A DNA stretch of 40,277 nt from Candidatus Eiseniibacteriota bacterium (GCA_043810925.1 JBDRNT010000115.1:1-40277), one strand, 5' to 3'. Shown: positions 1 to 40,277, counted from the stretch's first letter. The notes: generated by a model not told the origin, from the letters alone. Numbers and translations: made by a program.

Positions 1-293
1 GCCTCATCCACGGCCTCGACATGAAACGTGACATAGTCCGCACCGGCCTTTATGAAGCGCTCGAGATACGAATCGGGCTCCTCGATCATGAGATGCACAT
101 CGAGCTCGCTCCGGGCGGCTCTCTTGATCGCTTCGACGATAAACGGTCCGAGCGTAATGTTGGGTACGAAGTGGCCGTCCATCACATCGACATGGAGAAG
201 GTCGACACCGGCATCCTCAACCCGCTTGATCTCACCCTTTAGATCGGTGAAGTCAGCGGAAAGCAGTGAGGGTGCAATCCTGATAGCGCTCAC
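1..293 (-). CDS. rpe: Ribulose-phosphate 3-epimerase (5' part; runs off the window)
   Basis: Not in the ORF track. Manual minus-strand translation from GTG at 293 gives MSAIRIAPSLLSADF...LLHVDVMDGHFVPNITLGP...LDVHLMIEEP...ADYVTFHVEA, the Rpe signature motifs. The start overlaps the PASTA gene stop (GTGA). Confidence 0.95.
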   Translation of the reverse strand, partial: MSAIRIAPSLLSADFTDLKGEIKRVEDAGVDLLHVDVMDGHFVPNITLGPFIVEAIKRAARSELDVHLMIEEPDSYLERFIKAGADYVTFHVEAVDE

Positions 294-1027
294 AGCGAAA
301 ATCTCTTCTCCTTGTCGATCGTAATAACCACGTTCACTGTATCTCCCCGCGAAACAATGGACCCCGCTCGCGGTTGGTGGGACACAATCCTCGATCTTAA
401 GGGGTTGAATTCGTCATCCAGGCTCGATTCTCGTACAAAGAGCCCCAACCGTTCAAGCCTCATCTTAACAGCGATGTATGACTGGTTTCTGAGATCAGGG
501 AGAAGAACCCGGACCTTGGGAGGCCCGTCGTTTACAAGGATGTTTACGGGGCTACCCTTGACGGCCCGGCGGCCGGGAAGCGGCTCGGTCGATAGCACCT
601 CTTCGGGATAACCCTTGTCGCTCGGGGCCCGTGTCACATAACCAACATAGAACCCGGCCTGTTCAAGATCGATAAGCACCGATCGGAAGGGTTTGCCTAT
701 GCAGTAGGGAACGTCCTCGTATTCACCGCCCCGGCTTATCATGACGACGATCTTCCGGCCTTGCTTGACAACCTTTCCGGCCGGTGGATCCTGTAAGGAT
801 ACGGTGCTTTCGGGATACTCTACGCTGAATTGCTCGCCTACGACCTCATACTTAAGTCCGTTATCGCTTAAGATAAGAGCCGCATCGCTCTCCGCCATAC
901 CCCTCACATCAGGCACCGTCACCTGGCGGCCTCCAACAAACAGGATCATCAAGAGATTGAGTAGGAAGGCCATTCCCACGATGGTGGCAATACCTATCAC
1001 GACGTATGTGAGTACCCCTTTAAACAT
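290..1027 (-). CDS. Membrane-anchored PASTA-domain protein (about 3 PASTA repeats, no kinase domain)
   Basis: N-terminal TM helix, then repeats beginning VPDVRG, VPYCIG and LPDLRN, with Q.P.(A)G..V..G..V.V.IS-type ends. Confidence 0.85.
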   Translation of the reverse strand: MFKGVLTYVVIGIATIVGMAFLLNLLMILFVGGRQVTVPDVRGMAESDAALILSDNGLKYEVVGEQFSVEYPESTVSLQDPPAGKVVKQGRKIVVMISRGGEYEDVPYCIGKPFRSVLIDLEQAGFYVGYVTRAPSDKGYPEEVLSTEPLPGRRAVKGSPVNILVNDGPPKVRVLLPDLRNQSYIAVKMRLERLGLFVRESSLDDEFNPLRSRIVSHQPRAGSIVSRGDTVNVVITIDKEKRFSL

Positions 1028-2355
1028 CAGACCTTTTCCAGTCTTGCTGCGAATATGCCGTCGACATTATCCCGGTGGGGCAGTGTCTGCATCATCCCCT
1101 CTTTATAGACGACAGTCTCAGGTACAAACCGACTTATGTCGGCAAGCCGCACATCGCTGCGCTTGGCGACAACCGTCTCGACGATCTTTTCATTCTCTTC
1201 GGGCTCGAGACTGCACGTACTGTATACCACGACGCCGCCGCGTTTCACAATCTCAATCGCGCCGTTAAGGATCTTGCGCTGGTAGGACGCCATCCTTACG
1301 ATGTCACTTTCGCGCTTGGTCCACCTTAAGTCCCACCTTCTTGCCAGGACCCCGAGCCCGGTACACGGCGCATCGACAAGCACGAAGTCGGCGTCCTTAA
1401 AAGCAGGTGTCCTCGCATCGGAGACCGCGTAGAGCATACCCTCATGGCCGAGCCGGAGGGCGTTTCGCTTAACATCCGGCAGACGGTCAAGCGAGACATC
1501 ACTGGCGATGAGCGTCCCCTTGCCACCCATAATCTCATAGAGATGCGTGGCCTTGCCCCCGGGGGCGCTACAAAGATCGACGGTCGCACTTCCAGCCTCA
1601 GGGCTTAAGACACGGCCAACGAGTGTTGAGCTCGCATCCTGGACCTGGACAAGCCCTTCGCGGTGAACGCGCAGCCGGTCGACGGGACTTGCGCCGCGGA
1701 CATAGACATGATCGGTACCGGCGAAACCGCTTGAGACGATCTCGATTCCCTCGGCCGTAAGCGCCGCTTCAAGGTCTTTGAGTGTCGTCCTCATGGTGTT
1801 CACCCTGAGACCGATCGAGGGGACCCTGTTATTGGCCTCGGCAAGGCTTATGACTTCATCAACGCTCCAGCGCTTAAGCCACCTGCTCACAAGCCAGGCC
1901 GGATGGGAGTAGCGGGCGGCGATATGCTTAACCGGGTCCGTCTTAAGGGACGGATACTCGATCTTATCCTTCTCCCGCAAGAACCGCCTCAAGATAGCAT
2001 TCACGTATGACGCCTGGTGCTCATCACCGTACTGCTTAACAAGTTTAACGCCTTCATTGGTGGCGCCGTAATCCGGCACCCTATCAAGAAATAGGAGCTG
2101 GTAAAGCGAGAGCCTTAGAACGTTTAAGACAACCGGGGATACGACACGGCTCTTCCGGGAAAACTGCTTAACGATATGGTCAAGCCTGCCACGCCACTTG
2201 ATGGTCCCGCTTACTATCTGGGTGGCAAGCGCCCGCTCACGCCGGTCGGGATCGAACCTGCCAAGCAACTCTTCTAAGAGATCGTCGGGCTTTGCCCTGC
2301 CGGGGTATTCGGTGAGCACCCTGAGGGCGATCTCACGGGCCGAGAGTTTTGTCAC
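1027..2355 (-). CDS. rsmB: 16S rRNA m5C967 methyltransferase RsmB/Sun
   Basis: NusB-like N-terminus (AREIAL, YVNAILR), VQVQDASS, DLCSAPGGKAT, VLVDAPCTGLG, YSTCSLEPEENE. Likely start is GTG at 2355 with a GGAGG RBS; the ORF track extends to 2406. Confidence 0.93.
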   Translation of the reverse strand: MTKLSAREIALRVLTEYPGRAKPDDLLEELLGRFDPDRRERALATQIVSGTIKWRGRLDHIVKQFSRKSRVVSPVVLNVLRLSLYQLLFLDRVPDYGATNEGVKLVKQYGDEHQASYVNAILRRFLREKDKIEYPSLKTDPVKHIAARYSHPAWLVSRWLKRWSVDEVISLAEANNRVPSIGLRVNTMRTTLKDLEAALTAEGIEIVSSGFAGTDHVYVRGASPVDRLRVHREGLVQVQDASSTLVGRVLSPEAGSATVDLCSAPGGKATHLYEIMGGKGTLIASDVSLDRLPDVKRNALRLGHEGMLYAVSDARTPAFKDADFVLVDAPCTGLGVLARRWDLRWTKRESDIVRMASYQRKILNGAIEIVKRGGVVVYSTCSLEPEENEKIVETVVAKRSDVRLADISRFVPETVVYKEGMMQTLPHRDNVDGIFAARLEKV

Positions 2356-3175
2356 TCTTGCCTCCGCAGACTGCCACGTCGGGTTCCCCCTCCTCTGCCT
2401 GACCACCGGCTCGCGGGGTCACATGCTGAAGAAAGAAGCTAATCGCACCCTCAACCTTGGAAAGATCAACACGCGTATCCCTGCACGGTCCGTGCGGGCG
2501 GTCATTGAGGACTCCAATCACGGGGATAGGGTAGCTTTCCTGGATACCGCTTGTGAGATCACGTTCACACGCGACCGCGACGATGGCCCTGGGCCTCGTC
2601 TCCACAATCACGCGTCGTGCCAGGGTGCCGCCCGTTGCGATCGACATCTTTATGCCGTAGGAGTCGCACATGGTTATGAGATCGGCTATCTCGCACTTGC
2701 CGCACCGCTGGCAGTTCCTGACTTCCGCGGTCACCCTGTGCGGACAGTCGAAGTTCTGAAGGCAATGGGGCAGAAGAAGCAGCAGCCGGTCGCCCTCCAC
2801 GAGCCGCGATGCGGTCCTTACGAGCGAATTATTCATATCGATAAAGGACCCTCGTATCTCATCTGCCTGTATTCCGAGAACCCTGCCTATGGCAGAAGCG
2901 AGTGGAAAGAGAATCCGTACGGTTATTTTCTTGGCCGATATGAGATCGCGCCGGATGAAGCTGCTTAGGACAATCACAATGAAGAGACTTACGATCGCCA
3001 AGTAAAACCCGAGAAACGCGATCCCCACCATGAAGGGAAGTTCGGAATAGACCTCACCGAGCCTCGGCTGGATGAGATACCAGAAGCCTAGGAGCGCGAC
3101 CCCCAAAAGGACGACGCCCATGAAGGAAAGGAATATGAAGAGATTCTTACCGCGGAGTATCCTGGTCTGCCTCAT
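2333..3175 (-). CDS. DUF116-family membrane protein (Cys-rich)
   Basis: Two TM helices, then LLLLPHCLQ, C..CGKC.I, IATGGTLARR, AVACERDL and GPCRDT motifs. Lies between fmt and rsmB. Confidence 0.8.
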   Translation of the reverse strand: MRQTRILRGKNLFIFLSFMGVVLLGVALLGFWYLIQPRLGEVYSELPFMVGIAFLGFYLAIVSLFIVIVLSSFIRRDLISAKKITVRILFPLASAIGRVLGIQADEIRGSFIDMNNSLVRTASRLVEGDRLLLLLPHCLQNFDCPHRVTAEVRNCQRCGKCEIADLITMCDSYGIKMSIATGGTLARRVIVETRPRAIVAVACERDLTSGIQESYPIPVIGVLNDRPHGPCRDTRVDLSKVEGAISFFLQHVTPRAGGQAEEGEPDVAVCGGKSDKTLGP

Positions 3176-4109
3176 AGCTGAAGAGATCTCCGATCTCGGT
3201 CCTGTAGCCCCGGGCGAATTCGGCGCCGGTGACGGGCCTGCGGCCGAGCGCCTGAAGCGTCATTAGCCACACCGCCCCGCCACTACATGATACTAAGATG
3301 CCGTTTTCCGAATCAATCTCAATTACCTTACCCGGCTCACCCGCCACATCCGGCGCGGCATGAAGCCGGGACCTCATGATCTTTACCCGTTTATCCTTAA
3401 GTCCGGTCATCGCACCGGGCCAGGGGCTAACGCCACGGATATGATTATGCACAACCCGTGCGGGCCGGTCCCATACGATCCGTCCATCCTGCTTGGAAAA
3501 CTTTGGTGCATAAGACGCCAGCTCACTATCCTGCTTGGTACGCGGCGCGGAGCCTTCCGCTACGAGGTCACAGGTCTCGACAAGTACGTCCGCACCAAGC
3601 ACGGCAAGCCGCTCTAAGAGCTCGCCCGCCGTCTCGTCTTCCCCGATTGCGACCGGGCGCGTAAGAATCACATCACCCGTATCCACACCCGGGTCCATGA
3701 AGATTGTGGTGACGCCTGTTTTGGTCTCGTCGTTTATGATCGCCCAGTTTGCAGGCGCAACCCCTCTATACTTGGGAAGCAGCGATGCATGCAGGTTCAC
3801 GCAACCCAGTCTGGGAAGCGCAAGCATCCTCGGCCGCAGGATCTTACCGTATGCAACAACGGCTATGAGATCGGGGGCTACGGCTTCAAGCACTTCACGG
3901 AAGGTCCGGGTGCTGAACTTCTCGGGCTGGTGGACCGTGATGCCATGCGTGAGCGCGCACGCTTTGACGGGAGAGGCCTTGAGGCTTAAGCCCCGGCCGG
4001 CGGGTCTATCGGGCTGGGTTACGACGCATGCAATTTCATGATCGGACTTAAGAAGTCTCTCGAGGCTTGGAACCGCAAAAGCAGGACTGCCGCAGAAGAC
4101 TACTCTCAT
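3147..4109 (-). CDS. fmt: Methionyl-tRNA formyltransferase
   Basis: VVTQPDRPAGRG, VVAYGKIL, NLHASLLPKYRG, D.GVDTGD, YAPK. Confidence 0.96.
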   Translation of the reverse strand: MRVVFCGSPAFAVPSLERLLKSDHEIACVVTQPDRPAGRGLSLKASPVKACALTHGITVHQPEKFSTRTFREVLEAVAPDLIAVVAYGKILRPRMLALPRLGCVNLHASLLPKYRGVAPANWAIINDETKTGVTTIFMDPGVDTGDVILTRPVAIGEDETAGELLERLAVLGADVLVETCDLVAEGSAPRTKQDSELASYAPKFSKQDGRIVWDRPARVVHNHIRGVSPWPGAMTGLKDKRVKIMRSRLHAAPDVAGEPGKVIEIDSENGILVSCSGGAVWLMTLQALGRRPVTGAEFARGYRTEIGDLFSYEADQDTPR

Positions 4110-4636
4110 AGCGGGGATTTTGCCATCTCCTTCGCCCGTTTCCTTATCTCACTCAGCTTCTTCTTAAGCAGGCTCCGTTTGACCACCCCGAGTTTATCGA
4201 CAAACATTACGCCGTCAAGATGGTCGATCTCATGTGAGAAGGCTCTGGCCATGACCCCTTTGGCCTCGATGCTTATCTCGCCACCCTCCGCATCGAGACC
4301 CTCGACCACGACGCTCTCGGGTCGTTTGACATTTGAGTATATGCCCGGAATGCTGAGACACCCTTCCTCACCCGTCACCTCACCGCATGCGGATACAATC
4401 TCGGGATTGACGAGCACGAGATGCTTTCTCCGGCCTTCATCGTCGATGTGAACGACCACGATCACCCGCTTGGTGACCCCGATCTGGGGCGCGGCCAGCC
4501 CAAGACCCGCGGCGTGATCGACGGTGGCCACTAAGCTCGAGATCAGATTCACGGTATCATCGTCAATCGTCTCCACAGGCTCAGACAGCCGCCTCAAGAC
4601 GGGATCGCCATAGAGCCTTATCGGTCTTACCGCCAT
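4106..4636 (-). CDS. def: Peptide deformylase
   Basis: GLGLAAPQIG, EGCLSIPG and HEIDHLDG motifs. Confidence 0.97.
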   Translation of the reverse strand: MAVRPIRLYGDPVLRRLSEPVETIDDDTVNLISSLVATVDHAAGLGLAAPQIGVTKRVIVVVHIDDEGRRKHLVLVNPEIVSACGEVTGEEGCLSIPGIYSNVKRPESVVVEGLDAEGGEISIEAKGVMARAFSHEIDHLDGVMFVDKLGVVKRSLLKKKLSEIRKRAKEMAKSPL

Positions 4637-4640
4637 ACAC

Positions 4641-4976
4641 CTATTCCCGTTCGACTATCGCCGAAATCGCTGCCTTGGAGAACTCGATCTTGACGTCCTC
4701 TGCGATCTTAAGAACGATGATGTTATCCTTAACACCAACAACCGTGCCATAGACCCCACCCGATGTAACCACACGATCTCCCTTCTTGACCGACTCCAAC
4801 ATCTTTTGATGATCCTTCTGCTTCTTCTGTTGCGGTCTAATCAAGAGGAAATAGAAAATGACGAAGATAAGCACTATGGGCCAGAGCCCGAGAAGCCCGC
4901 TTGAGCCTCCCTGCTGCTGATCGCACTGTCCCAGGATGGACCCGATCGAGATCAATCCGTTGAGTACTACAAACAT
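4641..4976 (-). CDS. yajC: Preprotein translocase subunit YajC
   Basis: FYFLLIRPQQKKQK, GDRVVTSGGVYG. Directly downstream of tgt. Confidence 0.95.
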   Translation of the reverse strand: MFVVLNGLISIGSILGQCDQQQGGSSGLLGLWPIVLIFVIFYFLLIRPQQKKQKDHQKMLESVKKGDRVVTSGGVYGTVVGVKDNIIVLKIAEDVKIEFSKAAISAIVERE

Positions 4977-4990
4977 CTGGACACCTCCGT

Positions 4991-6121
<1,131 letters not shown>

Positions 6122-6132
6122 TTAACTCACTC

Positions 6133-7164
6133 CTACACTATGAGCATGGCATCGCCGTAACTGAAGAACCTGTACTTAAGCCCTACGGCCTCATCATATG
6201 TCTTCATAATAAGGTCTCGACCTGCAAATGCGCAAACGAGCATGAGGAGTGTTGAGCGCGGGAGGTGGAAATTGGTGACGAGCGCATCGACCACCTGGAA
6301 GTCATAGGGAGGAAGAATGAACTTGTTTGTCCAGCCGCTCTGGGGCTTTAGATCGCCGCCACCGGATCTCTCCGCAACCGTCTCAAGCGTCCGGACAGAG
6401 GTGGTACCGACGGCGATGACGCGCCCGCCCTCCCGCCTGGCGGCGTTTATGCTCCGGCAACACGCACCGTCCATCTCGAAGTACTCGGCATCAAGCATAT
6501 GCTCGCCCGGGTCATCGGTCTTTACAGGGAGGAATGTGCCGGGACCGACGTGGAGCGTTAAAGATGCTATTCCCACGCCCTTCTTGCGTATCTGGGCCAG
6601 CAACTCCTCTGAGAAGTGTAGACCGGCTGTGGGCGCGGCGACCGAGCCTTCCTTCCGGGCATAGACGGTCTGATACCTCTCTATGTCTGATTCCACGGGC
6701 AGCCGCTTGATATAGGGTGGAAGCGGGACCTTGCCCACCTCATCGATTACGGTTCGTACATCGACACCGGGAAATTCGATTACGCGTTTAGCCCCTTCCA
6801 GTCGCTCGATGACGACACACCTGTACTTATCTCCCAGGACCACTTCCGCACCACTCTTAAGCTTCCTCGATGGTGAGACCAGGGCTTCCCATCTGCCGTC
6901 ACCAACCTCTCTTACAAGCAGGATCTCCACCTTGCCGCCGGTTGCTTCTTTCCGGCCCAGGAGTCTCGCCTTTATGACTTTGGTGTCGTTGATGACAAGG
7001 AGATCGCCGGCTTCAAGGTAGTCGGCAATGTTCTTAAATTGAGCGTGGGAGATCACTCCGGCCGCCCTGTCGAGCACGAGGAGACGCGAGGCTTCACGCC
7101 GCTCGGCGGGCATAAATGCGATCAGGCCATCAGGTAAGTGATACTCGAAGTCATCGGTTCTCAT
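6133..7164 (-). CDS. queA: S-adenosylmethionine:tRNA ribosyltransferase-isomerase
   Basis: NDTKVIKARL, PLPPYIKR, YQTVYA, AAPTAGLHF, TNFHLPRSTL, FFSYGDAM. Confidence 0.97.
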   Translation of the reverse strand: MRTDDFEYHLPDGLIAFMPAERREASRLLVLDRAAGVISHAQFKNIADYLEAGDLLVINDTKVIKARLLGRKEATGGKVEILLVREVGDGRWEALVSPSRKLKSGAEVVLGDKYRCVVIERLEGAKRVIEFPGVDVRTVIDEVGKVPLPPYIKRLPVESDIERYQTVYARKEGSVAAPTAGLHFSEELLAQIRKKGVGIASLTLHVGPGTFLPVKTDDPGEHMLDAEYFEMDGACCRSINAARREGGRVIAVGTTSVRTLETVAERSGGGDLKPQSGWTNKFILPPYDFQVVDALVTNFHLPRSTLLMLVCAFAGRDLIMKTYDEAVGLKYRFFSYGDAMLIV

Positions 7165-8237
7165 CAGAAGAGCTTTGACTGATCTTCCGGGGAACGCGCT
7201 TTACCAAAGTGCTTATGCGCGAGCTCGGTTACCTCTCGCCCTCGCGGGGTCCGCTCGAGAAAACCCTCCTGCACGAGATAGGGTTCGTAGACTTCCTCGA
7301 TGGTCTCCGCCTCTTCACCAACGGCCGTAGCCAGGGTGCTTATACCCACGGGGCCACCGCCGAACTTCTCCATTATGGTCGTCAGTATCCGCTTGTCCAT
7401 GTCATCAAGCCCGCATTCATCAACCTCAAGCGCCTCAAGACCGATCCGGGCGATATCCATCGTGATCTTGCCCTCGCCCTTGACCTGGGCGAAATCCCTT
7501 ATCCTTCTTAAGAGCCTGTTGGCAATCCGGGGAGTGCATCGTGCGCGCTCTGCAATTTCTGCGGCACCGTCATCATCGATCTCTATACCGAGGATACCGG
7601 CGGATCTTTCAACTATGAGTTTAAGCTCCCCGGGAGTGTAGAAGCCTATCCGGCTTACGACCCCGAATCTTGCCCGCATCGGCGACGTTATCATGCCCGC
7701 CCGGGTGGTTGCGCCGATCAGGGTGAACTTGTTGAGATTGAGTTTGATCGATCTTGCGCTTGGTCCCTTATCGATCATGATGTCGAGCGTAAAATCTTCC
7801 ATCGCCGGGTAGAGATACTCTTCGACAATGTGATTGAGCCTGTGAATCTCATCGATGAAGAGGACACAACCTTCCCTGAGATTGGTGAGTACCCCGGCCA
7901 GATCGCCCGGCCGCTCGATCACCGGACCCGATGTCGCGGTCATGGGAACACCTATCTCGTTTGCGATTATCGAAGCCAGGGTGGTCTTACCCAGGCCGGG
8001 GGGACCGTAGAAGAGGACGTGATCCAAGGCTTCGCCCCGCATTCTCGCGGCTTCAATGAATACCCTGAGATTGTCCTTGAGTTTCTCATGACCCACGAAT
8101 TCTTCAAGTGTCTTGGGTCTTAAGCTCGTATCAAGTTCCTGCTCGTCGACACCGGCCGTGGGGTCGGTCAGCCTCGAGACCGCATCATCCCGGACCGTAT
8201 GCAGGTGCTTTCTTTTAGGTGTGTCTGAGGGCACCAC
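7164..8237 (-). CDS. ruvB: Holliday junction branch migration helicase RuvB
   Basis: [49 protein letters not shown]. Confidence 0.97.
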
Positions 8238-8808
8238 GTATCAACTCCTCAACATCGAGTTCCTTTTCCGCTTCATCAACACACTTCTCGACGGCTTTTC
8301 TCGCACCTGGACGCGTGAACCCGAGCGCGATGAGCGCCTGGACGGCTTCGGACACTTTCTCACGCGGCGAGAGCGCGCCTGCACTCACACCAACGGTTAT
8401 CTCTTCCTCGGAGATCCGCTCCTTGAGCTCCACAATAAGGCGCTGGGCGGTCTTCCTCCCCACGCCTGAGATCGCCGTGAGAAAGCTCACTTCTTCCTTT
8501 ACTATCGCATCGCAGAAGTCATCGACGCTTGAACCCGAAAGTATCGTGAGTGCCGACCTCGGGCCTATCCCCGATACGGAGATCAACATCTTAAAGAGAC
8601 GCCGCTCCTTGGTCGTCGCAAACCCGAACAGGGCGTGAGTGTCCTCCCTCACGTGGAAGTGCGTGTATACCATCGTGTCCTCACCGACCGCGCCAAGCGC
8701 ATCGTAACTCGATAGCGGAACAAGCACTTCATAGCCCAGACCGCAGGTCTCAACCACTATCCGGGCCGGTGACTTCTCAACAAGTGTACCTTTTATGTAG
8801 GATATCAA
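8215..8808 (-). CDS. ruvA: Holliday junction branch migration protein RuvA
   Basis: Likely TTG start at 8808 (MISYIKG). [38 protein letters not shown]. Confidence 0.94.
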
Positions 8809-9292
8809 GCGCTGAATCCTCGCCGAGTCTTCTTCTGTGTATATGGCAGAGCGCGGCTGCAAGCGCGTCGGCTTCATCTTCGCCGGGCATATCTGCAAGG
8901 TGCAGCAGGGCCGTCACCATGAATCTGATCTGCTCCTTCGACGCCGCGCCACTTCCGACAATGGCCTGCTTTATCTCGCCGGGGGAGTATTCGCCGATCG
9001 GAACGTTGTGGGTTGCGGCAACCAGGAGTGCCACACCCCTCACGTGCCCCAACCTCAAGGCCACACGGACGTTGTTCTTCACAAACACATCCTCTATGGC
9101 TATCTCATCCGGCTGGAACCGGCCCACTATTTCGGTAAGACCGTGGTAGACTTGTTTGAGCCGCTCATGGAAAGGCGCTCGCGGAGTTGTCGTCAGGGCG
9201 CCTGAGATCAAGACGACCGCCATCCCGCTCCCCCCCTCAACAACCGCATAACCGGTCCGCTTGATGCCGGGATCGATACCGAGTACAACCAT
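8777..9292 (-). CDS. ruvC: Crossover junction endodeoxyribonuclease RuvC
   Basis: LGIDPG, IAIEDVF, GSGAASKEQ, DEADALAAALCH. Confidence 0.95.
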   Translation of the reverse strand: MVVLGIDPGIKRTGYAVVEGGSGMAVVLISGALTTTPRAPFHERLKQVYHGLTEIVGRFQPDEIAIEDVFVKNNVRVALRLGHVRGVALLVAATHNVPIGEYSPGEIKQAIVGSGAASKEQIRFMVTALLHLADMPGEDEADALAAALCHIHRRRLGEDSALDILHKRYTC

Positions 9293-9295
9293 GAG

Positions 9296-10048
9296 CTACT
9301 CCCCGCCCAGGCTCTCGATTATCTCATCGGGTACGTCGAAGTTGGCGTATACCTTCTGGACATCGTCATGCACGTCAAGGGCATCCATCAGTCTGAGGAC
9401 CTGCTCCGCCGGCTTGCCTTCGAGCGCGATGACCGTCTGCGGGTTCCGCGTAAGCTGCGCCCTCACAAGCGGCATGCCCTTCTCAACGAGAGCGCTCCTC
9501 ACCTTCTCGAGATCCCCGGAAGTCGTGACAACCTCGAAGAAGTCGTTTTCAGTCTTCACGTCCTCCGCTCCGGCGTCGAGCGCGACGGTCATCAGTTCAT
9601 CCTCATCGACCTTGCCCTTTTCAACCTCGATCGAGCCCTTGAGATCGAACATCCATGAGACACAGCCGACCTCACCGAGGTGGCCGCCGTTCTTGCTTAA
9701 GAGATGTCTTATCTCCGATGTGGTCCTGTTCTTGTTGTCCGTCAGAACCTCTATCAGGATCGCAACACCCTGGGGTCCGTAGCCTTCGTAGCTGTGCTCC
9801 TCGTAGGTTATCCCCGGGAGCTCGCCCGTTCCCCGCTTTATGGCCTTGTCGATGTTGGCGGCCGGCATGTTACCCGACCGGGCAGCGTCGATTGCCGCCC
9901 TCAGCCTTGGATTCCCATCCGGGTCTCCACCACCGGCGCGGGCGGCGACAGTGAGCTCCTTAATTATCTTACTAAAGAGCTTACCCCGCTCAGCGTCGGC
10001 CTTGCCCTTCTTACGCTTGATTGTGCTCCACTTTGAATGACCTGACAT
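9296..10048 (-). CDS. yebC: YebC/PmpR family protein
   Basis: MSGHSKWSTIKRKK, YEGYGP.GVA, TDNKNRT, DDVQKVY.N. Canonical position upstream of ruvC. Confidence 0.95.
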   Translation of the reverse strand: MSGHSKWSTIKRKKGKADAERGKLFSKIIKELTVAARAGGGDPDGNPRLRAAIDAARSGNMPAANIDKAIKRGTGELPGITYEEHSYEGYGPQGVAILIEVLTDNKNRTTSEIRHLLSKNGGHLGEVGCVSWMFDLKGSIEVEKGKVDEDELMTVALDAGAEDVKTENDFFEVVTTSGDLEKVRSALVEKGMPLVRAQLTRNPQTVIALEGKPAEQVLRLMDALDVHDDVQKVYANFDVPDEIIESLGGE

Positions 10049-10072
10049 ATATGTTCACCTCTCTATTTACAA

Positions 10073-10101
10073 TAGATACCACAAGATAGGACTCAATTCA
10101 A
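10073..10101 (-). promoter_or_regulatory. Putative sigma70 promoter of the yebC-ruv-que operon
   Basis: Minus strand TTGAAT-N17-TATCTA with TG extension, about 25 nt upstream of the yebC ATG, in an AT-rich intergenic gap. Confidence 0.4.
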
Positions 10102-10135
10102 ATGAAATTAAGGGGGGACGGAAGAGCAAGGTTTT

Positions 10136-11086
10136 TCAGCCTTTTGAGGCGCCGGTCGCGTTAACCGCAGGTTTGTCGGTTTTCGGTACTTCCACCTTTA
10201 TTCGCTTAAGATCGATCTCCCCTACCCCGTTGTCATATGCAGCCATGAGATGGGGTACTTCCCTGGCAGAGAGGCTCCTGCCGCCGAACTTGTAGCGTGA
10301 TGTGACTACCGAATCGAGAGCGAGGATGTCGGTACCTGCAAACAGCCTGTTATCTTCGGTTACGGGCCCCGGGCCTGTCGGGCCTCCATTGAGAAGGACG
10401 CGCCGGGCATCGATAATGTTGAGATCGGGTCGGACCACAGTCGCAAGATCGCCTATTGCTTTCGCGAGATCCAGCTGCGTGTGAAAGGCCGAACGGTCCC
10501 AGATAGCACCCATCAGGTTTTTAATCGCGAGGCTTACACGTGCCGCCGAATGATGCTTGGCGGTGGCCACATTGATGAAGAGATCGGCGCTCGAGAGCAT
10601 CTTGAGTATCTCGGTCTTCTTTAAGACCTTGCCGGCTACATCAACGGGCTCAAAGAAGCTCCGTTCATTCGCAAGCACGAGCTTCGCGGCCGGGTACTTC
10701 TCGGCCACCTTCACGAGTTCCACCCTGCTGAAGTTGGCGGCTTGCTGAAGTGTGTGATCGGTGATGATGATGTCCCTCACACCTGCATCTACAAAAAACT
10801 CACAGAGTGCGTCGACAAGCTCCGGAGAGGTCGTCGTGGCCCGCCCGGGAGGATGCGGCAGGCAGAGGTTGGGTTTTATGAGAACGGTCGCTTTAGACGG
10901 GTCTCCGGAGAGGAGCTTCTTTATGCCACCTAAGGAGGAAAAAAGGCTTCGAACCGCATCACGCGCCGCACCCTCAATCTCCCAGACCACGGCAGCCGGT
11001 TTGTCATCACCGAGTGATAGGCTCCACGGTAGCAGGCTTGCAGCAAAGGCGGCGCCGCCGGCCTTGAGGAAACGTCTTCGTTTCAT
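10136..11086 (-). CDS. DUF362-domain protein with Tat signal
   Basis: MKRRRFLK twin-Arg signal. VLIKPN, TAKHHS, LAIKNLMG, GGP.GPG, D.LALD motifs. Confidence 0.85.
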   Translation of the reverse strand: MKRRRFLKAGGAAFAASLLPWSLSLGDDKPAAVVWEIEGAARDAVRSLFSSLGGIKKLLSGDPSKATVLIKPNLCLPHPPGRATTTSPELVDALCEFFVDAGVRDIIITDHTLQQAANFSRVELVKVAEKYPAAKLVLANERSFFEPVDVAGKVLKKTEILKMLSSADLFINVATAKHHSAARVSLAIKNLMGAIWDRSAFHTQLDLAKAIGDLATVVRPDLNIIDARRVLLNGGPTGPGPVTEDNRLFAGTDILALDSVVTSRYKFGGRSLSAREVPHLMAAYDNGVGEIDLKRIKVEVPKTDKPAVNATGASKG

Positions 11087-11104
11087 GCTCTTCCGCCTCG
11101 CCTC

Positions 11105-12091
11105 TTAAGCCACATCGATCAGTTGCTGCTCTACCCTTGCGAGATCCATCTCACCGAGACCCATCTCGTGCCCTATCCGGATGTAACCGATGTCCTCTCC
11201 GGACAGTTCCTGCCCGGTCAGGTCCCGAAAAAGGCTTGCCCCGTAGGAATCGACGGCAACGGGATCGGTGCCGACTATCAGGTGCCGCCCCAGTATGACA
11301 TCCTCGGGCGTACCCGCGTTGGGGCCGTGCGCCTTGAGTACACGGAAGGCATCCATGATTGTAAGATGCGGCTTTATCACCGTGTTTATGTCCGCAAGTT
11401 TCTGATCGAAGTCCGGGTGAATGCTCTCACGATTCCCGCCTATGAGACCCATGAGATTCTTCATCCCCATCGTCAATCGCGCCATGCTGTGATGCTTTAA
11501 GACGGGCACATTGATCAGGACGTCGGCATCAAACGCATCCGCATACATCTTCCAGGACTTGATGCTCTTGCCCTCGGGAATGGCCACGTCTTCGAATTTC
11601 CGCTCGTCCATATAGCTGATGTTCCCGCCGGCGCGCCCCACGGCTTCCTCGATACCGCTCAGCCGGTAAGTCCGACTCACGGGATTGCAGGGGTAGTCGA
11701 ACACATTGACCTGCTTGGCACCGGCGTCCTGGCACAACTCGATGATGGCCTCGACAACAAAGGGGTTGGTGTTCGCTGCCTGTTCGGGTCTCCGGCTCCA
11801 CGCGATATTGGGTTTGACCACAACTGTGTCATCCTTCTTCACGAAACGCTCAATGCCGCCGACTGCCTGGATCGCAGCCCTCACCAGCTTCATCGGGTCA
11901 TCACTGCCCCTGGCGATCGCAAGCCCGATATCCTGCCGGGCGGCCCCCTTCATGGTACGCACAACCGATGCCCCGCCGGCGACCTTCTCCTTCTCCCCAC
12001 CACATCCAATCAGGTGAGGGCATGTGGCGGCGAGCCCCGCAACGGCCATGCTCTTAAGGAATGCTCGTCTGTGCAGTTTGTTATCTTCCAT
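11105..12091 (-). CDS. DUF362-domain protein with Tat signal (possible lipoprotein)
   Basis: HRRAFLK twin-Arg signal and LIGC lipobox-like motif. VVVKPNIAW, NTNP, PVLKHHS, MKNLMG, DPVAVD. Confidence 0.88.
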   Translation of the reverse strand: MEDNKLHRRAFLKSMAVAGLAATCPHLIGCGGEKEKVAGGASVVRTMKGAARQDIGLAIARGSDDPMKLVRAAIQAVGGIERFVKKDDTVVVKPNIAWSRRPEQAANTNPFVVEAIIELCQDAGAKQVNVFDYPCNPVSRTYRLSGIEEAVGRAGGNISYMDERKFEDVAIPEGKSIKSWKMYADAFDADVLINVPVLKHHSMARLTMGMKNLMGLIGGNRESIHPDFDQKLADINTVIKPHLTIMDAFRVLKAHGPNAGTPEDVILGRHLIVGTDPVAVDSYGASLFRDLTGQELSGEDIGYIRIGHEMGLGEMDLARVEQQLIDVA

Positions 12092-12093
12092 GG

Positions 12094-13050
12094 CTATCCC
12101 TTCCCTAAGCTAAGCGTCTTCTCTATCCGTGCCAATACGTTTTTGACAAAGGCGTAGCCCGTCTCCGGGCTCTCGGCATCCCAGACACCGAGGATGTAGG
12201 TCTTATGGACGGCGACGAATGTCCTCATGCCGCTTTCAAACACAACCTCAGCCGACCCGTCACGACGCTCAAGCGTCCCCTGTCCATCCAGATGGACAAG
12301 GTATGACTCGTATGCCCCGGCCGCTGCCTGAGCGGTCGGATAGGAGATAATAAAACCGGTCGCTTCGATCTCGCCCGTCTCGTACCCCGCGACCACGCCT
12401 TCCGTATCATCGCCGAGATGGAGCACATTCTCCGGATCGATATAGCGGATGTTGTTAAGCGCAAGCGGCTTTAAGAAGTACTTCTCACTTCTTTCGACTC
12501 TCGACTGCGCCGGCAGGAGATCGATGATAGCGGGGAGATCTCCGGCCTCGGCGATGTTGGCTGCAAGCGCTTTTCCCAGGGTAAGCATGGCCGCTTCCGA
12601 TTCAGGCGCGGTCTCAAAAGCGAGCAGTCTGCAGTAGTACCTTCCCTTCCAGAAATCGAGCGAGGAGGCGGTCTTCATGGCTTCGCTTCCGATATCGACA
12701 AAGTCGGCCCCGGCGTACCGGACGGTGCTATAGATTCCGAATGCGCCGCCGGCAGTTCCCATATCGTATACGCTCATCTCGATCTCCGAGCCGGATTCGG
12801 TCGCGTATTCCCCGGCGGCCGCTGCGACAATGCCGTAATCAAAGTACATCTCTGCGCCGCCGTTTAAGAAATCGTAAAGCGTGCTGTCCCTGTACTCGGC
12901 AATCTCACCGCGAGCCCGGACACCATCAATGTCACCGGGTAGCGGAAAAAGGTGGGTGTACGCGCCTCTATCGGCACCACACCCCATTATGACGGCCAGC
13001 AGCATCCAAACGATGACGGGATGGAACGCTATATGCTTGGCTTTGCTCAT
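12094..13050 (-). CDS. Putative lipoprotein (DUF6599-like)
   Basis: Signal peptide ending in IMGC. LYDFLNGGAEMY..YG, VYDMG...AFGIYS and FWKGRYY motifs recall DUF6599 proteins found next to DUF362 genes. Confidence 0.65.
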   Translation of the reverse strand: MSKAKHIAFHPVIVWMLLAVIMGCGADRGAYTHLFPLPGDIDGVRARGEIAEYRDSTLYDFLNGGAEMYFDYGIVAAAAGEYATESGSEIEMSVYDMGTAGGAFGIYSTVRYAGADFVDIGSEAMKTASSLDFWKGRYYCRLLAFETAPESEAAMLTLGKALAANIAEAGDLPAIIDLLPAQSRVERSEKYFLKPLALNNIRYIDPENVLHLGDDTEGVVAGYETGEIEATGFIISYPTAQAAAGAYESYLVHLDGQGTLERRDGSAEVVFESGMRTFVAVHKTYILGVWDAESPETGYAFVKNVLARIEKTLSLGKG

Positions 13051-13074
13051 GGTCTTTGCTCCCCTCGCATTCGC

Positions 13075-14706
13075 TCAGACTCCCCTTCCGCCGGAATAGC
13101 GCTCCGGGTGGCGGTCTTCACCGCGCGCGGTGACACGGATGGCCGGCTCATCCTTAAGAGGGCACTTCTTTTCACAGATACCGCAGCCTATGCAGGTCTC
13201 GGTCACAACGTAGGGTCGTTTGACAATCACCGTCCTGTTTGTTTCCTGCTCTAAGACTTCGGTTTCCCAGAACTTGATCGATTTCTCCGGAGTCGGGCAG
13301 TGCTCCTCGCATACGAGGCAATTGAGGTTTTCATTCCACGGATAGCACTTGTTCTTGTTGAAATAGGCGGTGCCGATCTTGGTCTCCTTCTTCTCCTCAA
13401 GCGAGAGTCTCCCGATGGCACCCGTAGGACAGACCTCCGAACACGCGTTACACTCATAATCGCAGTAGCCCACGGCAGGCACGAGTTTGGGTGTGCCTAC
13501 ACCCTCTAAGCCGGCTTCAAAAACCGCCGGCTGAAGACCGTTCGTGGGACAGACCTTCATGCACTCCGCACACCGGATGCATCTGTCCAGGAACTCCTCT
13601 TCGGGAAGAGCTCCCGGCGGCCGGATCAACCACGGTGGGAAGTCACGATCGGATATCTTGAGTTTGAGCAAAGGTACCGTGACAGCGGCCACAGCAGCCG
13701 CTTCGAGAAACCGGCGTTTCGATAGATCGAGCCCTGCGGGAATCGCCCGCCTCTCCTTCCGGATACTCCTGATGGGAGACTGGAATTTGAGCCGCACGGC
13801 GTCCTCGGGGCAGACATCCTCGCAGTTAAAGCATTCGACGCACTCCTGCGGCCAGTATCCGCCGGCCTTCTCGGCAATCGCAGCGGTCTTGCACTCGCGG
13901 ACGCAACCGTTACACTCCGTACACTTGTCCCGATTGACGACCCACCGCAGGAAGGTGGCCTTAGAAAGGAGTCCAAGCATGGCACCGAGCGGGCAGAGAT
14001 AGCGGCACCAGAATCTCTGGTGCAGGAATGAAAGCGCCAGTATCAGCGCAAAGAAGGCAAACGAGATGTGATGGAGTGCCGTGATCGGCTGGTACCCGAT
14101 CTCAGGATTCGGAACGAACACGTACTGCTTGAGGAAGTCGTACACGGGCTCCGAGATCCGGTTCACGACGGGGACCTGCCAGAGGGGATCGAGAACGGCC
14201 CTGGCGGCGTAAGTCAGGTAGGGATAGATGGCGACAGCATAGCTTCGGGTCGCGATCGGAATCGGGTCCATCAACCATGCAATTTGAGTGCTGAAGAGTG
14301 CAGCCACCAGGAATGCACCCAGGATGTAATACTTGATATTCCGGAGACCGCCTGAATGCATGGTCACGGGCTTGCTTCGCTTCTTCCGTCTTCTCCCGGC
14401 GATGCGATCCCAGATGTCAATCGTGGTCCCGAGCGGACAGACCCAGTTACAGAAGAATCTGCCCAGTATGATCGTGAGAACGATCACGACGAGAGCGGGC
14501 ACAAACTTAGGGAAGAAGCCAGCCGCGCTACGCGCCGCCATCATCGCGGAGACGGCGGCCAGCGGGTCAAGGCGCAGAAAGGTGTCGGGCGGAAGCCAGG
14601 TCTCAACGGGTGAGACTGTCCTGATCAGCAGGATCAGGAAGAGCACGAACACCGCAACCTGAACCCCACGCCTCACTAATTTCGGTACTGATTTCGGTGA
14701 CACCAT
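13075..14706 (-). CDS. Membrane polyferredoxin (NapH/MauN-like membrane part fused to a NapG/MauM-like 4Fe-4S domain)
   Basis: GRFFCNWVCPLG and RFWCRYLCPLG, several CxxCxxCxxxCP clusters, and an internal KRRFLE before RPPGAL. The start is either the ATG at 14706 (inside the repeat) or the inferred ancestral GTG at 14676. Confidence 0.88.
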   Translation of the reverse strand: MVSPKSVPKLVRRGVQVAVFVLFLILLIRTVSPVETWLPPDTFLRLDPLAAVSAMMAARSAAGFFPKFVPALVVIVLTIILGRFFCNWVCPLGTTIDIWDRIAGRRRKKRSKPVTMHSGGLRNIKYYILGAFLVAALFSTQIAWLMDPIPIATRSYAVAIYPYLTYAARAVLDPLWQVPVVNRISEPVYDFLKQYVFVPNPEIGYQPITALHHISFAFFALILALSFLHQRFWCRYLCPLGAMLGLLSKATFLRWVVNRDKCTECNGCVRECKTAAIAEKAGGYWPQECVECFNCEDVCPEDAVRLKFQSPIRSIRKERRAIPAGLDLSKRRFLEAAAVAAVTVPLLKLKISDRDFPPWLIRPPGALPEEEFLDRCIRCAECMKVCPTNGLQPAVFEAGLEGVGTPKLVPAVGYCDYECNACSEVCPTGAIGRLSLEEKKETKIGTAYFNKNKCYPWNENLNCLVCEEHCPTPEKSIKFWETEVLEQETNRTVIVKRPYVVTETCIGCGICEKKCPLKDEPAIRVTARGEDRHPERYSGGRGV

Positions 14707-14779
14707 ACTTAATTACCTACCAGTTTCGGTGACACCATACTTAATTATCCGCCGGTTTCGGTGACACCGTACCTAATTA
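14692..14779 (+). repeat. Left array: 3 direct copies of 24-bp TTTCGGTGACACCATACTTAATTA, 32-bp period
   Basis: Copies at 14692-14715, 14724-14747 and 14756-14779 (third has 2 mismatches), with 8-nt linkers. A partial copy lies at 14679-14686 and a degenerate one near 14807-14827. Confidence 0.95.
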
Positions 14780-14842
14780 TCTGCATCCATGAGATGTCCT
14801 CCCGGCGGTTTCATGCCACACCAAACCATGTGTAGAAAACTC

Positions 14843-14871
14843 TTGAAAGATCCTGACCATGGTGCTACCAT
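14843..14871 (+). promoter_or_regulatory. Putative sigma70 promoter of the transposase (near-leaderless)
   Basis: TTGAAA (14843-48), N17, TACCAT (14866-71) with TG extension. The ATG at 14880 follows 8 nt later and has no SD. Confidence 0.5.
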
Positions 14872-14879
14872 ACCATGGG

Positions 14880-15587
14880 ATGACGAGAGTGGCAAGGGTG
14901 GTGGTACCGGATATTCCGCATCATGTTGCCCAGCGTGGTAACCGCAGGCAGCAGACTTTCTTCTGCGACTCCGACTATCGTGCTTACATTCGTATTATGT
15001 CGGAATTCTGCAGCCGACACGAAGTCGCGATATGGGCATATTGTCTGATGCCGAACCACGTGCACCTGGTGGCGGTACCCGCCACCATGGACGGACTGCG
15101 ACTGGCTATTGGGAAAGCCCATCGCCATTACACATTCGCGATCAACGCCCGGATGGAATGGAAAGGTCACCTGTGGCAGGGGCGGTTCGCATCCTGCCCG
15201 CTGGACGAGCGGCATCTGCTTGCAGCAGTCCGCTACATCGAACAGAATCCCGTTCGCGCTGACCTTGTTAAGTGTCCCGAGGAGTGGCCCTGGAGCAGTG
15301 CCGGCGCGCACCTCTCCGGCAGAGACGATGATCTGGTGTCGGCACAGCCGGTTCTTGAAATCATGCCACATTGGGAGGAGTTCCTGCGTCTTGAAGTCTC
15401 AAGAAATCCAGATTTTGGCAGGCACGAGCGAACCGGCCGCCCACTGGGCGATGAAGCCTTCATCGATTGCTGCGAGAGAGCCACGAACCGCACGCTGAGA
15501 CCCCGGAAGCGTGGGCCTAGGCCTTCCAAGAAGTACAGAATAGCACCGTGGTTGAATATGGCTTCGCCGAGACAGCCTCATAAATAA
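14880..15587 (+). CDS. REP-associated tyrosine transposase (RAYT; Y1_Tnp/IS200-IS605 TnpA superfamily)
   Basis: MTRVARVVVPDIPHHVAQRGNRRQ, YCLMPNHVHL (HUH), GHLWQGRF, RYIEQNPVRA (catalytic Tyr), WPWSSA, TGRPLG. The ORF track starts at 14859. Confidence 0.92.
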   Translation: MTRVARVVVPDIPHHVAQRGNRRQQTFFCDSDYRAYIRIMSEFCSRHEVAIWAYCLMPNHVHLVAVPATMDGLRLAIGKAHRHYTFAINARMEWKGHLWQGRFASCPLDERHLLAAVRYIEQNPVRADLVKCPEEWPWSSAGAHLSGRDDDLVSAQPVLEIMPHWEEFLRLEVSRNPDFGRHERTGRPLGDEAFIDCCERATNRTLRPRKRGPRPSKKYRIAPWLNMASPRQPHK

Positions 15588-15636
15588 GCTTGGTGTCACC
15601 GAAATAGACCCACAATTAAGTTTGGTGTCACCGAAA
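15549..15636 (-). repeat. Right array: inverted copies of the same 24-mer, 32-bp period
   Basis: Matches to TAATTAAGTATGGTGTCACCGAAA are 21/24 at 15581-15604, 22/24 at 15613-15636, and 16/24 for a degenerate copy at 15549-15572 inside the transposase 3' end. Confidence 0.92.
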
Positions 15637-16566
15637 TTAGAGGGCTGACAGATAACCGGTGGCGTGGCGGATGTCGTCGGCCGAGACGGATGAGGCAAGT
15701 TCGAGGACCTTTATGACAGGCCGGTTTATCTTGGCGAAGACGCTTGAGAAATCTATTTCTCCGGTTCCAGGGGCCTTATGATCGCCAATGAAGACGGAGT
15801 CATGGATGTGCACGCCGAAGATGTATTTCTCGAGACGATCAAGCACCTCCAGGTGAGAAGAAAAACCGAGCACCTCCTCCACGTGGGCATGGCCCAGATC
15901 GTGCCAGTAGCGCAGTCTCGCCGATGGTATCTCCTGCTTGATGGCAACCACCTCATCGGGAAGCGGGATCTGATTGTGGAAGTACCGGTTCTCGATGCAC
16001 ACCGTGATACCCGAGTCTTCCGACCGGGCAAGCAGGTCCTTGAGGCTTCTCACAGCGGAATCGAGGAAAGCGGCCTTTCGGGCATCTCTGGCTTTCTTTA
16101 CACTCTCGCGTATCCTGACGGCGTCCCCGGACGCAACACCCGCGGCCTTGACGACGTCTGCGAGCTCTTGAAAGAAGCCCCGACCCGTATCGATCTCACC
16201 CATATGAAGGATAAGGGCCCTGGCTCCCAGTCTCTTCGCAAGTTCAAGCGACCTCAGGGTCAGATTCACAGCTTCGGATCGTTCCGGCTCATCCGGTGAG
16301 GAGAGTGAAAGCGTGTCGCCGCCCCAGTTTGAGGGCTTATTGCTTGCGGGAAGCGGCGCGAAGTTATGAACACTCGACACCGTGATCCGGCCGGATCGGA
16401 CCGCCGCTTCGATCGCGGGAATCGCGTTTTCGCTCACCCTGTACTCGATCTCTAAACGCTTAAATCCCAGGGCGGCGATCTCATCGACGATCCGCGTGCC
16501 GTCTTCAATACCGGCACTGTTCCAGGAGGTCGACATGCCAAGATCAGTGAGAACCATACGCATCAC
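15637..16566 (-). CDS. Sugar-phosphate isomerase/epimerase / AP-endonuclease-2 TIM-barrel protein
   Basis: SSVHNFAP, LILHMG, IENRY, WHDLGHA, VHIHD, DHKAPGTGEIDF, VLE metal-binding pattern. Confidence 0.85.
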   Translation of the reverse strand: MMRMVLTDLGMSTSWNSAGIEDGTRIVDEIAALGFKRLEIEYRVSENAIPAIEAAVRSGRITVSSVHNFAPLPASNKPSNWGGDTLSLSSPDEPERSEAVNLTLRSLELAKRLGARALILHMGEIDTGRGFFQELADVVKAAGVASGDAVRIRESVKKARDARKAAFLDSAVRSLKDLLARSEDSGITVCIENRYFHNQIPLPDEVVAIKQEIPSARLRYWHDLGHAHVEEVLGFSSHLEVLDRLEKYIFGVHIHDSVFIGDHKAPGTGEIDFSSVFAKINRPVIKVLELASSVSADDIRHATGYLSAL

Positions 16567-16575
16567 CCAAAATGG

Positions 16576-16609
16576 AAAAGGGGCGACGGACCACTCAGCC
16601 AGCCACCCC
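16576..16609 (-). terminator. Probable intrinsic terminator after the EF-G gene
   Basis: Minus strand GGGGTGGC...GTCGCCCC stem (two G-U pairs) followed by TTTTCCATTTT, about 10 nt after the fusA stop. Confidence 0.5.
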
Positions 16610-16620
16610 CGGAGAGTTAC

Positions 16621-18720
16621 CTACTTTTTCGCTTCTTCCTTCTCGGCCTTCGCCTCGTCGATTACCTTCTGGGCGGCCTCGTGCGGAACTTCCTCATAGT
16701 GTGAGAACTCACGTTCGTACCCGCCTCTGCCCTGGGTCATCGATCTTAAGGTGGTCGAGTACTTGTAGAGCTCTGCAAGGGGGACCTTGGCTCTTATGAC
16801 CTGAAGGTGGCCCTTGGCCTCGATGCCCTGGATCTTGCCGCGCTTGCCGGAAAGGTCACCCATAACATCACCGAGATGTTCATCAGGCACAGTCACGGTG
16901 ATGTTCATGATGGGCTCGAGCAGTATGGGCTTTGCGTCCATGAAAGACTTCTTGAAAGCCATGGATGATGCGATCTTAAACGCCATGTCCGATGAGTCGA
17001 CATCATGGTAAGAGCCGTCAAAGATCGTGGCCTTAAGATCGACGACTTTGTAGCCGGCCAGCGGCCCGGCTTCCATAGATTCAACCACACCCTTCTCGAC
17101 AGCCGGGACATACTTCGTAGGGACGGAACCTCCGACGAGCTTATTGGCGAACTCAAAGCCCGCCGATCTTGGGAGCGGCTCGACCCTTAGCCAAACATCC
17201 CCGTACTGCCCCCGGCCACCGGTCTGTTTCTTGTACTTGCCCTGCGACTCGGCCTTGTTCCTTATGGTCTCCCGAAACGCCACACGGGGCTTCAGCAGGA
17301 TGACATCGACATTGAACCGGTCTTTGAGGCGCTTTAAGACGACATCGAGATGGAGCTCGCCGAGTCCCGATATCAGTGTTTGTTTGGTCTCACCGTCGAC
17401 CGTCATCGAGAAGGTCCGATCCTCCTGATGAAGTCTCGCAAGCCCGCTCGATATCTTGTCCTCATCTCCCTTGGTCTTGGCCTCGATCGCATCCCTCACT
17501 ACCGGTTTGGGGAACTCGATCGGGTGGATGATGACGGGTGAGTTCTTAGCACACAGTGTGTCATTGGTACCCGTTTCCCGGAGCTTCACGGTTGCACCGA
17601 TGTCACCTGCGACCAGTCTGTTCACCTCACGCCTTTCCCGGCCCATCAGCGTGTAAATCTGGGTAAACCTCTCCGTAGTATCCTTGGTCACGTTGAAGAC
17701 ATCGGTACCTTCAAGGACCTTTCCGCGGTAGACTCTCAAGATCGACATGTCGCCCACGTGTGGTTCCGAGATCGTTTTAAATACAAGGGCCGCAAATGGC
17801 TCATCGGAGGAAACCTTCCGCTCGCTCTCCTCAGTCTCCTGCGGAGTCCTGGCCTTGAAAGTGCCGATATCGACCGGTGATGGAAACACATGGGTCATAC
17901 TGTCGAGTATCTGCTGTGTTCCTATGTTGAACTGTGAAGACGCGCACACCACAGGGGTGATCTTACCAGTGGCGAATCCCTGCCTGTAGGCCTGTGAGAG
18001 AACGTCCGCATTGATTTCCTTATCTTCGAGATATGCTTCCAGAAGTTCGTCACTGCATTCGGCGATGCTCTCGACCATCTTCTTTCTCATGGTCTTGGCC
18101 TGATCGACCATCTCGGCGGGGATTTCATGCATCATCCCGGCACCCGATCCGCTTCGATCGTACTTGTAGTACTTCATCGAAAACAGATCGACCACGCCTG
18201 AAAACGCGTCGCCCTTACCGACCGGAAGCTGCGCGACAACGACAGGTCCCCTGAGATGGCTCCTGGCCTGGTCGACGACCTTGTCAAAGTCGGCGTATTC
18301 CTTGTCCATGCGGTTGACCACGATCATCCTGGGAAGTGAATACTCGTCCGCGAACTCCCACACCTTCTCGGTGCCCACTTCCACACCGCCGTCGGCTTTT
18401 ACCAGGACCAGTGCCGCGTCGGCGGCCCTGATGCCCGCCTTCGTATCCCCGTAGAAGTCGGCATAGCCGGGTGTATCTATCAGGTTGATTCGAACATCCC
18501 GCCAGTCAAGATGGGCAACAGCGAGGTTTATGGTGATCTTGCGGTCTACCTCATCGTCGGCGTAATCCAGGATCGAACTGCCCTCATCCACCCTTCCGAG
18601 CCGCTGGGTGGCCTTCGCAGCAAACAGCAGGCACTCGGCGAGCGAAGTCTTGCCCGCCCCGCCGTGTGATACCAATACCACGTTTCTTATGTTACTGCTC
18701 TTGTACTCCCTCACCTGCAT
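16621..18720 (-). CDS. fusA: Elongation factor G paralogue (EF-G II type)
   Basis: SHGGAGKT, DTPGYADF, GLGELHL, KQTGGRGQYG, DGSYHDVDSS, LRSMTQGRG. Not in an str operon. Confidence 0.93.
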   Translation of the reverse strand: MQVREYKSSNIRNVVLVSHGGAGKTSLAECLLFAAKATQRLGRVDEGSSILDYADDEVDRKITINLAVAHLDWRDVRINLIDTPGYADFYGDTKAGIRAADAALVLVKADGGVEVGTEKVWEFADEYSLPRMIVVNRMDKEYADFDKVVDQARSHLRGPVVVAQLPVGKGDAFSGVVDLFSMKYYKYDRSGSGAGMMHEIPAEMVDQAKTMRKKMVESIAECSDELLEAYLEDKEINADVLSQAYRQGFATGKITPVVCASSQFNIGTQQILDSMTHVFPSPVDIGTFKARTPQETEESERKVSSDEPFAALVFKTISEPHVGDMSILRVYRGKVLEGTDVFNVTKDTTERFTQIYTLMGRERREVNRLVAGDIGATVKLRETGTNDTLCAKNSPVIIHPIEFPKPVVRDAIEAKTKGDEDKISSGLARLHQEDRTFSMTVDGETKQTLISGLGELHLDVVLKRLKDRFNVDVILLKPRVAFRETIRNKAESQGKYKKQTGGRGQYGDVWLRVEPLPRSAGFEFANKLVGGSVPTKYVPAVEKGVVESMEAGPLAGYKVVDLKATIFDGSYHDVDSSDMAFKIASSMAFKKSFMDAKPILLEPIMNITVTVPDEHLGDVMGDLSGKRGKIQGIEAKGHLQVIRAKVPLAELYKYSTTLRSMTQGRGGYEREFSHYEEVPHEAAQKVIDEAKAEKEEAKK

Positions 18721-18774
18721 CTCCCCCGTCGAAAGGTCTAAACCCGTAGAAAGGAAATCGCGAAATATGTGGGG

Positions 18775-18803
18775 AAGTTAACACCTCGCCCACAACGTGT
18801 CAA
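18775..18803 (-). promoter_or_regulatory. Putative sigma70 promoter for the EF-G paralogue
   Basis: Minus strand TTGACA (18798-18803), N17, TAACTT (18775-80) with TG extension. Confidence 0.6.
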
Positions 18804-18816
18804 GCATCCCGCAACG

Positions 18817-20484
18817 TCAGACGCGCCCTCCAAGCGGGACCCGGCTCTTTTGCCGCTCCACCGTCTCAGGCCTTCTATAATCAGGCAGAAGCATCGGCGA
18901 AACCCGGTCCTCCGAAACGCCGGCGCTCTTGAGCTCCTTATGGAACGCATCTACGTGACTCAGTGTGAGTTTGCCCGGCTTGGTGTCTTTGGAGCGGGCA
19001 GCCGCGTTCTTTCCGGCCCTCCTCCCGAAAACAAGTATGTCGAGAAGTGAGTTGCCCATCAGTCTGTTTCTTCCGTGGACGCCACCTGTCGCCTCACCGG
19101 CAATGAACAGATTGGGAACCTCGCTCTCGGCATCCGCGTTTATCTTCACCCCACCGTTCTGATAGTGCTGTGTGGGGTAAATGAGGATCGGATCCTTTGT
19201 CATGTCTATATCACAGCGCTCATACTGCCTCGTCATAGCCGGCAACGCCTTCTTTATCGCACCCTTGCCGTGTTTCAGCTCGATCATGGGCGAATCCAGC
19301 CACACGCCGTAAACGTTCGTAAGCGTCTTTGTCCCCTTACCTCTTTCCCCGCACTCCCTTATGATCGCCGAGGATACGACGTCCCTTGTCTCAAGCGGGT
19401 ATACGAACTGGTCGCCGTCCGTATTGACCAGTTGCGCACCCAGGCCTCTCACCTTCTCGGTGACAAGAAGCCCGAGTATCTGCTCGGGATAGGCCGACCC
19501 GGTCGGATGGTACTGGATCGCATCCATGAACACGAACGGTGCGCCCGCCCTGTAGGCGAGCACGATCCCATCTGCAGTCGCCCCGTAGTGGTTGGTCGTC
19601 GGGAACCCCTGCACATGCAGCCGCCCGGCACCCCCGGTCGCAATCACAGTGGTCTTCGCACGGCAGATGAAATGCTCTTCGGTTTCCATATTGTAGAGAA
19701 TCGCACCGGCGCATTTTCCTTCCTCGTCCTTGAGAAGTTCTATCGCCGAGGTGAACTCGAGGACCTCGATGCCCTTGTTGAGCACCTCATCCTTCAGGGT
19801 CCTCATTATCTCCGCGCCGCTGTAGTCACGTGCTGCATGCATCCTCTTTCTTGACGTACCGCCACCGTGGATCGTGACGTATGTGCCGTCACCTTCCTTG
19901 TCGAACATCGCGCCGAGATCCTGAAGCCACTTCATCACGTAGGGTGCATCAAGCACGAGCGCCTTCACGAGCTCGGGGAAGTTATGATAGTGCCCGCCGC
20001 CCATCACATCGAGAAAGTGCCTTGAAGGCGGATCGTTTGCCTTATCCGCCGCCTGGATGCCTCCCTGCGCCATCATCGTATTGGCATCCCCCAGGCGCAG
20101 TTTGGTCACGAGCAGAACCTTGGCCCCTGCTTCATTGGCAACGAGGGCCGCAGCAGAGCCTGCCCCACCACCCCCGATCACGAGAACATCGACATCGAAG
20201 TCCACCCTGGACAGATCGAAGACCTTGGGATCTATACGGCTGTATGCCTGTATCACGCTCTCTATCTCTTTAAAGGACTTCTCGCCCTTGCTCGGACCGA
20301 CCTTTATATCCACCTGCTCCCCACTCCTGTGGTCAGGGTGGAACTTCTTGAGAAGTGAGGTCTTATCGTCAGCGCTCAGCACCGGGAAATCCTCTGCCAT
20401 CCGGCGGGTGCGTGTTGCCTCAACCCTCTTTATGGCCTCCCGCATGTGTTTCGGATAGGGATCTGTACTCGGCTGGTTTGCCAT
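18817..20484 (-). CDS. Fumarate reductase/succinate dehydrogenase/L-aspartate oxidase family flavoprotein (TfrA-like)
   Basis: VIGGGGAG, ANTMMAQGG, IATGG, QYHPT, TEKVRG, TRDVVS, HYQNGG, HGRNRLMGNSL. Confidence 0.88.
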   Translation of the reverse strand: MANQPSTDPYPKHMREAIKRVEATRTRRMAEDFPVLSADDKTSLLKKFHPDHRSGEQVDIKVGPSKGEKSFKEIESVIQAYSRIDPKVFDLSRVDFDVDVLVIGGGGAGSAAALVANEAGAKVLLVTKLRLGDANTMMAQGGIQAADKANDPPSRHFLDVMGGGHYHNFPELVKALVLDAPYVMKWLQDLGAMFDKEGDGTYVTIHGGGTSRKRMHAARDYSGAEIMRTLKDEVLNKGIEVLEFTSAIELLKDEEGKCAGAILYNMETEEHFICRAKTTVIATGGAGRLHVQGFPTTNHYGATADGIVLAYRAGAPFVFMDAIQYHPTGSAYPEQILGLLVTEKVRGLGAQLVNTDGDQFVYPLETRDVVSSAIIRECGERGKGTKTLTNVYGVWLDSPMIELKHGKGAIKKALPAMTRQYERCDIDMTKDPILIYPTQHYQNGGVKINADAESEVPNLFIAGEATGGVHGRNRLMGNSLLDILVFGRRAGKNAAARSKDTKPGKLTLSHVDAFHKELKSAGVSEDRVSPMLLPDYRRPETVERQKSRVPLGGRV

Positions 20485-20496
20485 CTCACATCCTCC

Positions 20497-21279
20497 TCAT
20501 TTTTCGGTGCCGGCCTCAGTGGCGGAAACCGCCTCGGTTTTGGTTGTCTCTTCAGCGGGCTCGATATCCCGTGTGTTGTAAAGCTTCTTGAGATCCTCCT
20601 GCTTCATCTTGATCATATCATCGATCTCTTTGTCGAACTTGCCCGTGTCCAGTTCCTTGACCCGCTCGGCAAGGTGTTTCGCTTCAGGCATCATGTACCT
20701 GCCGTAGAGCCGGCGGGCCAGTATACCAACGTAGTACTGCACGGTGTCGGCGGGACATCTGCTTGCACAGAGCCCGCACATTATGCAATCAAATGAGAGA
20801 TCGGCGGTTTTCGCGAGATCTCCCCTCATCGCCGTCGCCATGTACTGCATGACCTCGATATCCTGAGGACACACTTTCCTGCAGGTGTTGCACTGCACAC
20901 ATCGCATGAACTCGGGGTAGGTCTGTACCAGAGATTCCAGAGATGGGGTGAGTTTTTCGATATCATATATGGCCTTGTTGGCTGGGTAAAACGGTATCTG
21001 CGTAAGATACATGCCGTCCTCGACGACCGTCTGGCACGCCAGCGCGACCTTGAGCTTGTAGTCGCCTGCGGTCCGGTATACGGTGCCGCACGCCCCGCAG
21101 AAACCGCCGCGGCAGCCACAACCCCTGAGCAGTGTCAGACCGGCATACTCCAGGGCCTTTTGAATGGTCAGGCCCTCGGGGACCTCATACTGCTTTCCCA
21201 TGATATAGATTCTAACCATCCCGGCGGACGACTCATCCACAGCCGCCGTGCCGGCTTTGCCTGATGTCTTTGCTGCCAT
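20497..21279 (-). CDS. SdhB/FrdB-like iron-sulfur subunit (2Fe-2S plus 2x4Fe-4S)
   Basis: GCRGGFCGACG...LACQ, CVQCNTCRKVCP, CIMCGLCASRCP. Confidence 0.85.
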   Translation of the reverse strand: MAAKTSGKAGTAAVDESSAGMVRIYIMGKQYEVPEGLTIQKALEYAGLTLLRGCGCRGGFCGACGTVYRTAGDYKLKVALACQTVVEDGMYLTQIPFYPANKAIYDIEKLTPSLESLVQTYPEFMRCVQCNTCRKVCPQDIEVMQYMATAMRGDLAKTADLSFDCIMCGLCASRCPADTVQYYVGILARRLYGRYMMPEAKHLAERVKELDTGKFDKEIDDMIKMKQEDLKKLYNTRDIEPAEETTKTEAVSATEAGTEK

Positions 21280-21303
21280 GGCTTACCTCACCTTCTCTCA
21301 ATC

Positions 21304-23280
21304 TTATTTGGAATCCAGGCTATCGGAGCTCTCACCAAGACTGGCCCCGACCATACTTATTATCTGCGCATCGGTCAGGTTTCTCTGCTGGGCCGAACCC
21401 GTGGGACATGCCGCCCCGCACGCTCCGCATCCCTCGCAGAGAACCTCGATCACTTTGACTTTCTTCCTCTCCGTATCAAGCTCCCTTGCACTGTACGGGC
21501 AAACGCCGACGCAGACACCGCACCCGCTGCATGTCTCCTCCACCACCCCGACGATCATCGGATCCCTGTGGACAAGATCGCCCGAGAAGAGCGCAACGAC
21601 CTTGCTCGCCGCCCCACCCGCCTGTGCAACAGCCTCAGGAATGTCCTTGGGCGCCTGGCCTGCTCCGGCCACGTAGAACCCGGTCGTGATGCTCTCGACA
21701 GGTCTGAGCTTGGGATGAACCTCGGAGAGGAAACCGTTTATGTCGACCTGGATCTTAAGCTCGCGGGCCAGCTCCTCAGTCCCCACGCTCGGCACGGTCG
21801 CAGGAGCAAGCACGACCATGTCCGCCGCTATCTCGACCTTCTTGCCGGTAAGGGTGTCCGATCCCCAGACCATCACCCTATCGCCGTCCTGGAATATCCT
21901 CGATACCTTGCCCCTGAGATACACGGTGCCGTCTTCGTCCACACCCCTCTGGTAGAACTCCTCGTAGCCCTTGCCACCGGCCCGGACGTCGATATAGAAA
22001 ATGTAGGCCTGGCCGTCATGCACCTTATGCTTGTAGAGCATCGCGTGCTTGGCGGTGTACATACAGCATATCTTCGAGCAGTAGGGTTTTCCCCTCTCGG
22101 TATCACGCGATCCCGCGCACTGGACGAAGACCACCTCCTTGGCGACCTTCCCGTCCGAGGGTCGCAGTATCTCGCCCTGTGTCGGACCTGATGCCGAGAG
22201 CAGACGCTCGAACTGAAGCCCATCGACCACATCCGGTATCTTGCCGCCGCCGTATTCCCGGAGCTCGGACATGGGATAGAGATCATACCCGGAGGCAACG
22301 ACGATCGCTCCCACTTCCTCTTCAATCATCTCGTCCTGTTGGGTGAAATCGACGGCAGTCGTAGGGCAGACTTTCTCGCAGTTGCCACAGGCGTCCTTGG
22401 TGAATTTAAGACAGTTGGCTCTGTCGATTACCGGTTTGTTGGGTATCGCCTGGGGAAACGGCACATAGATCGCCTTGCGCATGGCAAGCCCGCGCTCGAA
22501 CTCACTCGGCTTCTTAACCGGGCACTTATCGTAGCAAAGCCCGCAACTGGTGCATCTCGTGTGATCGACCGACTTGGCCTTCTTCCTGATGCCGACCTTG
22601 AAGTTGCCGACGTAGCCGCCGAGGCTTACGATCTCCGAATAAGTATGAATGGTCACATTGGGATGAAGATTCAGTTCCACCATCTTGGGTGTCAATATGC
22701 ACTGGGAGCAGTCAAGAGTGGGGAAGGTCTCGGACAGCTGCGCCATGTGGCCGCCGATCGAGGGCTCCCGCTCGACAACGATCACTTCGTAACCGCTGTC
22801 GGCTATATCGAGTGCCGCCTGGATACCGCTGATACCACCGCCTATTACAAGCGCCTTCTTCGTAAGAGGCGCGGTTATGGGCTCGAGTGACTCATTGAGT
22901 CTGACCTTCTCAACGACGCTGCTTATAACCTTGATCGCCTTGTCGGTCGCCGTCGCGATGTCATCGTGGACCCAACTGCACTGCTCGCGTATGTTCGCGA
23001 TTTCGCACTGGTACGGGTTCATCCCGACCATCTCGACAGCCTTCCTGAAAGTGGGCTCATGGAGACTGGGCGTGCATGCAGAGATGACAACCGCGTCCAG
23101 TTTATGGGCTTCTATCATCTTCTGCACCATGCTCTGACCGGGATCGGAACACAAGTACTTGTATTCCTCCGCCTGAACAACCCCCGGGATGGTCTTGGCC
23201 GTTTCGATGATTCTGTCGATGTCGAGCGTCCCTGCAATGTTGGAGCCGCAGTGGCAAACGAATACTCCGATGCGTTTCAT
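21304..23280 (-). CDS. hdrA: Heterodisulfide reductase subunit A
   Basis: IGVFVCHCGSNI, ANIREQCSW, GGGISG, TFPTLDCSQC, CAGSRD, YCSKICCMY, HPKLRP, inserted and C-terminal ferredoxins. The RBS favours the ATG at 23280; the ORF track starts at 23295. Confidence 0.95.
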   Translation of the reverse strand: MKRIGVFVCHCGSNIAGTLDIDRIIETAKTIPGVVQAEEYKYLCSDPGQSMVQKMIEAHKLDAVVISACTPSLHEPTFRKAVEMVGMNPYQCEIANIREQCSWVHDDIATATDKAIKVISSVVEKVRLNESLEPITAPLTKKALVIGGGISGIQAALDIADSGYEVIVVEREPSIGGHMAQLSETFPTLDCSQCILTPKMVELNLHPNVTIHTYSEIVSLGGYVGNFKVGIRKKAKSVDHTRCTSCGLCYDKCPVKKPSEFERGLAMRKAIYVPFPQAIPNKPVIDRANCLKFTKDACGNCEKVCPTTAVDFTQQDEMIEEEVGAIVVASGYDLYPMSELREYGGGKIPDVVDGLQFERLLSASGPTQGEILRPSDGKVAKEVVFVQCAGSRDTERGKPYCSKICCMYTAKHAMLYKHKVHDGQAYIFYIDVRAGGKGYEEFYQRGVDEDGTVYLRGKVSRIFQDGDRVMVWGSDTLTGKKVEIAADMVVLAPATVPSVGTEELARELKIQVDINGFLSEVHPKLRPVESITTGFYVAGAGQAPKDIPEAVAQAGGAASKVVALFSGDLVHRDPMIVGVVEETCSGCGVCVGVCPYSARELDTERKKVKVIEVLCEGCGACGAACPTGSAQQRNLTDAQIISMVGASLGESSDSLDSK

Positions 23281-23296
23281 GTCGTTACCTCGCATG

Positions 23297-24229
23297 TCAT
23301 GACGATACCTTGGCCTTGACCACTCCTAGAGGATCAACGTGGTGATGTGCACTATCAAGTGCGTACTTCTTGGGATCGAGCCCCAGTGCAACTGCAAGCA
23401 ACTGAGAAAAGTATATGATCGGAATCTTCTTGAAACCGTGGTGCTCTTTTTCGATCGCGTCCTGGGCGGAATCGAGATTGTAAAGGCAAAGCGGGCACGA
23501 CAGGACCACGAAGTCCGCCCCCCTCTTCACCGCAGCGTCCAGGATTGTGTATGAACACTCATTGACCGCACCCGCGGCGCCATCGTCCTTTGCCGCACTG
23601 CGCGCTCCTATATCGGTGCAGACGGTAAGAAACGCACCGCAGCACTCCACCTTGTGGGGAAAATCGATAACGTCGCAGCCCATCGCCTTCAAGAGATCGT
23701 CCATCAGCATGGGGTCCTCGGCATCGTCGAACCCGAGTTCCTCCTCAGGTCGCAGGAGCTGGCACCCGTAGTAAGGAGCCACTTTGACCTGGTCGAGCTT
23801 TTTCTTGAGTTCCTTCCCGATCCTGGCGAATCCCACGTCATCACGTAGGAACTCGATGTAATGGACGACCTCGACACTGCCGTCGTATTCCATCTCGATG
23901 AAGTCGGTGATCTTCTTTAACTTCTCGGCATCATTTCTCACCGTGTAGTTCGCACGCTTCAAGACGTTGTAACAGCCCGCACACACGGTCACAACCCGGT
24001 CACCTACCGTCTTGGCGTTGGCGAGAATCCTTATCGGCGGAGCAAGGGCCATTATGTTATCGACTGCGAGGTTGAAGGTGGCTCCGCAGCAGGTCCAGTC
24101 AGGCACCTCCTTGAAGTCGAAGCCGAACACCGCAGCCGTGTCTCGAACAGAGTCGTCAAGCCCAATTGCACTTGCTCTCAGAGTGCAACCGGGGAAATAT
24201 GCAATCTCCATCTTGACCTCCTCAGCCAC
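23297..24229 (-). CDS. hdrB: Heterodisulfide reductase subunit B (CCG domains)
   Basis: YFPGC, WTCCGA, CAGC, YYGCQLLRP, ECCGA, SCPLCLYNLD. Confidence 0.93.
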   Translation of the reverse strand: MAEEVKMEIAYFPGCTLRASAIGLDDSVRDTAAVFGFDFKEVPDWTCCGATFNLAVDNIMALAPPIRILANAKTVGDRVVTVCAGCYNVLKRANYTVRNDAEKLKKITDFIEMEYDGSVEVVHYIEFLRDDVGFARIGKELKKKLDQVKVAPYYGCQLLRPEEELGFDDAEDPMLMDDLLKAMGCDVIDFPHKVECCGAFLTVCTDIGARSAAKDDGAAGAVNECSYTILDAAVKRGADFVVLSCPLCLYNLDSAQDAIEKEHHGFKKIPIIYFSQLLAVALGLDPKKYALDSAHHHVDPLGVVKAKVSS

Positions 24230-24236
24230 TGACAGT

Positions 24237-24656
24237 CTATTTGGTAAACTTCCTCAACCCACTGACAAGTGCCTGTTGAGGTAACTTGGCGAGGGTTTCA
24301 GCCGGCAGATCCTCGGGTCTGATTCTGTCATGAGTTCCGGGCCGGAGTCCAATCGCGCGCAGGGCCTCCATCACCTTCGCAAGATCGACGCCTCTCGGAC
24401 ACCTTGCGTGGCACGCGAGACACGAGGCACAAACCCAGTGCGTGTTCGTCTCCATGGCCTCTTCCTTAAGTCCCAGCTGGACGAACCGGATGACCTGGTT
24501 CGGCAGAAGTCTCATGGCAAAAGTGAGCGGGCAGCCGGAGGAGCATCTTCCGCACTGGTAACAGTTTAGAACGTTCTGGCCGCTTATCTCGTTTACGAGT
24601 TTTACGAAGTCGCCGTTGACGTTCTCTCTGGACAGCCTGACTCGTGTTGGGCACAT
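24237..24656 (-). CDS. hdrC: Heterodisulfide reductase subunit C
   Basis: CYQCGRCSSGCP, WVCASCLACHARCPRGVD. Likely start is the ATG at 24656 (GGAG RBS); the ORF-track extension to 24854 crosses promoter DNA. Confidence 0.9.
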   Translation of the reverse strand: MCPTRVRLSRENVNGDFVKLVNEISGQNVLNCYQCGRCSSGCPLTFAMRLLPNQVIRFVQLGLKEEAMETNTHWVCASCLACHARCPRGVDLAKVMEALRAIGLRPGTHDRIRPEDLPAETLAKLPQQALVSGLRKFTK

Positions 24657-24694
24657 CTTAAAGTATCTCCATTCTCCGGGTTTGGATCCCGAAA

Positions 24695-24743
24695 TGACAA
24701 AATTGGTCAAGTGAAGATACCACTTGATTCGGGCTCTTGTCAA
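24695..24743 (-). promoter_or_regulatory. Putative hdr operon promoter with downstream palindromic operator
   Basis: TTGACA (24738-43), N18, TATCTT (24714-19) with TG extension. Imperfect palindrome TGACAAAATTGGTCA at 24695-24709. Confidence 0.45.
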
Positions 24744-24876
24744 TATGTTTGTTGGCCCGAAATCTGCCCACATTTGTCTTGACAACCCGTCCCACATTCC
24801 AATAACGTAAGGTTGCCCAATCGAAGCGGCGCCGGTATGCGTTAGTTGCCTCATAACAAGAGGAAGGTACCGGACC

Positions 24877-25602
24877 GTGATAGTTGTTCATACCGTCTTG
24901 CTTAAGTCGGGTGTCGGCGACATTATACTTGGCGCCGGCATCGTGGCTAAGCTCGTGCTAGCCATCCTGATAGTCCTTTCGATCATTTCGTGGGCTATTG
25001 CGATCGACAAGTTTCGTGCCTTCAGAAAGTGCAACAGGCACACGAAGAAGTTTCTCTCGATGCTTCCCCGGGATTTCTCGATCTTTGAAGCCTCGCGCCA
25101 CGGACGTGGGTTCGAGGAATCGAATCTTCCCCATCTCATGATTGAAGGTGCGACGTCGGTCGAGAAGGACCTGGCGGCGATCTCTTCAGTGGAGGAGTCC
25201 CACGCCCGGATGATCGCCGAGTCCGCGAAGAGCGCGATGGAACGGGCCGCACTCAACATGATCGACGGAATGGAGCGCAACCTGAGCTTCCTGGCAACGA
25301 CGGCAAGCGTGTCGCCCTTTCTGGGTCTCTTCGGAACGGTATGGGGTGTGATGAATTCGTTCCTGAGTATGGGCCAGATGGGTTCCGCGAGCCTTACCGT
25401 GGTGGGTTCGGGCGTTGCAGAGGCCCTGATAACGACCGTGTTCGGACTTGGCGCGGCGATTCCGGCGCTCGTGGCCTACAATTACCTTGTCAACAACATC
25501 CGCCGCGAGAGATCTCAGATGGACTCTTTCATATCACGCGTGGCCGAGAGCATCGAGAAGGAGATCCTGCGTGAACTTAACGCCCCAAAAGTCTCTGTCT
25601 GA
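24877..25602 (+). CDS. tolQ: TolQ/ExbB/MotA proton channel protein
   Basis: LSIISWAI, LATTASVSPFLGLFGTVWGVM, AEALITT..GL.AAIPA..AYN. Confidence 0.9.
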   Translation: MIVVHTVLLKSGVGDIILGAGIVAKLVLAILIVLSIISWAIAIDKFRAFRKCNRHTKKFLSMLPRDFSIFEASRHGRGFEESNLPHLMIEGATSVEKDLAAISSVEESHARMIAESAKSAMERAALNMIDGMERNLSFLATTASVSPFLGLFGTVWGVMNSFLSMGQMGSASLTVVGSGVAEALITTVFGLGAAIPALVAYNYLVNNIRRERSQMDSFISRVAESIEKEILRELNAPKVSV

Positions 25603-25978
25603 AATAAACGTAACCTCACTCGTAGATGTCACGCTGGTTCTGCTGATAATCTTCATGATCACGTCCCCGCTTATGCAAATGGGGATCCAGGTGGACCTTC
25701 CCAAGGCAGCCTCGAAAGCGATCGAGACAAAGGGCAACCTGACAATAACAATAAGGAAAGACGCCACGATCATGATCGAAGATAAGGCGATTCCCCTGGC
25801 CGTCCTGCCTGATGAGCTCGCAAAGGCGCTCAAGGAAGGTAAGAAGGGGATCCTGATCAGGGCGGACCAGGCCGTACCCTATGGCGCGGTGATAAAGGTG
25901 CTCGACATGACGAGGAAGTCGGGGATTCAGGATGTCGGCCTCATAACGGAACTCGATGAAAAGGCACGCAGGCGGTGA
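25571..25978 (+). CDS. tolR: TolR/ExbD protein
   Basis: EINVTSLVDVTLVLLIIFMIT.P, VDLPKA, IRADQAVPYG. Likely GTG start at 25571. Confidence 0.9.
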   Translation: MNLTPQKSLSEINVTSLVDVTLVLLIIFMITSPLMQMGIQVDLPKAASKAIETKGNLTITIRKDATIMIEDKAIPLAVLPDELAKALKEGKKGILIRADQAVPYGAVIKVLDMTRKSGIQDVGLITELDEKARRR

Positions 25979-26640
25979 AGAGATCCTTCGCACTCTCATC
26001 AGTTGCACACATTGCTTTTATCGCGCTCATAGTCATACCGGGCTATCGCAAAACCTTCTATCTGAGCTCGGAGGTAATCAGCGTCAAACTGGTAAGTGAG
26101 GAACACCCGGCCCCCAAGCAGGTGGTCAAGGCACCCCCCCCTAAAGAGGAGAAGGTAGAACCCAAGAAGGAAGAGCCGAAGGCCAAGATAGCTTACGAGC
26201 CCGAGAAGAAGACCCGCAAGACCGAGACAGAGAAGGCACCGCCCTCGAAGGCCAAGACGGAACCGAAGAAAACCGAGCCCGCCAGGCCGACACCCGCAAA
26301 GACCTCCGCAACGGGTGGCAGCGAGTCGAAGGTGCGCGTCGATGACAAGGATTTCAGGTTTGCGTACTATCTTGAGATTGTCAAGGAGAGGATCAGCAGC
26401 AACTGGTCTCCCCCACCCGTCGCAGGCGCCGCCGAAGGTGTTGTGTCCACGGTCTACTTCAAGATCTCAAGGGACGGACACTTGATGGATGTCAAGATTG
26501 AGAAGACCTCCGAGTTTGACTTATTCGACAGATCCGCCCTGAGGGCGGTTGATAGATCAAGCCCGCTGCCCCCCCTCCCTGCCGGCTTCAAGGGCAGCTG
26601 GCTCGGCGTCCATTTCGAATTCGAGCAGAAGTCAGGATGA
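25975..26640 (+). CDS. tolA: TolA/TonB-family energy transducer
   Basis: TM helix with S..AH motif, Lys/Pro/Glu-rich linker, C-terminal YY...I..NW...FD.SALRAV...PLPPLP. Confidence 0.8.
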   Translation: MKRSFALSSVAHIAFIALIVIPGYRKTFYLSSEVISVKLVSEEHPAPKQVVKAPPPKEEKVEPKKEEPKAKIAYEPEKKTRKTETEKAPPSKAKTEPKKTEPARPTPAKTSATGGSESKVRVDDKDFRFAYYLEIVKERISSNWSPPPVAGAAEGVVSTVYFKISRDGHLMDVKIEKTSEFDLFDRSALRAVDRSSPLPPLPAGFKGSWLGVHFEFEQKSG

Positions 26641-27914
26641 TCAAAATGAGATACACCCTTATACTCGCGGTTCTGGTCGTTTTTGCAGGTGCAACAGCGT
26701 CTCATAGCGAGACAGACGTTCACATCAAGGTCACCACGGAAGGGGCTATGTTGATCAGGATCGGCTTCGTCGGATCCAAGCAGAAGCTCAAGGGTGATCT
26801 GGCCAATTATAATGAGGAGTTCCTCAAGACCCTCAAGTCCGATCTCGACATTTCCGGCTACTTCGAGATCGTAAGAGACATCGAAGCCGACCTGCCTCAT
26901 GCCCTCATCGAGGTTCTTGCCGAGGGCGCCCGGACCGATCTCAGCTTCGACATCGATCTGCGTGACCGGGCATCCACCCAGTCGATCTTCAAACGCCGTT
27001 ACGGGGCATCTCCCACAGGAATCGTGATGGTCGCCCACGTTGTCGCAGACGACATAGTCTACGCACTGACGGGCAGGACCGGGATCGCCAACACGCGTCT
27101 GGCGTTTGTCGCGGGGGAAAAGGGAAGTTCCTATCTCTACAGCATTCATATTGACGGCTCCCAGCTTGTGAAGCTCACAAAGACCCCGAGTATCGTGATG
27201 AGTCCCTCGTGGTCTCCCGAAGGCAAGCGAGTGGCCTATGTTTCATACGAGGGCGGGAACTCGGCGGTGTACGTCATCGATGCGGGAGGCCGCAGCAAGA
27301 CCAGGTTCGCATCGTTTGAGGGCATGAACGCGACTCCGGCCTGGTCCCCTGATGGTGACAGGATAGCGGTCACGCTGAGCAAGGACGGTAATCCGGAGGT
27401 CTACATACTGTCCCTGGACGGCACAACCCGCAAGAGGATAACCTACTTCTCGGGGATTGACTGCTCACCCACGTGGGCGCCTAACGGTCTTGAGTTGGCC
27501 TTCACCTCTGACAGAGCGGGCACGCCCCAGGTGTTCGTCACCGACACCGAGGGCCTGAGTATGAGAAGAGTGACCTACGAGGGAAGCTACAATACCTCAC
27601 CCGCCTGGTCACCCGAGGGTGATCTGATAGCTTATGTCTCAAGGATAGACGGGAGGTTTCAGATCTGCACCGTGGATCCGTTCGGAATAACCACGCAGGT
27701 TCTCACCGACGCTGGAAGCAACGAGGACCCCAGCTGGTCGCCGGACGGCATGCATATTGTTTTTTCCTCGACACGCCGCGGCAATTCGAGTATTTACATT
27801 ATGAACAAGGACGGAAGCGCAAAACGCCGGATCGTTGACGGGATGAACCTCCCGCGGAATCCGGCATGGGCTTCGGAGCCCAGGCACGAAAGAACCTCTC
27901 AGGCCCAACGCTGA
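26637..27914 (+). CDS. tolB: Tol-Pal beta-propeller protein TolB
   Basis: Signal peptide, AH..AD.I...LTG..G, repeated P.WSPDG (PD40) blades. Confidence 0.92.
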   Translation: MIKMRYTLILAVLVVFAGATASHSETDVHIKVTTEGAMLIRIGFVGSKQKLKGDLANYNEEFLKTLKSDLDISGYFEIVRDIEADLPHALIEVLAEGARTDLSFDIDLRDRASTQSIFKRRYGASPTGIVMVAHVVADDIVYALTGRTGIANTRLAFVAGEKGSSYLYSIHIDGSQLVKLTKTPSIVMSPSWSPEGKRVAYVSYEGGNSAVYVIDAGGRSKTRFASFEGMNATPAWSPDGDRIAVTLSKDGNPEVYILSLDGTTRKRITYFSGIDCSPTWAPNGLELAFTSDRAGTPQVFVTDTEGLSMRRVTYEGSYNTSPAWSPEGDLIAYVSRIDGRFQICTVDPFGITTQVLTDAGSNEDPSWSPDGMHIVFSSTRRGNSSIYIMNKDGSAKRRIVDGMNLPRNPAWASEPRHERTSQAQR

Positions 27915-27936
27915 GACAAAGAAGGAGGATGTGCAC

Positions 27937-28467
27937 ATGAAGGTTCTCGTTGTAATCGCCCTGATGATATGCGTCGCTTGCTGGGTAGGCTGCGGTCCCA
28001 AGAAGGTAAGCCCGCTTGATGAAGCCGATGGCGAAGGCTTGGGGCGCCCGGGCACGGAACGGGCACGCGAAGGTGATCTCGAACCCGGTGCCGGCGAGAA
28101 GCCAATCCGCCCGCTTGATGCAGAGGATGAGAAGGAGATCGTGCTCAGTCACATCAACTTCGCGTACGACAAGTATAACCTCAGCGACGAGGCGACCACC
28201 AACCTCTCCCGCAACGGAGCTCTCCTGATGGATAACCCCGACTTGCATGTCCTGATTGAAGGCCATTGTGACGAGCGGGGGACCGAGGAATACAATCTTG
28301 CGCTCGGCGAGAAGAGGGCGCTTGCCGCCAGGGACTTCATGACCCGATTCGGGATAGCCAAATCGAGGCTCTCTATAGTAAGCTACGGAGAGGAAAGACC
28401 GGCTGATCCGGGACACCACGAAGCAGCATGGGCAAAGAATCGCAGAGCGATCTTCGTCGTGAAATAA
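27937..28467 (+). CDS. pal: Peptidoglycan-associated lipoprotein Pal
   Basis: Lipobox VGC, FAYDK, IEGHCDERGTEEYNLALGEKRA, SYGEERP, AWAKNRR. Confidence 0.95.
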   Translation: MKVLVVIALMICVACWVGCGPKKVSPLDEADGEGLGRPGTERAREGDLEPGAGEKPIRPLDAEDEKEIVLSHINFAYDKYNLSDEATTNLSRNGALLMDNPDLHVLIEGHCDERGTEEYNLALGEKRALAARDFMTRFGIAKSRLSIVSYGEERPADPGHHEAAWAKNRRAIFVVK

Positions 28468-28477
28468 GGGATTCAAG

Positions 28478-29287
28478 ATGAGTGCAAAATTCAAATTGAG
28501 TGTCGTTTGTCTGGTATGTCTGGTGCTGTGTATTCTCCTGCTACCCGGCTGCTATGGGAGGAGAATCTACGAAATCGAGACGCAGATCCGGCGTCAAAAC
28601 AGAAATCTTGCAGCGATCAAAGACTCGCTCGAGCACGTGTCCGGTTCGGTCGCATACCTTGACTCGACGGTTGGATCGAAGTCCGCGCCGATACGCAGCT
28701 CAAGGGCGATTACGGAGAGCAGGGTGGACGAAATTCAGACCCGGTTGGAGATTCTCGAATCCCTCGTTAAGGAAAACAGGTACAGGCTCGCGCAGATTTC
28801 CATGCGCAGAGAACAGGGGCCGGGAGGACCGGATGCCGGGGGGATGACTGGCGGAACTGCTCCGGCCGACACATCTATGCTTCAGGCCTCGGTCGCGACC
28901 CACCTGTATGAGACCGCGTATGTGGACTTCGTCAAAGGCAACTTCCAATCCGCGATAAGCGGGTTCAGGGATTTCGTGAAGCGATTTCCCATGACCGATT
29001 TTTCGGATGACGCTCAGTTCATGATCGCCCAGTCGTTTTTTGTCCTCGGTGAATATACGAATGCCGTGGCTGAATTCCGTAAGGTCCTTGACGAGTATCC
29101 CTCCGGGGATAAGGTGCCTGAGGCGATGTATAAGCTGGGGCTCTCCTATCTCGAACTGGACGATACCGAAACCGCAAGGGAGTATTTCAAGATACTTGTA
29201 ACGCGTTACCCCACGGCGGTCGAGACGAAACAAGCCCAGGAGATGCTGGACTCAATGCCGCCCCCATCTGAGGACGAGGGTATTTAG
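28478..29287 (+). CDS. cpoB: Tol-Pal system protein CpoB/YbgF (coiled coil plus TPR)
   Basis: Lipoprotein-like signal (LPGC), coiled coil, TPRs (DDAQFMIAQ, YP.GDKVPEAMYKLG). Follows pal. Confidence 0.88.
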   Translation: MSAKFKLSVVCLVCLVLCILLLPGCYGRRIYEIETQIRRQNRNLAAIKDSLEHVSGSVAYLDSTVGSKSAPIRSSRAITESRVDEIQTRLEILESLVKENRYRLAQISMRREQGPGGPDAGGMTGGTAPADTSMLQASVATHLYETAYVDFVKGNFQSAISGFRDFVKRFPMTDFSDDAQFMIAQSFFVLGEYTNAVAEFRKVLDEYPSGDKVPEAMYKLGLSYLELDDTETAREYFKILVTRYPTAVETKQAQEMLDSMPPPSEDEGI

Positions 29288-29289
29288 CA

Positions 29290-31182
29290 GTGCTGCCCCG
29301 TGTGAAGCATCTTCTCCGGGCCACAGGCATAAGTGACGAGAGAATAGAAGAAGCATACCAGATGATAAAGGGATCGGGCAGGTACCCTGCCCGAATGCCC
29401 TCCCACTATCTCGCCATAGCCATCGAACTCATAGAGATGGATCGCCGGAAACCCGGGGCCGTGCAGATCTACATAAGTCCCAAGCCGACCAAGTATGCCC
29501 TCGGGCGTCCGTCGGTCACCTTCGCGGTCCTTGCGCGTGACTGGGCCGGGTTGATCAATTGCTGCACGGGTACGCTTCACGAGAAGGGGTTTAACATCGC
29601 GTTCTGTGAGGCCGTCATCATCGACGAACCCGACCAGAGCGTCGCCCTGGTCTTCATGGAAATCGACGTCGCCGAGCAGACGGAATTCGAGCACCTCCTG
29701 AGTCTTGAGCCTGAGATAGAGGTGACGCTAGTAAGAACAGCGGCCGAGGAGACGGGCAAGGGCGAGTTGCTTGCGATGGAGACCAAGAAAGCGGAACACT
29801 ACTCGCTTGTGGTCGAGGAGCTTAAGAAGATCGCCAAACCGTCCTCGCACGCAGCCTTCTTCGGAGACAAGGGTGAGGCCGTCAGGTTCTTTGGAGCGCG
29901 GACCCTGGCTTATCTCATCGAACGCAGACCGGAGGATCTTGCCGATCTCATCAACACCAACCATAGGTTCATAGCCGGTGTCAGAAAGACCTCAAAGATA
30001 TATGCGAAGGTCGATAACATCGCCACCCCTGCGGGTGAACTCACAGGCATTTCGGTGGCGGGCTTCGAACACGACGTCTCCATGGGTGATTGTTTTCGAA
30101 TGATAGATGAGGTGGTCCCCGGGTACCAGCGCAAGTATGACAAAGTTTTCATTACAGGTGACAGGGTGAATGTGATCAGGATCGAGATAGTAGATGCCAA
30201 GGAAAGAGGCCTGACGCCCGATCAGCAGGTTGAACTCCGTGAGAAGATCATAAGCATCCAGGATGCCCCGGTCTGCGACAGGCTCTCACCCGGTGTCGAA
30301 CTCATAGGAAGGAAGATATGTCCGGTAATGCTTGAGGAGGAAAGGCAACTTAAGCTCCCGCAGGCCTACATGCACCCTCACAGCAGGTCGAATATCAAGG
30401 TGGTACTCGTTACCTCGGGAGCCGACCGGGGCCAGGCCTTCCGGTGCGTTGAGAAAATAAGCGAGATCAAGGGCCTCACGGCAGGAATGCCGGATCCGCC
30501 CTCGCTGGTGACCTCCGGAACGGGTGAGAGCGTGGTAGTACAGGAGGTCGTGATAATCGATGTCTGGGTGAATTTCGAGTCTTTCTTCGGCACTACCAAA
30601 GGTCCTTACAACGATGAAATGATACTCGTAGGAATAGAGAACGCGCTTAGAAGAGCCGACGACATAGGCCCCAAGATACGAATCTTTGACAGAACCGGCA
30701 GACAACTCAGGCGGGAAAGATCCGAGAAGATCTCCGGAATGGCCAAGGAACGGAAACTCGACCCTGAGATCGCCCGCCAGATACTTTCCAGGATGGGTGA
30801 CAAGCTGATTGTCTCGCCTACCGTATCCGACAACGAGGTATTCCAGCAGGTGCTGACCGGTATCGAGGCCATTACCGGCTGGATGGATGGCGACCGGGCG
30901 GCCCCGGTTACTGCATGGCGCGGGGTGGATCTCGGGCCTGCGGGTAGAGGAGCCTCTTACACCGTGTTTGCCGTGATTCACGAACCGAATCAGTTCGGCG
31001 TGGGCGAAGTGGTGAAGACCGCGTCCTCATTCGGTCTTGAAAGCTCGACTGTCGTAAACGGCAGCGACTACACGCTTGCCCTGCTGAGGCTCTCTCACCA
31101 GGGTAAATCGCTCGAGGAAAAAGAGGTCGCAGAGCTGTCGCTTAAGCTTAAGCCCGCAATGGGCGGCACCGGCGCCCCGTAG
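29290..31182 (+). CDS. Hypothetical protein with ACT-like domain(s)
   Basis: 630-aa ORF starting 2 nt after the cpoB stop. The segment VTFAVLARDWAGLINCCTGTLHEKGFNIAFCEA resembles an ACT domain. Confidence 0.6.
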   Translation: MLPRVKHLLRATGISDERIEEAYQMIKGSGRYPARMPSHYLAIAIELIEMDRRKPGAVQIYISPKPTKYALGRPSVTFAVLARDWAGLINCCTGTLHEKGFNIAFCEAVIIDEPDQSVALVFMEIDVAEQTEFEHLLSLEPEIEVTLVRTAAEETGKGELLAMETKKAEHYSLVVEELKKIAKPSSHAAFFGDKGEAVRFFGARTLAYLIERRPEDLADLINTNHRFIAGVRKTSKIYAKVDNIATPAGELTGISVAGFEHDVSMGDCFRMIDEVVPGYQRKYDKVFITGDRVNVIRIEIVDAKERGLTPDQQVELREKIISIQDAPVCDRLSPGVELIGRKICPVMLEEERQLKLPQAYMHPHSRSNIKVVLVTSGADRGQAFRCVEKISEIKGLTAGMPDPPSLVTSGTGESVVVQEVVIIDVWVNFESFFGTTKGPYNDEMILVGIENALRRADDIGPKIRIFDRTGRQLRRERSEKISGMAKERKLDPEIARQILSRMGDKLIVSPTVSDNEVFQQVLTGIEAITGWMDGDRAAPVTAWRGVDLGPAGRGASYTVFAVIHEPNQFGVGEVVKTASSFGLESSTVVNGSDYTLALLRLSHQGKSLEEKEVAELSLKLKPAMGGTGAP

Positions 31183-31218
31183 CGGCGGGTCTCCGTGCCC
31201 GACGAACTGGCGGGCCTC

Positions 31219-32094
31219 TCACCTGCCTACTATCAGGATGCCGGCGCAGATCAGGGCGCACCCGGCGATGACCGCACCGGATAGGGTCTCACCCAGCAAT
31301 ACGCACGCAATGATCACCCCGAAGACCAGTTCGGCCAGGAGCACTATCGCAGATGTGAGCGCGCCGATGTGTTTTATGGCCGCGGTCCAGATCAGGAAGG
31401 GTAGCACACTGCAGAAGACAGCGAGATAGACCACTGAAAGCCACACGTTTGCATCCGGCCTGATGGCGCCGCCAAGGCCCGGCAGCGCAGCCACGAGGAA
31501 GATTGGAAGCGTCCAGAGGAAAACACCGGTTACGAGCGGAATCTCGCGGAACGTGCGTCTGCTGACGGCCATCTTGGTAAACACGATGTAAAGGGCATAG
31601 CAAAGCGACGACCCCGTGATCAGGATGTCACCTCGCAGGCTCTGTACTCCATCGGGGGCCAGACTCTTTCCACCGACGACCAGATACACCCCACATACAC
31701 CGATGGCGAGCGCGATCAGTTTCTTCCGGCCTATGTGCTCCTTGAGCAACACAACGCTCAGTGGAGCAACCAGCACGACGCCTGAGTTTATTATCATGGC
31801 GGCCTTGGCGGCGGTGGTCTCGGTCTGCCCTATGAACTGAAGACCGAAGCTTCCCGCAAGTGTAAGGCCCAGAAGCAGGACGTACCGGTCTTTGAGATAC
31901 GAGGCCAGCACGGCCGCCTGCCCGGTCAGGAACACGATCACAAGAAGCACAATTGAGGCAGCGAGAAATCTTAAGAAGACGAAGGAATACGGTTCGATGT
32001 GTCGAAGGCCGACCTTCACCACACTGAACGAGGAGGCCCAGAGCAGCGCCGCCGCAACAGTCATCACAATGGGTGCACGGACTTGCCTGGTCAT
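31219..32094 (-). CDS. EamA/DMT family transporter
   Basis: About 10 TM helices, LWASSF..VK, FLRF, L.E.I, GD, ELVF......LLGE.L. Confidence 0.9.
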   Translation of the reverse strand: MTRQVRAPIVMTVAAALLWASSFSVVKVGLRHIEPYSFVFLRFLAASIVLLVIVFLTGQAAVLASYLKDRYVLLLGLTLAGSFGLQFIGQTETTAAKAAMIINSGVVLVAPLSVVLLKEHIGRKKLIALAIGVCGVYLVVGGKSLAPDGVQSLRGDILITGSSLCYALYIVFTKMAVSRRTFREIPLVTGVFLWTLPIFLVAALPGLGGAIRPDANVWLSVVYLAVFCSVLPFLIWTAAIKHIGALTSAIVLLAELVFGVIIACVLLGETLSGAVIAGCALICAGILIVGR

Positions 32095-32116
32095 CAGAAC
32101 CTGATGTAACCCCTCC

Positions 32117-32536
32117 CTATCGCACTATCAGCACAGAGCATGCGGCCCCTTCAGCAAGTTTTCTGCTCACGCCACCCATCATTTTCGAGCCGGGGCTTCC
32201 CGCCCCCGTCCTTCCGACCACGAGAAGATCGTACCCCCCGCGCTCTGCCTCATCGAGCAAGGCCCTGGCGGGCTCTTCTTCGCGAAGCAGTCTGCCCTCG
32301 GGATCGGCACCGATGGCTTTAACAGCGTCAACAGTGCTCTTCAGCACCCGTTTCCACTCTTGAAGATAGCCTTCCATCATATCGGAACTGACATCTGATG
32401 CATAGACCCGCGGGAAATAGGCGACCGTGGCAACCGTCAACGCAGCGGAGTATGTCTTGGCCACTTCTCCGGCAATTCTCGCGGCCTTAAGCGAGGTGCC
32501 CGACCCATCTGATGCGACCAGTATCCTCTTGAACAT
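32117..32536 (-). CDS. Universal stress protein
   Basis: MFKRILVASDGS, DLLVVG..G, GGVS.KL...A.CSVLIVR. Confidence 0.92.
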   Translation of the reverse strand: MFKRILVASDGSGTSLKAARIAGEVAKTYSAALTVATVAYFPRVYASDVSSDMMEGYLQEWKRVLKSTVDAVKAIGADPEGRLLREEEPARALLDEAERGGYDLLVVGRTGAGSPGSKMMGGVSRKLAEGAACSVLIVR

Positions 32537-32542
32537 CGGCTC

Positions 32543-33394
32543 CTACCCCTTTCCTTGTCCCGCAGTGTACCGGGCCTTCAGCTCCTTCAGCCGGCTCAGC
32601 ACCTGCTTGCGCCGTCCCTTGTATCGTCTTAGTGACGGTTCGATCCAGGACTCAACGTGTTTGTCGAGCCACGAGAGCCCCCACCTCGGCTCGTCACCCG
32701 TGGCCAAGAACTTTCCTTCACCGGCGTAGACTTCGAGGTCTCCGACCGAACCACATATGGGACATACTATGTTCGGAGGCTCGATCCTGAAGAAATCGCT
32801 CGCACAGATGGGACACGCTGCGCTTCTCTTGCTCTCGGGCACCGGCGTTCCGTGTGCGAGCTTCCTCCCCACCTCATCCAGATGCCCGGCCACGCGGTCG
32901 TCCATGAGAACTTCTCCCGGCCCTTCGGCAACGAGGTGCATGCTCTCGACCACCTCGAACCCAAGGAGGCTCGCAGTCATGTTGATCACGGGCCGCGCGA
33001 CGCCGCGCCAGTTGTGGTTTCCCATGATCGCGAGAGTCACTGCGGGCCGAGGCGCGGCCGCCGAGCTCTCCCGTCCTTTCATTGTAAGCAGCCTGTCAAG
33101 CAGTGCGACGAGCACCGCTGGAGGCATCAGGAAATAGACCGGCCCGGCAAGTGCAAGCGCATCTGCTGAGCCGACGGCCTCAAGGAGAGTGTAAAGGTCG
33201 TCTTCGAGCGGACAGACGGTGTCTTCGACCAGGCATTTGAAGCATCCCAGGCAGGCCTCAATCCTGAAATCCGTGAGGCGGACGAAATCCGTCCGGGCAC
33301 CTTCCTCGGCCGCCGATGCGAGTATGGTCTTGATCGAGGTCTCGCAGTTACCCCATGGCCTCTTTGAGGCCGATATCCCAAGTAGTTTCTTCAA
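32543..33394 (-). CDS. Iron-sulfur flavoprotein / flavodoxin-fold FMN reductase family with C-terminal CxxC-CxxC
   Basis: LLGISAS.R..GN, CLGCFKC....C...DD, PVYF, C-terminal CPIC...CPIC. Likely TTG start at 33394; the ORF track starts at 33460. Confidence 0.8.
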   Translation of the reverse strand: MKKLLGISASKRPWGNCETSIKTILASAAEEGARTDFVRLTDFRIEACLGCFKCLVEDTVCPLEDDLYTLLEAVGSADALALAGPVYFLMPPAVLVALLDRLLTMKGRESSAAAPRPAVTLAIMGNHNWRGVARPVINMTASLLGFEVVESMHLVAEGPGEVLMDDRVAGHLDEVGRKLAHGTPVPESKRSAACPICASDFFRIEPPNIVCPICGSVGDLEVYAGEGKFLATGDEPRWGLSWLDKHVESWIEPSLRRYKGRRKQVLSRLKELKARYTAGQGKG

Positions 33395-33517
33395 GTAAGG
33401 ATCCGCCTTGAACGAGCCGACTGCCGGAGCGAGTTTTCCAGATTCCAGGTTCCGTGTCAACTAATTGCTGGACATAGGCGGTCCGCTGCTTGAGAATATG
33501 GCGTTGGAGAAAATGAT

Positions 33518-34336
33518 ATGAGAGAGATCGCAGTCAGCTTTGAAAACGAAGGCCAGCTGCTCTTCGGCATGCTCCACTTGCCCGATGGCCGGTCCCCAAA
33601 CCCGTGCGCGGTCTTTCTGCACGGCTATACGGGGGACAGAATAGGCGATCACCGTATCCTCGTCAAAGCGGCGCGGGAGCTGTGCGAACACGGCATAGCG
33701 TGCCTTCGTTTCGACTTCAGAGGTTCGGGCGAGAGCCAGGGCGACTTCGCGAACATAACCGTCGCCGGCGAGATCAGTGATGCCATGGCAGCGATCGCCT
33801 ATCTTGATACCTTCGACGAGATTGACCCGGCACGCATCGGTCTCGTGGGTTTGAGTCTCGGTGCTGCGGTGGCCGCCTGTGTTTCGGCCAGAGAAAGTAT
33901 CAAATCGCTTGCTCTCTGGGCCCCGGCCGCGTTCGTCGACTACATGGTCGAGAGAGGCGGCGAGATAGTCAAGGATCCTTACGTATGGCTTCCTCCCAAC
34001 TTCAGCGATGCCATAAAGACGAAGGGCAAGGTGGATATCGGGGGCTTCGTGAGAGGCAAAGCCTACTTCGAGAGCATCAAAGAGTTTGATCCGTTGAGGC
34101 AAATCGCTAAATACAGCGGGCCTGTTCTCCTGATCCACGGTAGGGAAGACGAAGTTATATCACCAATGAATTCAGAGATGATGTACGACACCGTCAAAGG
34201 CAGACGCAGACTTATCATTATCGATGACGCCGACCATGCTTTCAGCTCAACACACTGGGAGAAGCAGGTCATTGAAGAAACGAGGTTGTGGTTCGAGCAG
34301 ACCCTCTTTGAAACCGGCCGGCAGGGACACCCCTAG
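33518..34336 (+). CDS. Alpha/beta-fold hydrolase
   Basis: LHGYTG, RFDFRGSGES.G, GLSLG nucleophile elbow, HG..D, ADH. Confidence 0.9.
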   Translation: MREIAVSFENEGQLLFGMLHLPDGRSPNPCAVFLHGYTGDRIGDHRILVKAARELCEHGIACLRFDFRGSGESQGDFANITVAGEISDAMAAIAYLDTFDEIDPARIGLVGLSLGAAVAACVSARESIKSLALWAPAAFVDYMVERGGEIVKDPYVWLPPNFSDAIKTKGKVDIGGFVRGKAYFESIKEFDPLRQIAKYSGPVLLIHGREDEVISPMNSEMMYDTVKGRRRLIIIDDADHAFSSTHWEKQVIEETRLWFEQTLFETGRQGHP

Positions 34337-36093
34337 CTGCCTGCCGCCTTCTTCTGATAGATGCTGAACGTCCCGATCTGGTCCACCCTGATGAAATTCG
34401 ACTTCACGTGTGCTTTCATCCGGGGGAAATCACTCCACCTCTCACCGGTGTTGAACCACGAGACCTGCTCAAGAATGAAAATCGTGACGTTGTTTCGTTC
34501 AAGCTCGCTTATGATCCAGCGATCGAGATCGGCGTTGGCACCGCTCGAATAGGTGACCCCGCGATGGAACCATAGGACGGGCTGGGGTGACGGGACATCG
34601 AGCAGACCATAGAAAAGCGTAAGATCCGGAAAGATGAAGAAGTTCTGCTTCTGCTCTTTGAGATACCTGTAGAGCCGCACGATGCTCTCAGCACTTATCT
34701 CGTGCCCTCCCATCCGGGTGGGCTCGGCCCACCTCAGGGGCTTCAGACCCCCGACGGCGACCGGTCGCGGAAACGTCGATCCCCTGAATATGTCGTGCAC
34801 TTTCCGATTCATGGAGACCTCTATACCCTTTTGCGATGCAAGAGCAACCACAATCACTACTATAGCGGCGACCGCCAGTCTCACACCTTTTGCCTTAGCG
34901 GTCAGACGCCCGGGTTCAGTGGCGACCGCCAGTCTCACACCTTTTGCCCTCGCGCTCGGACGCCCGGGCTCAGTGGTCATGCCCAACAGCAGTCCTACGG
35001 CGATAGCGAAACTTGTACCGGCGAAAGCGAGCGCGTTCTCTGGCTGGTTGAGGGTAGTATTGACGAACACATGCTGGAAAAGCACACAGTAAGCACACGT
35101 TGCGGCGGCTATGAGCCGACGCCTGGTAACCTGCCCCCTGCCGGTCGTCCGGGCACGGCGAATCGCCATGACAAGAGATCCCAGAGCGATGATCACGGAG
35201 CCCAGGATCATGAGATTGATCACGGGCTCGCCCCGCCCGCCGAAGAAGGGTCTCAGGAGACCGAACCACGACCTTGTGAAGCCGGCCAGTCTTTCCATCC
35301 CGAGATCGGATGCTACTCCGAAGAAGTACTCGACAAACGTGGCCGGATCGGACTTAAGGTAAAGCCAGAGCATGAAGCATCCGACGCTTGCGACGATGCC
35401 GACCAGAAAGACTCCCAGTCCCTTAAGGAGTCGCCTGCGGTCGTAGATGCCCACCGTCACAAGCAGCAGAGGGTAGACCGGAAACATGAAGGCGGCCACA
35501 TTCTGCTTGCTTATGAAAGATGAAAAGGCAAGACACCCGGAAAGACCGATGAGAAGACCACTCTTTCTGAAATCTTCCCGGTCACGCGTGATGGCGGCGA
35601 GCAGGACTGCAAGAGCAGCGAATGAGAAGAAGAACGCAGTCTGATCCACCCATGGGGTCCCGAACGGAGGGTAGAACCACACCGCCGTGAGCAATCCGCC
35701 CGCGTACGATAGGACCCTCATCGACGGCAGCACCAACCTTACTACGATCACGCTCAGGAGCGTCGCCACTACGTTGATCACCGCCGCCCCGACGATGTAG
35801 GAAAGATAAGATACGCCCAGGACTTTGAAGAAGAGAGCGTGGAGCCAGAATGCCATCGGCCCGAAGGGCAGCACAAAGTCGCGGTACGGTACCTGGCCCG
35901 AGAGGACCCTGTAGCTTCCATCAAAAAGAATGGACTGGTCGAACGGGTAGAAACCCCGCCGGCCCGCTTTGAGAGTGAGATAAAACGCGAAACCGGACAG
36001 GACAAGTAGCGCTACTACATCAAGTACCGCCGGCCATGGGCTCCTACTGTCATCTCCAGTAGTCCCCGCAGGGCTGTAGCCATCGTCAGTCAT
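34333..36093 (-). CDS. Polytopic membrane protein, GT-C/ArnT-like glycosyltransferase fold
   Basis: First loop DQ......Y.VL.GQVPYRDF..P.GP, about 12 TM helices, KQN motif, soluble C-terminal domain. Confidence 0.6.
   Translation of the reverse strand: MTDDGYSPAGTTGDDSRSPWPAVLDVVALLVLSGFAFYLTLKAGRRGFYPFDQSILFDGSYRVLSGQVPYRDFVLPFGPMAFWLHALFFKVLGVSYLSYIVGAAVINVVATLLSVIVVRLVLPSMRVLSYAGGLLTAVWFYPPFGTPWVDQTAFFFSFAALAVLLAAITRDREDFRKSGLLIGLSGCLAFSSFISKQNVAAFMFPVYPLLLVTVGIYDRRRLLKGLGVFLVGIVASVGCFMLWLYLKSDPATFVEYFFGVASDLGMERLAGFTRSWFGLLRPFFGGRGEPVINLMILGSVIIALGSLVMAIRRARTTGRGQVTRRRLIAAATCAYCVLFQHVFVNTTLNQPENALAFAGTSFAIAVGLLLGMTTEPGRPSARAKGVRLAVATEPGRLTAKAKGVRLAVAAIVVIVVALASQKGIEVSMNRKVHDIFRGSTFPRPVAVGGLKPLRWAEPTRMGGHEISAESIVRLYRYLKEQKQNFFIFPDLTLFYGLLDVPSPQPVLWFHRGVTYSSGANADLDRWIISELERNNVTIFILEQVSWFNTGERWSDFPRMKAHVKSNFIRVDQIGTFSIYQKKAAGS
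34867..34974. repeat. 54-bp in-frame tandem duplication inside the GT-C-like gene
   Basis: 34867-34920 and 34921-34974 differ at 5 of 54 positions. Encodes TEPGRPSARAKGVRLAVA / TEPGRLTAKAKGVRLAVA. Confidence 0.92.
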
Positions 36094-36475
36094 CGGCGCT
36101 CAGCAGGTAAATCAACCCGGCATTGAGGAGCATGACCCCGCCGACAATCTTGACAACATTCCCGGTGTTACGCGCGGGACAGCACTGATACTCTTCGACC
36201 TCCCAGGAAGCAATGCCCCACACACACAGGGATATACCGCTGACAAGGAGGCTGTAGCCTACGAATTTGCTTGTCCGCGGCGCTTCACCGTCTTTGTCCT
36301 GATCTGCTTCCGGGCCGTCAGGGCCGAGAAACGGTAAGCGGGGAGACAGCAGGTCTTCATCCGGCTCCCAGGCTGTGACAGAAGGCCTGATGTCTGCGGG
36401 TAGACCGGCCGCGGCACCAATCGGCAGAGACACATGCAGCACAAGCAGGATCAGGACACAAATCCTGGTCATCAT
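36086..36475 (-). CDS. Small hypothetical secreted/membrane protein
   Basis: Signal peptide, two C-terminal hydrophobic helices flanking YQCCPARN. Lies between the C25 gene and the GT-C-like gene and overlaps the start of the latter. Confidence 0.6.
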   Translation of the reverse strand: MMTRICVLILLVLHVSLPIGAAAGLPADIRPSVTAWEPDEDLLSPRLPFLGPDGPEADQDKDGEAPRTSKFVGYSLLVSGISLCVWGIASWEVEEYQCCPARNTGNVVKIVGGVMLLNAGLIYLLSADD

Positions 36476-36489
36476 GTCCGGGGTTACTC

Positions 36490-39400
36490 CTATCTCAGGA
36501 CGACTATCTTGCCCGAGTAAGGATAGGTGCTGCCCCTGGTCTTGGCAAGGTAAATCCCGGGAGCGACTCTGCTGCCGTCACGATCCATAAGATCCCATGA
36601 CACTGAAGCGGCTCCACGCGTCTTGACGATGGAGTTTACCAGTCTGCCCTCGACAGTGTAGATATCTACGGCAAACTGATCCGCTCGCCCGGTGAAAGAG
36701 ATCGTGAGCGCGCCGCGCGCCGGGTTGGGATACGCCCTGAAGGCAACATCCCCGGCCGGATCCGGGACTTCATCTATCCCTGTTACGACCGGCGTTTTAC
36801 ACCTGAACGAAACGTCGTCTATGTAGATACCCTCGGCAACATCTACATTGTCACTGATGAAGCCGAACTCGACCGTCACAGTGTCCCCGGGCTCGACCCC
36901 GGCCAGCATGTAATCCCACTCGGTCCAGCCGGATACGATATTAAGCGCACCTCGATCACCGAGCGCGCCCCCGCTGCCGATGAAGTCAAGCGTGTCGGCG
37001 ACACCGTTGGTGAGCACTATGACGTAGGCTCCGTCTGTACCGTACGTCGTGAAATCGTACCAGAACCAGAAGGACAGTCTGTTGTCCTCTCCTGCAATGA
37101 AGTCCTGGGATACGATATTCCCATCTGCATTCGATGGATACTCGTGGGTCGATTCCGATCCGAAGTACCAGCTCATCGAATCCGAGTGCGACCTGTATGA
37201 GCTCAGATGCCAGAGATCCGGGGCCCCTGCGTGCACCCAGGTCCCTTCGCCAGATTCTAAGTCATCCATATAGCACAGATCTCCGACACTGAAGTAAACG
37301 GTATCGGCGAAGTCGTAACCACCCGTGCCGTCTATGGCGACCTCAAGCATACCCAGATGTGCGAGCGGGCAGCCGGCTGAAACGGTAACCTTGTGCCTGC
37401 TGTAGCCCGACATGCCCGGGTCTATCTGTCCCGCGTAGGTGACGGAATCCTCTGCATCGAACTGTGGATCGAGGCCCGTCAGGTAAGCATCCACCTCGGT
37501 GTATGTAAGACCGCCATTCGCTATCTCAAGTGTGACGAGAACCGTCTCACCCGGCTCCGCAATCCAGTCACCGTCACCACCCAGCCGGTCGTCTATGCCG
37601 TATGAGGCGATATAAAGCACCGGCCCGGCAACTGTGACCGGCACCCTCGATGTCCACTGATTCGAAGTGGAGTCGGTGAGCATGAGGTCAAAGACGGCGA
37701 CGTCACCGTTTGCGAACGAACCGTCGAACTCAACCGTGAATCCGTTTCCGGTAACCTCCTGGCCTGCGCCGAGCTGTCCGTAGTAGACCGTGCTGTCTGT
37801 AACCGTGCAGAGTCCGTCGGTCGCACGCAGCGTGCCCCAGACACCCGAGTCGGGCTCGGTACCGAAGTTCTTGACGGTGACATCAAGATCGATCGTCTCA
37901 CCCGGGTTGGCCATCCCGTCACCGCCATCGCTGACGGCTGCCCCGGTCCAGGCGAGCATGATCCCGTGCATCACGACCGCTATCATCCGCTGGCCGGGCA
38001 CATGGTTGTTCGCGCTCACCGTAAGCAGCAGTGAATCGGGACTTGCCGTCGATACGGCAAGTGTCACGGCACCGGAAATATCCGTCCGGCCTTTCACGTA
38101 AAGATCGCTATCGTTCATAATGCATACCAGCGCACCTTCCACAACACCCGCAGCATCCTCAACCACAACCGTAAGCATGTCACCCGAAGCCATGACGCTG
38201 TCAGAAGCCGTCACGACCAGGGAGACCGGATCGTCCGTCCAGAGCGGCATCTCGGGATCTCCAAGCAGGTTGAGCTGGTATTCGTTCCACCTGTAGACGT
38301 TCTCACCACCGGCAAAGCCGACAAAAACAGCCTTACTCTCCGCGTGAGCTTCGCCGAGCGGGAAGACCTCATTTACGTAGATGGATTTCACGAACTCATA
38401 CTGGAACTTATCCGAATAGCCGAAGCCCGGGTTTCCCGGTGATCCCCAGCCATAACGGCTGTTTCCGATAAACGCCACACAGCCACCGTCGGGATTGTTC
38501 ATGAAACGCTCAGCTATGCAATCCCTGTCTATCGCCGCAGGCCAGCAGCCGATCGAATTCAAGATGAACGTGCGGGTTCCGTTCGTGACTTCACCTGCAT
38601 CCAGGTAATTGATGTAGCCCGTGCCCGCTCCCATCGAGTATTCGTTGCAGTGTCCGTCGTGCAGGATCATGTTCTGGCCGTCCGACATCGCATCCAGCAC
38701 GGTCTCCGGCGACTCATTGCCGAGCGACTCGTAGAGTTTAAGGATCGGGTCGAACCGCGGCGGGACACAGTCATCATCAATCATGTTGAGTCCGACGCCA
38801 CCATCAGTATAAGGACTCGTCCACATCACTTCGCCGGCCATCAGCATCTTGAGCGCATAATCGGCAGGCGGGCTCTTCTCGTAGGTGATGACCTTGTCGA
38901 CGAAGACGATGGCCTCGGCGATATTCTCGGCGGGAGCTCTTCCGACAAACACCTCCGGGTACATGTCGACGCTGTCGGCAACTTCCCCGTATGGCGTCAC
39001 CCCATTGGCATTCCAGGTGCCGTCAAGATCGCCGAAATAGAGATCACAGCGTATCTTGTTGCCCGCGACTCCGCCCATTTCACAGTCCATTGCGTACACG
39101 GTTCTGCTGGGAAGGATCCTTGTGTCTCCACCCAGCAACACCCATATAATGCCCCAGGTCTCATACGCATCCGTGATGAAGTTTCTGGCCTTCATCTGGA
39201 TATCGTCTCCCGCGTAGTTGGCCTCGATCCACTCAAGTGTCACACTTGTCGCGGGTATTCCACGCTGGTTCTTCCAGTCGACCAGCGGCTGGAAGTAGGG
39301 CACCATTGAGTCGGCGGTTACGATCACATACTCATACTCACCGGCCGGCAGCATGGATGGACTGAGAAAGCGCGGTCTTACGGTCGCCGGCTGGTACGCC

Positions 39401-40044
39401 TGAACGTCATGCGGGTTGGCAACGCTTCGCTCGACCATGTTAAAAAAGGCCTGGCTATCACTCGATCCCCGTCTAAACGGCCGTTTTATCTGTGACTCCT
39501 CAAGCTGCAGTCTGATTTCCACTCCTTCACAGAGCACGAGCTGCCCTGTCACAGGGTTCCAACGGAAGGGGGAGACTTCGAAACTCACGATTCTGCTGTT
39601 ACCCATGAAGCCCTCATGGGCGCCGCCGACGAGATCGGCCGGATAGAGACCGTCAAGTGAGTAAACGTCCTCCCTGCCTCCGACCCATTCGGCCTGGCTC
39701 TGACCTAAGATGGCGGGTGGCTGCGTAGGAACGATCCGGAACGTGCCATCGACCGCTGTCTCCGTGAGGCACCGTGCTTCAATGCTCCGCACGTGCGCAT
39801 CCCACGGAATCGTTACCCGGTACGCTTTCCTCGGAAGCCCGGGCAGGCCTGCCGTTGAAAGATAAACCAGGTCTTCACCCCGTATGTAGTCATAGCCCCC
39901 AACACTTTCAAAGGTGAACTCCGATATGTTGTGGGTGGTCGTCACCCGGATCTCATCCAGAGCCGTTCGCTCGACTACGGCAGCGTTCGAGACAGTTGCG
40001 AATACCGTAATACCTAATATCACAGCCGCTGCAAGGCGCTTCAT
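36490..40044 (-). CDS. Gingipain-like C25 family cysteine peptidase with propeptide and FlgD/T9SS-type C-terminal domain
   Basis: Propeptide (G.P.LP, PF.WNP), EYVIVT, VLLGGD, VFVGRAP, catalytic-type GHC (His) and SIGC (Cys), NSRYGW, LNLLGDPEM, C-terminal YPNP...IY...GRLV...WD..D..G..V..GIY. Confidence 0.9.
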   Translation of the reverse strand: MKRLAAAVILGITVFATVSNAAVVERTALDEIRVTTTHNISEFTFESVGGYDYIRGEDLVYLSTAGLPGLPRKAYRVTIPWDAHVRSIEARCLTETAVDGTFRIVPTQPPAILGQSQAEWVGGREDVYSLDGLYPADLVGGAHEGFMGNSRIVSFEVSPFRWNPVTGQLVLCEGVEIRLQLEESQIKRPFRRGSSDSQAFFNMVERSVANPHDVQAYQPATVRPRFLSPSMLPAGEYEYVIVTADSMVPYFQPLVDWKNQRGIPATSVTLEWIEANYAGDDIQMKARNFITDAYETWGIIWVLLGGDTRILPSRTVYAMDCEMGGVAGNKIRCDLYFGDLDGTWNANGVTPYGEVADSVDMYPEVFVGRAPAENIAEAIVFVDKVITYEKSPPADYALKMLMAGEVMWTSPYTDGGVGLNMIDDDCVPPRFDPILKLYESLGNESPETVLDAMSDGQNMILHDGHCNEYSMGAGTGYINYLDAGEVTNGTRTFILNSIGCWPAAIDRDCIAERFMNNPDGGCVAFIGNSRYGWGSPGNPGFGYSDKFQYEFVKSIYVNEVFPLGEAHAESKAVFVGFAGGENVYRWNEYQLNLLGDPEMPLWTDDPVSLVVTASDSVMASGDMLTVVVEDAAGVVEGALVCIMNDSDLYVKGRTDISGAVTLAVSTASPDSLLLTVSANNHVPGQRMIAVVMHGIMLAWTGAAVSDGGDGMANPGETIDLDVTVKNFGTEPDSGVWGTLRATDGLCTVTDSTVYYGQLGAGQEVTGNGFTVEFDGSFANGDVAVFDLMLTDSTSNQWTSRVPVTVAGPVLYIASYGIDDRLGGDGDWIAEPGETVLVTLEIANGGLTYTEVDAYLTGLDPQFDAEDSVTYAGQIDPGMSGYSRHKVTVSAGCPLAHLGMLEVAIDGTGGYDFADTVYFSVGDLCYMDDLESGEGTWVHAGAPDLWHLSSYRSHSDSMSWYFGSESTHEYPSNADGNIVSQDFIAGEDNRLSFWFWYDFTTYGTDGAYVIVLTNGVADTLDFIGSGGALGDRGALNIVSGWTEWDYMLAGVEPGDTVTVEFGFISDNVDVAEGIYIDDVSFRCKTPVVTGIDEVPDPAGDVAFRAYPNPARGALTISFTGRADQFAVDIYTVEGRLVNSIVKTRGAASVSWDLMDRDGSRVAPGIYLAKTRGSTYPYSGKIVVLR

Positions 40045-40117
40045 ACCTGTCTCCTTTGCTCAGATGTAAGTCGGTGGATAGACTCCACCACTATGTTTCA
40101 CACAGTACCTCACACTG

Positions 40118-40126
40118 ATTATACCA
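40118..40126 (-). promoter_or_regulatory. Extended -10 element (TGGTATAAT) upstream of the C25 peptidase
   Basis: Perfect TGnTATAAT on the minus strand about 74 nt upstream of the ATG. A TTGACT lies only 14 nt upstream, which is non-canonical spacing. Confidence 0.5.
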
Positions 40127-40277
40127 TAAAAATCACCAGTCAACCACTGGGGTCACCCATTAAGAGGCACCTGTCAATAGGGCATACGCCGCCCTCGGGG
40201 TGGGGTGATCTCACCCCTTATAACTGAGTGATCAGCGTCCAGCCATTGCCGGGACTTCGCAGGTTTTGGTGTCAGTG

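Follow-up and report, generated by a model that had tools for sequence, protein, structure and literature searches.

The window, by which we mean the whole 40,277-nt stretch of DNA analysed, contains 34 exact copies of the palindrome CTTAAG, listed below by position. Gene coordinates come from our own crude ORF caller, and plus or minus gives the coding strand. Hyphens within a motif mark codon boundaries; "Leu-Lys" stands for in-frame CTT-AAG and "TTA frame" for xxC-TTA-AGx. G000 is the genome under study and G001 a congener, and the block of the window compared between them contains 21 of the sites.

396..401, TTA frame, PASTA-domain gene 290-1027 (minus); TTG in G001
851..856, Leu-Lys, gene 290-1027 (minus); conserved in G001
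867..872, TTA frame, gene 290-1027 (minus); CTG AAC in G001
1325..1330, TTA frame, rsmB-like gene 1027-2406 (minus); GAC TTA AGG, in G001 GAT CTC AGG
1604..1609, TTA frame, rsmB-like gene 1027-2406 (minus); GTT TTG AGC in G001
1873..1878, Leu-Lys, rsmB-like gene 1027-2406 (minus)
1942..1947, Leu-Lys, rsmB-like gene 1027-2406 (minus)
3396..3401, Leu-Lys, fmt-like gene 3147-4109 (minus)
3985..3990, TTA frame, fmt-like gene 3147-4109 (minus); conserved in G001, alone among the 8 TTA-frame sites of block 1-10102
4047..4052, Leu-Lys, fmt-like gene 3147-4109 (minus)
4163..4168, Leu-Lys, def 4106-4636 (minus)
4707..4712, Leu-Lys, yajC 4641-4976 (minus); conserved in G001
6175..6180, Leu-Lys, queA 6133-7164 (minus)
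6856..6861, Leu-Lys, queA 6133-7164 (minus); conserved in G001
7507..7512, TTA frame, ruvB 7164-8237 (minus); CTC TTA AGA, in G001 CTT CTC AGG
8119..8124, TTA frame, ruvB 7164-8237 (minus); AGC TTA AGA, in G001 AGT CTC AGA
9696..9701, TTA frame, yebC-like gene 9296-10048 (minus); TTG in G001
10205..10210, Leu-Lys, DUF362 gene 10136-11086 (minus); conserved in G001
11104..11109, over the TAA stop (GCT-TAA-G), DUF362 gene 11105-12091 (minus)
12053..12058, Leu-Lys, DUF362 gene 11105-12091 (minus); conserved in G001
13153..13158, Leu-Lys, 4Fe-4S protein gene 13075-14706 (minus)
16745..16750, TTA frame, EF-G-family gene 16621-18720 (minus)
17032..17037, Leu-Lys, EF-G-family gene 16621-18720 (minus)
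21754..21759, Leu-Lys, Fe-S/flavoprotein gene 21304-23295 (minus)
24465..24470, Leu-Lys, Fe-S protein ORF 24237-24854 (minus), missed by the gene caller
24901..24906, Leu-Lys, MotA/TolQ gene 24877-25602 (plus)
29821..29826, Leu-Lys, ORF 29290-31182 (plus), no Pfam family
30349..30354, Leu-Lys, ORF 29290-31182 (plus)
31141..31152, two adjoining sites, Leu-Lys-Leu-Lys, near the end of ORF 29290-31182 (plus)
31970..31975, TTA frame, EamA transporter gene 31219-32094 (minus)
32486..32491, Leu-Lys, Usp gene 32117-32536 (minus)
35353..35358, Leu-Lys, gene 34333-36093 (minus)
35422..35427, Leu-Lys, gene 34333-36093 (minus)

All 34 positions given by the first-pass annotation are exact and the window holds no further copies; none of 100 dinucleotide-preserving shuffles reached this number (mean 4.70, sd 2.07, largest 11). 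Twenty-three sites are Leu-Lys, ten lie in the TTA frame and one (11104) covers a stop codon, and the four TTA readings reported earlier (CCC TTA AGA at 396, ATC TTA AGC at 867, GAC TTA AGG at 1325, GTC TTA AGC at 1604) are correct on the coding, minus strand. The excess is real, but the earlier figure of about 5-fold is too high because the window is itself unusually rich, with 0.84 sites per kb against 0.40 genome-wide (second among 106 windows of 40 kb). The site-free tail from 35428 to the window end, which had been taken as a hint of recent acquisition, is uninformative, since the two genes from 36086 onwards are expected to hold 0.88 sites and would hold none by chance with P(0)=0.42.

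The enrichment extends well beyond the window, as had been supposed: the assembly (3,850,420 bases in 185 contigs, GC 56.3%, 91.7% complete) contains 1531 sites, which is 2.20x the zero-order, 3.55x the dinucleotide, 2.48x the order-3 Markov and 1.10x the maximal-order Markov expectation, and CTTAAG ranks first of all 4096 hexamers by its dinucleotide observed/expected ratio. AAG/CTT is likewise the most over-represented trinucleotide (1.30x), and gene composition accounts for the regional variation in CTTAAG (chi2 76.9, df 59, p=0.059). Called genes fully contain 1393 of the sites, 123 are intergenic and 15 run across gene ends; the genic ones comprise 1056 CTT-AAG and 337 xxC-TTA-AGx.

Much of this follows from codon usage. 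In G000, CTT accounts for 22.4% of the codons used for Leu, AAG accounts for 76.2% of those used for Lys, and Leu-Lys dipeptides number 5232 where amino-acid frequencies predict 4340, so that codon usage leads one to expect 893 CTT-AAG. Compared with 40 within-gene synonymous shuffles the Leu-Lys frame gives 1056 sites versus 900.0 (sd 23), or 1.17x, and the TTA frame 337 versus 46.3, or 7.3x; it was thus right to say that the excess is not Leu-Lys alone, because TTA, rare elsewhere, is strongly enriched in C-TTA-AG (14.7% of Leu in the context C-Leu-AG, against 2.3% overall). The coding total of 1393 against 946.3 (1.47x, z about 18, rank 68 of 4096 by ratio) puts CTTAAG at the head of the 64 palindromic hexamers, the next standing at 1.37x, and shows that restriction-type avoidance of the word is absent from coding DNA here.

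This excess survives the codon null but nearly vanishes under a dicodon-type null, which leaves a coding total of only about 1.07-1.10x, CTT-AAG itself being one dicodon. What stands out is C-TTA-AG, with 337 sites against 210 from a chain model or 241.6 by IPF with all pairwise effects fitted, the largest three-way residual across all Leu contexts (1.40x, z=6.1). Among the 16 NNT-AAG pairs CTT-AAG comes first at 1.17x, the remainder lying between 0.34 and 0.94 (pooled 0.64). CTT is scarce before AG (C-CTT-AG 0.18x, T-CTT-AG 0.33x), while TTA and TTG together make up 31-33% of Leu in C-Leu-AG, alike in G000, G001 and a further genome, G002. Of the other N-TTA-AG words, A-TTA-AG stands at 0.86, G-TTA-AG at 1.42 and T-TTA-AG at 1.25, with no single one-mismatch neighbour selectively depleted.

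The positions of the sites, whose comparison between relatives the first-pass annotation had suggested, are poorly conserved between congeners. In 158 kb aligned at 85.3% identity, G001 keeps 23 of the 80 sites of G000 (29%), whereas nine palindromes taken as controls keep 317 of 625 (51%; Fisher p=2e-4) and hexamers as a whole 40.8%; CTTAAG is the least conserved of 14 words, and in the window block 6 of 21 sites are kept. The same aligned DNA holds 58 sites in G001. At 3 of 8 TTA-frame sites, xxC-TTA-AGx here corresponds to xxT-CTC-AGx in the congener, by way of three silent changes.

In non-coding DNA the 123 sites exceed order 1-3 Markov expectations (about 72-80) and stand against 129 in the maximal-order model. 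Around TTAA we found no interaction between the flanking C and G in this non-coding DNA (odds ratio 0.86; counts 123, 200, 200, 279), and the T and A flanks of the word are mutually independent. Neither is there a non-coding difference between G000 and G002 (0.249 versus 0.226 per kb, ratio 1.05, on 35 versus 10 sites).

Relatives were compared as samples of 47-566 kb (91-566 kb for the TTA-frame context). C-TTA-AG is in excess in G001 (13 versus 2.7 expected) and G003 (22 versus 2.8), and in the same direction, though more weakly than the 337 versus 46.3 of G000, in G002 (16 versus 5.5), the unrelated G019 (13 versus 4.0) and a 200-kb sample of E. coli K-12 (13 versus 5.6, 2.3x), a strain not known to carry a CTTAAG methyltransferase. 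G002 matches G000 in GC content (56.4%) and in codon usage (CTT 22.6% of Leu, AAG 77% of Lys), yet shows the Leu-Lys frame at only 0.52x, and codon usage alone therefore does not set the level. Relative to other NNT-AAG, CTT-AAG stands at 1.85 in G000, 1.75 in G003, 1.61 in G005 and 1.36 in G001, at 1.22 in G019, 1.16 in E. coli, 1.01 in G002, 0.93 in G010, 0.85 in G017 and 0.55 in G012, so that it differs inside genera (G003/G012, G005/G010). More generally, G000 and some of its relatives carry words containing CTTAA about 2-4x more often in their coding DNA than do sister genomes of equal GC and codon usage. CTTAAG is the top differential 6-mer (4.35x) and CTTAA the top 5-mer (3.64x) between G003 and its congener G012, and TCTTAA (3.3x) and CTTAAG (2.46x) are the first two of 2075 differential words between G000 and G002. 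The coding differential is about 2x whichever frame or orientation is taken, which looks like an effect on the word itself, and the signal resides in the half-word CTTAA and the degenerate YTTAAR, not in the palindrome.

One might explain this by a weak DNA-level drive on (T)CTTAA(G)(A), repeatedly gained and lost in some lineages of the family and roughly doubling the frequency of the word; by analogy with very-short-patch repair it could be a methyltransferase-coupled repair bias, or else a site of methylation or protein binding might be mildly selected for. The 0.55-1.85 range of CTT-AAG within and between genera, the differential words, their presence in both frames and orientations, the larger count in G000 than in G001 over the same DNA and the several N6/N4 and D12 methyltransferase genes of the genome are what such a drive would produce or need. 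We nevertheless consider it unlikely. The effect is small and is carried also by CTTAAA (2.75x) and CTTAAC (1.7x), reaching even TTTAAA (3.5x), and is therefore not palindrome-specific; the flanks act independently, the non-coding ratio is near unity with no interaction of C and G, and the sites turn over faster than controls. No C5-methyltransferase gene was found in the assembly, 91.7% complete, and the only methyltransferase common to the family occurs in high and low genomes alike and does not track CTTAAG abundance.

The stronger reading of the first-pass annotation, a HIP-like motif driven by methylation, repair or protein binding, is not borne out: the excess is small, nearly disappears under the dicodon null and resides in half-words, the sites are poorly conserved, non-coding DNA shows no hexamer-specific effect, the C-TTA-AG preference recurs in E. 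coli and the family-wide methyltransferase does not follow the word. HIP1 (GCGATCGC) and the HIP-like palindromes of cyanobacteria (Xu, Lawrence and Durand 2018, PMC5861425) are likewise short palindromes, top-ranked genome-wide, not restricted to a single reading frame and variable among related lineages. HIP1, however, is over-represented 15- to 300-fold, and in conservation of its sites it is the opposite of CTTAAG, which at 2.2-3.55x composition nulls and 1.47x the codon null stays below an order of magnitude, is conserved less than every control and, instead of an excess in all frames and in non-coding DNA, has uneven frames (1.17x and 7.3x). The frame and conservation results above come from the genome and its congener.

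In E. coli, very-short-patch repair linked to Dcm makes CCWGG commoner and the neighbouring words with T rarer. It shows that a methyltransferase-linked repair bias can raise its own palindromic target, the kind of process envisaged earlier for CTTAAG; here, in contrast, no C5-methyltransferase gene was found and no one-mismatch neighbour is selectively depleted.

Avoidance of restriction sites is well described in prokaryotes, reportedly by Gelfand and Koonin in 1997, and the differences among genomes might be turned around: AflII-type systems, present or recently lost, would have removed sites from the relatives, G000 remaining at the codon-determined level. Whole-genome counts of CTTAAG lie far below the GAATTC control in G016 (70/1137), G017 (102/1517), G030 (46/961), G015 (50/282) and G006 (114/416), against 1531/1206 in G000, and the Leu-Lys frame is deficient in the samples of G012 (7 versus 28.2 expected), G006 (1 versus 6.8) and G029 (3 versus 8.9). 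The resemblance is that of the same six-base Type II target, CTTAAG being recognised by AflII (PMC7653180), with an abundance strongly variable among related genomes. The difference is that G000 shows an excess, and that the deficit of the relatives, measured against their own NNT-AAG baseline, is mostly a general avoidance of T-A junctions (1.01 in G002, 0.93 in G010, 0.85 in G017); only G012, G006 and G029 come near 0.5, each on at most 7 sites. In G002 depletion affects CTTAAA, which is not a palindrome, just as much as CTTAAG, a pattern that a Type II system would not produce, and no methyltransferase group specific to low-count genomes was found, 12 of 20 PF01555 hits having been examined as loci. 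We regard this explanation as quite improbable.

Equally doubtful to us is selection at the level of mRNA or translation on UUAA contexts, of lineage-dependent strength, acting through how the tRNA for UUA reads this codon next to particular neighbours or through cleavage by a sequence-specific endoribonuclease. It would fit a lineage differential seen in coding (about 2x) and not in non-coding DNA (1.05x), a strongest effect that concerns the choice of a rare codon, and the swaps between TTA and CTC forms, which look as if two contexts were acceptable alternatives. An equal effect in the CTT-AA and C-TTA-A frames, which use different codons, is unexpected for a tRNA-specific cause, and the TTA-frame ratio shows no steady change over gene quartiles of AAG usage (4.8, 7.4, 9.9, 6.9).

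We therefore favour, with a probability of roughly 65%, the view that CTTAAG abundance is mainly a by-product of protein encoding, and that the word is neither under selection as a DNA motif nor driven by methylation. Its counts, the null models and the absent positional conservation are observed here; the cause of the context preferences is our inference. CTTAAG would be common mainly because it spells a favoured Leu-Lys codon pair: CTT and AAG are favoured and mutually reverse-complementary, so that a common dipeptide, Leu-Lys, would write CTTAAG on either strand, probably giving about two thirds of all sites (in coding DNA, 1056 of 1393). The second component would be stacked codon-context preferences, with avoidance of TTAG/CTAG-type words nearly barring CTT before AGN, TTR Leu favoured in that position and C favoured before TTR, which together may funnel the otherwise rare TTA into C-TTA-AG; the 1.07-1.10x left under the dicodon null, with its three-way residual, agrees with this.

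Codon-pair (codon-context) bias and the oligonucleotide "genomic signature", reportedly described by Gutman and Hatfield in 1989 and by Karlin and co-workers, are species-specific departures of dicodons and short words, including avoidance of T-A junctions and of CTAG/TTAG. The CTTAAG signal resembles them in nearly disappearing under a dicodon null and in having the same direction in E. coli, but C-TTA-AG keeps its 1.4x residual beyond pairwise effects and, whereas a genomic signature normally drifts slowly, the CTT-AAG level switches more sharply, between congeneric genomes. Protein encoding would be overlaid by a further layer, in which this genome and some of its relatives may tolerate TT-AA junctions flanked by C/T and G/A about twice as well as their sister genomes.

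We think that the abundance of CTTAAG in this genome is best read as a product of codon usage and codon-context bias, an interpretation to which we give a probability of roughly 0.65. The palindrome occurs 34 times in the window, at exactly the sites listed in the first-pass annotation, against 4.70 (sd 2.07) expected, and none of 100 dinucleotide-preserving shuffles reached 34. The excess is genome-wide: in the whole assembly (3.85 Mb in 185 contigs, the window being one whole contig, C115) the word stands above expectation under each of four null models.

CTTAAG in the genome under four nulls (expected number; observed/expected)
Zero-order: 696; 2.20x
Dinucleotide: 431; 3.55x, top of 4096 hexamers
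Order-3 Markov: 617; 2.48x
Maximal-order Markov: 1390; 1.10x

Since the maximal-order excess is only 1.10x, the signal is already present in shorter words. The most over-represented trinucleotide of the genome is AAG/CTT (1.30x) and the most over-represented pentamer CTTAA/TTAAG (1.50x, z=20.7), while 1531 of the 4744 TTAA are embedded in CTTAAG. The roughly 5-fold enrichment first claimed is real as an excess and overstated in size by the window, which has 0.84 sites/kb vs 0.40/kb genome-wide and ranks second in density among 106 40-kb windows. Across windows the raw variance-to-mean ratio is 1.70, vs 0.99-1.34 for five control words, and gene composition accounts for this regional variation; islands or a chimeric assembly were rejected as its source, because gene-level expectations leave the heterogeneity non-significant (p=0.059). 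Paralogy or repeats were also discarded as the origin of the sites (the most frequent 10-mer context has only 29 copies), as was a longer hidden motif, since the flanks show only a T at -1 and an A at +1 (36% each), mutually independent, with 211 genomic copies of TCTTAAGA vs about 198 under flank independence. Finally, the lack of sites from 35428 to the window end, including the C25 gene, had been taken as a weak hint of recent acquisition; only 0.88 sites are expected there, so that zero is unremarkable and the suggestion falls.

The window itself comes from an uncultured Gram-negative anaerobe and is made up of housekeeping DNA. Pfam families were assigned to 35 of its 37 ORFs, and its genes include rsmB, fmt, def, yajC, tgt, queA, ruvABC, yebC and an EF-G-family GTPase, together with Hdr-like Fe-S/flavoproteins, Tol-Pal and a C25 peptidase with a type IX secretion tail. 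The words TTGACA, TATAAT and AAGGAG are over-represented in non-coding DNA, and the closest named relatives of the window's RuvB are from unclassified MAGs (87% identity) and Zixibacteria-type MAGs (65-68%). Three features deserve separate mention:

14859-15587, + strand: IS200-like Y1 transposase gene (Pfam Y1_Tnp), with repeats on either side (14688-14782 and 15552-15640)
29290-31182, + strand: 630-aa ORF after the Tol-Pal/TPR genes, with no Pfam family match and, at its end region, a tandem CTTAAGCTTAAG (Leu-Lys-Leu-Lys) at 31141-31152
36086-36475, - strand: 129-aa ORF, with no Pfam family match

A 27-nt repeat starting TTTCGGTGACACC flanks the transposase gene: three direct copies, spaced at 32 nt, stand upstream of it, and downstream the copies are inverted. 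For this region of about 100 bp BLAST gave 17 further matches within the assembly, spread over 14 other contigs plus one place inside the window. To judge from its sequence, this looks like a REP/RAYT-type arrangement.

The main argument comes from the reading frame. A simple caller based on ORFs and codon log-odds gave 2968 genes (88% coding), which in the window match the Pfam-supported ORFs. Fully within genes lie 1393 CTTAAG, 1056 in the Leu-Lys frame CTT-AAG (hyphens mark codon boundaries) and 337 in the TTA frame xxC-TTA-AGx, hereafter C-TTA-AG; a further 123 are intergenic and 15 run across gene ends. Among Leu codons CTT has a share of 22.4% and TTA one of only 2.3% (2442 codons); among Lys codons AAG has 76.2%. 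Under 40 shuffles permuting synonymous codons inside each gene, 946.3 (sd 24) coding sites are expected, so that the ratio falls to 1.47x (rank 68 of 4096). The Leu-Lys frame is then only 1.17x in excess (900.0 expected), and C-TTA-AG, with 46.3 expected, reaches 7.3x (z=39), the highest frame-specific ratio in the genome. TTA supplies 14.7% of Leu in C-Leu-AG, vs 1.8-3.5% when A, G or T stands in place of that C and 3.0% in C-Leu-not-AG. The earlier remark that rare TTA codons contribute to the palindrome was thus correct. The same gene-calling and shuffle pipeline, run on control genomes, gave an excess in all five samples, which suggests that the TTA-frame effect has the same direction generally and is some 2-2.5x stronger in the genome holding the window (G000).

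C-TTA-AG in control samples (observed/expected numbers)
E. coli K-12, 200 kb: 13/5.6
G019 (unrelated), 91 kb: 13/4.0
G002 (sister genome matched in GC and codon usage), 566 kb: 16/5.5
G001 (congener), 198 kb: 13/2.7
G003 (relative, congener of G012), 212 kb: 22/2.8

CTT-AAG is a single dicodon. A dicodon chain predicts 210 C-TTA-AG, and iterative proportional fitting with all pairwise context effects 241.6, so the coding total falls to 1.07-1.10x and the enrichment hardly survives such control; what is left is a three-way residual of 1.40x (z=6.1), the top one among all Leu contexts. CTT is all but excluded before AG (C-CTT-AG 0.18x, T-CTT-AG 0.33x), in keeping with how strongly CTAG (0.28) and TTAG/CTAA (0.57) are depleted; TTR is favoured before AG, and C before TTR. 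TTA plus TTG account for 31-33% of Leu in C-Leu-AG, alike in G000, G001 and G002. As a separate observation, the coding hexamers with the greatest excess over the synonymous shuffle contain, in nearly every case, an out-of-frame TGA where two codons meet (CTT-GAG, TCTTGA, GCTTGA, TTGAGA, TGAGAA; z up to 31.6).

The first-pass annotation had proposed a HIP-like motif driven by methylation, repair or protein binding, and we find no support for this idea: the sites are poorly conserved, the expected interaction is absent from non-coding DNA, and the excess almost vanishes under the dicodon null. When 158 kb of G000 were aligned to the congener G001 (85.3% identity), only 23 of 80 CTTAAG were kept (6 of 21 in the window block), the bottom of 14 words tested, vs 40.8% for all hexamers and 317 of 625 for nine control palindromes (Fisher p=2e-4 vs CTTAAG). 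Non-conserved sites usually correspond to CTCAAG or CTTGAG, and for 3 of 8 TTA-frame sites G001 carries xxT-CTC-AGx, that is, three silent changes. HIP1 shows the reverse of this pattern (PMC5861425). Non-coding CTTAAG number 123, vs 72-80 by order 1-3 Markov models; there is no interaction of C and G around TTAA in non-coding DNA (odds ratio 0.86), vs 2.35 in genic TTA-A contexts. Our literature search on CTTAAG over-representation, palindromes and AflII or methyltransferases found no report of CTTAAG enrichment.

Whole-genome CTTAAG counts differ widely among relatives, and T-A junctions are generally avoided in the family (NNT-AAG pairs other than CTT-AAG stand at 0.28-0.65x).

CTT-AAG relative to the NNT-AAG baseline
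High: G000 1.85, G003 1.75, G005 1.61, G001 1.36
At baseline: G002 1.01, G010 (same genus as G005) 0.93, G017 0.85
Low (at most 7 sites each): G012 0.55, G006 0.46, G029 0.56
Outside controls: E. coli 1.16, G019 1.22

The Leu-Lys frame had first stood at 0.15-0.28x in G002, G012, G006 and G017, G002 reaching 0.52x after enlargement to 566 kb. That relatives avoid CTTAAG through restriction is an idea that we have largely withdrawn, as G002, G010 and G017 sit at their own NNT-AAG baseline; past restriction pressure in relatives is an improbable source of what remains over, namely that coding DNA tolerates CTTAA/YTTAAR words to a modestly different degree from lineage to lineage. Between G000 and G002, the top differentials among 2075 words are TCTTAA (3.3x) and CTTAAG (2.46x), with CCTTAA (1.93x) and CTTAAA (2.75x) next, and between the congeners G003 and G012 CTTAA (3.64x) and CTTAAG (4.35x) head the lists. 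This differential amounts to some 2x whichever frame or orientation is taken and is graded across half-sites (YTTAAR 2.2-3.1x, RTTAAY 1.2-1.7x); it is absent from non-coding DNA (0.249 vs 0.226 per kb for CTTAAG in G000 and G002, 35 vs 10 sites only). A weak DNA-level drive behind this tolerance seems unlikely to us, and selection at the mRNA or translation level somewhat more so. Independently, words containing CCGG (ACCGG, CCCGG, ACCCGG, CCGGTA) occur 1.5-2.1x more often in G000 and G001 than they do in G002 at equal GC, and CTCGAG in G000 non-coding DNA is 0.41x of that in G002; these may be separate restriction-avoidance signatures.

One may also imagine a discrete determinant, gained and lost even between congeners, that raises (T)CTTAA(G) in coding DNA about 2-4x; we rate it as no likelier than the DNA-level drive. 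Candidates would be a nuclease or RNase with sequence specificity, or an orphan methyltransferase to which a repair bias is coupled. Among the methyltransferase genes of G000 are:

C72:66465-66743 (end) and C71:1-387 (start), loci L003 and L002: a split CcrM-like N6/N4 DNA methyltransferase gene
C12:38729-42418, locus L001: a 406-aa N6/N4-class DNA methyltransferase directly downstream of a 339-aa ORF

The assembly yielded no C5-methyltransferase gene. The split of the first gene over two contig ends means that C72 and C71 are probably adjacent; its orthologues in G002, G006 and G012 (60-75% identity) have the same LarA and sigma-54 activator neighbours, and by this sequence evidence it appears to be a family-wide orphan enzyme. 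The L001 enzyme and its neighbour, which has no Pfam or NCBIfam family, may form a Type II restriction-modification pair. PF01555, PF02086 and PF00145 matches in five low-count genomes, with 12 of 20 PF01555 matches taken as loci, were clustered with those of G000; the sole group shared among the clustered loci was the CcrM-like enzyme, which, being syntenic in both high and low genomes, does not explain the contrast.

The main value of this case is as a worked control: a HIP-looking palindrome, rank 1 of 4096 by a dinucleotide null, reduces to codon usage and context when it is tested for conservation and against frame-aware nulls, and a palindrome made of a preferred codon and its own reverse complement (CTT/AAG) should be put to a synonymous-shuffle or dicodon null before being taken for a motif. 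The residual interest is that tolerance of CTTAA/YTTAAR in coding DNA varies 2-4x between sister genomes of equal GC and codon usage. If a discrete determinant did exist, one would have a counterpart of the HIP type that is weak, at an early stage or in decay, whose dynamics could be compared across sister genomes, and, were a single gene behind the varying tolerance, a weakly supported possibility, this would give a handle on how word-level genome signatures get set.

Follow-up and report, generated by a model that had tools for sequence, protein, structure and literature searches.

Background

Within the superfamily of Y1 HUH transposases, TIRYT, or subclass 2.1, has been described as the branch second in size, and no biochemical study of it was found in the literature searched. 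In the excerpted text of Di Nocera et al. 2013 (PMC3733652), a GGGGWSAS motif is present in many of the TIRs of TIRYT/TIRtron elements, and the copies are single, dimeric or grouped. Proteins of subclass 2.1 carry NHVH or NH[YF]H, W[EQ], and YIELNP or Y[IV]HLNP motifs, have a median length of 238 aa and possess a C-terminal extension resembling Bac_DnaA_C, HTH_23 or HTH_28 (PMC6006769). Quentin et al. 2018 reported no REP-like sequences in the neighbourhood of such genes, which in their view were not insertion sequences (PMC6006769). The subclass corresponds to the Group 1 RAYTs of Bertels et al. 2017 (PMC5581495).

The locus described here lies in a window of 40,277 nucleotides (the whole stretch of DNA that was analysed) from a Candidatus Eiseniibacteriota bacterium. 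A first-pass annotation had taken it for a possibly novel subclass of mobile RAYT. This novelty does not stand, since the class was already described in 2013 as TIRYT/TIRtron (PMC3733652), and the locus is not a new kind of element. The observation of that annotation was confirmed: inverted repeats with neither a hairpin nor a GTAG tag enclose a Y1 HUH gene of RAYT-like type. The features of the locus and its neighbours are as follows.

13075 to 14676, minus strand: NapH/NapG-like polyferredoxin gene, with its 5' end adjoining the left array
14677 to 14688, plus strand: head-only partial repeat TAATTTCGGTAC, 12 nt, outermost feature on the left (direct-repeat family D4)
14690 to 14715, plus strand: F1 unit L1, core at 14692, limits taken from the consensus of 63 units
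14722 to 14747, plus strand: F1 unit L2, core at 14724, 32 bp past L1
14754 to 14779, plus strand: F1 unit L3, core at 14756, 32 bp past L2, matching the 24-mer with 2 mismatches
14843 to 14871, plus strand: sigma-70-like promoter match (TTGAAA, 17 nt, TACCAT), 9/12 consensus positions, just 5' of the gene
14880 to 15587, plus strand: gene for a Y1 HUH tyrosine nuclease/transposase of 235 aa, start codon ATG at 14880, in a frame open from 14859
15550 to 15574, minus strand: degenerate F1 unit R3, core at 15560, 16/24 identical, within the 3' end of the gene (inverted pairs I2 and I3)
15582 to 15606, minus strand: F1 unit R2, core 15592-15604, from the repeat and core searches
15614 to 15639, minus strand: F1 unit R1, core 15624-15636, whose head provides the TAA stop of the neighbouring gene (15637-15639)
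15637 to 16566, minus strand: xylose-isomerase-like TIM-barrel gene (AP_endonuc_2), from domain and homology

The Y1 HUH gene and its product

Judged by its sequence the transposase gene is intact. Its start was assigned through homology to 40 relatives, and its final 13-15 codons run into the degenerate right repeat. The open reading frame matches Pfam Y1_Tnp (3.1e-12), with the HUH motif at H60/H62 and Y119 as catalytic tyrosine; H60, H62, Y119, N123 and P124 are invariant across an alignment of 41 sequences. The best solved relative by sequence is TnpA-REP 4ER8 (E 8.8e-4), which was also the best match in a fold search with the predicted model (pLDDT 90.6; E 4.4e-8, TM 0.74 on target). The protein contains PNHVHL, LWQGRF and RYIEQNP (with Q instead of L), a proximal WSS motif and a conserved HERTGRPLG...GR.L.P.K.G tail. 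A Pfam search with E values up to 10 detected no domain, Bac_DnaA_C, HTH_23 and HTH_28 included, between residues 126 and 235, and the model would place C-terminal helices at residues 141-202. The gene is single-copy in this genome, and the closest protein matches, among metagenome contigs and species-representative genomes, are only 63% identical. By its motifs and length the protein fits TnpA-Y1 subclass 2.1, or Group 1 RAYT.

Repeat units at the locus

The 25-nt repeat unit is AATTTCGGTGACACCAWACTTAATT, with GG(T/G)GACACC as its core and AATT as both its head and its tail. The gene is bracketed by three direct copies on the left and by two good and one degenerate inverted copies on the right, and all spacings between copies, in the left and right arrays, are exactly 32 bp. 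The first two left cores belong to exact 24-mers, while the right cores at 15624 and 15592 depart from the 24-mer by 2 and 3 mismatches, respectively. With up to 2 mismatches the 13-mer core matches the window 7 times, where 0.91 matches are expected and none of 100 shuffles reached 7, and all 5 exact matches in the window fall inside this locus. Inverted arms around the gene span 27 nt (93% identity) and 57 nt (79% identity). The repeats first noticed are beyond chance by the shuffle test of the core.

The repeats had also been described as lacking both a GTAG tag and a strong hairpin, and this holds: no tag was seen in the window repeats, and no stable hairpin was found in single units (-0.6 and -0.8 kcal/mol, z about -0.15). 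An Rfam search of 14400-15900 returned nothing at E up to 1. The outermost 8-mers, ATTTCGGT (14679-14686) and ACCGAAAT (15630-15637), are indeed perfect inverted repeats with TA adjoining each, as had been stated, but the left one sits in the 12-nt head-only copy and not in a full unit. A candidate degenerate fourth left unit can be seen by eye at about 14807-14836 and is not claimed here.

Dispersal of the repeats through the genome

The search of the genome for the repeat unit that the first-pass annotation had proposed was carried out. The core with at most one mismatch occurs 73 times, compared with 2 times for the reversed control, and 63 of these 73 matches are full 25-nt units, distributed in 33 clusters. 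As many as 58 of the 63 lie outside the gene locus. The F1 repeats are therefore a dispersed family and not private transposon ends, and the earlier idea that they represent the element's own phased ends is not supported, as most units lie elsewhere and keep the same 31/32-bp period there. Counting the gene locus, the clusters comprise 14 singles, 10 direct arrays and 9 tail-to-tail groups, with 8 simple tail-to-tail pairs and one + - - group. Neighbours in the same orientation were always spaced by 31 or 32 bp (20/20), and neighbours in opposite orientation were always tail-to-tail (10/10), which is the arrangement found around the gene. The spacer of 6-7 nt occurs in dimers too. Spacer sequences are similar inside an array and different between arrays, which points to local duplication in which the enzyme is not necessarily involved.

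The genome of the same genus designated G001 offers a comparison. Exact cores number 54 in the present genome, where the gene is present, and 5 in G001, where no orthologue was detected; the 11 remaining genomes from the taxonomic family contained none. That repeat number tracks gene presence fits spread driven by the enzyme better than slippage alone. The units of two multi-unit loci (contigs C94 and C38) are missing from G001, and three singleton units are common to both genomes at orthologous sites. A pair of GATCAA sequences resembling a target-site duplication surrounds an insert of about 330 nt at C38.

These data bear on the possibility that the gene is domesticated and immobile, with the units kept or expanded by slippage or recombination of the host as regulatory, terminator-like or protein-binding sites. 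The gene being single-copy, the three singletons conserved at orthologous sites and the within-array similarity of spacers, which local duplication predicts, would all agree with it, as would the position of the clusters: in 31 of the 33 no stop-free frame across the cluster reaches 249 aa, which makes an extragenic position probable. Moreover RAYTs are generally viewed as domesticated in the excerpted text of PMC5581495. The paralogue on contig C14, which is 55% identical, can be read in two ways. A second, related repeat family surrounds it as a perfect inverted repeat of 24 nt and has 54 matches in the genome and 0 in the control, a pairing of gene and cognate repeats that speaks for the enzyme. 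In favour of domestication, this paralogue and its repeats have kept their place in the two species of the genus (87% nucleotide identity over 3.6 kb), with about 150 nt extra in this genome. A further paralogue of 293 aa, on contig C15, gave weak HTH matches. Nevertheless the catalytic residues of the window protein are intact, the tail-to-tail rule is strict, exact cores differ so widely in number with and without the gene, and members of the family exist as near-identical blocks in different contexts (see below). Domestication is therefore considered improbable.

Flanking genes and the corresponding locus in the same genus

Only G001 keeps both flanking genes adjacent. The element is absent between them there, which could mean loss or incomplete assembly, as the G001 assembly is 86% complete. 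Homology of the polyferredoxin gene to its G001 counterpart begins at GTGAGGCGT (14668-14676). The empty site that had been predicted, CCTCACTAGAGGGC, was not recovered: at the junction of this sole syntenic relative there are instead a 53-nt spacer and 16 extra codons. The G001 spacer contains a possible relic unit, with an alignment score of 22 that 3 of 500 shuffles reach. The 11 remaining genomes from the taxonomic family have the TIM-barrel gene or parts of it, with no polyferredoxin match at the loci compared. Read-derived contigs from two runs, covering 0.10 and 0.04 of the stretch, gave short pieces and no joints, and speak neither for nor against an empty site or an excision joint.

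Homologous loci in the wider family

The wider family was represented by 160 homologous loci, 134 of them testable on both sides. The motif is inverted on both sides of the gene in 102 of these 134, usually with one copy per side. The consensus of the family repeat is gAATTCcGGGGACACCATACTTAATT, at about 55 nt from the gene; in the metagenome set 64 of 84 upstream matches lie 52-59 nt before the start codon. In the family architecture a stretch of about 40 nt separates the gene from the TIR on either side, with TTGAC directly 3' of the left TIR in the consensus. Reiterated repeat heads are present outside the TIR in many of the homologous loci. More than one copy on a side was observed at 27/134 testable loci, with periods from about 18 to 72 nt. 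The GGTG-A-CACC dyad had been proposed as a core feature; the family core consensus, GGGGACACC, is not a dyad, and this genome alone shows the dyad together with the 32-bp phasing.

Covariation between head and tail was evaluated on 165 gene-proximal units grouped as 45 protein clusters. The complement was perfect in 9 of the 45, and 15 deviated from it by a single mismatch or a single G-T wobble, so it is a tendency and not a rule. A scan with a looser motif was dropped because its 384 'units' were swamped by chance matches.

Mobility and target duplication

Near-identical pairs (at least 85% identity) number 29 in the wider family, and in 21 of them similarity stops at the repeats. In these 21 pairs it covers 709-770 bp, and past either end 100 or more bases are unmatched. 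Among these are three copies, 94.7-96.6% identical, on a single Thermoguttaceae contig of 3.7 Mb. The comparison of these sequences indicates that, at the family level, a unit of about 750 bp moves from TIR to TIR. The mobile unit that had been postulated is supported, in the wider family, by discrete blocks in unrelated contexts, but not its insertion at TA with duplication of the target. TA corresponds to positions -7/-6 of the repeat unit itself (A at -6 in 55/63 units, T at -7 in 32/63). At the ends of 47 homologous elements TA was found in 16/94 and GA in 36/94, with TA at both ends in only 1/47, and no direct duplication of 2-4 nt exceeded the shuffled control at any boundary offset in these 47 elements.

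An autonomous transposon was the alternative in mind when the locus was first annotated. Its own ends would be three phased, iteron-like duplex sites with a dyad, and it would insert at TA with duplication. The window does show the arrays with their 32-bp phase, the dyad and TA at the flanks, G001 lacks the element between the corresponding two genes, and its relatives move as a block; the covariation of head and tail could also be explained by a dimer acting on duplex half-sites. On the other hand TA belongs to the consensus of the unit, is infrequent at homologue ends and is accompanied by no duplication above control. Phased arrays also exist at 10 loci without the gene, multi-copy sides are restricted to about a fifth of the testable homologous loci with variable periods, the dyad is missing from the family core and the G001 junction is not the predicted site. 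Taken together these facts make this explanation very improbable, more so than domestication.

Proposed mechanism

We consider it likely that the locus is a TIRtron, in which a RAYT-like Y1 gene is enclosed by inverted cognate 25-nt modules that spread in trans with no target duplication. The repeats and their dispersal, the orientation rule, the conservation of the module across the family, the discrete boundaries of the unit and the absence of a target duplication are seen directly in the sequences. The enzyme most likely recognises the 25-nt module in a sequence-specific manner. One DNA strand would be cut and rejoined at the edge of the module without duplication of the target, by analogy with E. 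coli TnpA-REP. Acting in trans, the enzyme has probably spread modules devoid of the gene through this genome, as the singles, the direct arrays and the tail-to-tail groups, and among its more distant relatives the complete TIR-gene-TIR block (about 750 bp) moves as a unit as well. The triple arrays of the window are probably local reiterations of a 32-nt piece made of module and spacer, an extended form of the short terminal reiterations found in many relatives. We infer this growth of the arrays, as we do catalysis, the cut positions and the strandedness of recognition.

A bolder reading, which we hold as tentative and rather doubtful, is that TIRtrons constitute an unrecognised and currently active IS family, whose Y1 HUH enzyme would mobilise some 750 bp between non-hairpin 25-nt ends with no target duplication. 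Each end would then have a 5-bp covarying head-tail complement around the GGGGACACC core, and the reiterated heads, the tail-to-tail mini-elements and the 32-nt arrays would be footprints of the end-cleavage and rejoining chemistry. If true, this would be a mode of transposition distinct from the hairpin recognition of IS200/IS605 and from REP/RAYT.

The locus and its 160 relatives provide a sharply defined, deeply conserved end sequence and a fixed architecture, as well as evidence of block movement without target duplication. In addition, this genome and G001 form a natural pair in which repeat number follows gene presence. The question of recognition (strand versus duplex, and the site of the cut) is therefore testable with short oligonucleotides.

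Comparison with known systems

With IS200/IS605 elements (IS608, ISDra2) the locus shares the HUH/Y1 fold, the lack of target-site duplication and, in the wider family, a small mobile unit. It differs in having inverted-repeat ends and not asymmetric subterminal hairpins, in having no tnpB and in its Y---NP motif, which is not Y---Q. The NCBIfam model transpos_IS200 (NF033573) gave 16.4 bits against a cut-off of 55. Membership was ruled out by the motif, the absence of hairpins and this score.

The REPtron/REPIN-RAYT systems (E. coli TnpA-REP 4ER8; Pseudomonas Group 2/3) are similar in their single-copy Y1 gene with an inverted, flanking, dispersed extragenic repeat, in their inverted dimers and in the separate repeat family of each paralogue, and they gave the best structural match to the predicted model. 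The units described here, however, lack the GT[AG]G tag, do not fold singly into a stable hairpin, and form direct tandem arrays of fixed period. The protein scored 69 bits with NCBIfam REP_Tyr_transpos (NF047646), below the cut-off of 80. The absent tag and hairpin and this score rule out membership of the classical Group 2/3 RAYTs.

Subclass 2.1 / Group 1 RAYT is closer: NHVH, W[EQ], Y---NP and the WSS tail motif are all found, the length is 235 aa compared with a median of 238, no REP hairpin lies nearby and the distribution across phyla is patchy. The differences are that an HTH-type tail was not detected in this protein and that here there is a dispersed cognate family, with relatives occurring as discrete multi-copy blocks.

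The closest resemblance is to the TIRYT/TIRtron elements of Di Nocera, De Gregorio and Rocco (2013, BMC Genomics 14:522; PMC3733652), whose excerpted text describes a RAYT-like Y1 gene with inverted non-GTAG repeats, moderately abundant repeat families and several TIRYT genes with different TIRs per genome, all as in this case. The TIR AATTCCGGGGACACCATACTTAATT was compared through the motif described there. By that comparison the window core GGTGACAC agrees with GGGGWSAS at 7/8 positions, while the core GGGGACAC occurs in 5/63 units of the genome and is also the reading of the homologues. What distinguishes the present locus from the elements as described in that text is the presence of three repeats per side with an exact 32-bp period.

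The transposase gene and its repeats

The Y1 transposase gene (14880..15587, + strand) is bracketed by copies of a repeat with a 25-nt unit, here called family F1, which are placed as follows.

14677-14688: head-only partial copy, 12 nt, upstream of the first left unit
core 14692, + strand: left direct copy, exact 24-mer
core 14724, + strand: left direct copy, exact 24-mer
core 14756, + strand: left direct copy with two changes
core 15560, - strand: right copy, degenerate, 16/24 identical
core 15592, - strand: right copy, good
core 15624, - strand: right copy, good

Within each array the cores are all 32 bp apart, and the arrangement described in the first-pass annotation (three left copies, two good and one degenerate right copies, 32-bp period) is confirmed in the window sequence. 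The outermost 8-bp inverted repeat that it reported is indeed perfect, but its left half comes from the 12-nt partial copy. Allowing up to two mismatches, the 13-nt core matches the window seven times (0.91 expected), a number reached by 0/100 shuffles; all five exact matches belong to the transposase locus. Folding of single units is negligible (-0.6 and -0.8 kcal/mol, z about -0.15) and that of the arrays no better than in shuffles (z -0.8 to -1.4). The GTAG tag is absent from the window repeats, which agrees with the earlier claim of neither tag nor strong hairpin, and an Rfam search of the locus gave no match.

The reading frame is open from 14859, and the ATG at 14880 is at the position of the start in all 40 aligned relatives, giving a protein of 235 aa. 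This protein matches Pfam Y1_Tnp (3.1e-12) and lies under the NCBIfam cut-offs both for REP_Tyr_transpos (69 bits, cut-off 80) and for transpos_IS200 (16.4 bits, cut-off 55). In the alignment with the 40 relatives, H60 and H62 (NHVH), Y119, N123, P124 and a WSS motif are invariant or nearly so. The AlphaFold model built from this alignment (pLDDT 90.6) has as its best solved match the E. coli TnpA-REP on a REP hairpin (4ER8; E 4.4e-8, TM 0.74 on target), with the ISDra2 and IS608 transposases ranking below it; phmmer also favours 4ER8 (E 8.8e-4). The C-terminal 110 residues match no helix-turn-helix family at E up to 10. The last 13-15 codons of the gene overlap the degenerate right repeat.

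A genome-wide repeat family

The F1 core with at most one mismatch occurs 73 times in the genome, versus 2 with the reversed control. Full units make up 63 of these, with the consensus (T)AATTTCGGTGACACCAWACTTAATT(A), the other 10 being excluded from the unit set for a missing tail. The units form 33 clusters: 14 singles, 10 direct arrays of 2-4 units, eight simple tail-to-tail pairs, one + - - group and the gene locus. Neighbours in the same orientation are spaced 31 or 32 bp in 20/20 cases, a constant period with a spacer of 6-7 nt, and those in opposite orientation are always + then - (10/10), six of them at 39-40 bp; the window gene between its arrays is likewise a tail-to-tail arrangement. 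A stop-free frame of at least 249 aa spans only two of the clusters. The F1 repeats are thus a genome-wide family and not the private ends of the element, and the proposal of phased double-stranded sites as the element's own ends does not stand against 33 clusters with 10 direct arrays at the same 31/32-bp period. Spacers are similar inside one array and dissimilar from array to array, which points to array growth via local copying of the 32-nt unit-plus-spacer.

Several F1 units are adjoined by a short GC-rich palindromic hairpin repeat, GCGTCGGGGTTCCACCCCCGAC-like (contigs C95:~11755-11785, C12:~50275-50300 and C114:~7840-7870), which could represent a REP-like family of its own, perhaps one with a CGTC tag.

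The genome also holds a paralogue of 222 aa (55% identical) at C14:2789-3647 (locus L032 1425-2283), bracketed by a perfect 24-nt inverted repeat, TAATTCGGTACCAGCTTACAAATT (also given as TAATTCGGTACCAGCTTACAAATTA). This repeat heads a second family, related to F1, with 54 matches at up to five mismatches versus 0 in the reversed control, present as singles and tail-to-tail pairs in three sub-variants. In G001, a genome of the same genus, the C14 locus is conserved in synteny (87% nucleotide identity over 3.6 kb, except for ~150 nt extra in our genome), and this family has 57 matches there versus 0 in the control. It is a second TIRtron, that is, a whole unit of a RAYT-like Y1 gene with terminal inverted repeats (TIRYT). 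A third Y1_Tnp paralogue of 293 aa (38% identical) was seen at C15:6403-7284 (locus L033 1486-2367); it is a long form of subclass 2.1 (Quentin et al. 2018), and its C-terminus has weak matches to HTH_38, HTH_3 and HTH_23 (E 0.008-0.02).

Comparison with a genome of the same genus

An orthologue of the window gene was not found in G001 (completeness 86%), the best match there (56%) being the orthologue of the C14 paralogue. Exact F1 cores number 54 in our genome, 5 in G001 and 0 in the other 11 genomes of the taxonomic family. Three G001 units occupy sites orthologous to singletons of our genome, so the F1 family is older than the split of the two species. Two multi-unit loci were compared with G001, namely the dimer on C94 and the array of four units on C38, and in both cases the corresponding G001 site has no F1 units.

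At C94:~26100-26210 and in G001 (locus L165) there is a palindromic element with arms GGGGTCAGAGCTCGAAAATT / AATTTTCGAGCTCTGACCCC, which holds a 25-nt hairpin in G001 and an F1 dimer at its centre in our genome, both junctions being at AATT. Arms of a related kind lie close to further F1 units on C171 and C145. The C38 array stands at the start of a ~330-nt insert relative to G001 (C38:~13255-13610; locus L007 1490-1840) that holds further repeats and is apparently bracketed by direct GATCAA.

At the window locus itself the flanking polyferredoxin and TIM-barrel genes are adjacent in G001 and the element is absent, homology restarting precisely with the stop codon on the TIM-barrel side and, on the polyferredoxin side, at GTGAGGCGT. 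The spacer there is 53 nt and the polyferredoxin gene has 16 extra N-terminal codons, so that the empty site predicted earlier, CCTCACTAGAGGGC, is not what this relative has. A possible relic F1 unit in the spacer (local alignment score 22, matched by 3/500 shuffles) makes gain in our genome and loss in G001 indistinguishable.

The window polyferredoxin gene is without these 16 codons (region 14668-14706). Its longest frame begins at an ATG within the first left unit (MVSPKSVPKL...) and a GTG at 14676 lies exactly at the element edge, so the array may provide its start codon or expression signals. On the other side the outermost right repeat provides, with its head TAATTT, the TAA stop of the TIM-barrel gene (15637-15639); the relative's gene stops at the same codon position with TAG.

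The wider family and its mobility

Homologous loci were collected from metagenomes (80 loci, 53-63% identity) and from species-representative genomes (80 loci, 51-63%), the latter in Desulfobacterota, Alpha- and Gammaproteobacteria, Nitrospirota, Planctomycetota, Armatimonadota, Elusimicrobia and others. Among loci testable on both sides, GGGGACACCATAC with up to three mismatches is inverted on both sides in 54/63 metagenome and 48/71 species-representative loci, and in the metagenome set 64/84 upstream matches lie 52-59 nt ahead of the start codon. The 47 elements that have a single copy on each side give the consensus gAATTCcGGGGACACCATACTTAATT. Two or three positions set the window unit apart from it, and among these local changes is the GGTG-A-CACC dyad, which the first-pass annotation took for the core of each copy. 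More than one copy per side is present in 27/134 loci, with periods of ~18 to 72 nt, so a 32-bp phase does not characterise the family. Short head reiterations just outside the terminal repeat, like that at 14677-14688, occur in many homologous loci. In the family consensus (loci L085-L164) TTGAC directly follows the left repeat, ~35 nt before the start codon; it is likely a -35 box, and an enzyme bound to its left end could repress its own promoter.

Within the unit, positions -7..-3 (head) and 15..19 (tail) show complementarity above shuffles at 3/5 pairs. Pair -4/16 is T-A in 68 units and A-T in 41, a count reached by 0/1000 shuffles in a test that overstates the signal as the sequences are related. 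Head/tail variants include GAGTT/AACTC, GAAAT/ATTTC, CAATT/AATTG and the window's TAATT/AATTA, and of 45 protein clusters nine have a perfect complement and 15 one that is off by a single mismatch or G-T wobble. This weak internal complement would fit a 5-bp stem that protein stabilises in single-stranded DNA, or else a pair of half-sites on a DNA duplex.

Comparison of all 160 loci gave 29 pairs that share 85% nucleotide identity or more across 500 nt or longer. In 21 of them similarity is restricted to 709-770 bp, with at least 100 unmatched bases past both ends; it begins mostly 52-68 nt before the gene (22 nt in three pairs with locus L193) and stops 41-84 nt past the protein match. Four pairs show similarity running on into shared flanks and four were not judged, a contig end being too near. 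The clearest case of transposition within a genome in this set is that of three related TIRtron copies (L232, L239 and L242; 94.7-96.6% identity) on one 3.7-Mb contig of a Thermoguttaceae MAG, confined to ~740-750 bp, two of them ~5 kb apart. Junction views place the element ends 6-7 nt outside GGGG. The confined similarity and the junctions indicate that the block is a discrete mobile unit in the wider family, and the suggestion that such elements move as units is upheld at that level.

The TA duplication proposed with it is not. Among the 47 one-copy-per-side elements TA is found at the corresponding position in 16/94 ends, GA in 36/94, and TA at both ends in a single element; moreover, no direct duplication of 2-4 nt rises above the shuffled control at offsets -5 to -12. 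The window TA is part of the F1 unit (A in 55/63 units of the genome, T in 32/63).

Comparison with known systems

Gene and repeats at the window locus do form a TIRtron, one that is intact and has an unusually rich family of cognate repeats, and the first-pass annotation was right that this is no REP/RAYT pair of the classical type. TIRtrons are not a new class. RAYT-like genes with long inverted repeats were named TIRYTs, and their units TIRtrons, by Di Nocera et al. 2013 (PMC3733652), who noted a GGGGWSAS motif common to the terminal repeats and repeat families present as singles, dimers and groups. Full-text literature searches, part of them from 2018 on, found no biochemical study of the TIRYT / subclass 2.1 group. 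Quentin et al. 2018 (PMC6006769) assigned 20/26 TIRYTs to subclass 2.1, whose traits are the motifs NHVH, W[EQ] and YIELNP, an HTH-like tail and a median length of 238 aa; they report neither REP-like sequences nor IS features for it. Subclass 2.1 is Group 1 of Bertels et al. 2017 (PMC5581495), there the most IS-like RAYTs, with 6.3% duplicates and 1.2% on plasmids.
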